Positions 1 through 64,000 of a DNA stretch of 64,000 bases are shown here, in pieces. The first letter of the stretch is position 1. Every line of letters begins with the position of its first letter. Below the pieces are notes generated by a model that searched no databases, was not told the DNA's origin, and saw only the letters and a list, made by a program, of their open reading frames with translations. The translations under genes and the position numbers were made by a program. Where the stretch lies: assembly GCA_963828125.1 (NCBI GenBank), contig CAWHDP010000001.1:256001-320000 (forward strand), written 5' to 3'. This DNA is from an uncultured Chlamydiae bacterium. Lineage in GTDB: Bacteria > Chlamydiota > Chlamydiia > Chlamydiales > SM23-39.

Positions 1-63
1 GAAAAGCCGAAGCAGAGAAAAAAACACGCCGGGTACGACCCGATTTATTATTAGGAGAACATT

Positions 64-453
64 GTGAGCCGCTCACCATTCATACAAGAAGTTGAAGAAA
101 CCTACCTTAAAAAAGATGTCCCGGTGTTTAACATTGGCGACACCGTTCGCGTCAATACGCGGATTGTCGAAGGGGAAAAAGAACGTCTCCAGGCCTTTTC
201 TGGCACAGTGGTTGCCAAGAAGGGGATGGGACTTTCTGAGACCTTTACTATTTATCGAAACGCGTACGGCTCTTGCATGGATCGGGTCTTCTTGCTCCAT
301 AGTCCGCGGATCGCATCGATTGAAGTCGTTCGTCCTGGAAAAGTGCGGAGAGCTAAACTCTACTATCTTCGCGGACGTTCCGGCAAAGCCGCTAAGGTGC
401 GCGAGTTATATGTTGCTGGCGACGAACACGCTCCTGCCGCGCCGCAAGTGTAA
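64..453 (+). CDS. rplS: 50S ribosomal protein L19
   Basis: Typical L19 motifs (GDTVRV...EGEKERLQAFSG, GKVRRAKLYYLR); AGGAG RBS upstream of the GTG start. Confidence 0.97.
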   Translation: MSRSPFIQEVEETYLKKDVPVFNIGDTVRVNTRIVEGEKERLQAFSGTVVAKKGMGLSETFTIYRNAYGSCMDRVFLLHSPRIASIEVVRPGKVRRAKLYYLRGRSGKAAKVRELYVAGDEHAPAAPQV

Positions 454-492
454 GTATTTCCAAAAAAAGCTCCGATCCGTTAACTTTTCTGC

Positions 493-1146
493 ATGCAGAA
501 ATTATCCGGGTCGGAGCTTTTTCGTTTAGAATCTATGTCGCTTTACGAAAAACGTTTGAAAGGAGAAGGGTTTTCTCGCATTGCTGGGATTGACGAAGCG
601 GGCAGAGGCCCTCTCGCGGGTCCCGTAGTTGCGGCTGCTTGCATTCTTCCTGAAGGGGCGTTGTTTAACGGTCTCAACGACAGCAAGCAACTGACTCCAG
701 AGCAAAGAGAAATCCTTTTTATCGAGATGACCCGGTATCACGGCATGATCTACGGCGTCGGAGTCATCGATCATGAACAGATCGACCGGGTGAATATTCT
801 CCAGGCCACTTTTCTTGCGATGAGAAAAGCGGTAGATGAGATGGCTGTTCTCCCCGACTACCTGCTGATCGACGGGAATCAGATTCCCCATTTTGACATT
901 CCGGCTGAATCGATTGTGGCAGGAGATACTCTTTCGGTATCGATTGCAGCCGCCTCCATTCTCGCTAAAGTAACGCGCGACCGGATTATGGGAGAGTTAG
1001 ACAAAAAGTACCCGCAATATGGATTTAAGCAGCACAAAGGGTATGCGACCGAGCAGCATCTAGAGGCGATCCGATCTTTGGGGCCTTGCCCAATTCACCG
1101 GAAATCCTTCGATCCGGTGAAATCTATGCATGGAACCTATGAATAA
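493..1146 (+). CDS. rnhB: Ribonuclease HII
   Basis: [41 protein letters not shown] and HRKSF motifs. Confidence 0.97.
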
Positions 1147-1206
1147 TGTCCAGTTTAGACTTATCAAAAAACCGGATTTCGCTTAAAATCAGGCGGGAGG
1201 TTCTCT

Positions 1207-2079
1207 ATGCTAAGCAGTATGACCGGTTTTGGAAGAGCGATTATCGATGCTCCATTTGGGTGGCTCACAGTCGAAATCCAGTCGGTCAATCGGAAATATT
1301 TGGAAGTGTTCGTCTCTTTGCCGAAGGAATTTAGCCGATTTGAGCACGAAGTGCGCAAATGGGTAGGGGCGGCGGTGTCGCGCGGCGGAGTTTCGGTACG
1401 CGTTTTTGTGATTCCCAGTGCAGCTGCCGTTGAAGGACTCCTCCCCGATGTAGAGGTTTTAAAGGGGCTGAAGAGGGGATGGGAAAAGATCGCGCGGGAA
1501 TTGGGCGCGGATTCAAAACAGATCGATCTCCCTTTTATCATGCAGTATCTCCCTATTCAGCCCAAACTCGATTTTGCCTCGGACGAGGATTTAACCGCTT
1601 TGCACAAATGTGTGAGCGAGGCTCTCAAAGCGTTCATTGAGATGAAGCAGACGGAGGGGAAAGCCCTTGCCAAAGATCTATCCAACCGGCTGCAAGAACT
1701 GGAGAGGATGCTGGCTTCAATAGAGGCAATCGCTCCAGACGCTACGGCTAGAATGCGTCAAAAGCTCTCCGAAAAAATGGGAGAGATTCTCAGTTTAGGA
1801 CCAGAGCTCGAAGAGCGTCTTTTACGCGAGGTGGCCCTCTTCGCAGAGCGGGTGGATACAGCGGAAGAGATCACCCGTTTTCGGAGCCACGTAGTCCAGT
1901 TCAAGACGATCCTCAAGGAGGGGCTTGTCGGAAGGAAAATGGATTTCTTGATTCAGGAGATGGGGCGTGAGGTGAACACGATCGGCTCTAAATCGATCGA
2001 TGCGAAGATCTCCCATCTCGTCGTTGAGATGAAGAGCGAGCTCGAGAAAATTAGGGAACAAGTGCAGAATATCGAATGA
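1207..2079 (+). CDS. yicC: YicC/YloC family endoribonuclease
   Basis: N-terminal SMTGFGR, SVNRKYLE and C-terminal GRKMDFLIQEMGREVNTIGSK...EKIREQVQNIE; lies upstream of gmk. Confidence 0.93.
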   Translation: MLSSMTGFGRAIIDAPFGWLTVEIQSVNRKYLEVFVSLPKEFSRFEHEVRKWVGAAVSRGGVSVRVFVIPSAAAVEGLLPDVEVLKGLKRGWEKIARELGADSKQIDLPFIMQYLPIQPKLDFASDEDLTALHKCVSEALKAFIEMKQTEGKALAKDLSNRLQELERMLASIEAIAPDATARMRQKLSEKMGEILSLGPELEERLLREVALFAERVDTAEEITRFRSHVVQFKTILKEGLVGRKMDFLIQEMGREVNTIGSKSIDAKISHLVVEMKSELEKIREQVQNIE

Positions 2080-2642
2080 AAAAGGGGCTTGTTTTTGTCG
2101 TCAGCGCTCCAGCAGGAACTGGAAAGACCACTCTTGTCCGGATGCTCATGGAAGAGTTCCATCATGTGGTCGATAGCATTTCCTACACCACCCGCCTCCC
2201 GCGCGCCAATGAAGTGCCTGGACGGGACTATAACTTCATCACTGTCGATGAATTTAAAGCAAAAATCGCCGAGGGAGAATTTCTTGAATACGCCGAGGTT
2301 TTCCACCAATTTTACGGCACATCGAAAAAGTTTGTCGATGGGCAGCAAGAAAAGGGGAAACATGTGATCTTGGTGATCGATACGCAAGGAGCTCTCCAAC
2401 TGAAAGGGGAACTCGATGCGGTCTTTATCTTCATCAGCCCACCCAGTTTGGATGAGCTTCGAGCCCGTCTTTGTCGCCGCAAATCGGAGACAGAAGAGGC
2501 GATTGAGACCCGCCTTTCATGGGCTGAAGAAGAGATGGCCCTTGCGGGTCAATACGACTATCACATCGTAAATGATCATTTGAAGACGGCCTATGACGCC
2601 CTCCGCTCGATTTTGATTGCCGAAGAGCATCGAAACCGTTAA
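2076..2642 (+). CDS. gmk: Guanylate kinase
   Basis: SAPAGTGKTT P-loop, SYTTR.PR..E..G.DY.F, FLEYAEV...YGT. Confidence 0.97.
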   Translation: MKKGLVFVVSAPAGTGKTTLVRMLMEEFHHVVDSISYTTRLPRANEVPGRDYNFITVDEFKAKIAEGEFLEYAEVFHQFYGTSKKFVDGQQEKGKHVILVIDTQGALQLKGELDAVFIFISPPSLDELRARLCRRKSETEEAIETRLSWAEEEMALAGQYDYHIVNDHLKTAYDALRSILIAEEHRNR

Positions 2643-2688
2643 ACTGGGCGCTTGCCAGTTAAACTGCTTGCCAAAAGGAAAACGTCTT

Positions 2689-2859
2689 ATGTCTGACTCC
2701 CTGACCACAGAAAGAATTCGGAAGAAATTCAAGAACAATTTTGATCTTTGCAACTTTGCGATCAATATCGCGCGAAACATCATCATGAGTGGAACGCAAG
2801 CCACTCTGACGGAGTTACTTACGATTATTGAAGAGAGAGCTTCGGAATCTCGTGGCTGA
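2689..2859 (+). CDS. rpoZ: Small RNA polymerase omega-subunit-like protein (chlamydial CT031-type)
   Basis: 56-aa ORF MSDSLTTERIRKKFKNNFDLCNFAI between gmk and metG, the conserved chlamydial position; AAGGA RBS. Confidence 0.7.
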   Translation: MSDSLTTERIRKKFKNNFDLCNFAINIARNIIMSGTQATLTELLTIIEERASESRG

Positions 2860-4882
2860 GAAAATACTGATTACCTCGGCCCTCCCTTATGCGAATGGGC
2901 CGCTCCATTTTGGCCATATTGCGGGGGCCTATCTTCCGGGCGACTGTTATGCCCGTTTTCAGCGTTTGATGGGGAATGACGTCCTTTACATTTGCGGGTC
3001 GGACGAGCATGGAGTGGCGATCACGCTGAGCGCCGATCTGGCTAAACGGACTCCGAAGGAGCACGTGGATCTTTTTCATGAGATCAACCGGGCATTTTTT
3101 CATCAACTCGAGTTTTCTTTTGACCATTACAGTCGAACCACGTGGCCGGGACATATTCCGACGACCCAAGCATTTTATTATGCATTAGACAAGAGGGGAG
3201 TGATTGAAGAGAAGGTGGAAAATCATCTTTATTCGGAGTCAGAGAAGCGGTTTTTAGCAGACCGTTATGTCGTAGGGACCTGCCCCAAATGCGGTTACGA
3301 AGAGGCCCGTGGCGACGAATGCCAGCAATGCGCAGCCTCTTATGAGGCGACCGATCTCAAAAACCCCCGTTCCAAGCTCACTGGCTCGCCCCTGATTTTG
3401 AAACCGAGCAACCACCTCTATCTCCGTTTTGACAAATTCAAAGAACAGCTTGCCGCTTGGATTAAGGAGAAGAAATGGAAGGATAACGTAGTCCATTTTG
3501 CTATGCAGTACATCCATGATCTCAAGCCGCGTGCGATCACCCGCGACTCTGATTGGGGAGTGCCTGTGCCCGGCTATCCTGGGAAAGTTTTTTATGTTTG
3601 GTTTGACGCTCCGATTGGTTATATTTCGGCAACGCAGGAGTGGGCCCAAAAGATAGGGCGTCCAAACCGTTGGGAAGAGTATTGGTTCGATCCGAATTGT
3701 AAATTGGTCCATTTTATTGGCAAGGACAACATTCCATTCCACGCCGTCTTTTTTCCTGCGATGCTGATGGGACAAGAGAGGCCCTACATTTTGCCCGACC
3801 AAATTCCGGCCAATGAGTTTTATCTTCTAGAAGGGCGCCAGTTTTCCAAATCGGAAGGGTGGACGATCGATCTGCAAGAATTTTTCACCCATTACACACC
3901 TGATCAAGCTCGCTATGCTATTGCCGCTAACGCTCCGGAGAGTTCCGATTCCGAATTTTCTTGGAAGGATTTCCAAATGCGCTGCAATGCCGAACTGCTT
4001 GGAAAATTTGGCAATTTCGTTAACCGGGTCCTTGTTTTTGCGAGACAGCATTGTCAGGGAAGAGTTCCTTTGCTGGGGGCGCATGATGGAGTTTTTCTTC
4101 GACAAATGGATAGATTGGTTGAGATGACGGCTGAGAGTTTTCAAACATTTCATCTGCGGCATGCGTGCCAGCTCCTCATGGAGCTATCCCAAGCAGGCAA
4201 TACCTTTTTTGACGCCAAAAAACCGTGGATTCTCGCTAAAGATCCCGCTGCTAGAAATGAATTAGATACAGTCATTGCGCTCAGCATCGAGTGCATCAAG
4301 AATTTAGCCCTTGTTGCATCGCCCATCATCCCCGCATCGGCCCAGAAAATTTGGCAGATGCTTGGATATTCTGGTGAGCTATCGAAAGGACATTGGCCAT
4401 CGATCCACAAAACGCCCGTTCCAACCGGGCAAACGTTCAACGAGCTCGAGATCTTATTCCGGAAAGTCGAAGACGAGGAGATTGAGACGCAGATTCAGAA
4501 ATTAGGTGAAAAAGTAAAAGAGGCCCGCATGACGACCGTTACGACCTATCAACCCCTCAAACCGTCCGTCGCATTTGACGATTTTGTCAAACTCGATTTT
4601 CGCGTTGCCCAAGTGCTTGAGGCTGAGAAGGTTCCAAAGTCGAAAAAACTTTTAAAACTCCGAGTCGATCTCGGTTTTGAGAAGAGGACGATTGTCTCTG
4701 GGATTGCCCTTACGTATGAACCGGAGGCACTGATCGGCCGCAAAGTGGTGATTGTCGCCAACCTTGCACCCGCTACCATTATGGGGATTGAGAGCCAGGG
4801 GATGGTGCTTGCGGCGAGTCTTGAAGCAACGCTCGAGCTGCCGCAGATTCAGCATCTGGCTCCGGGCGCCGTCGTTACGTAA
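2852..4882 (+). CDS. metG: Methionine--tRNA ligase with C-terminal tRNA-binding domain
   Basis: ITSALPYANGPLHFGH (HIGH), zinc knuckle, YVWFDAPIGY, FSKS; GTG start at 2852 inferred. Confidence 0.97.
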   Translation: MAEKILITSALPYANGPLHFGHIAGAYLPGDCYARFQRLMGNDVLYICGSDEHGVAITLSADLAKRTPKEHVDLFHEINRAFFHQLEFSFDHYSRTTWPGHIPTTQAFYYALDKRGVIEEKVENHLYSESEKRFLADRYVVGTCPKCGYEEARGDECQQCAASYEATDLKNPRSKLTGSPLILKPSNHLYLRFDKFKEQLAAWIKEKKWKDNVVHFAMQYIHDLKPRAITRDSDWGVPVPGYPGKVFYVWFDAPIGYISATQEWAQKIGRPNRWEEYWFDPNCKLVHFIGKDNIPFHAVFFPAMLMGQERPYILPDQIPANEFYLLEGRQFSKSEGWTIDLQEFFTHYTPDQARYAIAANAPESSDSEFSWKDFQMRCNAELLGKFGNFVNRVLVFARQHCQGRVPLLGAHDGVFLRQMDRLVEMTAESFQTFHLRHACQLLMELSQAGNTFFDAKKPWILAKDPAARNELDTVIALSIECIKNLALVASPIIPASAQKIWQMLGYSGELSKGHWPSIHKTPVPTGQTFNELEILFRKVEDEEIETQIQKLGEKVKEARMTTVTTYQPLKPSVAFDDFVKLDFRVAQVLEAEKVPKSKKLLKLRVDLGFEKRTIVSGIALTYEPEALIGRKVVIVANLAPATIMGIESQGMVLAASLEATLELPQIQHLAPGAVVT

Positions 4883-4884
4883 TA

Positions 4885-7059
4885 TTATGCAAACTCTAAT
4901 TGATGGTGGGTATCTGACTGGAAAGTTTTGGCCATCTCTGTGATGGCTTTTTCGAGTCCGGTGTGCCGTTTTTGCACTTGGTTGTTATGAATAGAGATTG
5001 CGATGGCCTTTGTGGTGCCGACGAGGTAGACCAGCCGTTTGCCGCGAGTGACTGCGGTATAGAGCAGATTTCGGTGAAGCAATTTGAAGTGAGAAGTATG
5101 GATAGGGATGACCACGCAAGGGCACTCGCTCCCCTGATATTTATGCACAGAAGTGGCATAAGCGAGAACCAGTTCATCGAGATCGGCCAAGTCGTACTCG
5201 ATCTCTCTGTCATCGAATCGGACCAGGACGATATTTTCTTTTAGATCGACGATTCTTCCGATATCGCCATTATAGATATTTTTATCGTAATTGTTTTTAA
5301 TTTGCATGACTTTATCGTGCAAGTGGAAACGTTTTCCGGCCCGAAAGATTGGTTTATTGCTTGGATTTAAAAGATTTTGGAGTGCGTCGTTGAGCATTTC
5401 GACCCCGATGCCCCCCTTTTTCATTGGGGAGAGGACCTGGATATCATCGATGGGGTTGTAGTTCCATAATTTTGGAATTTCCTCGGAGACGAGTCTTAAA
5501 ATGATTTCGGAGATTGCTTCTGGGGTATCGGCTGCGATGAAGTGGAAATCGCTCCTTTCGTTTGTGCTGAGTTCTGGGAATTCTCCGTGGTTGATTCTAT
5601 GCGCGTTGGTGATGATTTTGGAGCCCTTGGCCTGTCGGAAAATTTCGGTTAAGCAAGTGACTCCGATTTTGTTGGATCCGATCAAATCGCGGAGGACCGT
5701 TCCGGCCCCGACGCTTGGCAATTGATCGATATCGCCCACCAAAAGGAGACGAGCCTTTGTGGGGACGGCCCGCAGAAGGTAGAATAGGAGCTGCGTATCG
5801 ATCATGCTTGCCTCATCGATGATCAAGAGATCGCAATCGAGCGGATTCTCTCTGCTCCGTTTAAAGCTTTTTGAGGCGAAGTCCATTTCCAATAAAGCAT
5901 GGATAGTGAAGGCGAGCTTATGGGTGATTTGCGTCATCCGTTTAGCGGCCCTTCCTGTGGGTGCAGCGAGGATGATTTTATTAGTGAGTTTGTATGAGAT
6001 GGCTAAAATCGCATTGGTGATAGTGCTTTTTCCGGTACCGGGTCCTCCCGTGATGATGTGGACCTTATCGGTGAGCGCCTGCATGACGGCCGTTTTTTGT
6101 TGTTCGGCGAATTGGATGGAGAGTTTTTCCTGGACCCAGCCGACCGCTTTTTCGGTATGGATGGAACGGACCGCCTGCTTGCCTCCGATCAAGCGCAACA
6201 GATCGCGAGCGATACTCTGTTCGTAGGCGAAGTAGAGTTTAAGCCAGATCATTCCATTTTGTTTGACGATTTGTTTTTCGACTAAGTGATCGATTGTTTT
6301 TTCGATTAATTGGTTGTCTACTCCGAGGATGGCTGCGGCGATGGGGGTGAATTCGGCCACGGGGAAGCAAGTATTTCCATCGTTAGCTAGTTCCCATAAG
6401 ACGAATTCGACGCCGGCTGCCAGTCTTTCTGGCGAATGGAGGGCGAAGTCCAATTTCAGGGCGATCATATCGGCTATTTTGAAGCCGATTCCGAAGATTT
6501 CTTTGGCTAGTTGGTAGGGATTTTCTTTGACTTTAGCGATACTTTGATCGCCGTATTGTTTATAAATTTTTTGGGCGTAGCCGGGGCTGGCTCCGTGGGA
6601 GCGCAAGAAGACCATGACCTCCCTAATCGAGCGTTGTTCATTCCAGCACTCTTTGAGCTGGCGAATTTTTTTTTTGCCAAGCCCCTCGATTTCATAGAGT
6701 CGGTTTGGGTTTTTATCGATAATTTCGAGCGTATCGGCGCCGAAGCGGTCGACGATTTTTTTGGCGAATACCGGGCCGATCCCTTTAACGAGGCCCGATT
6801 CAAGATATTTTTGGATGCCGAGGATGTCTGAGGGGGCTTCGACGGTATATTCAGCGACCTCGAATTGTCGTCCGTGGGAGGGGTGGTTTTTCCAAGCTCC
6901 TTTGCAGACGATATTTTCACCTGGTTGGAGGCCTGGGAGCTTGCCGACGATGACGGTGAGGTCTTTTTTTCTGGGTTCTTTTAATCGAGCGACGGTGAAG
7001 CCATTTTCTGGCTGTGTGTAGACGATGGCGTCGACGTAACCGCTGAGCTGTTCATCCAT
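4885..7059 (-). CDS. recD2: ATP-dependent RecD2-like DNA helicase
   Basis: N-terminal HhH region, TGGPGTGKS, APTGRAAKR, DEASM, GDIDQLPSVGAG, HKYQGSE motifs. Confidence 0.95.
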   Translation of the reverse strand: MDEQLSGYVDAIVYTQPENGFTVARLKEPRKKDLTVIVGKLPGLQPGENIVCKGAWKNHPSHGRQFEVAEYTVEAPSDILGIQKYLESGLVKGIGPVFAKKIVDRFGADTLEIIDKNPNRLYEIEGLGKKKIRQLKECWNEQRSIREVMVFLRSHGASPGYAQKIYKQYGDQSIAKVKENPYQLAKEIFGIGFKIADMIALKLDFALHSPERLAAGVEFVLWELANDGNTCFPVAEFTPIAAAILGVDNQLIEKTIDHLVEKQIVKQNGMIWLKLYFAYEQSIARDLLRLIGGKQAVRSIHTEKAVGWVQEKLSIQFAEQQKTAVMQALTDKVHIITGGPGTGKSTITNAILAISYKLTNKIILAAPTGRAAKRMTQITHKLAFTIHALLEMDFASKSFKRSRENPLDCDLLIIDEASMIDTQLLFYLLRAVPTKARLLLVGDIDQLPSVGAGTVLRDLIGSNKIGVTCLTEIFRQAKGSKIITNAHRINHGEFPELSTNERSDFHFIAADTPEAISEIILRLVSEEIPKLWNYNPIDDIQVLSPMKKGGIGVEMLNDALQNLLNPSNKPIFRAGKRFHLHDKVMQIKNNYDKNIYNGDIGRIVDLKENIVLVRFDDREIEYDLADLDELVLAYATSVHKYQGSECPCVVIPIHTSHFKLLHRNLLYTAVTRGKRLVYLVGTTKAIAISIHNNQVQKRHTGLEKAITEMAKTFQSDTHHQLEFA

Positions 7060-7105
7060 AGGAAAAAATTTTAGCATCTTGGATGAAGGTTCACAAGGAA
7101 ATTTC

Positions 7106-7135
7106 TTGCAAATTATTGGTTCTCAAATTTATGAT
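7106..7135 (+). promoter_or_regulatory. Putative sigma66/sigma70 promoter of tRNA-Asn
   Basis: TTGCAA-N18-TATGAT ending 17 nt before the tRNA. Confidence 0.55.
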
Positions 7136-7152
7136 CATCTTTGTCAAACTGA

Positions 7153-7224
7153 TCCGGGTTAGCTCAGTGGTAGAGCAGTGGACTGTTAATCCATTGGTCG
7201 TATGTTCGAATCATACACCCGGAG
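7153..7224 (+). tRNA. tRNA-Asn(GTT), no encoded CCA; integration target
   Basis: Cloverleaf: acceptor TCCGGGT/ACCCGGA, D arm GCTC-AGTGGTA-GAGC, anticodon arm GTGGA-CTGTTAA-TCCAT, T arm GTATG-TTCGAAT-CATAC. Confidence 0.97.
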
Positions 7225-7271
7225 TTTCTCTATAGAAATTGGGGTCTAAAATCGGTTCAAAAAACCGCCCC

Positions 7272-7368
7272 CAAACAGTCAAATGCCGTAATCTTGCCGG
7301 AGTACGGAATTTCCTTAAATCACCCAAGCAGGGTGTTGGTTCCGTTAAATCTACGGAAATCATTAGAA
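7272..7368 (+). repeat. Left arm of module 1 (putative integrase arm-type sites), repeated at 62912-63008
   Basis: CAAACAGTCAAATGCCGTAATCTTGCCGGAGTACGGAA... is near-identical at 62912; TGCCG(T/G)A at an 11-bp period. Confidence 0.75.
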
Positions 7369-7436
7369 CATCCTTTTTTACTAGCCAATTTCAAGCGCAT
7401 GGATTGTTACGCCAATTCGCTTGTGAAGGAGTTAAA

Positions 7437-8501
7437 ATGGGTTCGATTCGTCAAAGACCACTGAAAAACGGTGGCGTTCGTTATCAAGCTGAAGTTCGTC
7501 TTAAAGGTCATCCTACTCTTGTTGCCATGTTCGATAGAAAAACCGACGCGAAAAGCTGGGTTCAAAAAGTTGAGACAGATATTCGCAACGGTCGCCATCA
7601 TCTCTATTCTGAAGCCATGCGTCATACTTTCGCAGAAGCTGTGGAACGCTACTGTAAAGAACAGCCCGTAACGATTGCGAAGAAAGGGCATCTTGATTGG
7701 TGGGTCAAGGAAATGGGGGCTATCTACTTACAGGATATACGACCAGCGGTGATTTCCGAAAAAAAACAAAAACTCCTCACTGAGCCGAATCATAAAGGCA
7801 CTATCCGGACCAAGAGCACATGCAATCGTTACTTAGCCACCCTCAGCCATCTGGTGAATATCTGTGTAAAACAGTGGGAGTGGGCGACTGAGAATCCGGT
7901 GAGGAAGATCTCTCGTGAAAAAGAGCCGAGAGAAAGAACCCGCTTTCTCAATCCTCAAGAGCGAAGTCGATTCCTTGAGGCATGCCGTGAAAGTGATAAT
8001 CCCGATCTCTTCGCGTTTGTTGTGCTTCTCCTAAGTACGGGATGCCGATATAACGAGGCGCGATGTCTGAAATGGACTGATGTCGATCTTGCACAAGGAA
8101 AAATCACGATCACAAAATCAAAGAACTCTGATATGCGGTCTCTTCCAATTCGAGGACTGGTTTTGGATTTATTCAGAGATTTGTCAGCAAGGCGTCTATC
8201 GCTTAGTTATGTTTTTCCTGGTCAAGATAAGTCAAAACCTCTGGAATTTCGGAGAGCTCTTAAAACTGCTATTAAACGAGCTGGATTGCAGGGATTCCGC
8301 CCGCACGACTGTCGTCATTCTTATGCGACCGAAATGCTGGCCCAGGGGCTTTCCTTGGGAGAGATTGGCCATCTGTTAGGCCACCGCAGCGTTTCAATGA
8401 CAAGGCGCTATGCCCACCTTGTTGAATCTCGATCTGTAGATGCTGTTGCAAAAATGTCAGAACAAATTTTTCAAGGAGTTGAAAATGGACGAGCAATCTA
8501 A
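7437..8501 (+). CDS. Tyrosine recombinase / phage-type integrase (intact)
   Basis: R (TGCRYNE), K (KSKN), HDCRH, LGH and RRYAH catalytic motifs; N-terminal arm-binding-like domain; AAGGAG RBS before ATG 7437. Confidence 0.95.
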   Translation: MGSIRQRPLKNGGVRYQAEVRLKGHPTLVAMFDRKTDAKSWVQKVETDIRNGRHHLYSEAMRHTFAEAVERYCKEQPVTIAKKGHLDWWVKEMGAIYLQDIRPAVISEKKQKLLTEPNHKGTIRTKSTCNRYLATLSHLVNICVKQWEWATENPVRKISREKEPRERTRFLNPQERSRFLEACRESDNPDLFAFVVLLLSTGCRYNEARCLKWTDVDLAQGKITITKSKNSDMRSLPIRGLVLDLFRDLSARRLSLSYVFPGQDKSKPLEFRRALKTAIKRAGLQGFRPHDCRHSYATEMLAQGLSLGEIGHLLGHRSVSMTRRYAHLVESRSVDAVAKMSEQIFQGVENGRAI

Positions 8502-9342
8502 GCCCCCTCATAATTTGGTCTCACTGACTTCTGAGGCGTTTTGGGAAAAACTTGATCAAATACACGATGACATAAGAGAACGTTTTTTTGGATACACATA
8601 TAAAATATTGTCAACGAAAACTCTGAGACGAGATGACAGTAATGAAACGCTTGTAGAGGCTCTTTGTTGTTATGAGGAATGGTACGAAAAAAACAAAGAC
8701 AGTATTTATTTCGAATGTGACAGTGCATGTCATTTTTTAAGATTGGTTCTTGAAAGAAATGCCCCTCTTTTTGGTTATGAAGAAGAAGTCTTCGGTCCAT
8801 TGAACATCAAAAGAGATCGTTCGGGATTGTCGGAGCCGCAGAAAAAGGAGATAGCCTTTCAGGCAGGTGCGCAAGTGCTTTGGTACCTGAAAAAAAGTAA
8901 AATCCCGACAATACAGGAGATGCAAGAATTGTTGCTCAATAAAACCCATCCATTTTTTGAAATTCTAGCAGCAGGAGATCCGAATTTATCTTTTGGCTCA
9001 CGCACTGTTAGTAACTGGATAAGCAAAGTATTTCCAATTCCGCAGGATGCAAGAAGAGGGCGCCCTTCAAAGGTTGCAATTTCTCCGACGGCGTTTGAAT
9101 GCTTGGTCTGTATTCCAGGAATTTTCTCAGAAAGGGGTGCAGTTATTAACTTTTCAATACTTCAATTTGTTTTAACATCTATTTCTCGGTTTTTAGAGAA
9201 GTTGGAATGGACACGAGAACAGATTATTAATTCAGAGATCTTTAAGCTCTATGCGAATCCAGTTCATCCTTTTCTTCGGATTTATAATGCAGTCTGGGTT
9301 CATCAAGTCTTCTTGAAAAATAGCAGTATTTTTACCCCATAA
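8485..9342 (+). CDS. Hypothetical protein overlapping the integrase stop
   Basis: Long ORF with AAGGAG RBS; same position as 21846-24097 in module 2. Confidence 0.7.
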   Translation: MDEQSKPPHNLVSLTSEAFWEKLDQIHDDIRERFFGYTYKILSTKTLRRDDSNETLVEALCCYEEWYEKNKDSIYFECDSACHFLRLVLERNAPLFGYEEEVFGPLNIKRDRSGLSEPQKKEIAFQAGAQVLWYLKKSKIPTIQEMQELLLNKTHPFFEILAAGDPNLSFGSRTVSNWISKVFPIPQDARRGRPSKVAISPTAFECLVCIPGIFSERGAVINFSILQFVLTSISRFLEKLEWTREQIINSEIFKLYANPVHPFLRIYNAVWVHQVFLKNSSIFTP

Positions 9343-9466
9343 TTTAGGTGCCATCAACGACGATTATTTAAAATTCTAGATACGTCAATCTAAAGCTGTT
9401 TGGATTTTAAGGAATACTCCGGCAAGAGATTTCCAGAACAAAAAAACGGTTTTAAGGAGACGTATC

Positions 9467-9661
9467 ATGAATCAATTACCTACGCAATACCTAGATAAGA
9501 ACCAAGCTCTTCAAAAATACCCTTTTCTTACAGCGAACATGCTGAAGAACCTTTTGTTTAAAGACATTGGAGGTTTTAGAGGCAAGGTCGTGAGGAAAGT
9601 CGGCCGTCGTGTTTTTTTGGACGAGGTGGCTTTACTGCGTTTCATAGCTGATAGCAAGTGA
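9467..9661 (+). CDS. Small excisionase/AlpA-like DNA-binding protein
   Basis: 64 aa with a KVGRRVFLD wing-like motif, AAGGAG RBS, directly upstream of the replication gene. Confidence 0.65.
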   Translation: MNQLPTQYLDKNQALQKYPFLTANMLKNLLFKDIGGFRGKVVRKVGRRVFLDEVALLRFIADSK

Positions 9662-9667
9662 GGCACT

Positions 9668-11683
9668 ATGTTAGCAGCTGTAAATGAAAAAGCCGCTGGA
9701 GGGAACCAAGCGGCTGACTCTCGAGAAAAAATCGAAAATTTAGACCTAGATTGTAATGAAAATCTCAATTTTCCGAAACCTGTTTCTAGAGAAGATTCGA
9801 AACAGAAAATGGAATATTTAATCATTCCTAAGACACTGACAGCAAAGAATCAAATAGAAGTGTTCCTTAAGACCGAAAAGAAAAATCTATCGCTCACTTG
9901 GCGAGGGGCAAAGAAATCGTTAAGCGGAGAGTGGCCAAAATCGGAGACGCCTTATTTTAGCATTCAGGAGAGCAGAAAAGTAGACCTACTGAAACTCCTC
10001 AAGAAGGTAAAGATTCCTATAGACGAGATTGAATTGCGCGAATTCATTCCGCCTCCTGAGATCCCAAAATATTTGAAGAAAGCGAATCGAATACAAGAGG
10101 CTGGAAATCAATATAATAAGGCTTTGCAGGAGATCGAATTTAAAGAAGCAGAAGAATTAGAAAATGCTAAGTCTGTGTTTATTACAGAAGATATTTCGGC
10201 CACTGAATATTTGCAGCGTATTGGAGAAATTAAAAATCGATATGCGCCTCAAAAGCAACATTTCCTGGATCTTGCAAATCGGAACTATGAAGCCGCCAAT
10301 GTGGTGCATGAGCAAGGAGAAGAAAGCTTAAAAGCGGGAAACGAAGAGCCAGTAGATCAAAATCAAATTGTTGCAGCATTCAATCAATCATTCGCGATCA
10401 TTGAGGTCCCCCAATTTGGCATTATAGAGTTTGGGAAAGACAAAATTTGGATCCACAAGAAGCGAGATATTTTGGATCGCTTTCAGAATCAGAAAGTCAT
10501 CACTGGTTATATAATCATGGACAATGGGGATTCAAAGGCGATTCATAAAACGAAAGCTGAAATCTGGCTAAGTGCTCTGGATCGAAATACTTATTATACG
10601 ATTGATTTCCGACCGGATCAGTCACCAGGTGAATTTATCGAAAATGGGAAACGGATCTACAACTCTTGGGTAGGTCTTTGTGTCAAACCTAAGAAAGGGA
10701 ACTGTGAATTGTTTAAGAGGCATATGCTAGAGATCATTTGCGCAGGGGATAGGGTTAATTTTGATTACTTATGGAGACTTGTTTCCAATTGGGTTCAGCG
10801 CCCCTGGGAACGCACATGCTCCCCTGTATTTAGAGGGGCTCAGGGAATAGGAAAAGGGGCCTTTACAGAAACGATTGGGAAAATATTTGGCCCTACTTAC
10901 TTTCTTACCAACGAGCATGAGCAGGTTTTTGGAAGGTTCAATGCCGCTATTATGGGGAAAGTACTCCTCCATCTCGATGAAGCGCTTGTTGATGGGGGGC
11001 GTCGATTCATAGGGAAGGTTAAGGGAATCATTACCGGACCTCAGTTTCCAATTGAGATGAAAGGTAGAGATCCAATCTCCATGAATAACCCGAGAAAAAT
11101 GATGATCTCTTCGAATGAGTCTTTCGCTATTCCGGTTGATGCTGATGATCGCAGATTTCTTTTTTTGGATGTGGCTCCCCGTCGGGCTAGAGATATCGAA
11201 TACTTTAAAAATTTATTCCATGAGATCAATAACGGAGGCGTAGAAGCTCTTTTGTACGACTTATTGAATACCGATTTGAAGGGATTTGATCCGATGCAGC
11301 TTCCTCGAGGAGGGCAAAAGTTTGGTTTTGATAATAAAATTGCATCGGCGGGATCATTTCATAAATTCCTTTTCCAGGCTTTCTCTGAAGGAACGTTTAA
11401 CCTTGGAGCTATGGCAGGAAAATGGACGACTGAAATTCGAACAGATCTTCTGTATGATCATTATCTCGATTTTTGCGATCCAAGAAAACTGAGTCCCGTT
11501 ATGGAGGAGGCAGTGGGACGAGAGCTTCAAAAAATGCTCGGGAAGACTGGATTTTCAAAAACAAGAAGAAGATTCGATGGAGGTCCAAAATACGTGTATG
11601 TAGTTCCGGATTTGACAAAATGTAAAGAGGCGTTTGCGGAGGCGTATAAGACAACCTCAACCAATATTTTTTGTGAGGACTGA
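9668..11683 (+). CDS. Primase-associated SF3-type helicase (DUF5906/NrS-1-like C-terminal domain)
   Basis: Walker A GAQGIGKG, Walker B LHLDEA, FNAAI, IEMKG, SN...DDRRF motifs. Confidence 0.8.
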   Translation: MLAAVNEKAAGGNQAADSREKIENLDLDCNENLNFPKPVSREDSKQKMEYLIIPKTLTAKNQIEVFLKTEKKNLSLTWRGAKKSLSGEWPKSETPYFSIQESRKVDLLKLLKKVKIPIDEIELREFIPPPEIPKYLKKANRIQEAGNQYNKALQEIEFKEAEELENAKSVFITEDISATEYLQRIGEIKNRYAPQKQHFLDLANRNYEAANVVHEQGEESLKAGNEEPVDQNQIVAAFNQSFAIIEVPQFGIIEFGKDKIWIHKKRDILDRFQNQKVITGYIIMDNGDSKAIHKTKAEIWLSALDRNTYYTIDFRPDQSPGEFIENGKRIYNSWVGLCVKPKKGNCELFKRHMLEIICAGDRVNFDYLWRLVSNWVQRPWERTCSPVFRGAQGIGKGAFTETIGKIFGPTYFLTNEHEQVFGRFNAAIMGKVLLHLDEALVDGGRRFIGKVKGIITGPQFPIEMKGRDPISMNNPRKMMISSNESFAIPVDADDRRFLFLDVAPRRARDIEYFKNLFHEINNGGVEALLYDLLNTDLKGFDPMQLPRGGQKFGFDNKIASAGSFHKFLFQAFSEGTFNLGAMAGKWTTEIRTDLLYDHYLDFCDPRKLSPVMEEAVGRELQKMLGKTGFSKTRRRFDGGPKYVYVVPDLTKCKEAFAEAYKTTSTNIFCED

Positions 11684-11725
11684 AATGCCGTTATTTCAGA
11701 ACGATATGACAGTTCTTACTGAACG

Positions 11726-11946
11726 AGGAACAGTAATTGTGATCAGGAACACTTAAGTCACTGATATTAAGGTGCTGTTCTTGGTGTTCCTGGACAAATA
11801 CATGTAAAATGGATTTAGCGATATCGAGGCGTGTTTAAAACCAAATAAGGGTTTGAAAACTGTCTAGGAACACCAAGATCAAGGATTGGTTATTAACACT
11901 TAAGAAAATCTGTATCGGGGAACATCGCTGTTAGGAACTAGGAACA
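11726..11946. repeat. Iteron-like GGAAC(A) cluster, putative replication origin of module 1
   Basis: About 7 GGAAC copies in both orientations, including an inverted pair at 11776-11791 / 11866-11880, just downstream of the helicase. Confidence 0.5.
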
Positions 11947-11988
11947 GCCGATAGGATCTGGACTATCTTTTGTAGAGTGGGGTTTTTT

Positions 11989-12414
11989 ATGAAAAGCACG
12001 TCAGAAAAACAAAAGTTTATTGAATTGAGAGCAAGAGGTTTGTCGTTTGATAAAATCTCCCAAGAACTCGGCATTTCCAAACCGACTTTGCTGAAGTGGA
12101 GTCAGGATTATGGCAAGGAAATCGCTAACTTGCTCTATTTTCAATTTGAATCAACGCTCACGCAGTTTCGTCTAGAGAAGCGTGCCAGGATTGAATCGAT
12201 GGCGACCATTTTAGCTAAGGCGATAGAGGAGTTGAAATCGAGATCCTTCGAGGAGCTTAGCGCAAAAGAGCTCATGAGCATTGTAGGGTATGCTAGCGAA
12301 AAATTGGAGACAGAGTTTTCCCGAGTGCGATACATCACAGATGAATGCATAGATCCGATGGATAGGATAGAGGATGAAGTCCTTGCCCCTAAAACTTTAC
12401 CATTTCCTTACTAA
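11989..12414 (+). CDS. Helix-turn-helix protein (paralog of 31373-31795)
   Basis: ELRARGLSFDKISQELGISKPTLLKW HTH; shared C-terminal LAPKTLPFPY. Confidence 0.8.
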   Translation: MKSTSEKQKFIELRARGLSFDKISQELGISKPTLLKWSQDYGKEIANLLYFQFESTLTQFRLEKRARIESMATILAKAIEELKSRSFEELSAKELMSIVGYASEKLETEFSRVRYITDECIDPMDRIEDEVLAPKTLPFPY

Positions 12415-12607
12415 AATTTTCCCAATCCAGGTTCATTTTTTGGCTGCACCAATATTTTCCCTCAAATGTAAACATTCCTCCTAGCAAGACGCGCTCAACA
12501 TAAGCTGAATAAAAAACCGTCGGAACGTCAGGCTGTTAAATTGATGTAGCTGTTTGACTTTTTTGAAAATCAATGGCATCCTAGCGGATTAAAATCTGGG
12601 AACAGCC

Positions 12608-12802
12608 ATGCCAAAGAAAGAAACAGAAACTTCCAAAAAAGCCAAGACGACAGTCTACATGACGGAAGAGGAAGAGGTTTTTCTGACTGAATTATTCATT
12701 AAAAGGCTCCGAGAACGTCGGAAAACTGATAAATCAGCTCTTCTATGTGAGGGAATCCGTTTGTTATTTGAAAAGGAAATAGGGAGCATGACTAATGTCT
12801 AA
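12608..12802 (+). CDS. Small ribbon-helix-helix-like protein
   Basis: KTTVYMT strand followed by two helices; near-identical paralog at 46325-46522. Confidence 0.65.
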   Translation: MPKKETETSKKAKTTVYMTEEEEVFLTELFIKRLRERRKTDKSALLCEGIRLLFEKEIGSMTNV

Positions 12803-13853
12803 GAAGCCCGAAAGCATATTGAATGAGCCAGCTGTCCACGGCGATTCCTCTAGTGAATACACTTCAACCTTACAGACAATTGTCAGTAAGATAGAGGTTG
12901 CTCAAACAAGAGCGATAAAGGCCGTAAACGTCGAATTGGTCTCGATTTATAGAGATATCGGCCAGATCATCCATGAAAAACAAGAGACCGCGGGTTGGGG
13001 AGCATCCATCGTGGAGCGGCTCGCAACTGATTTAAGAAATTTCTTTCCAAAAACCAAGGGGTTCTCCTCTCGTAACTTATGGATTATGAGAGACTTATAC
13101 GTTTCCTATCGGGATCATGAAAAACTGCAGACACTGTCTGCAGAAATTAGCTGGTCTCACAATGTGGCTATCTTATCGAAATGCCAAGATCGCCTAGAAC
13201 GAGAGTTTTATATACGCATGTCCAAGAGGAATGCTTGGAGTTATCGCGCCCTTTTGAACTACATAGAGAGTAAAACGTATGAAAGGACGATGGCCAGCCA
13301 AGAAAATTTTGAGGCCAACCTTCCAAAAAAAATGACTCCTGAAGCCAAATTGGCAATGAAGGACGAATATTCGTTTGATTTTTTAGAGCTTGGAGAGGAA
13401 CACACGGAACGTGAGCTGGAGCGTGCGGTTGGCAAGAACATAGAATTGTTTTTGCGAGAGGTTGGTAATGCCTACACCTTCGTAGGATCTCAATATCGTC
13501 TTGAAATAGATGGGCAAGAATTTTTTATCGACCTTCTCCTATATCACCGCAAGCTTAAATCATTAGTAGCGATTGAGTTGAAAGTGGGCCCCTTTATTCC
13601 CGAACATGTTGGGAAAATGCAATTTTATCTGGCCGTGCTCAATGACACTGTCCGCCTTGCTGATGAAAACCCATCGATTGGGATCATCCTATGCAGAGAA
13701 AAAAGCAGACTGATTGTTGAGTATGCTCTTAAAGACAGCAATAAACCCATTAACGTCGCTGCCTACAAAACTGTAACGACTTTGCCGAAAGAGTTTAAGG
13801 ATGAGCTACCGTCGCCGGATCAAATAGCACTTTTACTCGAACACATCAATTAA
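12795..13853 (+). CDS. YhcG/DUF1016 PDDEXK nuclease family protein
   Basis: GFSSRNL..MR, ISWSH, KDEYSFDFL, FIDLLLYHRKL...IELK, GKMQFYL, IGIILC motifs. Confidence 0.92.
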   Translation: MSKKPESILNEPAVHGDSSSEYTSTLQTIVSKIEVAQTRAIKAVNVELVSIYRDIGQIIHEKQETAGWGASIVERLATDLRNFFPKTKGFSSRNLWIMRDLYVSYRDHEKLQTLSAEISWSHNVAILSKCQDRLEREFYIRMSKRNAWSYRALLNYIESKTYERTMASQENFEANLPKKMTPEAKLAMKDEYSFDFLELGEEHTERELERAVGKNIELFLREVGNAYTFVGSQYRLEIDGQEFFIDLLLYHRKLKSLVAIELKVGPFIPEHVGKMQFYLAVLNDTVRLADENPSIGIILCREKSRLIVEYALKDSNKPINVAAYKTVTTLPKEFKDELPSPDQIALLLEHIN

Positions 13854-13869
13854 CAGAAGACTTTCGATT

Positions 13870-15069
13870 ATGTTTGAATCAATTGTTGTAACCGCAAGAA
13901 ATTCTTTCGAATATTCCAAGCCTTTGGATATTGGTTCTTTAGTCGAAAGTATGTTTTTTTATGGAAAAAGTACACTCGTGGCTAACTACGTGATGCTCGA
14001 TCAGCTGTATCAATATTTTGGTGGGGAATATCTATACAGATTGCTGAGCGAAGAATTTCTAAATATTGTTTATTTGGAGTCGACAGTAGGCATTCGAACT
14101 GATAAACAAAACGAAATAGACTATCACAATATTATCCAGTTTAATTCACCTCAACACCAGTTCCAAGATAAATTGAGAGAACTCTGCATTAGCGCGAGCG
14201 GGAAAAAGGGCGCTGCACGAAGGCTTGCTCAGAGACTTGAAAGATATATTAGCGTGAGCAGGGAGACGCCTAAAGTATTAGAAGGGGCAAAAGAATCCAT
14301 TCTCAATCAAAGATACACGGAGTCTTCTGCTAGAATAATTCTTAAGGAATTAGTCCCAAATTTAGAATTAAATGAAATAGGCATTTTTAAGACTCATCAA
14401 GAAAGAGATGGGATCGTTTTAGAGACAGATATCAATTTTTCCAAGGTGAATGAAGTATATCATCAAAGAGTGTCTCCGTCTGACTCAACGATTACCCCTG
14501 CATTTATCCTTGCCCATATACTCAAACTTGAAGAGGAGTTGTTTTTTGCCTCTTCACATTTATCGGAATTGTGTTGCAGCGACTTAAGCTCTCAGTTGGG
14601 TATGAATAAAATTGATTACCTAATGGAAAGGAGCGCTAAGAGTAGCCGGAACCTTCAGAATTTTAACGAGATTGTTTTCAACGATGTGAAGACCATCCGA
14701 GAAGCAGTGAATGCAAATCAAGTCGATTTAGCGGATTTATTTAAAGCGCTTGAGCAATCACGAAAGTTTAAAAAGTGGCTTCATGGTCTGCCTCCTGATG
14801 CGCATTTATTCAAAAGCTATCATGAAGAAATTACGCGTGAATCTTTCCTTCAAAAACTCCCTGGCAAAGCCATCCGCTATTCCGTTTTTGCGAGCCTTGG
14901 GTTATTAGCCGATGCGTGCCTTCCGAAAACTAAAGCAGTTCTAACAGCTCTATCTCTTGGTGCATTTGATACATTTTTTCTCGATAGATTTGCTCTGGGG
15001 TGGAAACCCAATCAATACGTTGAGGGGAGTTTGAGAAAATTGGTTAGGGAAAAAGAGAGTAAACGTTGA
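13870..15069 (+). CDS. Hypothetical protein (399 aa)
   Basis: Long AT-rich ORF in the cargo operon; no motif recognised. Confidence 0.7.
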   Translation: MFESIVVTARNSFEYSKPLDIGSLVESMFFYGKSTLVANYVMLDQLYQYFGGEYLYRLLSEEFLNIVYLESTVGIRTDKQNEIDYHNIIQFNSPQHQFQDKLRELCISASGKKGAARRLAQRLERYISVSRETPKVLEGAKESILNQRYTESSARIILKELVPNLELNEIGIFKTHQERDGIVLETDINFSKVNEVYHQRVSPSDSTITPAFILAHILKLEEELFFASSHLSELCCSDLSSQLGMNKIDYLMERSAKSSRNLQNFNEIVFNDVKTIREAVNANQVDLADLFKALEQSRKFKKWLHGLPPDAHLFKSYHEEITRESFLQKLPGKAIRYSVFASLGLLADACLPKTKAVLTALSLGAFDTFFLDRFALGWKPNQYVEGSLRKLVREKESKR

Positions 15070-16470
15070 ATGAAAAAATACGTCTTTAAGTCCTACAGCA
15101 AGATTTTCCCTGAACTCTTTCTTAGAGAAAAAGAAAGGATTTCCTCTCGTGTAAAAACGGCTTTGGCTATTGAGCATATTGGAAGCACATCAGTTCCTAA
15201 TTTAGGCGGGAAAGGGATCATTGATATTGCTATTGCCGTTCATAGACAAGACATGGATTCAGTATCAGAGCAGCTTCAAAGTTTAGGTTATGAATTCAGA
15301 CCCACTTTCAGTACTCCCGATCGATTCTATTATATTATCTATTTACCTGATCCTGAAGAGGGGGAAAGAAGGTATCACGTCCATTTGACATATCCAGAAA
15401 ATAGCGAATGGGGACAGTTTATTGGCTTTAGGGACTACTTGAGAAATCATCCAGATGAAGTTGAGGAATATGCTGCGATGAAAAAGCAGGCTGCGGAAGA
15501 AGCAAATCATGAAGGCGAGCGCTATCGAAAAATCAAAGAACCTATGTTCAAAAAAATCAGGTCCTTAATGGCTCAGGATCAGGAAGGTAAGCGGTTACTC
15601 GTAGAGGAAGACTTCGTACGCCGTTTAGTGGCTACTCAGTTTCCTCAGTGGAAAGATCTTCCGATCAAAGCGGTCTCCGTCAGCGGATGGGATAATAGGA
15701 CGTTTCATCTGGGCGATCACATGCTTATTCGCATGCCAAGCGCGGCAGAATATGCGCTTCAAGTAGAAAAGGAGCAGCATTGGCTGCCGAAGCTGGCCCC
15801 CTTTTTGCCTCTGCCAATTCCAATGCCTTTAGCGGTTGGAGAGCCAATGGATGGCTATCCTTGGAAATGGTCGGTTTATGGTTGGTTGGCGGGTGAGACG
15901 GCCGCCTCGGGGCATATAGCAGATCTGTGTAAATTTGCAGTTGATCTTGCGAAATTCCTCAAGGCTTTCCAATCCATTGACTCGACAGGTGGGCCTTTGC
16001 CTGGTCTTCACAGCTTTTATCGCGGAGGGTCATTGATGACCTATGATGCAGAAGTCAGACAGGCCCTCGCCACTCTCGAGGGAAAGATCAATGTTAGGGC
16101 TGCGACCCAAGTCTGGGATACGGCTCTTGAGACTGCTTGGAACGGAAAGCCTGTGTGGGTTCATGGCGACATCAGTGCTGGCAATCTATTAGTTCAAAAG
16201 GGGTTCCTCTCTGCTGTAATCGATTTCGGACAGCTGGCTGTTGGTGACCCAGCTTGTGATTTGGTGATTACCTGGACATTTTTCAATGGGGAAAGTAGGA
16301 AGGTTTTTCAGGATGAGCTTCTACTCGACGAGGGAACATGGGCCAGAGGGCGTGCTTGGACACTTTGGAAATCCCTGGTTGTCGCTGCTGGCTATACGAA
16401 TCCAAATAACTTCGAATCTGTGCGATGTTGGGATATTATAAAAGAAGTGCTGGAAGAAAAAAATGATTGA
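15070..16470 (+). CDS. GrpB (UPF0157) domain fused to an aminoglycoside phosphotransferase-like kinase
   Basis: IEHIGSTSVPNLGGKGIIDI...FRDYLR; then GWDNRTF, HGDISAGN, IDFG...GDPACDL. Confidence 0.88.
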   Translation: MKKYVFKSYSKIFPELFLREKERISSRVKTALAIEHIGSTSVPNLGGKGIIDIAIAVHRQDMDSVSEQLQSLGYEFRPTFSTPDRFYYIIYLPDPEEGERRYHVHLTYPENSEWGQFIGFRDYLRNHPDEVEEYAAMKKQAAEEANHEGERYRKIKEPMFKKIRSLMAQDQEGKRLLVEEDFVRRLVATQFPQWKDLPIKAVSVSGWDNRTFHLGDHMLIRMPSAAEYALQVEKEQHWLPKLAPFLPLPIPMPLAVGEPMDGYPWKWSVYGWLAGETAASGHIADLCKFAVDLAKFLKAFQSIDSTGGPLPGLHSFYRGGSLMTYDAEVRQALATLEGKINVRAATQVWDTALETAWNGKPVWVHGDISAGNLLVQKGFLSAVIDFGQLAVGDPACDLVITWTFFNGESRKVFQDELLLDEGTWARGRAWTLWKSLVVAAGYTNPNNFESVRCWDIIKEVLEEKND

Positions 16471-16504
16471 GAATCCATACTATTCTGAAAAATAAGAGAA
16501 TCGA

Positions 16505-17359
16505 ATGAAACACACTGACTATATCGAAGTTGACGGCTTTAAATTCCGATACCTCACAGAAGGACATGGCCCTGACACACTGGTTATCGGTAGCTCCCTC
16601 TATTACTCGCGTAGCTTTTCTCAAAATCTCCGAAAGTCTTTGCGATTGCATTTCATTGATCATCGCGGGTTTGCAGAGCCCCCTACTCATGGAATCAATG
16701 AGGTATCATCTTTTGATGTGCTTCTAGATGATATCGAACAAATAAGACAAAAACTCTCTCTGAAAAAATGTATCGTCATTGGACATTCCGCCAATGGTCG
16801 ATTGGCTCTTGAATACGCCAAAAAATATAAAGAACATGTGTCTCATGTTGTGATGATTGGTACGCCACCAAATATGGGGCTAGACAATCTTGCAATGGCC
16901 GCGTGTAATTGGGATGAATCAGTTTGGCCAGAAAGAAAAGCCGCGTTTGAGCAAAACATGAAGATTTTCTCAAATGAAGAGCTCGGCAAGCTGCCTCGGG
17001 ATCAGCAATTCTCTAAAATGAACGCTCGCAATGCTCCCAAAAACTGGTACGACTATTGTTTTGACTCAAGCTTCCTTTGGCAGGGGGTAAAACCCAATAT
17101 CAAGATCCTTGATCAAATACATCTTCAATTTGGACGTGAGATTGATATTTCAAAAGAGCTAGAGTCGCTGGATTGTCCTGTCATGGTAGTCTATGGTCGT
17201 TTTGATTTTGCTGTTCCACCAGTACAATCTTGGGATTCTTTCCGTTCCAAGTTCAAGGATCTAACCGTCCGTATTTTTGAAAGAAGCGCTCATAGTCCTC
17301 ACTATGAGGAAGCGAGCCTTTTCGATGAGGAGTTACTAAAATGGGTAAGGAGAACATGA
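16505..17359 (+). CDS. Alpha/beta fold hydrolase
   Basis: DHRG, GHSANG nucleophile elbow, G.FD, SAHSPH.EE. Confidence 0.88.
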   Translation: MKHTDYIEVDGFKFRYLTEGHGPDTLVIGSSLYYSRSFSQNLRKSLRLHFIDHRGFAEPPTHGINEVSSFDVLLDDIEQIRQKLSLKKCIVIGHSANGRLALEYAKKYKEHVSHVVMIGTPPNMGLDNLAMAACNWDESVWPERKAAFEQNMKIFSNEELGKLPRDQQFSKMNARNAPKNWYDYCFDSSFLWQGVKPNIKILDQIHLQFGREIDISKELESLDCPVMVVYGRFDFAVPPVQSWDSFRSKFKDLTVRIFERSAHSPHYEEASLFDEELLKWVRRT

Positions 17360-18366
17360 GGCATCGATCGATCATTCTGTACATGTTTTTAGTTATCCAT
17401 TGCTTAAGTCTCTATGCAAAAGAAAATGTAATCGACCTAGAAGAGATGTCGCAGGATTATGTTCTTGAAGCTAAACAATTACATATTCCGGGTCATCCTA
17501 CAGCTTGCAATGCTTCCATTGTGCGCTGGCATGATAGGCTTGTTTTAAGTTTTGATGCTTATAGCATCGGAAAAGAGGATCAACCAGATTTGATGGGTCT
17601 TGTCATTTTAGATGAAGGATTTAACGTAATTGGAACTCCTCAAATTCTTGATGTTCCGAAGAATCTTTGGCAAGATGCGCGTCTTATTGTACTCAATGAT
17701 ATTCTCTACTTGGTATTTAATGGGGCTATTGATGGGGGAGTGCGTCGGACATTCATTGCTCAAGCAGATTTTAATGGTATAGAGTTCTCTATAGAGCCTC
17801 CAAAATCACTTTTGCGTTTTCCTGGAGAAAATCCTAATCAATGGGAAAGAAATTGGATACCATTTGCTTATAATAATTCCCTTCTTTTGGCCACCTATCT
17901 TTTGCCTCATCGAGTCCTAAGTTCTTCGATAGGAAGCCAGGATTGTGAAGAAGTGGCTTCATCCAATTTTTCTAGTTCTTGGGTGTGGGGAACTCCAAAA
18001 ACAGGAACAACAGCTCATTTAGATGGGAATCACTATCTTGCGTTCTTCCATTCCATCAAAGTCATGTCTAGTATTCATTCAGAGGGAAAACCGATTCAGC
18101 ATTATTTCATGGGTGCTTATACCTTTGAAAATCACCCACCTTTTAGAATAACAGCAATGAGTCAAGAGCCTATCATCGGTAAACATTTTTATCATGGTCC
18201 AGAATACGCCATGTGCAAACCTTGCCGCGTGGTTTTCCCTTGTGGATTTATTATGAATGAACAGTTCATTTGGATAGTTTTTGGCAGACAAGATCATGAG
18301 ATATGGATGGCAAAGCTTGAGAAAAAGAGACTCTATGACAACATGGAGCAATGCAATGTTGATTAG
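17356..18366 (+). CDS. Exported five-bladed-propeller glycosidase-like protein
   Basis: Signal peptide; NASI, QDARL, ERNWIPF, VVFPCG and GRQD motifs. Confidence 0.6.
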   Translation: MRHRSIILYMFLVIHCLSLYAKENVIDLEEMSQDYVLEAKQLHIPGHPTACNASIVRWHDRLVLSFDAYSIGKEDQPDLMGLVILDEGFNVIGTPQILDVPKNLWQDARLIVLNDILYLVFNGAIDGGVRRTFIAQADFNGIEFSIEPPKSLLRFPGENPNQWERNWIPFAYNNSLLLATYLLPHRVLSSSIGSQDCEEVASSNFSSSWVWGTPKTGTTAHLDGNHYLAFFHSIKVMSSIHSEGKPIQHYFMGAYTFENHPPFRITAMSQEPIIGKHFYHGPEYAMCKPCRVVFPCGFIMNEQFIWIVFGRQDHEIWMAKLEKKRLYDNMEQCNVD

Positions 18367-18433
18367 AATTCATCGCTTTAGATGTTTTTATTTCAATCTA
18401 TATAGCATGTAGTTAAGGGCAGAATAGATCGAT

Positions 18434-18856
18434 ATGACATATAAAATATTAAAAGCAACCTCGCAGGAATTAAAAACCCTAGATCAAGCCATCACTGATT
18501 TCAATATCCAAGTCTCTCCAGAGCTTCCAAGGGCCGAAATTCACAGACTGGACTTTTCTGTTAAAAGTGAAAATGGCGAATTGTTAGGGGGCATACAAGC
18601 TTATTGGGTAAACTGGGGTATCTTACACGTTGAACTCATTTACGTATTCGAAGCCTACCGCCATCAAGGAATTGCCTCTACTCTGTTAAAACATGTAGAG
18701 CAAATTGCAAAACAAAATAAATGTCATTTGGCTCATTTAGATACATTTGATTTTCAGGCACAGGATTTTTACCTTGAACATGGATATTCTGTTTTCGGCG
18801 TTCTAGAGAACGCTCCAAAAGGGCATTCTCGTTATTACATGAAAAAGGAGTTATGA
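18434..18856 (+). CDS. GNAT N-acetyltransferase
   Basis: YRHQGIAS acetyl-CoA motif; LDTFDFQA..FY...GY. Confidence 0.9.
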   Translation: MTYKILKATSQELKTLDQAITDFNIQVSPELPRAEIHRLDFSVKSENGELLGGIQAYWVNWGILHVELIYVFEAYRHQGIASTLLKHVEQIAKQNKCHLAHLDTFDFQAQDFYLEHGYSVFGVLENAPKGHSRYYMKKEL

Positions 18857-19227
18857 TGGAATACGTGAAATATGAAACCGCTCAAAAACATGCAAATTCT
18901 CCTAATTGCATTGTGTACGAATACCCTATGAAAAATTCTGAAATGAATATTGGCGTAGCAGAAATTACTCATAGATATCCAGATGAAGGATACGCCGTTA
19001 ATCATAAGTGTAGCGAGATGGGCTATATTCTAAAAGGGTCAGGAAAACTGATCACCGAAACTGGAGAAGTAAATCTTTCCGTGGGTGATGTGGTTTATGT
19101 TCCTCATGGGGAGAAATATTATTGGGAAGGAAATATGACAGTGATTCTGCCCGCAACACCAGCCTGGTATCCAGAGCAGCATGAAACCGATCTTACTACT
19201 GACAAACTAACGGTTTTGCCTGAATGA
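18853..19227 (+). CDS. Cupin domain protein
   Basis: EMGYILKGSG...GDVVYVPHGEKY. Confidence 0.82.
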   Translation: MMEYVKYETAQKHANSPNCIVYEYPMKNSEMNIGVAEITHRYPDEGYAVNHKCSEMGYILKGSGKLITETGEVNLSVGDVVYVPHGEKYYWEGNMTVILPATPAWYPEQHETDLTTDKLTVLPE

Positions 19228-20123
19228 AGGGAGAAAATGTAGAGTTCCTGATCTCTCGATACAAGGAACTGGTGAGTTTTCAAGAAGCTCATTTCGTCCT
19301 GATTGCTCATGAAGATGCAATGGTTGCGACGGTTTTTAAAATCACGCAGCCCAATGGCGCAGAGTTCATTCTTAAAATATGCTCTCGCGATGGGGACTAC
19401 TATCGGGAAGCCCATTTTTTGCATCATTTTCATGAGAAAATTCCGACGCCTCGCGTCATTCAGCTCATTCCTCCAAAAAACGATCTGCATGGAGCCATTC
19501 TCATGGAATTTTTACCTGGGAAATTGCTTAACACAGAGGTACTGACTGATGAGCTTTGCTATGAAATAGGCTCTCTTCTTGGCACTATTCATCTCGATTC
19601 AGTTAAAGGTTATGGAGACCTCACTGAGCCTGGGCAACTATCCTCCGATCCTCGAATTCCTTTCACACTAAAATTTGAAGAAGGAATGAACGAATGTCGA
19701 GATCATTTGCCTTCCAGTCTCTTCGAGAAATGTCGCCGATATTATGACAGTCACATCGATCTTTTGCTTGAGACAGACGGCCCTTGCGTTATACATCGCG
19801 ATTTTCGACCAGGTAACCTCATCGTTGATCATGGAAAGATCCAAGGAATTATTGATTGGTCTTCAGCTCGTGGGGGATTTGCTGAGGAAGATTTTTGTCC
19901 TCTGGAATTCGGCGAATGGTCCACCCACGCGTCTTATAAACAATCATTTTTAGGTGGTTATGCTAAAATCAGAAAGATTCCCGATTATCACCGCATCCTA
20001 CCTCTCTTGCGCTTAAGCAGAGCTATTGGGGCGATTGGGTTCACAGTCAAGCGCGGAACCTGGGAGCATAAAGGCTCAAAGATTTATCAATTTAATCGTC
20101 AATATCTTGAGAAGAACCTGTGA
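19224..20123 (+). CDS. Aminoglycoside phosphotransferase family kinase
   Basis: LKI, LMEFLPG, HRDFRPGN and IIDW motifs. Confidence 0.88.
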   Translation: MKGENVEFLISRYKELVSFQEAHFVLIAHEDAMVATVFKITQPNGAEFILKICSRDGDYYREAHFLHHFHEKIPTPRVIQLIPPKNDLHGAILMEFLPGKLLNTEVLTDELCYEIGSLLGTIHLDSVKGYGDLTEPGQLSSDPRIPFTLKFEEGMNECRDHLPSSLFEKCRRYYDSHIDLLLETDGPCVIHRDFRPGNLIVDHGKIQGIIDWSSARGGFAEEDFCPLEFGEWSTHASYKQSFLGGYAKIRKIPDYHRILPLLRLSRAIGAIGFTVKRGTWEHKGSKIYQFNRQYLEKNL

Positions 20124-20211
20124 AAATGATCACGCATCGTCGCGTACTAAAATATCTTCTTCGAGATAAGACGATCTCCACAAATGTGCTTACGAACTAT
20201 TTTGCTTCTAA

Positions 20212-20371
20212 AATGCCGGAAATTTGCCGGAGTTGCAGATTTCCGGACTTTGATTTAGGTTGACCTCTGTTACCAATATTTCCTAGAAAAAAATCTGAAT
20301 CTCTCTATAGACTTGTGTGAGCAAGGGTGATTTAAGGTCATCTGAAGTACTTGAAGGAAACGGTTCTTCAA
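20212..20371 (+). repeat. Conserved right arm preceding the att core (homologs at 35358, 51422, 52901, ~55035)
   Basis: Paired CGGA 154-155 bp and CTATAGACTT 67 bp upstream of the core. Confidence 0.8.
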
Positions 20372-20418
20372 GACTGTTAATCCATTGGTCGTATGTTCGA
20401 ATCATACACCCGGAGTTT
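20372..20418 (+). repeat. att core copy 2 (tRNA-Asn 3' half)
   Basis: GACTGTTAATCCATTGGTCGTATGTTCGAATCATACACCCGGAGTTT, identical to 7181-7227. Confidence 0.95.
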
Positions 20419-20427
20419 CTGATTTAT

Positions 20428-20461
20428 AGGCACTTAAAGCGCAAGCTCTAAGTGCCTTTTT
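20428..20461 (+). terminator. Intrinsic terminator just after att copy 2
   Basis: AGGCACTTA-AAGC-GCAA-GCTC-TAAGTGCCT followed by a T run. Confidence 0.7.
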
Positions 20462-20710
20462 CATTTCTCTGGCACGTTTTTGGCACAAAGCATCTCACAG
20501 CACATGGCATTAGACAAGCAATCGAATTGACTGGGTTAAAATGAATAAAAATCACCATTTTTTATGGTCAAGTGTGCCAAATTCGTGCCAAATCTCACGA
20601 TCTGTCGTTTAGATATCTATGAATATTATGAAAACAACGTGAGATTAGCAATCTGTTGTTGCTTGCTTTCGAGTCTCTAATCCATAATCGATCCCTTTAA
20701 TTAACAAGAG

Positions 20711-21853
20711 GTGGCTGTGGCTGTTATAGGAAAGAAGAGAAAAAAACACAGAGGAATTCAAGAGCGTGTGGGCAAAAATGGGGTAGTTACTTTCAGAGCG
20801 CAAGTCCGATTGAAGGGGAAATATGTTACGAACAGTGTCGCCACATTGCAAGCGGCGCTAGATTGGATCGAAAAGACGCGGACAGATGTTCGGGCGGGGA
20901 GGATTGCTAGCGAAGAGAAGAAGCAAACATTCGGCGATATGATCGATCGCTACATTCGAGATGTTCTTCCGGCGAAGAAGAAAAGTGAGCCAGCGCAAAA
21001 GGCTCAGCTCCTTTGGTGGAGGAGTCAACTAGGAATCCGTCCGCTCGCTGAGGTCACTTCGGATTTGATCGGGACTCTGCGCGATAAGTTGAGCAGAGGA
21101 ATGACAAAAATGGGGCGTGTTCGTACACCTGCAACGGTTGTGCGATATTTATCCGCGTTGAGTCATGTTTTTTCAATTGCAGTTCGAGAGTGGCAATAGT
21201 TAGACAATTCTCCCATGCGGAACGTTAGAAAGCCTAAAGAGCCACCAGGCATAGTCCGTTTTCTTTCCCCTGACGAGATGGAACGTTTATTAGAGGCTTG
21301 CACTAAGAGTACTAATCCGCTTCTGAAAACGGTTGTGGTTCTTGCGGTATCTACGGGCATGCGGAAGGAGGAGGTGATGAATCTTCGTTGGGCAGATGTT
21401 GATTTGGAGAGAGGGAGAGCCATTCTTCATAAAACCAAAAACGGAGAGCGCAGGGCGGTACCTATTGGTGGTGTCGCTCATCAATTGTTAACAAAATTGA
21501 GGTGCGAGAGCGTTAAGGATGGAGGGTTGCTCTTTCCTAGTAACAGAAATTTGAATTCCTCGATCGATCTGAGGTTTCCTTGGGAGCGGGCGCTCATGAT
21601 CGCTAGGATCGAGAATTTTCGATTTCACGATCTTCGTCACACTGCTGCCTCGTACATGGCAATGAGTGGGGCTAGTTTGCTAGAAATCGCGGAAGTTTTG
21701 GGACACAAAACTCTTTCTATGGTTAAGAGATATGCTCACCTTTGTGAATCGCATACCGCCAAGGTTATGGCACGCATGAACGAGAAGATTTTTGGAGAGG
21801 ATGGAGCGGGGCTCATGTTTCGCCTGCAAAAAGAAGAGGGGCGAAATGAATAA
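20711..21853 (+). pseudogene. Tyrosine integrase of module 2 with an in-frame TAG
   Basis: ORFs 20711-21199 and 21215-21853 are in frame (VREWQ*LDNSP; integrase 1 has QWEWATENP); HDLRH, LGH and KRYAH retained. Confidence 0.9.
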
Positions 21854-22128
21854 TAACTCGATGGATTTTTTTAAAAACAATCTCGAAAGACCGTATTGGG
21901 ATATTTACGAAGCTGGCTGGCTTATTTCTGGGATAAATAGGTTTGGCCTCTTTATTAATGTAGTTGAAAACAATGCGATAGTTCACAAGCTTGGTGTTCC
22001 TCTGGAAATAGAAGATCGCGTGCGAGAAAATGCGCTGAGGTGTGTTTCAAAGATATTTAAAAAAATTTTAGAACAGACGGAGATGTTATCTGGGTTTGAT
22101 TCCTCGATAAAAATAGTCAGGCTGCTTG

Positions 22129-23428
22129 CAGGGCGATTTAACTAAAATTTTTTGATAACAGATCTGGTAACATGGCATAGTAAATACCTCATATTTAAGG
22201 AGGTCCTATGTCACGACGTAAACCGATTGATGCCAAAATCCTAGAAGCCAGTAAGGAATTCGACGCGCATATATTTGCAGAGACTGTCAAGGGGTCGTTT
22301 TTCGATTTCCCTGATTATCGACGCAACCAAAAACGAGTCTTGTACCCCGTTTGGTACCTATCCCTTGTGATTCTCTGCGGGTTCTTTTGCGGATGCAATA
22401 CTATCGAGGAAATTGCCGAATATGCCCATCTACAAGAGGAATGGTTTGCCTCGCTACTAGGAGAACCGGTTTCAGCTCCTTCCCATGGATCGCTTTGGTG
22501 GTTTTTAGTCAAAACACCCCCGAACGCTCTCAAGAGCTATTTACAAAAATGGTTCAGTAAAATTCCTAGTTCATTGCGCGATCAACTGTTGGCGATCGAC
22601 GGCAAAAGACTGAGGGGGGCTAATTTTTTGGGCCGCATTACCCATGTAGTAGAGTTGTTCGCTGCAGAAGATCGTCTATGTCTTGCCGCAGAAAAAGTCC
22701 CCGATAAAACGGTCGAGAAGAGCACACTGCCAATTATTTTGGAGCAGGTGGATGTAGAAGGTGCGATTATTTCGGGCGATGCTCATTTTACCGTACCTGA
22801 ATCAGCAGCAAAAATCGTTGATGCAAAAGCAGATTATCTGTTGGCTGTTAAAGAAAACCAGCCCACTCTTTGCGCTGAGTTGGAAAATTTTTTCGATCAG
22901 GCACATGCAGCCGAATGGGAGGAAATCTCACATTCATTTTACCAGGAAGTCGAAAAAGGTCATGGTCGAATCGATATTCGAGAAGTACGAGTCGTAGAGG
23001 ACTTGGATTGGCTGCCTAATGTTGACAGATGGAAGAACTTGATCTGCCTGGTCGAAGTACGATCCACAAGGCAAAAAACCGGATCAACCGCAAGCGAGAC
23101 GTTAAGACGGCTGTATATTTCGAGTCGTCGAGCATCTGCCAAGCATTTTGCTAAGTGGACCAGGCAGCATTGGCACGTAGAAAACAATTGCCATTGGGTA
23201 GTTGATGTGATCTTTAGAGAGGATGATGTGTTGATGGACAGAGGAAATAGCGCAGAAAATTTGGGGTTGTTTCGTCGCTTAGCTATGAATATGGCTGCAG
23301 TTGCAGATCCGGATAGAGGGCTTGCCTCTGTGAGACGAGCAGCGACTTTCGGTAGCGGATATCTGAAAGGAATATTGGCAAGATTTTTCTGTTCAGGCGT
23401 ATCAAAAAATTTTAGTTAAATCGCCCTG
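22129..23428 (+). mobile_element. ISAs1-family insertion sequence
   Basis: Perfect 29-bp inverted repeats CAGGGCGATTTAACTAAAATTTTTTGATA; 10-bp target duplication AGGCTGCTTG. Confidence 0.95.
22208..23419 (+). CDS. ISAs1-family transposase
   Basis: AIDGKRLRG, SGDAH, VKENQ, GHGRI, HWHVEN..HW..DV.FRED. Confidence 0.94.
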   Translation: MSRRKPIDAKILEASKEFDAHIFAETVKGSFFDFPDYRRNQKRVLYPVWYLSLVILCGFFCGCNTIEEIAEYAHLQEEWFASLLGEPVSAPSHGSLWWFLVKTPPNALKSYLQKWFSKIPSSLRDQLLAIDGKRLRGANFLGRITHVVELFAAEDRLCLAAEKVPDKTVEKSTLPIILEQVDVEGAIISGDAHFTVPESAAKIVDAKADYLLAVKENQPTLCAELENFFDQAHAAEWEEISHSFYQEVEKGHGRIDIREVRVVEDLDWLPNVDRWKNLICLVEVRSTRQKTGSTASETLRRLYISSRRASAKHFAKWTRQHWHVENNCHWVVDVIFREDDVLMDRGNSAENLGLFRRLAMNMAAVADPDRGLASVRRAATFGSGYLKGILARFFCSGVSKNFS

Positions 23429-24231
23429 AGGCTGCTTGGTGCCTATAGGCGCGATGAAATTACAAAAAAAAATCTCATTCTGGAAAACCACGCCTATCTA
23501 ATACCTCCAATGAAAGCCTTAGCTATAGCAGCTACTGAAGGCGTTGTCTTCCCTAGGGAAATTCAAATTGCCTCTGGCGTGTATCAAGATCCAAGAACCG
23601 AAAAAGATAGTCTTACCTGCGGTATTGTCAATACATTGCGGCGATCCGTGGTGTCGCAGTTATTTTGGTATCACAATCCAAGAATGAATATTTCCCAAAT
23701 TTGTCGTGAAATAAGTCGGGTTAGAGACGCTGCGCCCCCTGAATTAAAAAATTATTTAAGTTTTCTTAACGATAGCAAAATGCGGTCGCGGGTAGATGTA
23801 AAAAAAACCACGCCAGTGAGCGACTCTAGCCTTCCGGTTATTCCCGGGGTCATGCGAGAGGAGAAAGGTGCGGTCTTGTTGAATTTTCCTCAGCTAAAAG
23901 TTGTCCTGTCCACACTCGCTTACCTCCTTTCGATCAGGAAAGTGAAGACTTCTTTGGAGTTAATTCATCACCCTCTCGTGGCAATGTACAACCGAAATAA
24001 TAGTCGTACTATCGATTATATTATTAAGTTCTGTTTGCAAAATTACATACATTATTTCGATGAAATCGATTTCTTGGAGAAACAGAAGAAGGATTAAAAA
24101 TTCTTCCCTTATCCATTTTTGACGTTAGGGCAACAAAAAGTGGAGAATTTTCAGTTGTGGGATTTTTGTGTATATAATTCATAACGGCGCAGAACTCTTT
24201 CAAGCGCTGCCTTAAAATGTAGGAAAATTTT

Positions 24232-24501
24232 ATGTTAAATAGTTTTGATTTAGTAACTTCGACGACTACTTCCACAGATCGTTTAATTCCCAATGCTCGT
24301 TGGAATGATTTCTATCCTTGGCCTCCCGAGGGTGGTCGTCGTCATCTTATTGCTCACGCTGAAAAATTGGGTTTTTCTGATGTTTTTGTTAGATGCGGCC
24401 GCCGAATTCTTATTCGCGAAAAAAAGTTTTGGGAAGCGGTCGAGCGCCGAAATCGTGAGCGTTCGGAGAGTCGAAGGTCTACAGATTTATCGTCGAGCTA
24501 A
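24232..24501 (+). CDS. Excisionase/AlpA-like small DNA-binding protein
   Basis: WPP.GGRRHLI...F.RCGRRILIRE..FW; same position as 9467-9661 in module 1. Confidence 0.65.
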   Translation: MLNSFDLVTSTTTSTDRLIPNARWNDFYPWPPEGGRRHLIAHAEKLGFSDVFVRCGRRILIREKKFWEAVERRNRERSESRRSTDLSSS

Positions 24502-24587
24502 AAAAAGGGCTCTCGACTGAGAGCCCATAAACTTTAATAACGCAGTCGTTGATCTAGTACATCAGGCGGCTGCAATAAAAAGGAAAA

Positions 24588-26117
24588 ATGATGTCTACCA
24601 CTTTAACTAACGATACCATTGATAGCAATGGTCAACAATCGAACTTCTCGCGCTCCGAGGCTGATGCTAGGAAGTCCTATGCCGAAGCACAAAACGCACG
24701 CCCAGCCCAGCCAATCCCTCTCAAAAAAGAAACGCCGCCGCCAGAGCCTTACCCATTCGAAGCCTTGGGGCCTATCCTTGGCCCAGCTGCGAGGTGCGTT
24801 CATGAAACCGTAATGGCTCCCGATGCAATCTGTGGACAATCATTTTTGGCAGCAGCTGCGTTAATGGCTCAACCCCACGTTGATATTTTTATTGACGGAC
24901 GTTCCTTCCCTTCTTCTCTCTACTTCATGACTATCTGCGAGACCGGCAGTCGCAAAAGCGCAGCGGATAACTATGCGATGAGGCCCATTGAGACTTACCA
25001 GAAAGCTACATATTCCGACTATCGCCAGAAGCTTGCGACCTATAAAAACGATTACGCCGCATGGAGGAAACAGTGGGAAAAGGCCGTTAAAGATGAAGAT
25101 TCCAAGAAGCTTAAAACCCTTGTGGAGCCCACAGCACCCATATACCCGATGATTATTTGCGAGGAGCCAACCTATCAAGGACTCATTCACGGATTACATC
25201 TCGGGCAGCCAAGCCAAGGGATTTTTTCCGATGAAGCGGGACGAATGATCGGCGGCCACGCAATGAACAGCGACAACTGGCTTATGACTATCAGTGGGCT
25301 AAGCAGTCTTTGGGACGGCAAGCCCATTACTCGTGTTCGTCGGGGAGATGGCAAGGCGGACGAGAGCTACATCCTATATGGGAGGCGGATTTCCGCACAT
25401 CTGATGATGCAGCCTATAGTTTTGCGGTCGATTCAGAAAAACAGGGCATTTTACGAACAGGGATTCATGGCAAGATTCCTTGTCGCATCACCCGATTCTC
25501 TTGCAGGAAGTCGAGCCTATCAGGAGCTAGATGTGACAGATTTTCCTGAGTTTATTAATTATTTGAATCGGTCTTCTCAAATTCTGAATATGAAATTTCC
25601 AGTGAAGAAAGACGATGAACCAAACCAGCTTTCCCCACCCAAGATTTCTCTGTCTCCTGAGGCGAAGAGATGCTGGATGTCGTTTTACAACGAGATAGAA
25701 CGGTCTCTCGGAGCAGATGGAAAGCATCGGCCTGTTCAGGGAATGGCTTGTAAGGCCGCAGATATGGCCTCACGTATTGCTAGCGTAATTGAATTTTTTC
25801 CTAACTATGAAACGCAAGCGATTTCGCTTGAAAATCTCGAGAGGGCGACCATTCTGGAGAAATGGTACCTCCGTGAAGCGTTGCGGATCGAAGAGACCGA
25901 AGCTGTTGATCAAGAGACGGAGAACGCCTCTAAAAAACTGATGTGGATGCAGAGAAAAGTTTCTGAAGGTGGATCACCCGTCTTCACTCTGCGGCAGCTT
26001 TGTCGCGATGGTGCCAACCCTCGCTCTGCGAAAGATGTTCGTAGACTGATGTCGGTCTTGATGGATCATCGTTATCTTAGTTCGAAGTCTAGAGATGAAT
26101 GGACGCTCGAGGGATAA
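24588..26117 (+). CDS. YfjI/DUF3987 family replication helicase-like protein
   Basis: ETGSRKS P-loop, SDEAG, LWDG, R.S..LMMQP and GFMARFL motifs. Confidence 0.85.
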   Translation: MMSTTLTNDTIDSNGQQSNFSRSEADARKSYAEAQNARPAQPIPLKKETPPPEPYPFEALGPILGPAARCVHETVMAPDAICGQSFLAAAALMAQPHVDIFIDGRSFPSSLYFMTICETGSRKSAADNYAMRPIETYQKATYSDYRQKLATYKNDYAAWRKQWEKAVKDEDSKKLKTLVEPTAPIYPMIICEEPTYQGLIHGLHLGQPSQGIFSDEAGRMIGGHAMNSDNWLMTISGLSSLWDGKPITRVRRGDGKADESYILYGRRISAHLMMQPIVLRSIQKNRAFYEQGFMARFLVASPDSLAGSRAYQELDVTDFPEFINYLNRSSQILNMKFPVKKDDEPNQLSPPKISLSPEAKRCWMSFYNEIERSLGADGKHRPVQGMACKAADMASRIASVIEFFPNYETQAISLENLERATILEKWYLREALRIEETEAVDQETENASKKLMWMQRKVSEGGSPVFTLRQLCRDGANPRSAKDVRRLMSVLMDHRYLSSKSRDEWTLEG

Positions 26118-26154
26118 CAGTGGACAGCCGATTTGAGTTTTCTCCTTGGGGGCG

Positions 26155-26367
26155 TGCGACAAATGCGACAAAGGCAAAAATCGAATTTAACATTTTATCT
26201 GTAAGTTTGTTAAGTGTCGCACGTGCTCATTGCGACAGTATGCGACAGTATGCGACGAAATCCACTCCACACATTTTGTCGCATAACTGTCGCATAACCA
26301 TATGCGACACCATAAACATTGAGGAAGAGTAGGTTATGGAATTTGTCGCATTGTCGCATCTGTCGCA
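26155..26367. repeat. Iteron-like TGCGAC(A) cluster, putative replication origin of module 2
   Basis: 12 copies of TGCGAC(A)/TGTCGCA in 213 bp between the helicase and primase genes. Confidence 0.75.
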
Positions 26368-26381
26368 TAGGGGGGTGAAGC

Positions 26382-27389
26382 ATGGATTTGCTTATTCTAG
26401 TTTCTGAGGCAGGTTTGAACCCAAAAAAAATGGCCTCAACCAAAGGCGGAGAATATCATTCCCCTTGCCCGTCTTGCGGCGGAGATGACCGATTCATGTT
26501 TTGGCCTAATACGGGGCGATATTATTGCCGACAATGTAAGCGGCAGGGCGACCCGATTCAGTTTTGCAGGGACTTTCTTGGCATGACCTTCAAAGAGGCA
26601 AAGGATAGGGTGGGCGTTCCCGATAATGGGCGATATGAACGCGTTCAAGAGTTCGAAATTCAGGCGATCAAAGCTCCGACCAGATCTTGGCAGGAAAAGG
26701 CTAATGAGTTCGTAGAAAGCTGTTCTAAACGGCTTCTGATCGATCCTGAAGCCATGGAGTTCATTAAAAACAAATACGGCCTAACACCTGATACGATTTC
26801 TCGCTTCCGCATCGGTTGGAATCCTGAGAAGAAATTTCACAGAAAGTCCGATTGGGGGATTCAGGAGACCGAAAATAGAAAATGGATATGTCTTCCCAAG
26901 GGAATCATCATCCCTTCATTTTGTAGCGCTGCAAGGGTATCCAAAATTAAAATCCGTCGAGAGGAGTGGATTGATGGGGATCAGTACGGAAAGTACCAAG
27001 AAATCGAAGGTAGCTCAAACCAGACCCCTATTTATGGGTTGTGGATGAATGAAGTGGCAATGATCGTCGAGAGCGAATTGGATGCGATGTGTCTTTGCCA
27101 GGAAGTGGGGGAATTTTGTACCTGTGTGGCATTAGGTGGGGCGGCAAAAAGACCAGATGCTATGACCGCCGAATGGTTGAAAACAAGGCGGCTCATTCTT
27201 TACAGCCTGGATTTCGACGACGCTGGCGACAAGGAATATCGCTATTGGGCTTCTACCTTCTCTCAGCTGGGTCGATGGCGTTCCAATTCTCATAAATCTC
27301 CTGCCGATTCTTTTGTATTAGGGGGTGTGATTCTAAAAGATTGGTTCCTCGCGGGTATTGAATTTTGGGAGACGCACAAAAATGGTTAG
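26382..27389 (+). CDS. Primase with P4-alpha-type zinc finger and Toprim-like domain
   Basis: PCPSCGGDDRF...YYCRQC; IVESELDA...LDFDDAG. Confidence 0.85.
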   Translation: MDLLILVSEAGLNPKKMASTKGGEYHSPCPSCGGDDRFMFWPNTGRYYCRQCKRQGDPIQFCRDFLGMTFKEAKDRVGVPDNGRYERVQEFEIQAIKAPTRSWQEKANEFVESCSKRLLIDPEAMEFIKNKYGLTPDTISRFRIGWNPEKKFHRKSDWGIQETENRKWICLPKGIIIPSFCSAARVSKIKIRREEWIDGDQYGKYQEIEGSSNQTPIYGLWMNEVAMIVESELDAMCLCQEVGEFCTCVALGGAAKRPDAMTAEWLKTRRLILYSLDFDDAGDKEYRYWASTFSQLGRWRSNSHKSPADSFVLGGVILKDWFLAGIEFWETHKNG

Positions 27390-28972
27390 CCTCCGCTCGT
27401 ACCAAACCGAATGCCTCGAAGCGATCCACAATGCGAAAGCGCGCGGGATCGCTAGACCCCTAGTCTCGATGGCAACTGGGTTGGGAAAGACGCTTGTCTT
27501 CTCCGCCCTGGCCAAAGAAATGAACCGGCGTACACTCATTGTGGCTCACCGCGATGAATTGATTCGACAGGCTATAGATAAGCTCCAACTGGTTTGGCCC
27601 GAGTCTAGCCCCCTTATCGGGGTTGTCAAAGGAGAGCTTCATCAACCGGACAGCCATATCGTCGTCGCTTCTATTCAATCTGCATCAAGAGAGGGAAGGA
27701 TCATCGACTTGAAGCGGGCGGGGTTCGATTTGCTCATCATTGACGAAGCCCATCATGCCGCCGCACCAACGTACGAACGATTGATTCGTGATCTTGGGTT
27801 TCTTGATAATTCCACAGGTAAGCTTTTGCTCGGAGTGACGGCAACGCCAAAAAGAGGCGATGGGGTCGGACTCTCTTCGATTTTTCAAGAGATCGTCTTC
27901 AGTCGCAGTATTGCGTGGGGGATAAAATCCGGGTATCTCTCTCCTTTGATTGGGCGCAGAATTTCAACTCGCCTGTCCTTGAATGGTGTGCAGACGCAAG
28001 CCGGTGATTTCGTTGCTGCTCAGTTATCTAGGGCTATCAACATACCTGGGCGCAATAAGCTGATCGTTGAGTCCTATGTTCGTTATGCCTCAGATAGGAT
28101 GAAAACGATCGCATTCTGCGCTGACGTAAAGCATTCGCAAGATTTAGCTGAGGCATTTAGAAAAGCCGGAATCTCTTCGGTGGCTATTCATGGTGGAATG
28201 GAAATTGACGAGCGGCGCCATGTCCTCAGTCTGTTTGAGGGCGGAGAAATACGAGTCATTACAAATTGCGCGGTTTTAACTGAAGGATTTGATTCCCCAC
28301 TGGTTGACTCTATTTTGCTTTGCCGACCAACCAAAAGCGAGGGTCTCTATGTTCAGAGTGTGGGACGAGGGACTAGAGTATCTCCCGGGAAAGAAAGATT
28401 GCCTCGTTATCGATTTCGTCGACGCGAGCCGTCATAGCTTGTGTAGCTTTCAAAATTCGTTGGAAGGAGTGCTTGAAGTTCATCAAGAGGACAAGAAAAA
28501 GAAGGCTGACGATCCTGAAGAGCAGATCGCTGTTATTGATGAGCCATGTGGCGCACTGTTTGAGGCTGCGGATGTTCAGGAGATCGACTTTTTCGGACGC
28601 TCGGCCTTCGCTTGGGTTCAGGTCGGCGATACTTGGCATTTGCCTGTAGGGGATCGGCGTGATATTTGGGTGCGTCAGGTTTCAGCTCACGGCTATCGCG
28701 TTGTCTTAAATGATGAGCGACGGGCCGTGCCTCTTACCGAAAGGGAGCTGCCGCTCGCATACGCGCTTGGCGTTGCCGAGGATTGGGTACGCGCTCAAAA
28801 GGTTGATGTCCTCGTGCGAAAGGACGCGTCATGGCGCAGCGATCCAGCTTCGGAAAAACAGATCGCCGCTTTATTGAAATTCGGAATGACCAGTCCCGCC
28901 GGTCTAACCAAAGGAGCGGCTTCAGAACTCTTGCAAGAGAAGTTTTCCAGTCAGAGAGCCGTGAATCGCTAA
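27382..28972 (+). pseudogene. DEAD/DEAH-box SF2 helicase, frameshifted near 28390
   Basis: ATGLGKT, DEAHH, TATP and QSVGRG motifs; the PGK..DCLVIDF continuation is in the +1 frame (28289-28972). Confidence 0.82.
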
Positions 28973-29101
28973 CAATGGCGTTGAAATACCCATAGAATCG
29001 GCTATTGTGCACTATAGTTCGCGGGTTTTTTAGCATGAAACGAAAAAAAATCGATTGTATGATAAAAGAATGGCATTGTGAGCGATTTCTCAGAACCGTT
29101 C

Positions 29102-29479
29102 TCAAGCGTGCAATCTTTTTAGATTTGTGTTCTTCGTGACATGAATCGATGGAATGCTCGCCTTCCCCAAAGTTGGTTTGATCTCAAGATCGCATCCCAG
29201 GCTAATCAGATAATTCATTAATCTCTCGATTGTAAACTCTGATAACAGACCTCTCACAATCCTTGAAACCTTTGGCTGGTCTATCTTCATTAATTTCGCA
29301 GCCTGTGCTTGAGTTAGCTTTCGTTTTTTAATGATCGCTCTAAGCAATAGAGCAAGATCAGATTTTGCATTTGCTTCTTTGGGATTTTTAAATCCAAAAT
29401 CGGCAAATACATTCCCCGAACCAACTTCGTATTCAATGTTCTCAGGAACAGATTCTTTAATTTCTTTTCTTTTTTCCAT
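29102..29479 (-). CDS. XRE/HigA-type HTH antitoxin
   Basis: GSGNVFADFG, TQAQAAKLMKIDQPKVS; overlaps the upstream toxin. Confidence 0.85.
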   Translation of the reverse strand: MEKRKEIKESVPENIEYEVGSGNVFADFGFKNPKEANAKSDLALLLRAIIKKRKLTQAQAAKLMKIDQPKVSRIVRGLLSEFTIERLMNYLISLGCDLEIKPTLGKASIPSIHVTKNTNLKRLHA

Positions 29480-29837
29480 AACGCTCCTTATAAATTTGAT
29501 CTGCCCACTTGATCCTTTGCTCAATCAATTCTTTATCTTCTTTTGGCACTTCTGATCCCTTTTTGCTTTTTTTCTGAAAAATGTGGATCACAAAAACCAC
29601 TTCCCTATAGCGTACTGTGTACACCTCTCTAAATGTAGAATTACGATAATCGCCTACCACTTCAAAAACACCGCTCCCATGATGCCTGTATGGTTTCGCA
29701 TCTTCGTGCGTTTCTCCATTGAGAGCTAGCTTCAAGGCGGTTGAAAATAGATCTTTTACCTCTTGTGGCAGCTTCTCAGCATCCTTCTTTGAAGACCCCA
29801 GGTAAATCAGGTCTCTGTTTTTTTTAGGGTCGCTCAT
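29457..29837 (-). CDS. RelE/HigB (Gp49/DUF891-like) toxin
   Basis: GSSKKD..LP, GVFEV, FR.VYTV, HIFQKKSKKG motifs. Confidence 0.87.
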   Translation of the reverse strand: MSDPKKNRDLIYLGSSKKDAEKLPQEVKDLFSTALKLALNGETHEDAKPYRHHGSGVFEVVGDYRNSTFREVYTVRYREVVFVIHIFQKKSKKGSEVPKEDKELIEQRIKWADQIYKERYGKKKRN

Positions 29838-30328
29838 TCGTATTCCTTATATTCCTATATTATGCCACTACTAGCATAATTTGTCAATGCTTTGTCGTAA
29901 AATTCACGTCATTTTAACTAATGCAACAGTCTTGTTATAAAGGCTTTAAGTGTTAACACACAGTCTCTCTCGTGGCGATGTACCTGTACAGGGAAAACTT
30001 TTGATCAGGCAGACAGGGCCGATAGCGCCTATTAGGCCGGGAAAAGCGACGTGTTGCTTAGCAAAATTGACCGAAAAGGTGAACATCGCCTCTCTCGTTA
30101 TCCAGAAATCCCTAACTACCCTTGTCTTGGATACTCCAAGCCTGATTTTTTCCATCGGATCGGCCACCTGTTTCTCCGTGAGTTTAGGTTTCTCAAGGCG
30201 TAGATTCTGCGAATGAATTTATGGCATAGGATCTTTGCCCATAGTTTCTGTGAAGAAACAATTACTGTTTGCTAAAAACAGTTAACAATGAGATTCTGCG
30301 AAAAGATATAAATAACAGGAGATAATAG

Positions 30329-31087
30329 ATGCGTGAGCTAACAATAAACGACGAATTCAGGAATCTTTTGCCACAGCTGTCAGATGATGAATTTTCTGCT
30401 CTGGAAAAGAATATCGTAGACGAGGGGGGGATACACAGTCCTATCATCGTTTGGAACAATACCATTATCGATGGTCATAACCGCTATGCGATATGTACGA
30501 AAAATAATATAAAATTTCACACGGAAGAAAGACGATTCAGCAATGAAGGAGAGGTTAAGATATGGATCATTCGCAACCAATTTGCAAGGCGGAATATCAA
30601 TAGATTTGTGCGAGGTGAGCTGGCTCTGAAGCTCAAGAATGAGCTGGCGAATATTGGAAAGCAACACATGGCAGATGGTTTGGAGAATTCTACAAACCTA
30701 GATACTCGCCTAGAGATCGCGAAAACAGCGAATGTATCAGATAACACTATCCACCGCGTCGAAAAAATCTTGTCGAGCGGTAACGAAGATCTAATCAAAA
30801 AATGTCGCGATGGCGAAGCGACTGTCAATGAGGCATACAAGAGCTTGAAGGCGCCTTCCGACATGGCGCAGTCCGGTGCCGTGCAAACCAATAGTCCTGT
30901 ACCATCAAAAGTGATTGCGAAGCTGCGAAATATAGCCGAAAACGCAAATGAGATCCGCGATGATCTATCAGATGATGACAAAGATGACATTCGATCAGTC
31001 GTGGAGATACTGAACGATGTTGCGCCGCCTCTGGAAGAGGGCGCAAGGCTTGCAGAAACGCCCCTAGAATCAGTTAACGCTGGTTGA
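30329..31087 (+). CDS. ParB-like N-terminal domain protein
   Basis: LLPQLS..E...LE.NI..EG...PIIVW...IIDGHNRY.IC; NQFARRN; HTH-like region. Confidence 0.75.
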   Translation: MRELTINDEFRNLLPQLSDDEFSALEKNIVDEGGIHSPIIVWNNTIIDGHNRYAICTKNNIKFHTEERRFSNEGEVKIWIIRNQFARRNINRFVRGELALKLKNELANIGKQHMADGLENSTNLDTRLEIAKTANVSDNTIHRVEKILSSGNEDLIKKCRDGEATVNEAYKSLKAPSDMAQSGAVQTNSPVPSKVIAKLRNIAENANEIRDDLSDDDKDDIRSVVEILNDVAPPLEEGARLAETPLESVNAG

Positions 31088-31155
31088 GCAACAGAAGGGA
31101 AAAGGATGATGGATGAGGATCAAATAGACAGTTTTACCATCCTTGAGGTCGGTGA

Positions 31156-31368
31156 ATGGGAAAGAAACGAAAGCTAGCGAATGAAGAGACAGAGAAGCGC
31201 AAAAAGTTGCTAAAGTCATTCAACGAACGGATGAGTCGTTTTCAAAGAGCAATGAAGGGGAATGTTGATGCTCTTGTGGAGTGCATGTACGAAGGCAATA
31301 TGTGCAGCAAAGAGGATTTAAATGATTATTACAATACATCAATAAATCTGGATAAGCCATACCGATAG
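31156..31368 (+). CDS. Small hypothetical protein
   Basis: 70-aa ORF with GAGG RBS, abutting the next HTH gene. Confidence 0.5.
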   Translation: MGKKRKLANEETEKRKKLLKSFNERMSRFQRAMKGNVDALVECMYEGNMCSKEDLNDYYNTSINLDKPYR

Positions 31369-31372
31369 TATT

Positions 31373-31795
31373 ATGAAAACGGCAGAAGAAAAGCAAACAT
31401 TCATAGAGATGAGAGCCAAAGGCATCTCGTTCGATAAAATTGCCAAGAAGCTTGAAATTTCGAAGCCCACCCTTTTGAAATGGAATCAGGACTACAACAA
31501 AGAAATTGCAAACCTGCGCTATTTTCAATTTGAATCCATCATTGCTCAGTTTCGGCTTGAACAGGGGGCCAGGGTTGAATCGATGGCCGCGATTTTAAGC
31601 AAGGCTCTGGAAGAGTTGAAATCGAGATCCTTTGAGGGACTCAGCGCAAAGGATCTTCTTAGCATTATTGAGCAGACCGGCGAAAGATTGCGGGGCGAGT
31701 TTTCTGGTGTTCGATACGTTACTGACGAATGGAAAGATCCAGGCAGCCTAGACGATGAAATCCTTGCTCCAAAAACTTTACCGTTTCCTTACTAA
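31373..31795 (+). CDS. Helix-turn-helix protein (paralog of 11989-12414)
   Basis: EMRAKGISFDKIAKKLEISKPTLLKW. Confidence 0.8.
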   Translation: MKTAEEKQTFIEMRAKGISFDKIAKKLEISKPTLLKWNQDYNKEIANLRYFQFESIIAQFRLEQGARVESMAAILSKALEELKSRSFEGLSAKDLLSIIEQTGERLRGEFSGVRYVTDEWKDPGSLDDEILAPKTLPFPY

Positions 31796-31832
31796 AAGTT
31801 GACCGAATTTTATCGAAACTGTGAGGAGGGAA

Positions 31833-33248
31833 TCAAACTCCATCCCATTCCGCTCCGTGCTTCAAAAGCAGAGCAATGATTTCGCGATTTCCACCTTCTA
31901 CAGCCATTTTGATCGGAACTTTCCCATTGTCTCCGACGAAGTTGACTGGATGCCCAGCATCTAATAAGACCCTTACTAGTTGAGAGTTGTCATTTTGAAT
32001 AGCTGTCATCAAAAGGACTCCTTGCTTTTTAGTTTCGTTCGCTTTTTGTCTAGCTAAAAAATCTAAATTGTTTGTTAAAGCATTTAATGCTTTCATGAAT
32101 TGTTCCGGAGTACGTAAATTCACATATTGTTGAAGATGTATGAGGTTAGTCCAATCTAGCGTATTTGGTACGATACCGATGGATCGATTTGTGATAAAAA
32201 TCGGTTTCGCACCGTGCTCAAGAAGAAGCCCGGCAATATCTGCACGATTTGATATCACAGCCTGGTATAACGGATTGTAACTCAAATTCCCATTGGTTAT
32301 TGTAACCGGATATTCTATAAGATAATATTGATTTTTGTATATGCAATGGATTGTCGGAGAAAAAGGCTGATCGCATTTTACTCCACGCTCTATAAGCAGC
32401 GAGATAATAGCAATATCCCCCTGCTCGACAGCAGCGGTCATTAATGAATACTCATCATTTTTAATAAAAATATTTGTTCCACTATTGAAATGTCGCTGTT
32501 CTAATTCAGTATAGTCGCATGAAATACCATTTTTTATCAGTAGTTGCAAAAAAGACGATGAAATATTTTTATTCTTCATCGCGTAAAGAAGACTTTGCCC
32601 TCCATTTGGCATTTTAGTCATGTCAAATCCTGATTGTATAAGGAGCTTTGCAGCTAGTTCATTATTTGATTGAATTGCAACGTCCATGAGTCGGTTGTTT
32701 TTATTTATATTAATTCCAGTCTTTAATAGGACCTCTATTCCATCATTAAACTTATAGAGCATAGCAGACTCAATATGATCAGGGCCAAACACGGAACCAA
32801 CAGTCAATACCAATTGAACTGCTTTTATTAGTTTAGATTGGATTACAGTATTCAGTGTATCGCCAGCTACCATGTTTGGCTTGAATCCAGACCGGAGAAG
32901 TAAATCAACCCCTTCCTCAGAAAGATTGCTTATTGCAAAATCAAAAACCTTCGAATCAAGGGTGGCCTTTTTTTGAATTAACAATCTTGCGATCGACATG
33001 TCGTTTTGCTTAAACGCGACTTGAAGAGGTGTGCCTTGATCTGATGATTTATTGACATCCATTCCGCTATCTAGTAACAACGTAATGGCTCTTTCATCAC
33101 CCATTTTAACTGCATAATGCAAAGTAGGGATTTTATCTGGATTGTTTGCGTATTTTGTCAAAACGTCGAGCAGGTCGTCATTCGGAGTGATTGCGCCCAT
33201 GAACTGCTTCTCAACTGTCTGTTTTAAAACGGTATTTTCTGTTCTCAT
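31833..33248 (-). CDS. Ankyrin repeat protein
   Basis: Repeated TLHYAV..GD, TPLQVA, PLYQAV...LLLEHGA motifs. Confidence 0.87.
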   Translation of the reverse strand: MRTENTVLKQTVEKQFMGAITPNDDLLDVLTKYANNPDKIPTLHYAVKMGDERAITLLLDSGMDVNKSSDQGTPLQVAFKQNDMSIARLLIQKKATLDSKVFDFAISNLSEEGVDLLLRSGFKPNMVAGDTLNTVIQSKLIKAVQLVLTVGSVFGPDHIESAMLYKFNDGIEVLLKTGININKNNRLMDVAIQSNNELAAKLLIQSGFDMTKMPNGGQSLLYAMKNKNISSSFLQLLIKNGISCDYTELEQRHFNSGTNIFIKNDEYSLMTAAVEQGDIAIISLLIERGVKCDQPFSPTIHCIYKNQYYLIEYPVTITNGNLSYNPLYQAVISNRADIAGLLLEHGAKPIFITNRSIGIVPNTLDWTNLIHLQQYVNLRTPEQFMKALNALTNNLDFLARQKANETKKQGVLLMTAIQNDNSQLVRVLLDAGHPVNFVGDNGKVPIKMAVEGGNREIIALLLKHGAEWDGV

Positions 33249-33292
33249 TCTTCTTTGTCCTGCGCGGGCAGAACTGCCTGCAACAACCGACA

Positions 33293-34857
33293 GGGCGCAT
33301 TCCCATTTTCTGGGTAGCCACCTGACGGTCTATGCTGCATAGGGCAGGCCTCCCTCATAAGCCATCTTTTTTAACAGATTCCAGCGCCCGCTCTTGTAAT
33401 ACGCTCGCAGCAACAACACTTCTTCTGCGGTATCTTCTTTCCAGAAGATGCAGGGGCTTTTCAGCCTCAGATTGATCACTCGCCGCACCGCACTTTCGAT
33501 TGCCCCGCTCCCTATCGGCATCTTGAGAGCTGCAACTTCCTTGTAGCAGAGCCGTTTTCGGTTATTGACGAAGTACATCAGCTCTCGCTGGAGGAGTTGA
33601 CTCTTTGATCCCTTCGCCGCCGTTTGTAAATTCTCGATCACTTGATTGGTCCCGCCGTTCTTGAGCAGGTGTTTCTGCCGCGATATCCATTGCTTCCGCT
33701 TTCTTCTGGACCATTGGCGCTTCAGTTCCGCGAACGCATGCAAATGCTGCACCGCATGGTAAAAATCGATTAACTCCAGGATTTTACAGCGTACGCCACC
33801 CATGTCGAGCATTTTCCTGGCGAGTTGCACCGAGTCCCATATCCAGTGGGCCCCGTCAGCGACGAACAGTATCTGGTCCACTGCGCTAAGGTTTAATGAC
33901 CGGAGATAAATGTGCATGAAGGAGAACAGAACGTCGATCCCTTTCAAGGTGCCGTCTATAATCGGCAGGATCCTCTTATCGACTCTCCCGTCGTCATTCA
34001 CAACGTAAATGATCAGCAATTTTGGCTCCCGCCAATCTGTCTTGTAGCGAGCCCTATTCTTCTTTGTCCGGCGGCCCTGCTTTGCCGTTCGGATCCGGAG
34101 ACGGCCTCCATCTGACGACAAGACAACCCTTCGGCCTTGTAGATCTTCTGTACGCAGCATCGCGATTACCGACTCTGCCTTCTGACCTGCTCTTGCCCGA
34201 GATGCAAAGCGTTTGGCCACATTTCTTACTGTCTTGATGTCCAGCGAACAGCCGCGAGACCCCATCATATGTTTAGCCTCTTCCATGGAACAGAGGGCTG
34301 CGGTGGCTTGTGCGACCTCAGACGCCAAGAAGGGCGTGCAGTGATCGTAGATCCCCAGAAGATGCAATTCCGGATAAAGGCCTTTGCCGCGTCTTCCAGC
34401 CGAGCCTTTTCTAGACCAGTAAGCAACACTTAAGGGGAGCGACGTGCCTCCAGAGAACCTGACCTGAACGAGCACACGTCCCTTATTGACCATCGATTTA
34501 CGAACGCTGTGGGAGAGTTCTAGAGAGGATGCACGGAACGCTTCGTCCTCATCGATGGTTTGCTGTACCTTGTGAGCAACGATGAGATCTCCCAGCTCTC
34601 TTGTGAGAGCTTGTACTTCTCGTTCGAGTTTTTCCAGATCTTGCTCGTTGTGAATTTTGTCATTTCGAGAGATGATTTTCAGGATTTGCTCATTTACGGC
34701 TTGAATTTTGGCGGTGAGATCTTTAGAATTTTGTGCTGTGCCTATACGCATGATGTTCCCTTTGTGTTTTGCGATTCAAAGAGTATCAGTGCTTTAGGCA
34801 CTTTTTTTAAATAAAAATTTCAGTTTACGAGGCTACCCAGAAAATGGGAATGCGCCC
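33293..34857 (-). mobile_element. ISKra4-family-like insertion sequence
   Basis: Perfect 27-bp inverted repeats GGGCGCATTCCCATTTTCTGGGTAGCC; no target duplication. Confidence 0.9.
33330..34751 (-). CDS. ISKra4-family-like DDE transposase
   Basis: SSDGG, WREPK, ADGAHWIW, DFYHA..HL, IGSGAIES motifs. Confidence 0.85.
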   Translation of the reverse strand: MRIGTAQNSKDLTAKIQAVNEQILKIISRNDKIHNEQDLEKLEREVQALTRELGDLIVAHKVQQTIDEDEAFRASSLELSHSVRKSMVNKGRVLVQVRFSGGTSLPLSVAYWSRKGSAGRRGKGLYPELHLLGIYDHCTPFLASEVAQATAALCSMEEAKHMMGSRGCSLDIKTVRNVAKRFASRARAGQKAESVIAMLRTEDLQGRRVVLSSDGGRLRIRTAKQGRRTKKNRARYKTDWREPKLLIIYVVNDDGRVDKRILPIIDGTLKGIDVLFSFMHIYLRSLNLSAVDQILFVADGAHWIWDSVQLARKMLDMGGVRCKILELIDFYHAVQHLHAFAELKRQWSRRKRKQWISRQKHLLKNGGTNQVIENLQTAAKGSKSQLLQRELMYFVNNRKRLCYKEVAALKMPIGSGAIESAVRRVINLRLKSPCIFWKEDTAEEVLLLRAYYKSGRWNLLKKMAYEGGLPYAA

Positions 34858-35184
34858 ATCAATCTTTGCTTGTTTAAATCTCTGGAGAATTAGTTCGATC
34901 TCCTGTTTGGGTGTTGCGATGCCTTTCTTGCTCTTTTTCTGAACAACGTGAAGTACTGCCACCACCTCTTTGAATTCTACCGTATATGCAGTCCTGAAGG
35001 TTCCCTCTCGCTCATCGACCACGATCTCTCGGATAGGCTCGTGCAAGTGCTTCAGGGGCTTGGTGTTCCCAGGGTCTCTTTCTTTTTGAATCTCTCTCAA
35101 TGAGTGACCAAATTCTCTCTGCACGTCTGGGGGCAGCTCTTTTAGGTCTTTTTTGGAGCTGCCTACCCATAGAATAGGCTTCAT
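34825..35184 (-). pseudogene. RelE/HigB toxin copy truncated by the IS, antitoxin lost
   Basis: Near-identical to 52374-52727, but the C-terminal YHEWKREQ is replaced by IS inverted-repeat sequence. Confidence 0.8.
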
Positions 35185-35514
35185 GGGAACGCGATATTTC
35201 ATACCTCTTATAATTATCAATATTGGTAATTTTCTTCTAGACAAGAATTTATTTTAAGGTGAGGGGGGTCAACTCGCGAAACGGATTGTAACGCACGTTA
35301 AGACTTTATCGGCAATCGTAGCTGCCTAAAATTCGTTCCATTGGGCTTCAACCCCTATAACGGAAATCCAACGGAGTAGCCAATCGCCAGCCTTTGAAAT
35401 GGATTGACCTCGATTGACAATATTTTCTAGCAATAATCTAGTTTTTTCTATAGACTTTGCCAAGCAAAGGTGATTTAAGGTCATCTGAAGTATTTGGCGG
35501 AGACGGCTCCCCAA

Positions 35515-35561
35515 GACTGTTAATCCATTGGTCGAATGTTCGAATCATTCACCCGGAGTTT
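35515..35561 (+). repeat. att core copy 3 (variant T stem GAATG/CATTC)
   Basis: tRNA 3' half with two compensatory substitutions. Confidence 0.93.
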
Positions 35562-35841
35562 GTCTACCTTTAACTGGGGCATGCTCTACCTCAAAGAGAA
35601 GCTCTCCTACATTTTCGAAAAACCGTTTGGCAATCAAGTGACTACCTTCCTCACCGGCATTCCAGAGACATTTTCAGTGGCAGCACTCACCCAAAATCTC
35701 AACCTCGGCTCCCTCAGCCTCGAATTCTTCGCCTCGATCGGCCATCGCTCGCCGATAGGCATCGTGCTCAGCTACGACGGCGAATTCGGTTCTAACTATA
35801 TCGCAAATGAGGTCATGCTCACCCTCAGCAAAAGCTTTTGA
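35562..35841 (+). pseudogene. C-terminal fragment of an autotransporter-like beta-barrel
   Basis: Amphipathic strands ending SYDGEFGSNY...LTLSKSF; no independent start. Confidence 0.5.
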
Positions 35842-35849
35842 ACTGGCAA

Positions 35850-36521
35850 TTAGTAATTCCAGCCAACTCCACCACCTACAGCGACTCCACCCGCTTGAGT
35901 ATTTAATGCTTTGACGTCATGCTTGTGGCTATGCGTTTTGACACTCCCGAGAGAACTGTTTACAAATGTATTGATTGTGAGGCGTTTATAAAAATAAGAG
36001 AGGCCCGCAGTTGCTACTCCTCCTATGCCCTGAGTAAAGTTATGGCGCTCTAGATAGCTTACTTCATTTTTTGCCCCAACAAAATACCATCTTGATCCTA
36101 GCAGAAAATAGGGTTGCAAAACATTGTTGCCTGATTCCCAAATTTTTATAGAAGCTTGAAGACCCACTGTAAGTGGTGCAATCCAAATACTGGTTTTGGA
36201 TCCCGAACCTGTAGAGCGCCCGGCTTTGTAGAAGTAATCTCCACTGATGAAACAACCAAAATAGCAATTCCAATTGTAAGTTAGTACAAGCTGGTAATCC
36301 GCTCCTCCTTCACCAATGACTGTGCGTAGAGATTCTGAAAAAGGGTGAAAGTAGCCAACGTTAAAATTAACAAACCAATTTCTACACATAGGTTGTTTGG
36401 AAACCGAATTGAAATCCGAACTATTTTTGATCACGCCTTTTTTTATCATGCCTTTCTTTTCCTCACCTGCCAAAACGGAAACAGTTAACAGGATTAAGGT
36501 AGCTAAAAGATATTTTCTCAT
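35850..36521 (-). CDS. Small outer-membrane beta-barrel protein
   Basis: Signal peptide, alternating aromatic strands, C-terminal GGVGWNY. Confidence 0.72.
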   Translation of the reverse strand: MRKYLLATLILLTVSVLAGEEKKGMIKKGVIKNSSDFNSVSKQPMCRNWFVNFNVGYFHPFSESLRTVIGEGGADYQLVLTYNWNCYFGCFISGDYFYKAGRSTGSGSKTSIWIAPLTVGLQASIKIWESGNNVLQPYFLLGSRWYFVGAKNEVSYLERHNFTQGIGGVATAGLSYFYKRLTINTFVNSSLGSVKTHSHKHDVKALNTQAGGVAVGGGVGWNY

Positions 36522-36523
36522 TA

Positions 36524-37902
36524 TTAGTCCACTGTTATCTCTAAACTGGTTGAACTTTCAGTCCCATCTTCAAAAAGGCTGCTGATTTGATAAGTATCTA
36601 CCCCATTTTTGGGGCGGTTATAGTCCATATAAAATAGTTGTTTTATACCTTCAGCAATTAGACTTCCATTTCTTCGGATGTTGTACCCTACAACTCCTGA
36701 GGAAACCGAAGCAGTCCAGTTCAATTCATTATACCATTCTAAAAGCAGGGCAAAGCGATTTTTTACACGGTTTCCTTTGCCGTTTGTAGGGGGAAGTTGG
36801 TCTGGCTGGCCAACAACCGTTGTAAAGTATGGAACGTATGGAAATGCCAAATTTCCCCAGGCGGCAATTGCGGTGGAAGCATCAAGCAAGAGGCCTACGT
36901 AAACATCTTGACTGGAGCCAGTCGATGTTCCTAGGGGGATCGGAGCGCCGTCCCCCCAGGATCCGGAACTATAAAGTGAATAATAAGGTACGTGAGAGCT
37001 TAAATCTTTCCAAGTTGCTACTAATTGGCCTGTACTTGGGCCTTGGGTGACATGAATGCTACCCCAAACTCCAATGGAGGAGCCAAGAGGAATCGATCCT
37101 GTCGTCCAGGTTCCCCCATTATATATCGAGTAGAAAGGGGCATCGGTATCGCCATCGGGCCACACTGCCACCATTTCTCCGCTATTTGGACCTTGTGCCA
37201 CATAGACGTTGGTGTAGATACTTGTTGAGGTTCCAAGAGGAATTGTACTGGGTGTGGCCCATGCTCCGCCACTATAAATTGAGTAATAGGCTTCTAGGTT
37301 ATCACTATCGGTCCAAGTTGCCATTAGTGTTTCTGAAGAGGGGCCTTGTGAAATAAATACATCTAGATAGACTCCGTTAGAAGATCCTACAGGAATGGCG
37401 CCGGTTGTCCAGGTTCCGGAGCTATAAATGGAGTAGTAAGGATTGTTGGGGGCAGAGTCATTTGCCCAAGCGGCAGTGACCTCACCATTATTTGGACCAA
37501 CGGCAAGAACGACATCATAGTTACATCCGTTCGAAGGACCCAGAGTAATCGTTCCGGTTGCCCATGAGATGCCATCATAAATTGAGTAGTAAGGGTACCC
37601 CGTAGACCTGTCATTCCAAGCTGCCATTACATCATTTGAGTTAGGTCCTAGGGCTGTATAGATATTGTTCAAAACTGATCCTGAAGCTTCTAAAGAGATG
37701 GCACCCGTTGTCCAAGTTCCGTTATCGTAGATCGAGTAGTAGGGAGCATACGTATCTACATCAGCCCATGTAGCAATAGCATTTCCTGCGTTAGGGCCAG
37801 GATTTATCGTGATGGCTGTAGAACCAACTCCGGAAGAAGCGCCCGGGGGTATTTCTTCAGCCACATTCCAATCCAAAGAATCTGCTGAAAGAGATGTAGT
37901 AA
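36524..37902 (-). pseudogene. Beta-propeller-like repeat surface protein with C-terminal Fn3-like domain, 5' end removed by IS1634
   Basis: Six ~50-aa repeats GP...A.W.D...PYYSIY..G.W plus a partial seventh; LNWTAS...GYNIRRNG; the start codon lies inside the IS repeat. Confidence 0.7.
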
Positions 37903-38745
37903 CCCACATTCCGCACCCTCTCAGCTGTTAGCATAGATTTTTTCAAATTGAGGACCAAGAATGGCTAAGACATGGCTCCGAACGGGATTCATGTTCAGAA
38001 TGATTTCCTCTATTTTGCCTCCTATTGTCCGAATTAAAAGGTGCACTCCCTCAAAAAGCTGAAAGATCCAGCGCATTGTGGGGGTTCGTGTTGCTTTTCC
38101 CAATTGATTCGGTACGCAAGCTTTAGCTCGTTCTAGACTCTGCCGTAAATACCGTTGTGCAATCGTGTAGACTAGCAAACAGAGGCACATCACCATAGCA
38201 AGAGCAATAATTTTTTTCTCACTTTTCAAATATACAGCCGGCGTCATGAAGGCAGGCTCTTTTAAAAAGCGAAAACCCCGTTCCACCGATTGTTGGCCTT
38301 TGTAATTTTGTAAAAGTTCTTTGCTTGTTAGAAGAGCTTCATCTAATTCGTTGGTTGCAATAATGAATCTCCCTTTTGTTTTAAGAATGTGATCGATTTT
38401 ATTTGGATCTTCTTTAAGCTGTGTTTTGACGCGGTAGTGATGAGTCACTAGCGCCCCTGCTTTAGGTCTGCCCTTTCCTCGGTGTGTTTTTTTAGATGTG
38501 ATTTCTATTTCATTCAGGCAGTGATATTTGAGTTTTTTACTCCAGCGTAGTACAGCCTCTTTCGCATCATTTTCACAATCAAAGTCGGTTCGCAGCCATC
38601 GATTCAGTTCACGCTTTTGCTCTTCATTCTCTTTTTGAACTTGTCTTCTAAGTGTTTTTTCTTCGCGTATGTATGCTTGTTGTCAGGCGACAGTGTAAAA
38701 TGACCCCCTTTCGACATTGAAAAGTGACCCACCCCCCTATTTGAA

Positions 38746-40047
38746 GTGAGAGTAAGCATGGAACCCAATAAAATCTCTGCTGTTGTAACAGGAGACAGTA
38801 AAGAGAGAATGGAACCACCTAATGTCGTAGAGAAAATTTTATATTTGTCATCAGAAGGGTGGGGTAAAAGACGGATTGCCAAAGAGCTTGGAATTAGTGC
38901 CAATACCGTTAAACACTACCGGCGACAAGGGAAATGGCGCCCGTATAATATTCCCAAAAGAATTAAGAGGCTGGAAGCATTAGATGTCTGGCTCGAAGAA
39001 ATGTTTAACCTCCATAAAGGTAATGCAGAGGTTATCCGCCAAGAGTTGGTTCGTCAACACAATCTGCAAGCTGATCTACGCACTGTCGAAAGAGCAGTTA
39101 AACTATTTAGACAAAGGGTCTTTGCTTCAGCAAAGGCGACGATTCGGTTTGAGACGCCGCCGGGCAAGCAGATGCAAATTGACTTTGGATCGATTACTAT
39201 CAAGATTGCAGGAGAGCCGAAGAAGATCTATTTTTTCGCGGCAGTTCTTGGTTTTTCACGCCGCCAATATATACAGGCCTTTATCCATGAACGACAATCG
39301 GCCTGGTTTGAGGGGCTTGAAGGAGCCTTTAACCATTTTGGAGGGATCCCATCAGAAGTCTTAATGGACAATCCAAAGCCACTTGTTATCAGTCACAACC
39401 CGCAGACACGAGAAGTGGTGTTCAATGAACGCCTACATGCGTTTGCTAACTATTGGAAATTCAAGCCCAAAGCATGCGCCCCTTATAGAGCAAGAACGAA
39501 GGGGAAGGACGAAAACACGGTCAAATATTTTAAGTATAATGGAATTGCCGGAAGGGAGTTCTCAAGCTGGGAGGCTCTTGGCGAACATATCGTTTGGTGG
39601 ATGAGAGATATTTCAGACCTCAGAATCCATGGGACTACTGGAGAAAAACCAATCGATCGCTTTGAGAAAGAAGAAAAAGCTGTTCTTCAACCGCTAAATG
39701 GGAAGCCACCTTTCTATTTGGGAAGAGAGATGCAAAGATCGGTCCATACGGATGCTTGTGTGGAGGTGGATACAAATTTTTACAGTGTGCCATGGCACTT
39801 CATTAAAAAAGAGGTCACAGTACAATTAACCGAAACTGAAGTCAAAATCCTCTATGATGCTGACGAAATAGCCCGTCACCCTGTCTGCATAGGAGAGAGG
39901 CAACGCTCCATCAATCCTCATCATTTAAAGGGAATCGTAGGGGCTAATTGGTGCATGAAAATGGAAGTTCCAAATGCTCCAATCAAACCTGCCGAGCTGC
40001 TTCGTCCTCTTACCGAGTATGAAGCTATTACCGGAGGAGGTTGGTAA
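38746..40047 (+). CDS. istA: IS21 transposase IstA
   Basis: RFETPPG.Q.Q.DFG, DNPK, PYRARTKGKDE, HGTTGE.P motifs; start uncertain. Confidence 0.93.
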   Translation: MRVSMEPNKISAVVTGDSKERMEPPNVVEKILYLSSEGWGKRRIAKELGISANTVKHYRRQGKWRPYNIPKRIKRLEALDVWLEEMFNLHKGNAEVIRQELVRQHNLQADLRTVERAVKLFRQRVFASAKATIRFETPPGKQMQIDFGSITIKIAGEPKKIYFFAAVLGFSRRQYIQAFIHERQSAWFEGLEGAFNHFGGIPSEVLMDNPKPLVISHNPQTREVVFNERLHAFANYWKFKPKACAPYRARTKGKDENTVKYFKYNGIAGREFSSWEALGEHIVWWMRDISDLRIHGTTGEKPIDRFEKEEKAVLQPLNGKPPFYLGREMQRSVHTDACVEVDTNFYSVPWHFIKKEVTVQLTETEVKILYDADEIARHPVCIGERQRSINPHHLKGIVGANWCMKMEVPNAPIKPAELLRPLTEYEAITGGGW

Positions 40048-40838
40048 TGACCATCAATCATGAAAATCTTGTAGCTACACTCCACCGATTGAAACTCTCA
40101 ACTATCCGAGACAAACTCGACAACCTTCTCGATGAAGCATCTCGTAAGAAAATGAATTTACGAGAAGCTCTAGCTTTTTTTTGCGAACAAGAAATGCAGC
40201 AGAGAGAACACACCCGTAATCGCCGTGGATTCTCGATGGCTAAATTCCCCTATGCAAGAACTCTTGAACAGTTTGATTTTAGTGCGCAGCCATCATTGGA
40301 TGCCGGTCAAATACGCGAACTTGGAACTTGTCGTTGGATTGCCAATGGAGATGCTCTTCTGTTATTAGGCCCTCCTGGAGTTGGGAAAACTCATTTAGCT
40401 GTTGCGCTTGGCAATGAAGCCATTCGGTTAGGATACACAGTTCTTTTTACTCCGGCGACCACTCTTTTGACCCAGCTCGCTCGGGCTCACCAAGAAGGTC
40501 GTCTTGAAGACAAGATTGTTTGGTATTCGAAACCCAAATTGCTGATTATCGATGAACTTGGATATCTTCCCTTTGATCCGAAAGCGGCTCATTTATTTTT
40601 TCAGTTGATCTCCCGACGATACGAGAAAGGAAGTACCTTAATTACGAGTAATCGTTCAGTCAGCGAATGGGGGGAAGTTTTTGGCGATACTGTAGTTGCA
40701 ACAGCAATTTTAGATCGCCTCTTGCATCACAGCCATGTAGTCACTATTCGCGGAGAAAGTTATCGGCTGAAAGAAAAACGAAAATCTGGATTGGTTAAAA
40801 CAACAGTCCTTCAATCGGAGACTCTAGAAGGGAAGTAA
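40047..40838 (+). CDS. istB: IS21 helper ATPase IstB
   Basis: GPPGVGKTHLA, IIDELGY, AILDRLLHH, GESYR. Confidence 0.95.
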   Translation: MTINHENLVATLHRLKLSTIRDKLDNLLDEASRKKMNLREALAFFCEQEMQQREHTRNRRGFSMAKFPYARTLEQFDFSAQPSLDAGQIRELGTCRWIANGDALLLLGPPGVGKTHLAVALGNEAIRLGYTVLFTPATTLLTQLARAHQEGRLEDKIVWYSKPKLLIIDELGYLPFDPKAAHLFFQLISRRYEKGSTLITSNRSVSEWGEVFGDTVVATAILDRLLHHSHVVTIRGESYRLKEKRKSGLVKTTVLQSETLEGK

Positions 40839-42061
40839 AAAATTTAGTTTTCGCCCCTCCCCCATGGGGGAGGGGGCCTCCTCTCTCCTTCGGTGGAAGA
40901 GAAGTATTGTGCCTCAGCACCAACTCAGAGCTTTGCATATCCTCTGACTACCGCTAAAGCACCAATATGGCTGTCGTTAGGCAGCCGTAGTCATTAAAGA
41001 AAAGATTGGGGGTGGGTCGCTTTTCAATGTCGCCGGTGGGTCACTTTCTGGTGTCGCTTGACACTTGTTCAGAATAAACAAACAACCATCGTTGCTTGAC
41101 TGCCCCGTATTCGCTCTTAAACTCCTTTCCTTGATATCCGAGTTCTAAATTTTCTAACGGACCGGTGTATTGGACGATTTGTTTTGCCTCCACCAGCGTC
41201 TCTGGAACTCTTGTAACCCATTTTATCGATGATGACAAATCTCCAATTGTTGCCTTGGTGTACAATGCGCTGTCGGCCACAAAGTAGAGATTCTCGCCAG
41301 CTTGAATTTGTCCTCGTAATTCCTTCAATCGTTCTCGGAACAGCTCTTTGTCTGATGTGTTACCGGCCACTGTTTTTGCTAAAAGAGGCACGTCTCCATC
41401 CTGGCTCGACATCAGATAAATCATAAATTGTTTTAAGTCAGGACGATGATCTTTTGAATATCCAAATGTGACCAATCCTATTCCTTCATTGGTATCGTAT
41501 TCCCCATGCACCTGCATACTTGTAGAATCTAAGTGTCGAAATTTTTGAGATACTCCAAAACGCAGAGCAGCTTGAGAGGCTATAGATGCAAATAGAGGAT
41601 CGCATCCGGAAGCAAAAAGCTGGTTCAATGTCCTTCTCAATCGATCGTCATTGATCGCATCCTCGCAATCTTTTAATAGAAAGCGATTTACTGGCCGTGA
41701 AGAGAAAAATTGTGCTTCGAGATATAGGGGTCTGGAGGTAAACCCAAGCCCATTGATCACCATCAATTTAACGCATTCGCCGTGAGAAATTTTCATGCTT
41801 GGATCCGGTGGAAGTATCTTATCGATCATTTCCACTATCCCAATTTCATCACAAATTTGAGATACAATGCCCAGATGGTCTAAATTTTTACTGCGATAAG
41901 TGTTGTCCATGACGCCTCCCGTCTAAAAAGACATTTGATTTTACAGGAGACGCAAAAAAATATTTACTAAAATATATTGATCGATCTACGCTTTCTCTGA
42001 TCGGACCAAAAAAAATCCTAAAGTTGGTTTGCACCCTGCGGAGCAGGGTGCGGAATGTGGG

Positions 42062-42292
42062 CTGAAACATCACGCACTCCACAAACTGAGTGCCAACAAA
42101 TTGCTAGCCCTCACCGTGTTGCACAATTTTTTTACCTCACGAAAGGACGGCGGCACAGCTGCGGAGAGATTTTTTGGAAAAAAGCAACGAAATGTGTTCG
42201 AGTGGCTGCTGAGTACTATCGACTTGCCGGTCAGGCCGCGCAAGCGGGCACAGACGCAGGTGCAAAAAGCGCCGGAAAATCAAGCGGCTTGA
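42062..42292 (+). pseudogene. C-terminal remnant of a DUF6399-like transposase
   Basis: LTVLHNF...DGGTAAERFFG...FEWLL motif, cut by the IS1634 end. Confidence 0.55.
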
Positions 42293-42475
42293 TCACCACC
42301 GATGGGGTGGCGAATGATGAAGTTATGAAAATGGCCGTTTTTTCGGATCTTTTCCAGAATCACAGAAAAGTGGGCCCATCGCTTCATGATTTTGGGTCGG
42401 AGGATAAAACCCAAATGGTTTGAGGCAAGATATCGCAAGGAAGGGCCGTTTCTGCAAGTCGGCGATCAGGTTTGA

Positions 42476-42880
42476 TTAATTTTTACAAGCAACCAATGCT
42501 AATTCTCCGTCCATAACCGAGCGGATATCATCCGTATGTTTTCTTACCCAGCCAGCTATGTCTGGATCAAGCCTTATGGTAACCGATGGCTTAATAGATC
42601 CTTTTGGACGACCGGCACCGGCTCGTTTTCCGCCATGACCTTTTGTCTGGTTTTCAATAAAAGGATCTAAGTTGTTATTTAGTCGTTCTTCAATAAAATC
42701 TCGAAGGTATAGAGGATAGTTTTCTTTAGTCTCTTGTTTTGACTCACCCCCGTACTCAACTGGATAAAGAGGATGTGAAAATACCCACTCCGAAACTTCT
42801 TCGTCAAACCATGGCTTGATCTCACCGATTTCTTTAAGAGCCTTATTGAGATGATTTTCTATTTCTTCGTTGGTGGCCAT
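42476..42880 (-). CDS. HicB-like putative antitoxin
   Basis: N-terminal HicB-like segment, GGKRAGAGRPKG, C-terminal VTIRLDPDI DNA-binding motif. Confidence 0.55.
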   Translation of the reverse strand: MATNEEIENHLNKALKEIGEIKPWFDEEVSEWVFSHPLYPVEYGGESKQETKENYPLYLRDFIEERLNNNLDPFIENQTKGHGGKRAGAGRPKGSIKPSVTIRLDPDIAGWVRKHTDDIRSVMDGELALVACKN

Positions 42881-43089
42881 TTTAGTCCTTTTCCTTCGCA
42901 GATGCTTTCTACTCTTCGCACGCTTGTTGGCGACAATTCTCGTTTTTTTCCTTTGGCATGAATGATCTTGATTGCGCATAGGAATTGGTCTCCATTATAG
43001 AGTTTGTAGTCCATTGACCCCTTTTTCAACGTCCACCCTAAAATACGTAAATACCCTAGGAAGACTTTCTCGGGGATCGGCTTAGCCAT
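42859..43089 (-). CDS. HicA-like putative toxin
   Basis: Small basic protein L...GW...KGS.D...IH; overlaps the partner gene. Confidence 0.5.
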   Translation of the reverse strand: MAKPIPEKVFLGYLRILGWTLKKGSMDYKLYNGDQFLCAIKIIHAKGKKRELSPTSVRRVESICEGKGLKWPPTKK

Positions 43090-43188
43090 TTCTACTGCCT
43101 GTTACTCCATTTTACCAAATCTTGAAATATTGTGACAGAGAATCAAGTTTTATTCAAGAAGTAGTATAGAAATTATTCCTAAATCTCT

Positions 43189-43657
43189 CTATTTACGTTG
43201 TTTAAGATACTGGTATACAGTTTCTCTGCTAACCCCGAAGTCCCTGGCCACCCTAGCCTTAGAGAGCCCTAGGCTTATCTTTTCTTTCAGCTGGCCTACT
43301 TGTTCGGGGGATAGGGTTTTCTTTCGACCAGTATACACCCCTCTTGCTTTGGCCACAGCGATCCCCTCCCGCTGACGCTCCTTGATCAGACTGCGCTCAA
43401 ATTCAGCTACCGCGCCCAGCATGCTGAGGAGTAGGTTAGCCATTGGCGAATCCTCCCCGGTGAAAGTCAGCGATTCTTTGAGGAACTGAACGCGTATTCC
43501 TCGGTCGGTCAAGTTTTTCACGATTCGTCGTAGATCATCGAGATTGCGCGCTAAGCGATCCATGCTATGCACAACAACAACGTCGCCCTTGCGCACAAAT
43601 CTCAGCATTTCCTCAAGTTTTGGGCGTTTAGCATCCTTTCCACTAGCTTTATCTGTA
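43189..43657 (-). pseudogene. Serine resolvase/invertase lacking its N-terminus
   Basis: TDKASG..RP.L, DRLAR, AEFER.LI.ERQ.EG and C-terminal HTH; the catalytic N-terminal segment is absent beyond the IS. Confidence 0.85.
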
Positions 43658-45217
43658 GAGGGAATTGCAAAACTAACGACCAAAAAATGCTTTTTTGGGG
43701 AAGCTTGTGTAGCAAGAGGTCTTTTTGGGCCCCAAAAATCACTTTTTGGTCGTTAGTCTTGTAATTGCGTGAAAAATCCCCGTCTTTTGAGAAAGCAGAC
43801 CCATCGCCCCGCTGAAGGAGCACAATCAAGCACCTTTTCTTTGACTTCCATGCAGCGATGCGACGTGACCAATTGCATTAATTGATCTGCAGCTAGGGTC
43901 AGCACGCCGAATAAAAGGTGGCATGCCACCTTGGCGTACCCACGCACTCTGATTTTGCAAGCGCCAAATTCGTCTTTTAGGCGAGAATTGGTTCGCTCCG
44001 CAGTTGATCGAGCGTTATAGCGAAGTGTCTCGGGGAAAACTAGATTCAAAGTTTTTCTGGCCAAACTCTCCTCTGCCAAGGCTTTCTTCAACTCTTTATT
44101 TCTTCGCGGATTCTTATCGATCAAGGGAAAACATGTCCGAGAGATTGACTATGCTCAATGATGTCAGGGACATCATAGGCAGCATCCATTAAGTCATAGC
44201 AGTTGGCGATCCTTTCTTTTGTTATGATTGCTAACGGGATTGCGGCTTGGCTGTCATTAAGAGAGGCTGAAGTCACAAGTGCACTCACGGGGATACCGCC
44301 ATCTATGGTATCCAAGTGCAATTTATACCCGGTCCAATACATGACGTTACCTTTGTTATCTTTTTTTGCGCCTTTATCGCATGCAGTTGGCAGATCTGTT
44401 AACATTTCTTCCAACGTCATGGTTCTCTGTTTTTGTATGCGTGTCAGCTCAGGTTCGGGCTGTTCTTCGGATTTTTTGGGACGCCCTTTTTTCTTTGGCG
44501 TTTTCTTCTTTGCACATTCATCGGCAGCTTTTTTCTGAGGCTTTTCCCTCGCTTCGATCGCGGTAGAGTCGCGCGAATTATGCAAGATCACCTCACTTGC
44601 CAGCGTTTTCTCAATCAATGCCTTGTGTGCGCGCTGCGGAAGTTCCGTCTTCGCAAAGTCAGCAAAAGCCCTCGAAAAGGTCGCCTCGCTGGGGATCTGG
44701 GCTACGCATTCCCATCCGCAAATGCGCCTCATGTTTTTGTCGGACTTCAATCGGTCCAGTAGAAACGTCGTAGTATCGATGTTGTAGACCATTTTGGCAA
44801 TAAATGATCTGGCAATAGCAGAACGTGTTTTTTGGGAACGTCCCTCGCATCCATCATAGCAGGGGAGAAACTCTTCGATACGCACAAACTCTAAAATAGC
44901 AATGAGTTGTTGTTGTTTTTCTGTCAGAGGATCTAACTCCTCCTCTAACCATGGAAAAAGCGTGCCTTGAATTTTGCTCCAATAATGTCATAGAGTTTCT
45001 GTCAGTTGACTCATTGAGTTCGCTCCTTGCTCTGATGTTTTTTGTCCTGTAAAAACAGATTATATCAGACGCAAGGTATTAGTATAAAAGGATTTATAAG
45101 AGAAAATTCTGGCATTACGAAGCTGACAAGAAAGAGGGATTTTTCGGCGCCCAAATAGCGCTTGCTACATGAGTCCCGAAAAATCCCTCTTTCTTGTTAG
45201 TTTTGCAATTCCCTCTA
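43656..45217 (-). mobile_element. IS5/IS1182-like insertion sequence
   Basis: 22-bp inverted repeats TAGAGGGAATTGCAAAACTAAC (the terminal TA may be a target duplication). Confidence 0.85.
43753..45014 (-). pseudogene. DDE transposase with a nonsense codon (codon 9) and a frameshift (~44125)
   Basis: MSQLTETL*HYWSKIQ...; DSTAI, GYKLH, MDAAYD, ERTNSRLK split across two frames. Confidence 0.82.
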
Positions 45218-45321
45218 TTGAAATACAGAGATAAAAGTAGGGGAAACATGGTTCTCGGTTTTGACGATCCAGATTTTAAGGATTTAGTCGCGAACTTTAT
45301 GCAGGATGATAGCTATGAGAA

Positions 45322-45954
45322 GTGATCACCTACAAGACAGCTTATGGGGAATATATGGATGACGAGTTATCTCCCGTTTCGCAGAAAATAACCAAACCGA
45401 AAACAGATCCATGCTTGGTTTTTAAGTGCACATGGAACAATGAGGTGGGAACTGAAACCATTGAATCGATGGCTCTTTCCAGTGGAGAACAGCTCAACCA
45501 GGAAATTCTGAATAAATTCTTAGAGACTCTCCAACATACTGCTGGCTCCCAGAATTGGGAACATGTAGTAGCTATTCTTTCTACTTTGTCGCAGGGAATG
45601 CCCCAGTTTCAACGTCAAGATCAATTGAATCATATTGCGGCCATGCTGCCCCTCACTCACCCACAGGACAAGATTGAGGCCATGCTGTTCGGACAGTTTA
45701 TCGCTCTACATGAGACTGGGTTAAATCAACTAGGATCTGCAAATAGACAGGGCGTCCCAATCCAGAAAGAACGTTCCTACCAAATTGCCGCTAAGCTTCT
45801 AAACACAGCCAATCTAACTTTGCAAACTCTCCTGAAATATCGTGCCAAGGGCGAGCAAAAAATGCAGGTTGTTCACGTGAACGGGGGGCAAGCGATCGTT
45901 GCCCAGACTATTCAGGCAGATAAAGGTCCAAGAGAGGGGCCGGAAAAAAACTAA
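45322..45954 (+). CDS. Conserved hypothetical protein adjacent to an HGGxSTG gene
   Basis: P.D.IEAML..Q...H and L.KYR..GEQK.QV.HV.GGQAIV motifs; start may be ATG 45355. Confidence 0.65.
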   Translation: MITYKTAYGEYMDDELSPVSQKITKPKTDPCLVFKCTWNNEVGTETIESMALSSGEQLNQEILNKFLETLQHTAGSQNWEHVVAILSTLSQGMPQFQRQDQLNHIAAMLPLTHPQDKIEAMLFGQFIALHETGLNQLGSANRQGVPIQKERSYQIAAKLLNTANLTLQTLLKYRAKGEQKMQVVHVNGGQAIVAQTIQADKGPREGPEKN

Positions 45955-45973
45955 TTAATGAACCCCTTGCATC

Positions 45974-46231
45974 ATGGCGCAGTGTACAGCAACAAGCAAA
46001 CGGTCAAAAGAGCAATGTAAGAATTGGGCGATCCGTCGGAGAGGTACTTGTAGGATGCATGGAGGAACCGCTAAGGGACCGAGAACCAAAAGGGGAAGGG
46101 AACATGCACGCCTGGCCGTTCTCAAGCATGGAGGATTCTCTCAAAAGGCCATGCATGAATATCGGGAACTAATGACCCTAATTCGTTGCAGCAAAAGATT
46201 TCTCCAGTCTTTGAGTTTTGAAGCTCTGTAG
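45974..46231 (+). CDS. HGGxSTG-domain protein
   Basis: C.A.SKRS...C......G.CRMHGG...GPRT..G......LKHG. Confidence 0.8.
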   Translation: MAQCTATSKRSKEQCKNWAIRRRGTCRMHGGTAKGPRTKRGREHARLAVLKHGGFSQKAMHEYRELMTLIRCSKRFLQSLSFEAL

Positions 46232-46324
46232 AACGTTAGCATTAAAATGCTGAAGCTTCAAGACGTCTTGACTTTTCTAAAATTTTATGGCACGATCGCT
46301 AATCGTTCAACTTTAAGAGGATCC

Positions 46325-46522
46325 ATGTCAGATAAAGAGCAGATTGTACTTTCGAAAAAGGCCAAAACTACTGTTTACATGACGGAGGAAGAGGAAATTC
46401 TTTTGAATGAGCTGTTCATTAAACGACTCAGAGAACGCCGAAAAACCGATAAATCTGCTCTTCTTTGCGAGGGCATTCGTTTGCTCTTTGAGAAAGAAAT
46501 TGGAGCTCCAAACAATGGATAA
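46325..46522 (+). CDS. Small ribbon-helix-helix-like protein (paralog of 12608-12802)
   Basis: Core KAKTTVYMTEEEE...ELFIKRLRERRKTDKSALLCEGIRLLFEKEIG shared. Confidence 0.65.
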   Translation: MSDKEQIVLSKKAKTTVYMTEEEEILLNELFIKRLRERRKTDKSALLCEGIRLLFEKEIGAPNNG

Positions 46523-47567
46523 AAATTCTTTGGCTCAACCCGACAACCAAATCGATACTCTACCCGAAGGTTACAAGGACATCTTGGCTTCGATCATTAC
46601 AAAGATTAAGGCCGCTCAGGCAAGAGCCTTAAAAGCCGTCAACCAAGAGCTCATAGAAATTTATAGAGACATAGGAAAGACCATTCATGAAAAACAAGAG
46701 CAGCGTGAATGGGGAGACAATGTTGTAGAGCGTTTGGCCAAAGATCTTCAGAACGGTTTCCCTGGCATCAAGGGGTTTTCTTCTCGTAATCTATGGAGAA
46801 TGAGGGACTTATATAAATCTTACCAGGGGAACGAAAAACTGACGACATTGTCGTCAGAAATTAGCTGGTCTCACAACGTTGCCCTCCTCTCGAAGTGTAA
46901 GGATCTTCTTGAAAAAGAATTTTATATGAAGATGGCCAAGAGGAATGGCTGGACCTACCGTGTATTGATCCATCACATTGAAAACGGCACCTATGAAAAA
47001 ACAATCATAAGCCAGTCTAACTTTGAGAAGAGTCTCCCGACCAATCTTCATCCCGAAGCAAAACTTGCTGTGAGGGATGATTACGCGCTTGATTTTCTCG
47101 AGATTGGAGATGAACACACAGAGCGCGAATTGGAACGAGCCATCGTCCGGAATATCGAACTCTTCTTGCGTGAAGTGGGAAGTGCCTATTCATTTATCGG
47201 CTCACAATATCGCTTAGAGATCGAAGGGCAGGAATTTTTCATTGATCTGCTCTTATTTCACCGAAAGTTAAGAGCCTTGGTTGCAATCGAGCTAAAAGTG
47301 ACCGAATTCATCCCTGAATACATCGGTAAGATGCAGTTCTATCTATCCGTCCTTGATGATAAGGTTCGTCTTGAAGGAGAAAACCCAGCCATCGGGATTA
47401 TCCTCTGTAAAAGCAAAACAAGAACAGTCGTAGAGTATGCCCTCAAGGATGCAACCAAGCCGATCAATATTGCGTCGTATCACATGGTCAAGACGCTGCC
47501 ACAGGAGCTGAAAGACCAATTGCCGTCTCCAGAGCAAATTGCCCTCCTACTAGAGCATATGAGCTGA
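46515..47567 (+). CDS. YhcG/DUF1016 PDDEXK nuclease family protein
   Basis: Same motifs as 12795-13853; ATG 46515 overlaps the upstream gene. Confidence 0.92.
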   Translation: MDKNSLAQPDNQIDTLPEGYKDILASIITKIKAAQARALKAVNQELIEIYRDIGKTIHEKQEQREWGDNVVERLAKDLQNGFPGIKGFSSRNLWRMRDLYKSYQGNEKLTTLSSEISWSHNVALLSKCKDLLEKEFYMKMAKRNGWTYRVLIHHIENGTYEKTIISQSNFEKSLPTNLHPEAKLAVRDDYALDFLEIGDEHTERELERAIVRNIELFLREVGSAYSFIGSQYRLEIEGQEFFIDLLLFHRKLRALVAIELKVTEFIPEYIGKMQFYLSVLDDKVRLEGENPAIGIILCKSKTRTVVEYALKDATKPINIASYHMVKTLPQELKDQLPSPEQIALLLEHMS

Positions 47568-47574
47568 GGTTAAG

Positions 47575-48039
47575 ATGATCCATTTTTTTATTATTCTACA
47601 AACCATTCTGTTTTTTTTCATGGCTCTTCATGATTGGGTAGATATCCCGCCGTTTACCAATCTTTCCGCATTGAGGAAAGCTCATTCACTTCGATTCCGT
47701 CTGCTTGGATCTTGCATCAACGGAGGTTTGGTATTACTTCCTCTCATTGTTACTTTGCTCTATACATCCTCACCAATGCCTCTCTGGGCTCGGTTGTTTC
47801 TTACCGGCATTTATGGGCTTATCACAATAGGGACTATTACCGCTTGGTGGATCCCATATTTTGGAGGAGGATATTGGATACAGGGAAATAAAGCGGGATT
47901 TGAAGAATATCGCGATACTCATTCTTTTCTACCACCAAGAGGTAGTAATGTTGTTCCAAACACTCTTCATGTCATTTTGCATCTTCAAATTTGGAGCTGC
48001 TTTGGCTTGTCACTTTACTGGCTGTTTTCTGGAGGATAA
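47575..48039 (+). CDS. Membrane protein
   Basis: Four hydrophobic segments; HDWVDIPP, WWIPYF and PNTLH motifs. Confidence 0.7.
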   Translation: MIHFFIILQTILFFFMALHDWVDIPPFTNLSALRKAHSLRFRLLGSCINGGLVLLPLIVTLLYTSSPMPLWARLFLTGIYGLITIGTITAWWIPYFGGGYWIQGNKAGFEEYRDTHSFLPPRGSNVVPNTLHVILHLQIWSCFGLSLYWLFSGG

Positions 48040-48043
48040 CTCA

Positions 48044-49168
48044 ATGGCAAATAGTTCTGTGCAAATTATCTACTTGAATGGACCGTCCAGCAGCGGCAAG
48101 ACAACGCTAGCAAAAGGATTACAACACGCGTTTGATGACCTATTTTTGCATATAGGCATTGATAAAATCATCGAGTGGATGCCAGAAAAAGTAAATGATT
48201 GGACGGGAGGTGTTGCTCCCCTTGGATATAGCTGGAAAAAAAGCGCTGATGAATCAGGAAACCCTATCCAAGAACTTCAGATTGGCCCTTACGCTGAAAA
48301 GATAGCAGATACGTTCCAAGAAATAGTGCTCTTGCTTGCTAAAATGGGGCATCATTTGATCATCGATGATGTTTCATTTGGGAAAAGACAGGTGGATGAG
48401 TGGAAGGCATTTTTGAGAGATTTTAAAGTCTTGTGGGTGGGAGTCAATGCCCCCCTTTCTATTTTAGAACAAAGGGAAAAGGAACGAGGCAATCGAATTG
48501 TAGGATCAGCGCGAGGGCAGTTTCATAGAGTGCATGCCGATGCCACTTATGATCTGGAGATAGACACGCACCACGCAACTCTTGCCGCAAACGTTGAAAA
48601 GATTAGATTTTTAGCTTCTGCTCGCGAAAATCAAGGTGAAAATCAGCCTCTTTTACGCTCTCTACAAAAAACAGATATTTCAACCTTAGTAAATCGATAT
48701 TCCTTCCCATGGTCTACTCCAGAAAAAACTACGGCGCTTTGGGACACGTATTACGAAGAACAAGAAAGCGGGATCCGCACTGTAGTGGTAGTAGAAAAAA
48801 ATCGTGACATCTTAGGTTATGGTAGCCTGCTTCGCAAGTCAGAATATTCCTTCTTCTTGAGCAGTAATATTCCCGAAATAAATGCTGTTTGGATCGACGA
48901 AGAGCATAGAGGGAAAGGCCTCGGAACAGCTCTTATCAAATGGATAGAAAATCTTGCAGTCGGGGAGGGGTATGACAAGATAGGGATTGGAGTTGGGTTA
49001 TATCGCGACTATGGCCCAGCACAACAGCTTTATTTTCAGCTAGGCTATACTCCTGATGGCAATGGCACCACTTACAAAGGCCAACCCACCGTGCCAGGGC
49101 AAACTTATCCATTAGATGATGATTTTATCCTTTGGTTAATGAAGAGACTGGACAAAAAAGCTCTATGA
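48044..49168 (+). CDS. Chloramphenicol phosphotransferase-like P-loop kinase fused to a GNAT domain
   Basis: IIYLNGPSSSGKTT, LIIDDV, RE..RG.R..G.AR.Q, YDLEIDT; then HRGKGLG...LGY.PDG; GGAGG RBS. Confidence 0.85.
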   Translation: MANSSVQIIYLNGPSSSGKTTLAKGLQHAFDDLFLHIGIDKIIEWMPEKVNDWTGGVAPLGYSWKKSADESGNPIQELQIGPYAEKIADTFQEIVLLLAKMGHHLIIDDVSFGKRQVDEWKAFLRDFKVLWVGVNAPLSILEQREKERGNRIVGSARGQFHRVHADATYDLEIDTHHATLAANVEKIRFLASARENQGENQPLLRSLQKTDISTLVNRYSFPWSTPEKTTALWDTYYEEQESGIRTVVVVEKNRDILGYGSLLRKSEYSFFLSSNIPEINAVWIDEEHRGKGLGTALIKWIENLAVGEGYDKIGIGVGLYRDYGPAQQLYFQLGYTPDGNGTTYKGQPTVPGQTYPLDDDFILWLMKRLDKKAL

Positions 49169-49662
49169 CCAAAATGCATGTAAATGAATTTCACTTCGCT
49201 CCCGCTATACCTTCTCAAAGATCTATGCTACATCAATGGTTTGAGCAAAAACACATCAAGGCATGGATGCATGGAGTAGGGCTACAAAACACGTTGGATG
49301 GTCTAGAGAGGTTCTTCCAGGGAAACTCTGATACAACCTATTGGGTGGGATATGATAAAGATACCCCATTCGCTTTTCTAATCACCTCTTGCGAAGGAAA
49401 AGACGCGATTACTTTGGATGTGTTCATCTGCGATTCAAACTATTTGGGTAGAGGGCTCGCAGTGCCGATGATCCGAAAATTTTTAACTACCCATTTCTCA
49501 AATATGCAAAAAGTTCTGATAGACCCAGAAGCAACGAATACCAGAGCCATCCATGTTTATGAGAAGATCGGCTTTAAAATTACGGGAGAATTCATTGCCA
49601 GCTGGCACCCAGTTCCGCACTACCAAATGGAGCTGAACATGGAGGATCTATGTACAAAGTAG
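49165..49662 (+). CDS. GNAT acetyltransferase (AAC(6')-like)
   Basis: YLGRGLA, IDPEATNTRAIHVYEKIGF. Confidence 0.85.
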   Translation: MTKMHVNEFHFAPAIPSQRSMLHQWFEQKHIKAWMHGVGLQNTLDGLERFFQGNSDTTYWVGYDKDTPFAFLITSCEGKDAITLDVFICDSNYLGRGLAVPMIRKFLTTHFSNMQKVLIDPEATNTRAIHVYEKIGFKITGEFIASWHPVPHYQMELNMEDLCTK

Positions 49663-50765
49663 TTATCGATCATCACCCTAGCCACCCTGACAATGAAGTC
49701 GTAAGAGAAGGTCTAATCAGATCTTATGAAGCTCAATTCGGTGAGCGAGATAAGCAGTTCTCTATTTTCTTAAAAAGCGACTTAGGCGAAGTTTTTGGTG
49801 GCATTCAAGCAATTTTTGATTCGGAAGCAATCTATATTGAAGCATTGTGGATTGAGGAAAATCTCAGAAAACAAGGGTACGGCAAAAAACTGTTGATTGC
49901 AGCGGAAGGAGAAGCCATTAAAAATGGATGTGTTTTTTCCTTAGTGGATACCTGGGACTTTCAAGCGGAAGAGTTTTATTTAAAAAATGGATATGTACGG
50001 ATAGGGGAATTAAAGAATTATTGGCACGACCATTCAAAAATATTTCTTAGAAAAAAATTAAAATCGACACGAGTAACTGCTCTAGGTCTTCAAAATCGCG
50101 AAAAATCTTTAGTCGGGAGAGCAAATATCAGGCTTTGCAAGGCAACTAAAGAAGACAGGGACACGATCCAAAATCTCGGTCGTTTTTACGTTTATGAAAT
50201 GTCGAGATATTGCGGTTTTTTACCGGATTGGGAAATACCGGTTAATGGCCTTTTCGAGTGCAGAGACCTTAGTTCTTACTGTGAACAGCCAGATCGCTAT
50301 GCATTTTTAATCAAGGTGGATGATGAGTTGGCGGGATTTGTGTTGATCAATAAGATTGGAACCACTCCGGACGTTGATTGGAATGTGGGTGAATTTTTTG
50401 TTGTTTCCAAGTTCCAAGGGAAAGGAGTTGGTCTTTATGTAGCAGAGCAAATTTTTAATCAATTCCAAGGGATTTGGGAGACAACGCAAATACCAGAAAA
50501 CAAAGCAGCTATCGATTTCTGGGAAAAGGTAGTGACTCGTTATACAGGGGGGCAATTCGCAAAGAGTTGTAAGATTGTTCCGAAACCGACACCGCTAAAG
50601 CATGTAGAGAAGATCGCAAAACAAAATAAATGTCATTTGGCTCATTTAGATACATTTGATTTCCAGGCAAAGGACTTTTATCTTGAGCATGGATATTCTG
50701 TTTTCGGCGTTCTAGAGAATGCTCCAAAAGGGCATTCCCGTTACTACATGAAAAAGGATCTATAA
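49650..50765 (+). CDS. Chimeric multi-GNAT protein
   Basis: Two GNAT domains (LRKQGYG; FQGKGVG) plus a tail nearly identical to the C-terminus of 18434-18856. Confidence 0.8.
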   Translation: MYKVVIDHHPSHPDNEVVREGLIRSYEAQFGERDKQFSIFLKSDLGEVFGGIQAIFDSEAIYIEALWIEENLRKQGYGKKLLIAAEGEAIKNGCVFSLVDTWDFQAEEFYLKNGYVRIGELKNYWHDHSKIFLRKKLKSTRVTALGLQNREKSLVGRANIRLCKATKEDRDTIQNLGRFYVYEMSRYCGFLPDWEIPVNGLFECRDLSSYCEQPDRYAFLIKVDDELAGFVLINKIGTTPDVDWNVGEFFVVSKFQGKGVGLYVAEQIFNQFQGIWETTQIPENKAAIDFWEKVVTRYTGGQFAKSCKIVPKPTPLKHVEKIAKQNKCHLAHLDTFDFQAKDFYLEHGYSVFGVLENAPKGHSRYYMKKDL

Positions 50766-50812
50766 GGAGAAAATGTGGATCCTCTCATCTCTCGATATAT
50801 TGAGGAAAATTT

Positions 50813-51463
50813 ATGAAAATGGTGGCGATTTCTGAATTTTTGGATGATTTAAATAAACGATTTGGCATTTACCTTGATACTGTACAGGGATTTATTTCAA
50901 ATCATAGATGGTTGTTACAGAGTCAGGAAAAAGTTCAACGACAGCATGGGTTATCTATAGAACAGCAAGATGCCGCTTTTATGATTCGAAGCAATCATCC
51001 GCCGTCTCCAGACTTGGAAGAATGTGCTCGAAGAGAAAAACACTGGATGACTCAAGCACAATATAAGGAGAATAATGCGTTGGGCGGTCTGAATCATAGG
51101 ATAGCGCTTGAGGATTGCTTGTGTGCAATCTACAATTTATGGGACGAATTTAAAACGTGTATTCTCAAGAAAAAGGGGATGCCCGATAGGCAGATAATGC
51201 CAGTCATGGATTATCTCAACAATATGCGAGATCGGTTGACTCATCACAAAAATCATCCGGAAAAGGGGAAAAGCAAGTTGATAGAAGCTCTTCCCCTCAA
51301 ATATTTACAGCACGCTTTACCCTCATTTGCCAAAGACCAAAATATCGCTCTTTCTCCTGATGATTTAGATGCCATTATTGTAGAAGTGCGTGGGTGGATT
51401 CAAGCGACTGTATCTCCTGTTAATGCCGGAATTTTGCCGGAGTCGCCGATTTCCAGCGTTTGA
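50813..51463 (+). CDS. Hypothetical protein
   Basis: 216-aa ORF with GAGGA RBS; contains RDRLTH (RX4H); runs into the right arm. Confidence 0.6.
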   Translation: MKMVAISEFLDDLNKRFGIYLDTVQGFISNHRWLLQSQEKVQRQHGLSIEQQDAAFMIRSNHPPSPDLEECARREKHWMTQAQYKENNALGGLNHRIALEDCLCAIYNLWDEFKTCILKKKGMPDRQIMPVMDYLNNMRDRLTHHKNHPEKGKSKLIEALPLKYLQHALPSFAKDQNIALSPDDLDAIIVEVRGWIQATVSPVNAGILPESPISSV

Positions 51464-51580
51464 CTTTGGTTGCTCTCCCTTACCAATATTTCTTAGAAAA
51501 AATCTCATTTCCTCTATAGACTTGTGTAAGCAAAGATGATCTAAGGTCATTTGAAGTACTTGAAGGAAACGGTTCCTCAA

Positions 51581-51631
51581 GACTGTTTGTTAATCCATTG
51601 GTCGAATGTTCGAATCATACACCCGGAGTTT
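51581..51631 (+). repeat. att core copy 4 (4-bp TGTT duplication, hybrid T stem)
   Basis: GACTGTTTGTTAATCCATTGGTCGAATGTTCGAATCATACACCCGGAGTTT. Confidence 0.92.
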
Positions 51632-52011
51632 GAGTGGTGACCACGTATCCAAAAGTTAGTCGGATCTTAGGCTAACGGCATCAGGATAGCCCAGTGCTGT
51701 AATCCCATTTATGGGAGTGCTGATCACATTGTCGGCGCCACTCTTTTTTCATCTACGCCTTTATGCACAAGTTCTCTAATGGCCACGGGATTTATTGATG
51801 GGAAGCTGGCCCAATTTAAAAATCCAATACTATCTCAAGGTTTAAAGCCCAATCCTCAAATCCTTTTGGGTAGCAGAAATGATAATACAAATCCCCACTG
51901 TTAAAGTCAGACCCTAAACGGGCAATATCATACGATATCCCTCCTAATCGAGCAGTCAAATGAGTCTGCAATATCATTTTATTCTGATATATATTGAGCA
52001 TATGTGGATAA

Positions 52012-52377
52012 TCACACTTTGGCTCTAGATCTTCTTCGTTTTGTCCTAGGTCTTTTTACTGTTACTGTCCCTCTTCTAGTCGATTTAGAGATGCGGCGTT
52101 GAGGAAGAACTCTGATTTCTACATTGCATCCAAGAAGAGTAAGATAGTAAACCAAGGTGTCATTGCTGAAATCATTGATTTTGCCAGTCATGAGGGCTGA
52201 CACTTTAGGAGGGCTGATGCCTAAGATGGTTGCAATTTCTTTTTGGGTTAGATCGCTCTTTCTGATCAAATTGACTACTTCTGACATGAGGTCAGAGCGG
52301 GTTGCTATCTCGTCAGCGTCATCGAGGCCGAGGTCTGCAAATATGTTGTTTGTTGTGATAGAATTCTTGTCTTTCAT
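52012..52377 (-). CDS. XRE/HigA-type HTH antitoxin
   Basis: NIFADLG, TQKEIATILGISPPKVSAL; overlaps the toxin stop. Confidence 0.85.
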   Translation of the reverse strand: MKDKNSITTNNIFADLGLDDADEIATRSDLMSEVVNLIRKSDLTQKEIATILGISPPKVSALMTGKINDFSNDTLVYYLTLLGCNVEIRVLPQRRISKSTRRGTVTVKRPRTKRRRSRAKV

Positions 52378-52727
52378 TGTTCCCTCTTCCATTCATGGTA
52401 ATCAATCTTTGCTTGTTTAAATCTCTGGAGAATTAGTTCGATCTCCTGTTTGGGTGTTGCGATGCCTTTCTGGCTCTTTTTCTGAAAAACGTGAAGTACT
52501 GCCACCACCTCTTTGAATTCTACCGTATATGCAGTCCTGAAGGTTCCCTCTCGCTCATCGACCACGATCTCTCGGATAGGCTCGTGCAAGTGCTTCAGGG
52601 GCTTGGTGTTCCCAGGGTCTCTTTCTTTTTGAATCTCTCTCAATGAGTGACCAAATTCTCTCTGCACGTCTGGGGGCAGCTCTTTTAGGTCTTTTTTGGA
52701 GCTGCCTACCCATAGAATAGGCTTCAT
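52374..52727 (-). CDS. RelE/HigB (Gp49-like) toxin
   Basis: WVGSSKKDLKELP, FRTAYTV, LHVFQKKS..GIATPK; start uncertain (52727 or 52745). Confidence 0.87.
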   Translation of the reverse strand: MKPILWVGSSKKDLKELPPDVQREFGHSLREIQKERDPGNTKPLKHLHEPIREIVVDEREGTFRTAYTVEFKEVVAVLHVFQKKSQKGIATPKQEIELILQRFKQAKIDYHEWKREQ

Positions 52728-53395
52728 GGGAACGCGATATTTCATACCTCTTATGATTATCAATATTGGTAATTTTCTTCTAGACAAGAATTTATTTTAA
52801 TGTGAGGGGGGTCAACTCGCGAAACGGATTGTAACGCACGTTAAGACTTTATCGGCAATCGTAGCTGCCTAAAATTCGTTCCATTGGGCTTCAACCCCTA
52901 TAACGGAAATCCAACGGAGTAGCCAATCGCCAGCCTTTGAAATGGATTGACCTCGATTGACAATATTTTCTAGCAATAATCTAGTTTTTTCTATAGACTT
53001 TGCCAAGCAAAGGTGATTTAAGGTCATCTGAAGTATTTGGCGGAGACGGCTCCCCAAGACTGTTAATCCATTGGTCGAATGTTCGAATCATTCACCCGGA
53101 GTTTGTCTACCTTTAACTGGGGCATGCTCTACCTCAAAGAGAAGCTCTCCTACATTATTTTTTGCCCCAACAAAATACCATCTTGGTCCTAGCAGAAAAT
53201 AGGGTTGCAAAACATTGTTGCCTGATTCCCAAATTTTTATAGAGGCTTGAAGACCCACTGTAAGTGGTGCAATCCAAATACTGGTTTTGGATCCCGAACC
53301 TGTAGAGCGCTCCACTGATGAAACAACCAAAATAGCAATTCCAATTGTAAGTTAGTACAAGCTGGTAATCCGCTCCTCCTTCACCAATGACTGTG
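52401..53395 (+). repeat. Second, internally deleted copy of 34858-36324
   Basis: Matches 34858-35613, then ~36066-36324 with a further 20-bp deletion. Confidence 0.9.
53058..53104 (+). repeat. att core copy 5 (same variant as copy 3)
   Basis: Identical to 35515-35561. Confidence 0.93.
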
Positions 53396-53440
53396 GGACT
53401 TAGGATCGCTTGATCTTTTTTCGATAGTTCTGTACGATGG

Positions 53441-53508
53441 GTCTTATAAGTGGATCGGGAGTTCCCGATCGGCGTCTTGCCTCGGCGTAAGCCGGGGCTT
53501 TTCGCTTT
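53441..53508 (-). ncRNA. Candidate DUF3800-associated structured RNA
   Basis: AAAGCGAAAA-GCCCCGGC-TTAC-GCCGAGGC-AAGACGCC-GATCGGG-AACT-CCCGATC-CAC: two hairpins at the native 3' end of the DUF3800 gene. Confidence 0.55.
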
Positions 53509-54229
53509 GTGCGCCCGGCAGGGCGCAATCACTAGAGAGTGAAAGTCTCTCATGGACCCGATAAGGGGAACCATTAGCAATTGACAAGGGTGTCCACAGA
53601 AAGGGTTATGGCATCGCTTAAAGAGGTCTTAGAAGAGCGCCTGAAACTTAAGATCAACGAAGAGAAAAGCGCGGTAGCTAGACCCTGGAGTCGCAAATTT
53701 CTTGGATATTCAATGACAGTCGATAAAAAGACGAGATTGAAGGTATCTCCAAAAGCCATAGAACGGCTGAAGGATAAAATGAAAGAGAAGTTCCGGCAAG
53801 GGCGAGGTAGAAATCTAGGAAAGTTTATCGAGGAACTCAAGCCTCTACTGGGAGGGTGGATTAACTACTTTCGACTAGCGGAGACCAAGAAAGCAATCGA
53901 AGAACTGGACTGGTGGATAAGACGTAAGCTGCGATGCATTATCTGGCGGCAGAAGAAGAACGGAAGGGCAAGAACTGACGTAATGATGAAGATGGGAATA
54001 GACAAAGTACGCGCTCGGACATCGGCGGGAAATAGACGAGGTCCATGGTGGAACTCTGGAGCCCCGCATATGAATGAAGCTTTCCCAAAATCATACTTTG
54101 ATAACCTAGGGCTTGTATCTCTGCTCGATCAACAGTGGAAGTTCCAGAGGATGTTGTGAACCGCCGTATACGGATCCGTACGTACGGTGGTGTGAGGGGA
54201 CGGAGGCCATAAACCTCCTCCCACTCGAT
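53509..54229 (+). mobile_element. Internally deleted group IIC intron
   Basis: 5' GTGCGCCCGGC directly after a hairpin and T run; domain V GAACCGCCGTATACGG...CGTACGGTGGTGTGAG; domain VI ending CTCGAT. Confidence 0.88.
53581..54159 (+). pseudogene. Group II intron RT/maturase C-terminal remnant
   Basis: LKLKINEEKS, FLGYS, GWINYF, LD.WIRRKLR (thumb/X domain); no YADD. Confidence 0.88.
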
Positions 54230-55188
54230 CTAGGGGGTGACATTTTAGCCCCATTTCTTCGTATTCTGGATATCCCAATAGTTTCTCTTTCACTATATCA
54301 AAAGCCTTATTGGGCTGATCTTTTTTTAAGATATGTCTAGAGATCGGATGGGCGACCAAATCTGCCATTTGCAGACCGCTGCTGTTCGTTTGCTTATGAG
54401 CGAATCGGATATTCAGAGGATAACGATCGGGTAGTCCTTGGCTCGCAATTTGATCGAAGGCTAATCCTAAGTCTTGATCTTCAGGCTTGCCTCTGCTTTC
54501 CACGATGATGTGGGTGAGTAAGTGTCGTTGCCCCTTCTCTTGTAAAAACTCTATGGTCTGTTGGAGACAAGATCCTAGAGCGAGCACATAGGGATTTGTA
54601 GAGCTCGAATCACTTCCAAGATATCGCTTATCAATAGCTGTTGCTGCGATTGAAAATGGGATGGTTCTGATCATTTCATTGAGAGAGTGTAGGAAAATCC
54701 TTCTGAGTTCCTCATTGAATAGAAACGAGAATTCTCCTTTTGATTTTCGTATCTCGTGATTGTGCAGAACAACAAGGTCATGTCCCCAGAAGTCGATTTT
54801 GAATTTGGCGACAGCTTGTTTGACGATCGAAATGTAATCGGTTTTTCTGAAAATGCAAAATGCGAGCACAAAGATTGGGTTTTCCGGATTGATTGTCTTG
54901 ATTCCGTGGTCACCGCTCTCATCAGCAAATACGATGTAATCGCTAAAATCATTTCGCATTTTAAAGAGCTTACCCGAAAGAAGATGAGCTCTCAAGATCT
55001 CTTTGAAAATATCGAAGACTTCTCTACGGAAAAAATGCGGAAATCCAACGGAGTTGCAGGTGGACGTTGGTTGATTCTTTTTACCCTTGTTTGCAAATTG
55101 ATCTTGGGAAAAATCGGAGTTTCCCTATAGACTTGAGTTGTTTTGGGTGAGGTTAGGTAACCTAAGGTAAGAGACGTCAGCGACTTTG

Positions 55189-55235
55189 GTGGACTGTTAA
55201 TCCATTGGTCGTATGTTCGAATCATACACCCGGAG
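55189..55235 (+). repeat. att core copy 6
   Basis: GTGGACTGTTAATCCATTGGTCGTATGTTCGAATCATACACCCGGAG, identical to the tRNA. Confidence 0.95.
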
Positions 55236-55331
55236 ATTTGCTGGTTGGAACATTCTTTCTCGATCCCTTGTTATCAAGGCAAGGTCGAAGAGATCGTTAA
55301 GAGCTACCGATCCAATCAATAGGAGGAGAGC

Positions 55332-55652
55332 ATGAATATCTTTCCTGGAATTGCGACATTTTTTAGCTATATACTGTTCCTTGTCTATATTGTTTTCCTC
55401 ATTCCGGCTTTGATCTATATCTCTCCACTAGGCCTATTTATTTTAGATAGGGATGGCGTAGGGACTGTGGCTGCGATATCTTGCCTGGTCGCTACAATCG
55501 CTATACCATTGTCTATGGCAGCTAGCATCTATTTTATGATCAAATATTCAAAGAGGCCTTTAAGGATGTTTTTTTCAGCCTGTCTTCCTTTCGGAGTAGT
55601 TTTCTTTGCACTGTGCTGGGCACATTTAATTTCTTGGCTCTGCAGCGCGTAA
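55332..55652 (+). CDS. Small membrane protein
   Basis: Three hydrophobic segments; AGGAGG RBS. Confidence 0.65.
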   Translation: MNIFPGIATFFSYILFLVYIVFLIPALIYISPLGLFILDRDGVGTVAAISCLVATIAIPLSMAASIYFMIKYSKRPLRMFFSACLPFGVVFFALCWAHLISWLCSA

Positions 55653-55937
55653 ATTTTTCTGGAATGAATGGTGCACTGGCGGTGCAGTTAGATATAAAAA
55701 CTGACCACAAGGGACCACAAGCCATAATAATCCATTCACTCTCAAGTCCTTGATTCTCTTGTTGCTAGTAATTGTAGGTTGTGGTCGGCTGAAGATGGGT
55801 GTGTATTTGAAGTATCTGTCTTTTAGTGGTCTAACAGATAGATACTTAAGTTCTCTTTTGACCGAATTTTATGGAAAAGTTCATTGGTAAGAGGATAACA
55901 TGGGAGACAAACTTGGGAGATAAATTGCAAGGCTGAT

Positions 55938-56690
55938 ATGGCAGAGATGAATCGAAAAACCTATAAGAATCCCCAGATTGTTGAGGCAGTGATAGAGGTT
56001 CGCTTTATCAAACCTATTGACAATGCAAAGGTTCAAGACGCTCTGAGCACTCAATACGATCATTGCAGGCGAGAAGATCTTATTTCGTTTACCGCCCAGC
56101 CTGGCCCAGAGGGTATGGCCGTCACTCGTAATCAGACAGGAAAGTTTCGATTGCACTACTCGATTACAAAGCATTTAACAGCTTTCGTTTATTCAGACAG
56201 AGTTTCCTTTCATTGGCAAGGCAAATACCCTGGTTGGGATATATTCCAACCTGCCTTCAAATCGTTTTGGACAAAATTGCTGAAAGCAACCCCAGAAATC
56301 GCAAGTGGCCGTGTTGGTGTACGCTTCATCAACATGGTTAATGAAAAAACAGCTGATCAAGAAGTAGGGCATTGGCTTAAGCCGGCAATTGATTATCCGA
56401 AAGGGCTTCTCTCTTCTAAAGGAGGCTTTTTTTACAGTATTAGAAGGCCACTAAAATTAAAGCATTATATTCAGCTCTTTGTCGCAGAAGGTGAACCCAG
56501 CACAACCGATGGTAATAAGCCCCTGATTTTGGATATTGATGTTCAGTCGGATCATATAGATAAGGAAGGCGTTACGTCGAAAAAAGAGCTTCTGTCTTTA
56601 ATCGAAACTTTGCATGACGAAGTTGGCGATATTTTTGAAAATTCTATTACCAAGAATTATCTTAACTTGTTGAATAAGAAGGTGGAGTAA
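55938..56690 (+). CDS. TIGR04255 family protein
   Basis: Y.NP.IVEAVIEVRF, YPGW..F, RVGVRFIN, ILDID, LH......FE..IT motifs. Confidence 0.82.
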   Translation: MAEMNRKTYKNPQIVEAVIEVRFIKPIDNAKVQDALSTQYDHCRREDLISFTAQPGPEGMAVTRNQTGKFRLHYSITKHLTAFVYSDRVSFHWQGKYPGWDIFQPAFKSFWTKLLKATPEIASGRVGVRFINMVNEKTADQEVGHWLKPAIDYPKGLLSSKGGFFYSIRRPLKLKHYIQLFVAEGEPSTTDGNKPLILDIDVQSDHIDKEGVTSKKELLSLIETLHDEVGDIFENSITKNYLNLLNKKVE

Positions 56691-56691
56691 G

Positions 56692-56973
56692 ATGGCTGTA
56701 TTACACGCAGACGGCTTTCCTGGTACCGTTAGAAGTGTGGAGGAGCGCTTTTATGCTGAATTAGCTGACAGAATGCCTGGAAATTCTTCTGTTAGCATGA
56801 CCTACATGCAACAACTGCCTAATGTGACAGTATCTGAGGTTAGGCCGAAGTCCTCTCGTTTAGCTATGCTGGAAGAAGCTGGTCTGCTTGGATGTTTAAC
56901 AGATACCGAGTTCACAAGTAGTAATTCTAAAGAGATTCTGCGAAAATTTTATTCGAAAAAAACTGGTAAATAA
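56692..56973 (+). CDS. Small hypothetical protein, possible antitoxin
   Basis: Coupled between TIGR04255 and the PIN gene; GGAG RBS. Confidence 0.55.
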   Translation: MAVLHADGFPGTVRSVEERFYAELADRMPGNSSVSMTYMQQLPNVTVSEVRPKSSRLAMLEEAGLLGCLTDTEFTSSNSKEILRKFYSKKTGK

Positions 56974-56990
56974 TGTGCTAGAGAATCGTT

Positions 56991-57452
56991 GTGAACTCTT
57001 CTAAAAAACCAGTAATCGCTGATACGGGATACCTATTCGCATTCTATAGTAAAAAAGATCAGTACTATCGAGTGGTTGCCGAATGGGAAGAATCTTTTGG
57101 AGAAGGATATAGGCTTGTTACTACACCTTTTGTTGTTTTAGAGGTTTATCAAATGCTTCTTGATATTAACCATTCAAAAGCTTTGAGCTTCATGGAATTA
57201 GTAGAGAAAGGAGAGTACGTAGAAGTAATTCCTCTTGAAAGAGATTGGGTTAGAAAATTCAAGCAGATTGTAAAGAAATATAAAGACAAATCTCTCGACT
57301 TTGCGGATATGTCTATTTTGTTGTTGGCAGATCAATTGAATCTGGGGGATCTACTTACTATAGATCAGGGAGACTTTTCTTTTCTCACATGGGACAATGG
57401 TGGGAAATATTTCAACAATCTTTTGCAAGATATTCTTATCAAAAAGTTCTAA
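56991..57452 (+). CDS. PIN-domain (VapC-like) ribonuclease
   Basis: IADTG, D.Y, V.EV, DFADMS, LTIDQGDF acidic motif set. Confidence 0.87.
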   Translation: MNSSKKPVIADTGYLFAFYSKKDQYYRVVAEWEESFGEGYRLVTTPFVVLEVYQMLLDINHSKALSFMELVEKGEYVEVIPLERDWVRKFKQIVKKYKDKSLDFADMSILLLADQLNLGDLLTIDQGDFSFLTWDNGGKYFNNLLQDILIKKF

Positions 57453-57511
57453 CTATTTAATCCAGTTGTCGTTAAAATGGGTGGAGTGTTGTAGGGTGCT
57501 GTATTCGAGGC

Positions 57512-57558
57512 GACTGTTAAGCCATTGGTCGTATGTTCGAATCATACACCCGGAGTTT
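57512..57558 (+). repeat. att core copy 7
   Basis: tRNA 3' half with one T>G change after the anticodon loop. Confidence 0.92.
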
Positions 57559-57777
57559 CTTCCCGCATTTCCTAAATAGCTCTGGTACAAGCAATTTCAA
57601 ACCAGAGGCTCTTATGTTCAAATTTCGCAAAGTGCAGATTTTCCGCACTTTTTCCGCAAATGACTGGAACCCTCCAGAATCAAAATATTTATTTCACGCT
57701 GACAAAGGTGAACGATTTTCTAACATGTCATTGATAGAAAAGCTAACAACCAGTATCCTGATGGTCAGGAGTGAAGT

Positions 57778-58557
57778 ATGGAACAAAGTCTCGGGGACCG
57801 CATTAAAGTCCTTCGCGAAGAAATGGATATTAGCCAAGAGGCATTGGCTAAAATGTTGGGTATCGATCGTGCTAGTTTATCCCAAATTGAAAATGGGAAG
57901 AGATCGGTAAAGGCGGAGGAACTGTCTTCGATCTCCAAGGCTCTGAACGTATCAGCAGATATGCTCCTCGGGCTGACTTCTTCGCCAGAAATTTTCCTAG
58001 AGAAAAACCAAGACAAACTTGCAATACGCCCGATCAGAATCAATATCCCTCAAAAAAAGACACATAAGTTTAAGGAAGTTTTACTCTATATTCTTTCCAA
58101 AGTTGGCGCAAAGCCGAATGTAGGAGAGACGGTTATTTATAAGCTATTATATTTCATCGACTTTAATTTTTATGAAAAATATGAGGAACAGCTCATTGGA
58201 GCGACGTATATCAAAAATCATCACGGTCCCACCCCAATAGAGTTTCGGGCGGTTATTGAAGAAATGGTATCTGCAAAGGAACTGGAATGCGTTCAGAGTA
58301 AATATTTCAATTTTCCTCAGAGAAAATACTTGCCCCACAGGGCATCAGATCTTTCTCTACTTACTGGTGAAGAACTTCAGTTAATCGATGATGTTCTCAA
58401 TAAACTTTCAAACATGACGGCTACTGAAATTAGCGAATATTCCCACGGAGATGTCCCATGGATTACCACCCCCAATGGCGAGAAAATTGACTATGAATCG
58501 GTCTTTTACCGCACCGCCCCCTACAGCGTCAGAGATTACAGTACCGAGCTTTCGTGA
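57778..58557 (+). CDS. XRE HTH fused to a DUF4065 (SocA/Panacea) antitoxin domain
   Basis: SQEALAKMLGIDRASLSQIENG; KLLYF.DF, HGP.P, SEYSH.D.PW. Confidence 0.85.
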   Translation: MEQSLGDRIKVLREEMDISQEALAKMLGIDRASLSQIENGKRSVKAEELSSISKALNVSADMLLGLTSSPEIFLEKNQDKLAIRPIRINIPQKKTHKFKEVLLYILSKVGAKPNVGETVIYKLLYFIDFNFYEKYEEQLIGATYIKNHHGPTPIEFRAVIEEMVSAKELECVQSKYFNFPQRKYLPHRASDLSLLTGEELQLIDDVLNKLSNMTATEISEYSHGDVPWITTPNGEKIDYESVFYRTAPYSVRDYSTELS

Positions 58558-58900
58558 AATCACTCGCTCGCCTGCTTTCGAAAAGGACTTAAAAAAACTC
58601 TTGAAGCGGTTCCAGAGTTTAGAAAAAGACCTCGAAATTTTTCAGAAGGTCCAGCTTATTCTTTTTCATAAGCAGGGACTGGACAATGGGGGTATTGTTC
58701 GGATAGAGGGGTTAGGGCAGGGGATTTTGCAGATTTTCAAAGCTCGGAAATTTGCCTGCCGTTCTTTAAAAGGAAAGGGAGTTCAGTCGGGGATTCGAGT
58801 GATTTACTCATACACTGTGGAACTCGACCGAATTCGGTATATCGAAATATATTATAAGGGAGACCAAGAAATAGAAACGAAGGCCCGTTTCCATGTATAG
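58451..58900 (+). CDS. RelE/ParE-like toxin (start uncertain)
   Basis: FEKDLKKLLKRF.SL..DL, KAR......KG..SG.RVIY, IEIYYKGD. Confidence 0.72.
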   Translation: MSHGLPPPMARKLTMNRSFTAPPPTASEITVPSFREITRSPAFEKDLKKLLKRFQSLEKDLEIFQKVQLILFHKQGLDNGGIVRIEGLGQGILQIFKARKFACRSLKGKGVQSGIRVIYSYTVELDRIRYIEIYYKGDQEIETKARFHV

Positions 58901-59079
58901 TCAAAAGCTAAAGTCTGACTCAATACATTGAGAAAAATGCCTTTATGCTGTTAAGCTGCTATCCTTAGCGGGCAAAAGGTTTATGGGTGCTAAAGGTTAT
59001 ATTATTTAGCGAGAAGTATCCAGAAAGGGCATGATAACGGCCAGCCGAAAATTGCACAGATGCCTATTGGGGTTTAAAA

Positions 59080-59649
59080 ATGAATAAAATGAACAAACTT
59101 CTTTTCGCCATTGGCTTAACTTTTTCATGGGGCTATTGCTATGCAAGTGTAAATCAAGAAGTTGAAATTCAGGGACTTGAAATGAATTATAGCACGGAGC
59201 AACAAGCAAAGAAATTTTTCATCGGTCTTGAATTAAGGACAAACAATGAAGAATGTTCTTATGCTATGCCAGCTCATAAGGAGAGGTTTTTCAAAGAAAA
59301 TATTCCCGCTAAGATTCCGAATAAAATCAATGGCAATATTCTCGCACTTTACACTGATTACGAAGGAGATTACACGAAACCTTACTCATGGATTCTCGGT
59401 TGTGAAGTGTCTAGTTTGAATGACGTGCCTGAGGGACTTGTAGGTAGGGCAATTCCTGAAGCTAGATATGCTGTTTTTACCACTCAAGGAGAGTTTCCTC
59501 AAGGACTGATTGTCGCATGGCAGGCAATTTGGAAGGCAAATCTCCCTCGTTCCTATACAAGCGATTTCGAAGTATATCGTTCTACTTTTGATCCTCAGAA
59601 AAATCCTGAGGTAAAGGTTTATATTGCTATAGAGAACGAGGGGCGATGA
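59080..59649 (+). CDS. GyrI-like/Cass2 effector-binding domain protein
   Basis: [20 protein letters not shown]...G, W..IW, R.Y..DFEVY, YIAI. Confidence 0.85.
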
Positions 59650-59650
59650 T

Positions 59651-59905
59651 ATGGAAACACAACACGATTTTTTACAGATTCAATTTGCTGATTTTCTCAA
59701 AGTAGATATTCGCGTAGGGACGATTGTGAATGTCGAAGACTACCCAGAAGCACGGAAGCCTGCTTATAAGTTAGAAATCGATTTTGGTGCATTCGGTAGG
59801 AAACGTTCCTCAGCGCAGATCACGCAACACGATTGCAAAGAAGATCTCATAGGCAAGCAAGTGATCGCGGTAGTTAATTTTCCTCCAAAGAAGTATGTCG
59901 ATTAG
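59651..59905 (+). pseudogene. csaA: CsaA-like tRNA-binding protein, C-terminally truncated
   Basis: [38 protein letters not shown], then an abrupt break. Confidence 0.78.
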
Positions 59906-60057
59906 CAAAAATGAGAAACTGCGGACGTGTTGAATGGTGGGTGCTCGACTGGAATGAACGAGCGATCAATTTTTATAAAAAAATTGGCGCGGTCCCTATG
60001 TCTGAGTGGACTGTATTTCGGCTTACAGAAGAATCTATCAATCGGTTAGTGCGGTAA
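59887..60057 (+). pseudogene. C-terminal fragment of an SSAT-like GNAT
   Basis: Alternate frame reads CGRVEWWVLDWNERAINFYKKIGA...W..FRL*. Confidence 0.75.
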
Positions 60058-60061
60058 GAAT

Positions 60062-60646
60062 ATGTCCAAACGAATACTCATGATTGCAGGCCCTAATGGC
60101 GCTGGTAAAACGACTATGACATTGGAACTCATTCGCGGTTGTTCGATGCTTTATGAATTCATCAACGCAGATGAAATCGCCAGAGGACTTGCCCCAAGGC
60201 ATCCAGAGAGTATGGCACTCACAGCTAGTAAATTGATGATTAAGCGGCTAAAGGAGCTACTAGATGCTGACAAGAGCTTTGCATTTGAAATCACAGCTTC
60301 AGGCACGAACTATGTAAAGCACTTAAAAGCTGCCAAGATGAAGGGATATGAGATCAGTCTCACATTCCTCTGGCTGTCTAAGCCAGAAGAGGCGGTTAAG
60401 CGAGTAGCTCAAAGGGTAAAGCAAGGAGGGCATCACGTTCCCGAGGGGTCTGTTATAAGGCGCTATTATTCAGGAATTAAGAATCTTATTCAGCATTATT
60501 TGCCTCTAGCTGACGAAGTTTTTATCATGGATAATTCTTCGGAAGAGTCTTCGAAGAGACTGATTGCTAGAAAAAATAAGAATGATCCTCTAGATATCCT
60601 AGATAGAGCTATTTGGAGAAAAATTGAGGAGACTGCCAATGAGTGA
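60062..60646 (+). CDS. Zeta-toxin-like P-loop kinase/ATPase
   Basis: AGPNGAGKTT, FINADEIA, RVAQRV.QGGH.VP...I.RRY. Confidence 0.85.
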   Translation: MSKRILMIAGPNGAGKTTMTLELIRGCSMLYEFINADEIARGLAPRHPESMALTASKLMIKRLKELLDADKSFAFEITASGTNYVKHLKAAKMKGYEISLTFLWLSKPEEAVKRVAQRVKQGGHHVPEGSVIRRYYSGIKNLIQHYLPLADEVFIMDNSSEESSKRLIARKNKNDPLDILDRAIWRKIEETANE

Positions 60647-60842
60647 CGACTTAGGTAAATATATATTGGAAGCTCATGAGAGAAGTTTTGAGAGGGCTTT
60701 TGAGACGGCTGTTCGTACTGATACAGCTCTTGTTTTCTCTCGCAATGGTAAGATTGTGGAAGTCAAACCTCCCTATCGATATGAGCTTGTTCCAATCAAA
60801 CCAGCTAAAAAGAAAAAAGCGACGGTGCGACGTAAAAAATAG
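60639..60842 (+). CDS. Small partner protein of the zeta-like ATPase
   Basis: Overlapping start; LVFSRNGKIV motif. Confidence 0.6.
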   Translation: MSDDLGKYILEAHERSFERAFETAVRTDTALVFSRNGKIVEVKPPYRYELVPIKPAKKKKATVRRKK

Positions 60843-60998
60843 TATCCCCCCGCTCCTCAGCATGGCACAAATTTGGCACACTGGGGCGCAAAAGCAGGCA
60901 GCACTGGCCAGCACAAGCCAAAAGTTCAAAAAATCCTAAACATTTAATCCTGTCGCTGCTACATTCTATGGGATGTTGTCAGGTGCTGTGCCTGAAGT

Positions 60999-61057
60999 GA
61001 CTGTTAATCCATGGGTCGTATGTTCGAATCATACACCCGGAGTTTCTCTATAGAAAT
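60999..61057 (+). repeat. att core copy 8, extending into the same downstream sequence as the intact tRNA
   Basis: One T>G change; continues GGAGTTTCTCTATAGAAAT as at 7221-7239. Confidence 0.92.
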
Positions 61058-61313
61058 AGGGGTAAAAGTACCCTCGAAAAAAGACTCTCTTGCCGGAGAA
61101 ATACGGAAATCCAACGGAGTTTGGAAATTCGTCCTTCAGTCATCCAAAACAGAGCCCACACAATTGTGTGTCGGGTTCTCTTTGGAGTGTTGATCCGGTG
61201 ATCCTCGGTATCAAATTCACACTCCTTTTCGAAACTAGCCTGACTTTACAAGTTAACTGAAAAAAAAGTCCATTTCTCGAGGAGAAATGGACAGACATGA
61301 TGTATTACCCCTT

Positions 61314-62078
61314 TTAGGTAGCTCCGATACTCGGCTCACTCGCTAAAACATCGCAAATTCCGAAAAGTTCGGCTAGTTTCTTTTGGAGGGGATTCATTCT
61401 GCTCATGGTAAACTGAGTTTTCTGTTTGCTTCCCTGAGGGGCCGAGTAAAGGAGAGCCACTTCTTTTATACCCGACAAGTCATCCAATAATTTTGGAAGA
61501 GAGAGTTCCGTGCCAGCCTCCCACGCCATTTTACGAGCCAAGGTTGCCAATAGCAGAGCCAAGACACAGTAGAGAGAATGTACTTTAATTTTTTGGTCTG
61601 TCCAATGGAACGCTGGCTGCCATCGGAGATACTCCCGATTTTTCATGAGTTTGAAAGCTTCCTCAATATTGGCCAGGTCATGGTAGCAAGAAATGACTTC
61701 CGTAGACAACCAGCTCAGTCTATTCGTGATGAGTAATGTTCTCCCAAGGTGTGTTGCTGTGAGATTTTCCAATCCTTCTCGATTCACAGAGTAGCGTAGG
61801 TTGTAAACCCCGCCGCTCTCGGATCAATCGACCGAAAATACTTTGTCCATATGTTGAGGCGATAGGATCTGTTTGAGCCGCTCTTTAATCTTGGTACCGG
61901 TAGGACGAGGTCCCTTCGGCTTCTTTTCACTGGACCAGGACAACAGGTAATGCTGAAGATTTTTGAGTTGATTTTGACATTTCGTCATACCCGCTGTTAT
62001 TGCCGCAAGCTGCTCAGTGAAAAAGCTCTCTGAATAGGACACCGTGATTACCTCAATTTTATGAGCACTTGCGATCAA
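61314..62078 (-). pseudogene. IS1634-like transposase C-terminal fragments
   Basis: GRTLLITN, YH.LANIEEAFKLMK, P.FHWTD.KI.VH...CVLALLL; N-terminus absent, internal break. Confidence 0.75.
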
Positions 62079-62106
62079 TCATTTTATCTTATTTTTTAGA
62101 GATGAT

Positions 62107-62409
62107 TCAAGTTAATCGTAAATTCAATCCTAAAGCAATCACCAGAGAAACAAGAGTATGCCATTTAGGATTACCCTTTTCTGAAAGAGTTTTGTAGAGG
62201 CTTTCTCTTCCTATGCCCGCTTTTTTTGCGAGATTCCCAACACCACCTTGTGCTTCGGCAACATTGCGAATAGCGACGAGGAAAAGATGTTGAGATTCTT
62301 CATCACCTTTAAGACTTTCTTCTAAGGCAGCATTGAGATAAGCAACGGCTTCATCGTGATCCTTTAGCTTTTCTAAAAGCCACTCTTGATAATTTTTATT
62401 TTTTGCCAT
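62107..62409 (-). CDS. Addiction-module antidote protein (HI1420-like HTH)
   Basis: AYLNAALEE, A.A.GG...LA.KAG..RESLYKTLS..GNP. Confidence 0.87.
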   Translation of the reverse strand: MAKNKNYQEWLLEKLKDHDEAVAYLNAALEESLKGDEESQHLFLVAIRNVAEAQGGVGNLAKKAGIGRESLYKTLSEKGNPKWHTLVSLVIALGLNLRLT

Positions 62410-62737
62410 GTTTTTTCTCCCTCAATTGGTACTCTTTTAAATACTCCTTAGCTTTATTAATGTCCTTGGTTTGCGAACTTTTATCACCACCACAAAGCAA
62501 GAGTACGACCTTATTGCCTCTTTTCGAGTAATAGACTCTAATTCCTGGCCCATAGTGAATTTTCAATTCTGCAATTCCATCACCAAGAGCCTTACAATCA
62601 CCAAAGTTTCCCACTTTTAGGCGATCAAGCCGTGTAAGGATTTTGGCGCGAGTATGCAGTTCCCTTAGGCTTTCAAACCAATCATCAAAAGGGCAGTGAC
62701 CAGAAGCTGTTTCGTAAAGCTCAATCTCGATTTCCAT
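62396..62737 (-). CDS. Addiction-module killer protein (HI1419-like RelE)
   Basis: PF..W...L, RL..GNFGD.K..G.G..EL.I.YGPG.RVYY, LLLCGGDK..Q.KDI. Confidence 0.88.
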   Translation of the reverse strand: MEIEIELYETASGHCPFDDWFESLRELHTRAKILTRLDRLKVGNFGDCKALGDGIAELKIHYGPGIRVYYSKRGNKVVLLLCGGDKSSQTKDINKAKEYLKEYQLREKKHGKK

Positions 62738-62838
62738 AATTTCATTGTATCCTGCAAGATACATTATTGACAAAAGGTTTGTAAAAGGCTAAATGTGAAG
62801 TGGTTAAAAATTTATCTTTAAAGCCTAACCAGTCAAAA

Positions 62839-63008
62839 GTTCGAAGTGTTCCCAGTATCTGGAGTTCTTCTATGAAAAATAGGGACAAAAGAGGACCTCA
62901 AAAAGAAGCCTCAAACAGTCAAATGCCGTAATCTTGCCGGAGTACGGAACTTCCTTAAATTACCCAAGCAGGGTGTCGATTCCGTTCAATTTACGGCAAT
63001 CATTAGAA
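62839..63008 (+). repeat. Degenerate junction with a module-1-type left arm
   Basis: GTTCGAA...GGAGTT remnant; GGAG lies 51 bp before CAAACAGTC, as at 7221/7272. Confidence 0.7.
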
Positions 63009-63155
63009 GGCAACCAAGTAACAGGCAAACTTAGATAGACGATGCAAAGCTTTTTTAGCCTCTGTGCTAAGGGGTTGTCCGGAAATAACTTTTAGAGCTG
63101 CATAGAGAAAAAGTCGCACTTTTCATAGAGTAATGCCAATTCTCACCATGGGTCA

Positions 63156-63217
63156 AAATAGGGGGGTGGGTCACTTTTCAATGTCGAAAGGGGGTCATTT
63201 TACATTGTCGCCTGACA
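63156..63217 (-). mobile_element. Isolated left end of the IS21 element
   Basis: Reverse complement of ~38681-38742 with one mismatch. Confidence 0.85.
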
Positions 63218-63351
63218 CGTGGAGCCTTGTAGAGCTTTTCCGTGCAGTGATAGAGATCCTGAAGGGAGAAAAAACAGCAACCCAACTCGCAGGTGAATTG
63301 GGAGTGCACCAAAACTTTACCATTTCCTTACTGAATTTTAACAGCTGGTAA
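63218..63351 (+). pseudogene. IS3-family OrfA HTH fragment
   Basis: AVIEILKGEKTATQLAGELGVH. Confidence 0.5.
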
Positions 63352-63353
63352 AT

Positions 63354-63941
63354 TTAAGAATAGTGGTATTCCATTTCTTCATTTTTTTTGGGGCCGATCA
63401 CGCGCCAGTTAAGGCGAATGCTATGACGATCCCATAGGACCTGGGCAAGATAGGCGTCTTCTTCGCAAAGATGAGAATCCATGGAAGCTAGGCGATTGCT
63501 ACCCGTGGGAGCCAAATGAAAGAGAAACACGGGACAGCTAGGGCCCAAGCGCAAGTGCTCTAGAGAGATCATTCCCGCTTCTCTATCCAACGTCCAGCGA
63601 AATGTGTTGCTAAACGTCATGTTTTGGTCTTGTCGTATTTGCCACGAACCTCTTTCATGAAATATCAAAATATGATCGCTTTCCCTAGACACGAGAACGT
63701 CTCCCTTCCCTTTTCCGTTCCAACCGGTTTCTTCTTTGGATCGCGATTTTGCGTGGAGAGTCAGTTGCTTCATCGTCTTTAGTTTTTCCCAAAAACCAAG
63801 AAGAAGCGGCTCTTGAATCCGTTTTTCGAGAGTATCTTGCTGAACGAGAGAATAAAGTTTTTTGTCCTGCGGAGAAAGAAGGGTATAGGCTTTTTTTAAC
63901 AGCTGTTCTAGCTCGCTGAGCAAGGGATAAGAGGGATTCAA
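63354..63941 (-). CDS. DUF6314-like protein, probably the return to core chromosome
   Basis: F.E.G.W, N.FRW, H.R.G...VFLF.L, HLC..D.Y, W.V.GPKK......Y motifs. Confidence 0.7.
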   Translation of the reverse strand: MNPSYPLLSELEQLLKKAYTLLSPQDKKLYSLVQQDTLEKRIQEPLLLGFWEKLKTMKQLTLHAKSRSKEETGWNGKGKGDVLVSRESDHILIFHERGSWQIRQDQNMTFSNTFRWTLDREAGMISLEHLRLGPSCPVFLFHLAPTGSNRLASMDSHLCEEDAYLAQVLWDRHSIRLNWRVIGPKKNEEMEYHYS

Positions 63942-64000
63942 TTGGTAAAGCTTTGTTTTTCCCTCAGAATAGCTGATGATGATCCTTCCCTGCTCTAGCC

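What the first reader, a model, noticed from the sequence alone, without database searches (positions are those of the whole stretch)
7153..63008. tRNA-Asn-anchored, integron-like cassette array with one live integrase at its head
Seen: the tRNA 3' half recurs from 20372, 35515, 51581, 53058, 55192, 57512 and 60999, with a degenerate junction at ~62861. These cut the region into modules of about 13.2, 15.1, 16.1, 1.5, 2.1, 2.3, 3.5 and 1.9 kb. Only module 1 has an intact integrase, module 2 has a dead one, and the rest have none. Most of the small modules carry a toxin-antitoxin-type locus. Established: tyrosine integrases target tRNA anticodon loops and can form tandem islands; integron cassettes are rich in TA pairs, GNATs, kinases and Cass2 domains, the classes found here. 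Inference: this may be a cassette capture and shuffling platform in Chlamydiae, with the tRNA acting like attI and the tRNA halves plus arms acting like attC, mobilised in trans by integrase 1.
Basis: partly seen in the sequence, partly recalled or inferred. Interest (0 to 1): 0.88.

Follow-up and report, generated by a model that had tools for sequence, protein, structure and literature searches.

The report
Eroded island pile-up at chlamydial tRNA
Several unrelated mobile gene islands inserted one after another at the same tRNA gene and then decayed into fused remnants that kept their toxin-antitoxin genes; this is a long example of a known process, not an integron, and its last junction is the end of a serine-integrase island.

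Summary
In detail: tRNA-Asn, seven displaced 3' halves, the stated module sizes, one open and one stop-split tyrosine integrase, and TA-type loci in 4 of 5 small modules. The integron reading fails. Integrase 1 is P2/HP1-like (66 bits against an IntI cutoff of 265) and attC-like sites occur at chance level. Only module 1 has arms of one family at both ends; the rest look like deletion chimeras of at least five island families. The 'degenerate junction' (62826-62865) is not decay. It is a conserved site (53 of 300 genomes) that ends islands whose large serine integrase abuts the 3' end of tRNA-Asn. Two full-length relatives end in the same TA pair plus site, so module 8 is a remnant. That TA pair has moved between families. 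Four other tRNAs of this genome carry shorter stacks. A 99.5% duplicated junction and two ambiguous low-depth contig joints around module 4 suggest recent core-to-core rearrangement. Best reading: accretion plus erosion, as in CIMEs, tycheposon islands and Dehalococcoides ssrA islands. The scan earlier noted an integrase-less array at a chlamydial tRNA-Asn, and tRNA-end serine integrases in other phyla.

The parts
7153..7224 (+). intact tRNA-Asn(GTT); target of all islands (anticodon loop for the tyrosine integrases, 3' end for the serine integrase)
   Evidence: crossover points inferred from where identity begins
7225..7400 (+). family-A left arm (module 1)
   Evidence: homologous to left arms of Int1-family islands at tRNA-Phe and tRNA-Asn in relatives
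7437..8501 (+). open tyrosine integrase 1 (family A), P2/HP1-like, not IntI
   Evidence: relatives of 66-76% in 8 other of 301 genomes
9467..9661 (+). candidate excisionase, 64 aa
   Evidence: 49-71% homologs in 5 of 9 fetched family-A loci; nearest named Atlas clusters are excisionases at 0.89, a lead only
9668..11683 (+). P4/D5-type primase-helicase (DUF5906) of module 1
   Evidence: below the TIGR01613 cutoff
11977..20123 (+). module 1 HTH gene, YhcG (PADLOC PDC-S02) and cargo (APH kinases, hydrolase, GNAT, cupin)
20200..20416 (+). family-A right arm plus displaced tRNA half (attR of module 1)
20417..20620 (+). family-B left arm (TGGCAC repeats) of module 2
   Evidence: same repeats at both ends of the complete island in L006
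20711..21853 (+). tyrosine integrase 2 (family B), split by one in-frame stop
   Evidence: 58% to the L006 integrase, 37% to integrase 1
24588..28437 (+). replication module of the family-B island (DUF3987, zinc-ribbon/Toprim primase, helicase)
29102..29837 (-). Gp49 + HTH_37 TA-type pair inside module 2
33293..34857 (-). ISKra4-like element with inverted ends; cuts the 3' end of the Gp49 gene and fuses two remnants
   Evidence: best family, below cutoff
34858..35613 (+). first copy of the duplicated junction (Gp49 gene, family-A right arm, core 35515, start of module 3)
46351..51631 (+). right half of a second family-A island (YhcG, GNAT cargo, right arm, core 51581)
   Evidence: 67-93% matches to module 1
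51632..53103 (-). module 4: intact HTH_37 + Gp49 pair, family-A right arm, core 53058; left end of no recognised arm type
   Evidence: contig joints
52401..53156 (+). second copy of the duplicated junction (99.5%)
53509..54229 (+). internally deleted group II intron in module 5; empty site seen in L010
55020..55236 (+). family-A-like right arm and core 55192 (end of module 5)
55667..55785 (+). orphan family-C right arm with no core after it
   Evidence: 71-72% to arms that directly precede a core in L005, L020, L040
55938..57556 (+). TIGR04255 gene, 93-aa ORF, PIN gene, truncated family-B-like right arm, core 57512 (module 6)
57557..61043 (+). module 7: family-D left arm, HTH-Panacea gene, Cass2, tRNA-binding and kinase genes, family-B right arm, core 60999
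61044..61240 (+). family-A-variant left arm of module 8
   Evidence: 90% to the arm beside tRNA-Asn in L010; 75-83% to arms at tRNA-Phe in L094, L096
62107..62773 (-). RelE/ParE toxin + HI1420 antidote pair, exchanged between families
62866..63008 (+). family-A left arm of an older island whose body is gone
   Evidence: 92% over 100 nt to the module 1 left arm

Best explanation
The region is a tandem stack of integrative islands that entered the single tRNA-Asn gene one after another, each pushing older ones downstream, and then eroded. At least four tyrosine-integrase families (arm types A-D) recombined in the anticodon loop and left tRNA 3' halves. A large serine integrase family recombined at the last bases of the tRNA and left the site at 62826-62865. 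Deletions, several at IS ends, removed integrase genes and some cores and fused left ends of one island to right ends of another. TA loci, which sit near right ends, survived. Module 1 is the newest and the only complete island. Integrase 1 with 9467-9661 can probably excise it, and possibly longer nested units that end at the other family-A right arms (cis-mobilisation). Shown: sites, arm families, chimeric ends, full-length relatives, TA transfer between families. Inferred: order of arrival, crossover points, TA-driven retention, any present activity.
For: Both ends match one family in 1 of 8 modules, as they do in the 3 complete control islands. An orphan arm lacks its core. Modules 2 and 3 hold family-A backbone pieces behind foreign left ends. 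All 8 fetched serine integrases at 75% or more to the L045 enzyme abut tRNA-Asn. Four such islands of 13.6-17.9 kb end in the 62826-type site, two of them (L102, L103) with the same TA pair beside it, and L102 is followed by a family-A left arm as in the window. tRNA-Met, -Leu, -Thr and -Phe of the same genome carry 2-3 displaced halves, several followed by integrase genes or remnants. Accretion, decay and integrase-less islands are described in PMC5704250, PMC3146451 and 10.1101/2020.12.28.424599.
Against: Contigs of two other runs join across module 4 in both reciprocal forms, and the 756-bp junction duplicate is very recent, so the stack is not inert. The left ends of modules 3-5 match no typed arm and could be functional arms of families I did not sample. 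Of 51 loci with the serine-type site, 39 hold no trace of the recombinase and 32 of 33 with an upstream Asn site lack a full integrase in the DNA held: integrase-less units are the rule, which also fits mobilisation in trans. A full-length parent was shown for module 8 only, not for modules 4-7.
Confidence: 0.76

Rival explanations
1. Same origin by accretion, but some small TA modules (above all module 4) remain live non-autonomous units. They excise, duplicate or re-insert core-to-core through integrase 1, its tRNA-Phe sister or homologous recombination, so the locus works as a loose cassette store.
For:: run X4 skips 51587 to 53061 (depth 2.66) and run X2 goes back from 53060 to 51588 (depth 5.78). 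The 99.5% duplicate fits a recent duplication of a two-module unit. Five of eight right ends are family A. Relatives carry 1.0-2.4 kb core-flanked modules without integrase (L007, L011, L006, L038). The module 8 TA pair has crossed family lines.
Against: Both joints pass through an identical run of exactly 31 nt, the word length of the run index, in low-depth assembled contigs, so misjoins can give the same picture. The X2 joint also reads as loss of module 3. The 12-fold run shows neither joint and no depth excess. The left parts of the TA units differ from genome to genome.
Confidence: 0.17
2. A true integron-like platform: the tRNA acts as attI, the halves plus arms as attC, and integrase 1 captures and shuffles cassettes.
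For: One open integrase heads the array; cargo classes (TA, GNAT, kinases, Cass2) overlap those of integron cassettes (the overlap itself is recalled).
Against: TIGR02249 66.3 bits against a cutoff of 265. Closest solved relatives are P2- and HP1-type integrases; IntI4 matches residues 271-333 only. An attC-like box pair occurs at 1 of 9 junctions, and 8 times in the region against 7.0 +/- 4.6 in 20 shuffles; arms do not fold better than shuffles. Modules are 1.5-16 kb, multigene, on both strands, with their own replication genes. The integrase lies inside module 1.
Confidence: 0.03
3. The array or its duplicated junction is an assembly artefact.
For: No listed contig bridges a core, and the well-covered run may be the source sample.
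Against: Even depth over modules 3-8, double depth over the duplicate, 4 differences between the copies, distinct flanks at each core, and similar arrays in other genomes.
Confidence: 0.04

Closest known systems
Tandem accretion and CIMEs (cis-mobilizable elements) at ICE/IME att sites (PMC5704250, passages seen)
   Same: Integration, decay to an element without integration genes, then arrival of a new element at the same site.
   Different: CIMEs keep their own attL and attR; most modules here have ends of two different families. No relaxase or conjugation gene was found among the 84 ORFs scanned.
Dehalococcoides ssrA genomic islands with serine integrase DsiB (PMC3146451, passages seen)
   Same: Serine integrase of about 500 aa on the reverse strand at attL, its 3' end overlapping the target RNA gene; tandem islands; many without an integration module.
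   Different: The target here is tRNA-Asn (sister clades at tmRNA and Tyr-like halves). The right end is an element-borne site with a shifted T-arm-like motif rather than a 20-bp direct repeat. I did not look for a DsiA-like partner or compare the protein with DsiB.
Tycheposons and tRNA-proximal additive islands of Prochlorococcus (10.1101/2020.12.28.424599, passages seen)
   Same: Small islands with integrase, excisionase, primase/helicase and cargo; neighbours separated by partial tRNAs; fragmented integrases further out.
   Different: Other phylum and cargo; hallmark gene profiles not tested; here at least five recombinase families share one tRNA.
Islander tandem arrays (PMC4383910, passages seen)
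   Same: A tRNA gene plus displaced 3' fragments delimit islands in tandem.
   Different: [quoted passage not shown]
Integrons (IntI, attI, attC cassettes)
   Same: One integrase upstream of serial units rich in TA and small-molecule genes.
   Different: No IntI, no attC, double-stranded arm-type sites, multigene modules with mixed ends.

Membership tests
Integron | IntI-family integrase | tested here: not met
   TIGR02249 66.3 against 265 bits; collinear with P2/HP1-type integrases, IntI4 matched over 271-333 only
Integron | attC sites (RYYYAAC...GTTRRRY, stable single-strand hairpin; motif recalled) | tested here: not met
   1 of 9 junctions; 8 in region against 7.0 +/- 4.6 shuffled; arm folding z from -2.2 to +1.0. 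No attC covariance model was run.
Integron | Small, mostly single-gene, co-oriented cassettes without replication genes | tested here: not met
   Modules of 1.5-16 kb with 2 or more genes on both strands; primase/helicase in modules 1-2
Integron | Integrase outside the array beside attI, with a cassette promoter | tested here: not met
   Integrase 1 lies inside module 1, between its own arms; promoter not scanned
tRNA-targeted tyrosine-integrase island (module 1) | Intact tRNA, displaced 3' fragment, own integrase near one end, cognate arms at both ends | tested here: met
tRNA-targeted tyrosine-integrase island (module 1) | Excision to a circle | not tested
   The single read-laying run covered 44100-64000 only
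CIME / accretion array | Tandem units at one att site, without integration and transfer genes, beside a functional element | tested here: met
   Modules 3-8
CIME / accretion array | Each unit keeps its own attL and attR | tested here: not met
   Cores are kept, but arm families differ or are unrecognised at the two ends of modules 2-8
CIME / accretion array | Excision or transfer together with the neighbouring element | not testable with these tools
   Only ambiguous contig joints
Large serine integrase island at an RNA-gene end (DsiB-like) | Resolvase + Recombinase + zinc-ribbon protein on the reverse strand with its 3' end overlapping the target gene | tested here: met
   In relatives: L045 domains; 8 of 8 close homologs at tRNA-Asn. 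The window's own genome has no full copy, only two 69-aa pieces of 42-43%.
Large serine integrase island at an RNA-gene end (DsiB-like) | Distal motif 5 bp further from the crossover in attP than in attB (PMC3783163) | tested here: met
   GTTCGAA lies 11 nt before the terminal GA in the tRNA and 16 nt before it in 61 of 65 sites; the search pattern partly constrains the spacing and the crossover is inferred
Large serine integrase island at an RNA-gene end (DsiB-like) | Orthology with DsiB and a DsiA-like partner | not tested
   No DsiB sequence was fetched

The most novel reading that the evidence does not exclude
Chlamydial tRNA-Asn works as a shared cassette dock. TA-stabilised mini-modules without integrase, such as module 4 and the TA pair with its serine-type site, still excise and re-insert under integrases supplied in trans by passing islands of several families. 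They would spread between chlamydial families and reorder within a population: an integron-like outcome reached with ordinary double-stranded att sites.
Probability: 0.13. Interest if true: 0.7.

Novelty: new member of a known kind. Interest (0 to 1): 0.36.

Why it matters
It removes a tempting 'new integron' claim and shows how such arrays form. It documents a long stack of at least five recombinase families at one tRNA, and transfer of a TA pair between families of this order. It gives a family of serine integrases with inferred att sites at the end of tRNA-Asn. Automated island finders would miss their right end, because it is not a tRNA fragment. These enzymes are testable integration tools whose target is a conserved gene end.

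Tried and rejected
attC box scan and single-strand folding of the nine junctions: chance level; the few z-scores near -2 to -2.6 mostly include the tRNA T-arm. Search of 300 genomes with modules 6+7 (55240-60998): 70 matched, but only gene-sized or arm-sized pieces (at most about 760 nt, mostly 64-86%); only 2 candidates per genome were scored, so whole-module relatives could be missed. Modules 4 and 5 were compared only with 40 fetched loci, and their arms with 108. Joints 61063-62912 and 50758-51497 are module 1's paralogous arms laid on the stretch, not excisions. Runs X3-X9 hold small shares and say nothing on habitat. I rejected 'decayed tRNA half' for 62826-62865 because it is conserved across hosts whose tRNA T-arms differ. 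I rejected a special target-duplication mechanism as unneeded, but did not exclude it (see noticed). PADLOC gave YhcG = PDC-S02 and only weak or HTH-only hits otherwise. Rfam gave only the tRNA and one intron domain. Literature searches listed no paper on this chlamydial array or integrase clade; the library lacks most subscription papers, I read passages only and no supplements, so absence from print is not shown. No structure prediction or protein-database search was run.
Full report
1. Observation. ARAGORN and Rfam find one tRNA, Asn(GTT), at 7153-7224. Its 3' half, from the anticodon stem onward, recurs seven times in the window and nowhere else in the genome. Module sizes are as stated. 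Integrase 7437-8501 is open; 20711-21853 is split by one in-frame stop. TA-type loci lie in modules 4, 6, 7 and 8, and also in 2 and 3. The host is probably a chlamydia: the closest relatives of a serine integrase found in genomes of the same order lie in records titled Simkaniaceae, Parachlamydiaceae or Chlamydiae. I ran no direct taxonomic test.

2. Integron tests fail. Integrase 1 scores 66.3 bits on the integron-integrase model against a cutoff of 265. It aligns collinearly with P2- and HP1-type integrases and matches IntI4 over 63 residues only. An attC-like box pair overlaps 1 of 9 junctions; the region holds 8 against 7.0 +/- 4.6 in shuffles, and the arms do not fold unusually. Its family is an ordinary one: 12 matches in 9 of 301 genomes. 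Of the 10 foreign matches, 9 fell in fetched loci: 6 lie beside tRNA-Phe, 1 beside tRNA-Asn and 2 have no tRNA called in the DNA held. The 64-aa ORF 9467-9661 travels with the family (5 of those 9 loci, 49-71%) and resembles excisionases.

3. The module ends do not match. Complete islands carry the same short repeats in both arms (L006, L005 and the genome's own tRNA-Phe island). In the window this holds for module 1 only. Left and right ends are: M2 family B and A; M3, M4, M5 unrecognised and A; M6 a 12-nt start like the serine-island left end and a truncated B-like arm; M7 D and B; M8 A-variant and the serine site. An arm of a further family at 55667-55785 has lost its core. The right half of M3 is a paralog of M1, and M2 holds an M1-type HTH gene. 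An ISKra4-like element cuts the Gp49 gene of M2, with no matching flank on its other side. These are marks of deletion and fusion. That arm-type sites are needed on both sides is established for lambda-like integrases (own knowledge) and inferred for this one.

4. The 'degenerate junction' is another family's att site. Window 62770-62870 matches in 53 of 300 genomes. Among 63 loci fetched by this site, by the TA pair or by the tRNA, 51 hold the site; 33 have tRNA-Asn or a core upstream on the same strand, none on the other strand, and 10 of the other 18 hold under 5 kb upstream. In L045 the unit between tRNA and site starts with a large serine recombinase. Homologs occur in 61 of 301 genomes, not as a full gene in G000. 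All 8 fetched copies at 75% or more run antisense into tRNA-Asn and stop in its anticodon loop. Of 4 fetched copies at about 51%, 2 abut tmRNA and 2 abut what I read by eye as tRNA-Tyr halves. Four islands of 13.6-17.9 kb run from this gene to the site, and L102 and L103 carry the module 8 TA pair beside it. The T-loop motif lies 11 nt before the terminal GA in the tRNA and 16 nt before it in 61 of 65 sites. This 5-bp shift is the one described between attB and attP of serine integrases (PMC3783163, passages). I infer crossover at that GA. The design matches DsiB at Dehalococcoides ssrA (PMC3146451, passages), although the 2014 Islander paper knew no serine integrase at tRNA genes.

5. The TA pair moves. 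The antidote matches in 78 of 200 genomes and is 98-100% identical in 8 genomes of 6 families, 5 of them foreign. In L021, fourfold-degenerate sites are 70-76% identical for the TA genes and 27-35% for metG and recD; recD of three same-genus genomes gives 39-43%. The pair is adjacent to the serine site in 27 of 51 loci, a share raised by how loci were chosen. It also sits before other right arms (L006, L011, L031). The sequence left of it differs between genomes, so no fixed cassette exists.

6. Context. Four other tRNAs of G000 carry 2-3 displaced halves, several followed by integrase genes or remnants, and 9 of 10 other near-full integrase hits are open. Of 20 relatives' loci, some show an empty tRNA-Asn (L001, L004, L013), some a complete island (L005, L006), some small units without integrase (L003, L007, L011) or several cores (L008, L009). 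Modules 6-7 were not found as units.

7. Signs of activity. 34858-35613 equals 52401-53156 at all but 4 of 756 positions. This fits a recent duplication of a two-module unit followed by deletion (inference). In assembled contigs of four runs laid on 44100-64000, the well-covered run shows even depth and no true joint. Two low-depth runs of the same study show the two reciprocal joints around module 4. Both pass through an identical run of exactly 31 nt, so they may be misjoins. I count them as a hint only.

8. Verdict. A real, long, eroded accretion stack of a kind in print, with one complete island at its head. It works like CIME accretion, though most units fail the 'own attL and attR' criterion. 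It is not an integron. The useful new details are the chlamydial tRNA-Asn serine-integrase family with its att geometry, and the cross-family TA traffic. An earlier scan note gave me the CIME lead, which I checked against the papers and the sequence; the notes on tRNA-end serine integrases came after my own result and lower its novelty within the scan.

Noticed in passing
L021, L022, L024, L049, L050, L052-L054, L057, L063, L067, L077: In 16 of 33 loci the 32-300 nt after the tRNA or core recur right after the serine-type site; in these 12 no recombinase trace remains. Either repeated arrival of related islands followed by deletion, or recombination between filled and empty alleles that restores the host flank. 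Unexplained.
   Followed up: partly
L081-L088: The integrated serine integrase gene reads through attL into the antisense tRNA-Asn and stops in the anticodon loop, so its C-terminus would differ on the circle, as noted for DsiB.
   Followed up: partly
L089-L092: A sister clade of about 51% identity abuts tmRNA (2) and tRNA-Tyr-like halves (2).
   Followed up: no
window 53509-54229; L010 about 2060-2110: Internally deleted group II intron; a same-genus genome has the empty site, next to a module-8-type left arm and TA pair.
   Followed up: partly
window 36524-37909 (-): 461-aa ORF with about six 50-51-aa repeats and no Pfam or NCBIfam match; nearby DNA (37900-38681) belongs to a multi-copy IS.
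   Followed up: no
window 38680-42063: An IS21-type element nested in another multi-copy IS (DUF4277/DDE); both recur in the genome at 98-100%.
   Followed up: no
window 31833-33248 (-): Ankyrin-repeat protein inside module 2, possibly host-interacting.
   Followed up: no
window 12795-13853 and 46407-47567: Two YhcG (DUF1016) paralogs; the first matches the PADLOC candidate PDC-S02.
   Followed up: no
G000:C2 near 563979, 1101153, 1342251, 1678329: Shorter tandem stacks at tRNA-Met, -Leu, -Thr and -Phe; the Phe island's integrase is 77% identical to integrase 1 and has family-A arms.
   Followed up: partly
G000:C1 about 338400-343700 (beyond the window): Tandem duplication of two ORFs (279 aa and 592 aa, near-identical starts).
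   Followed up: no
L048, L060: Serine-type sites lie near tmRNA and opposite tRNA-Ser with no tRNA-Asn in the DNA held; possible secondary targets.
   Followed up: no
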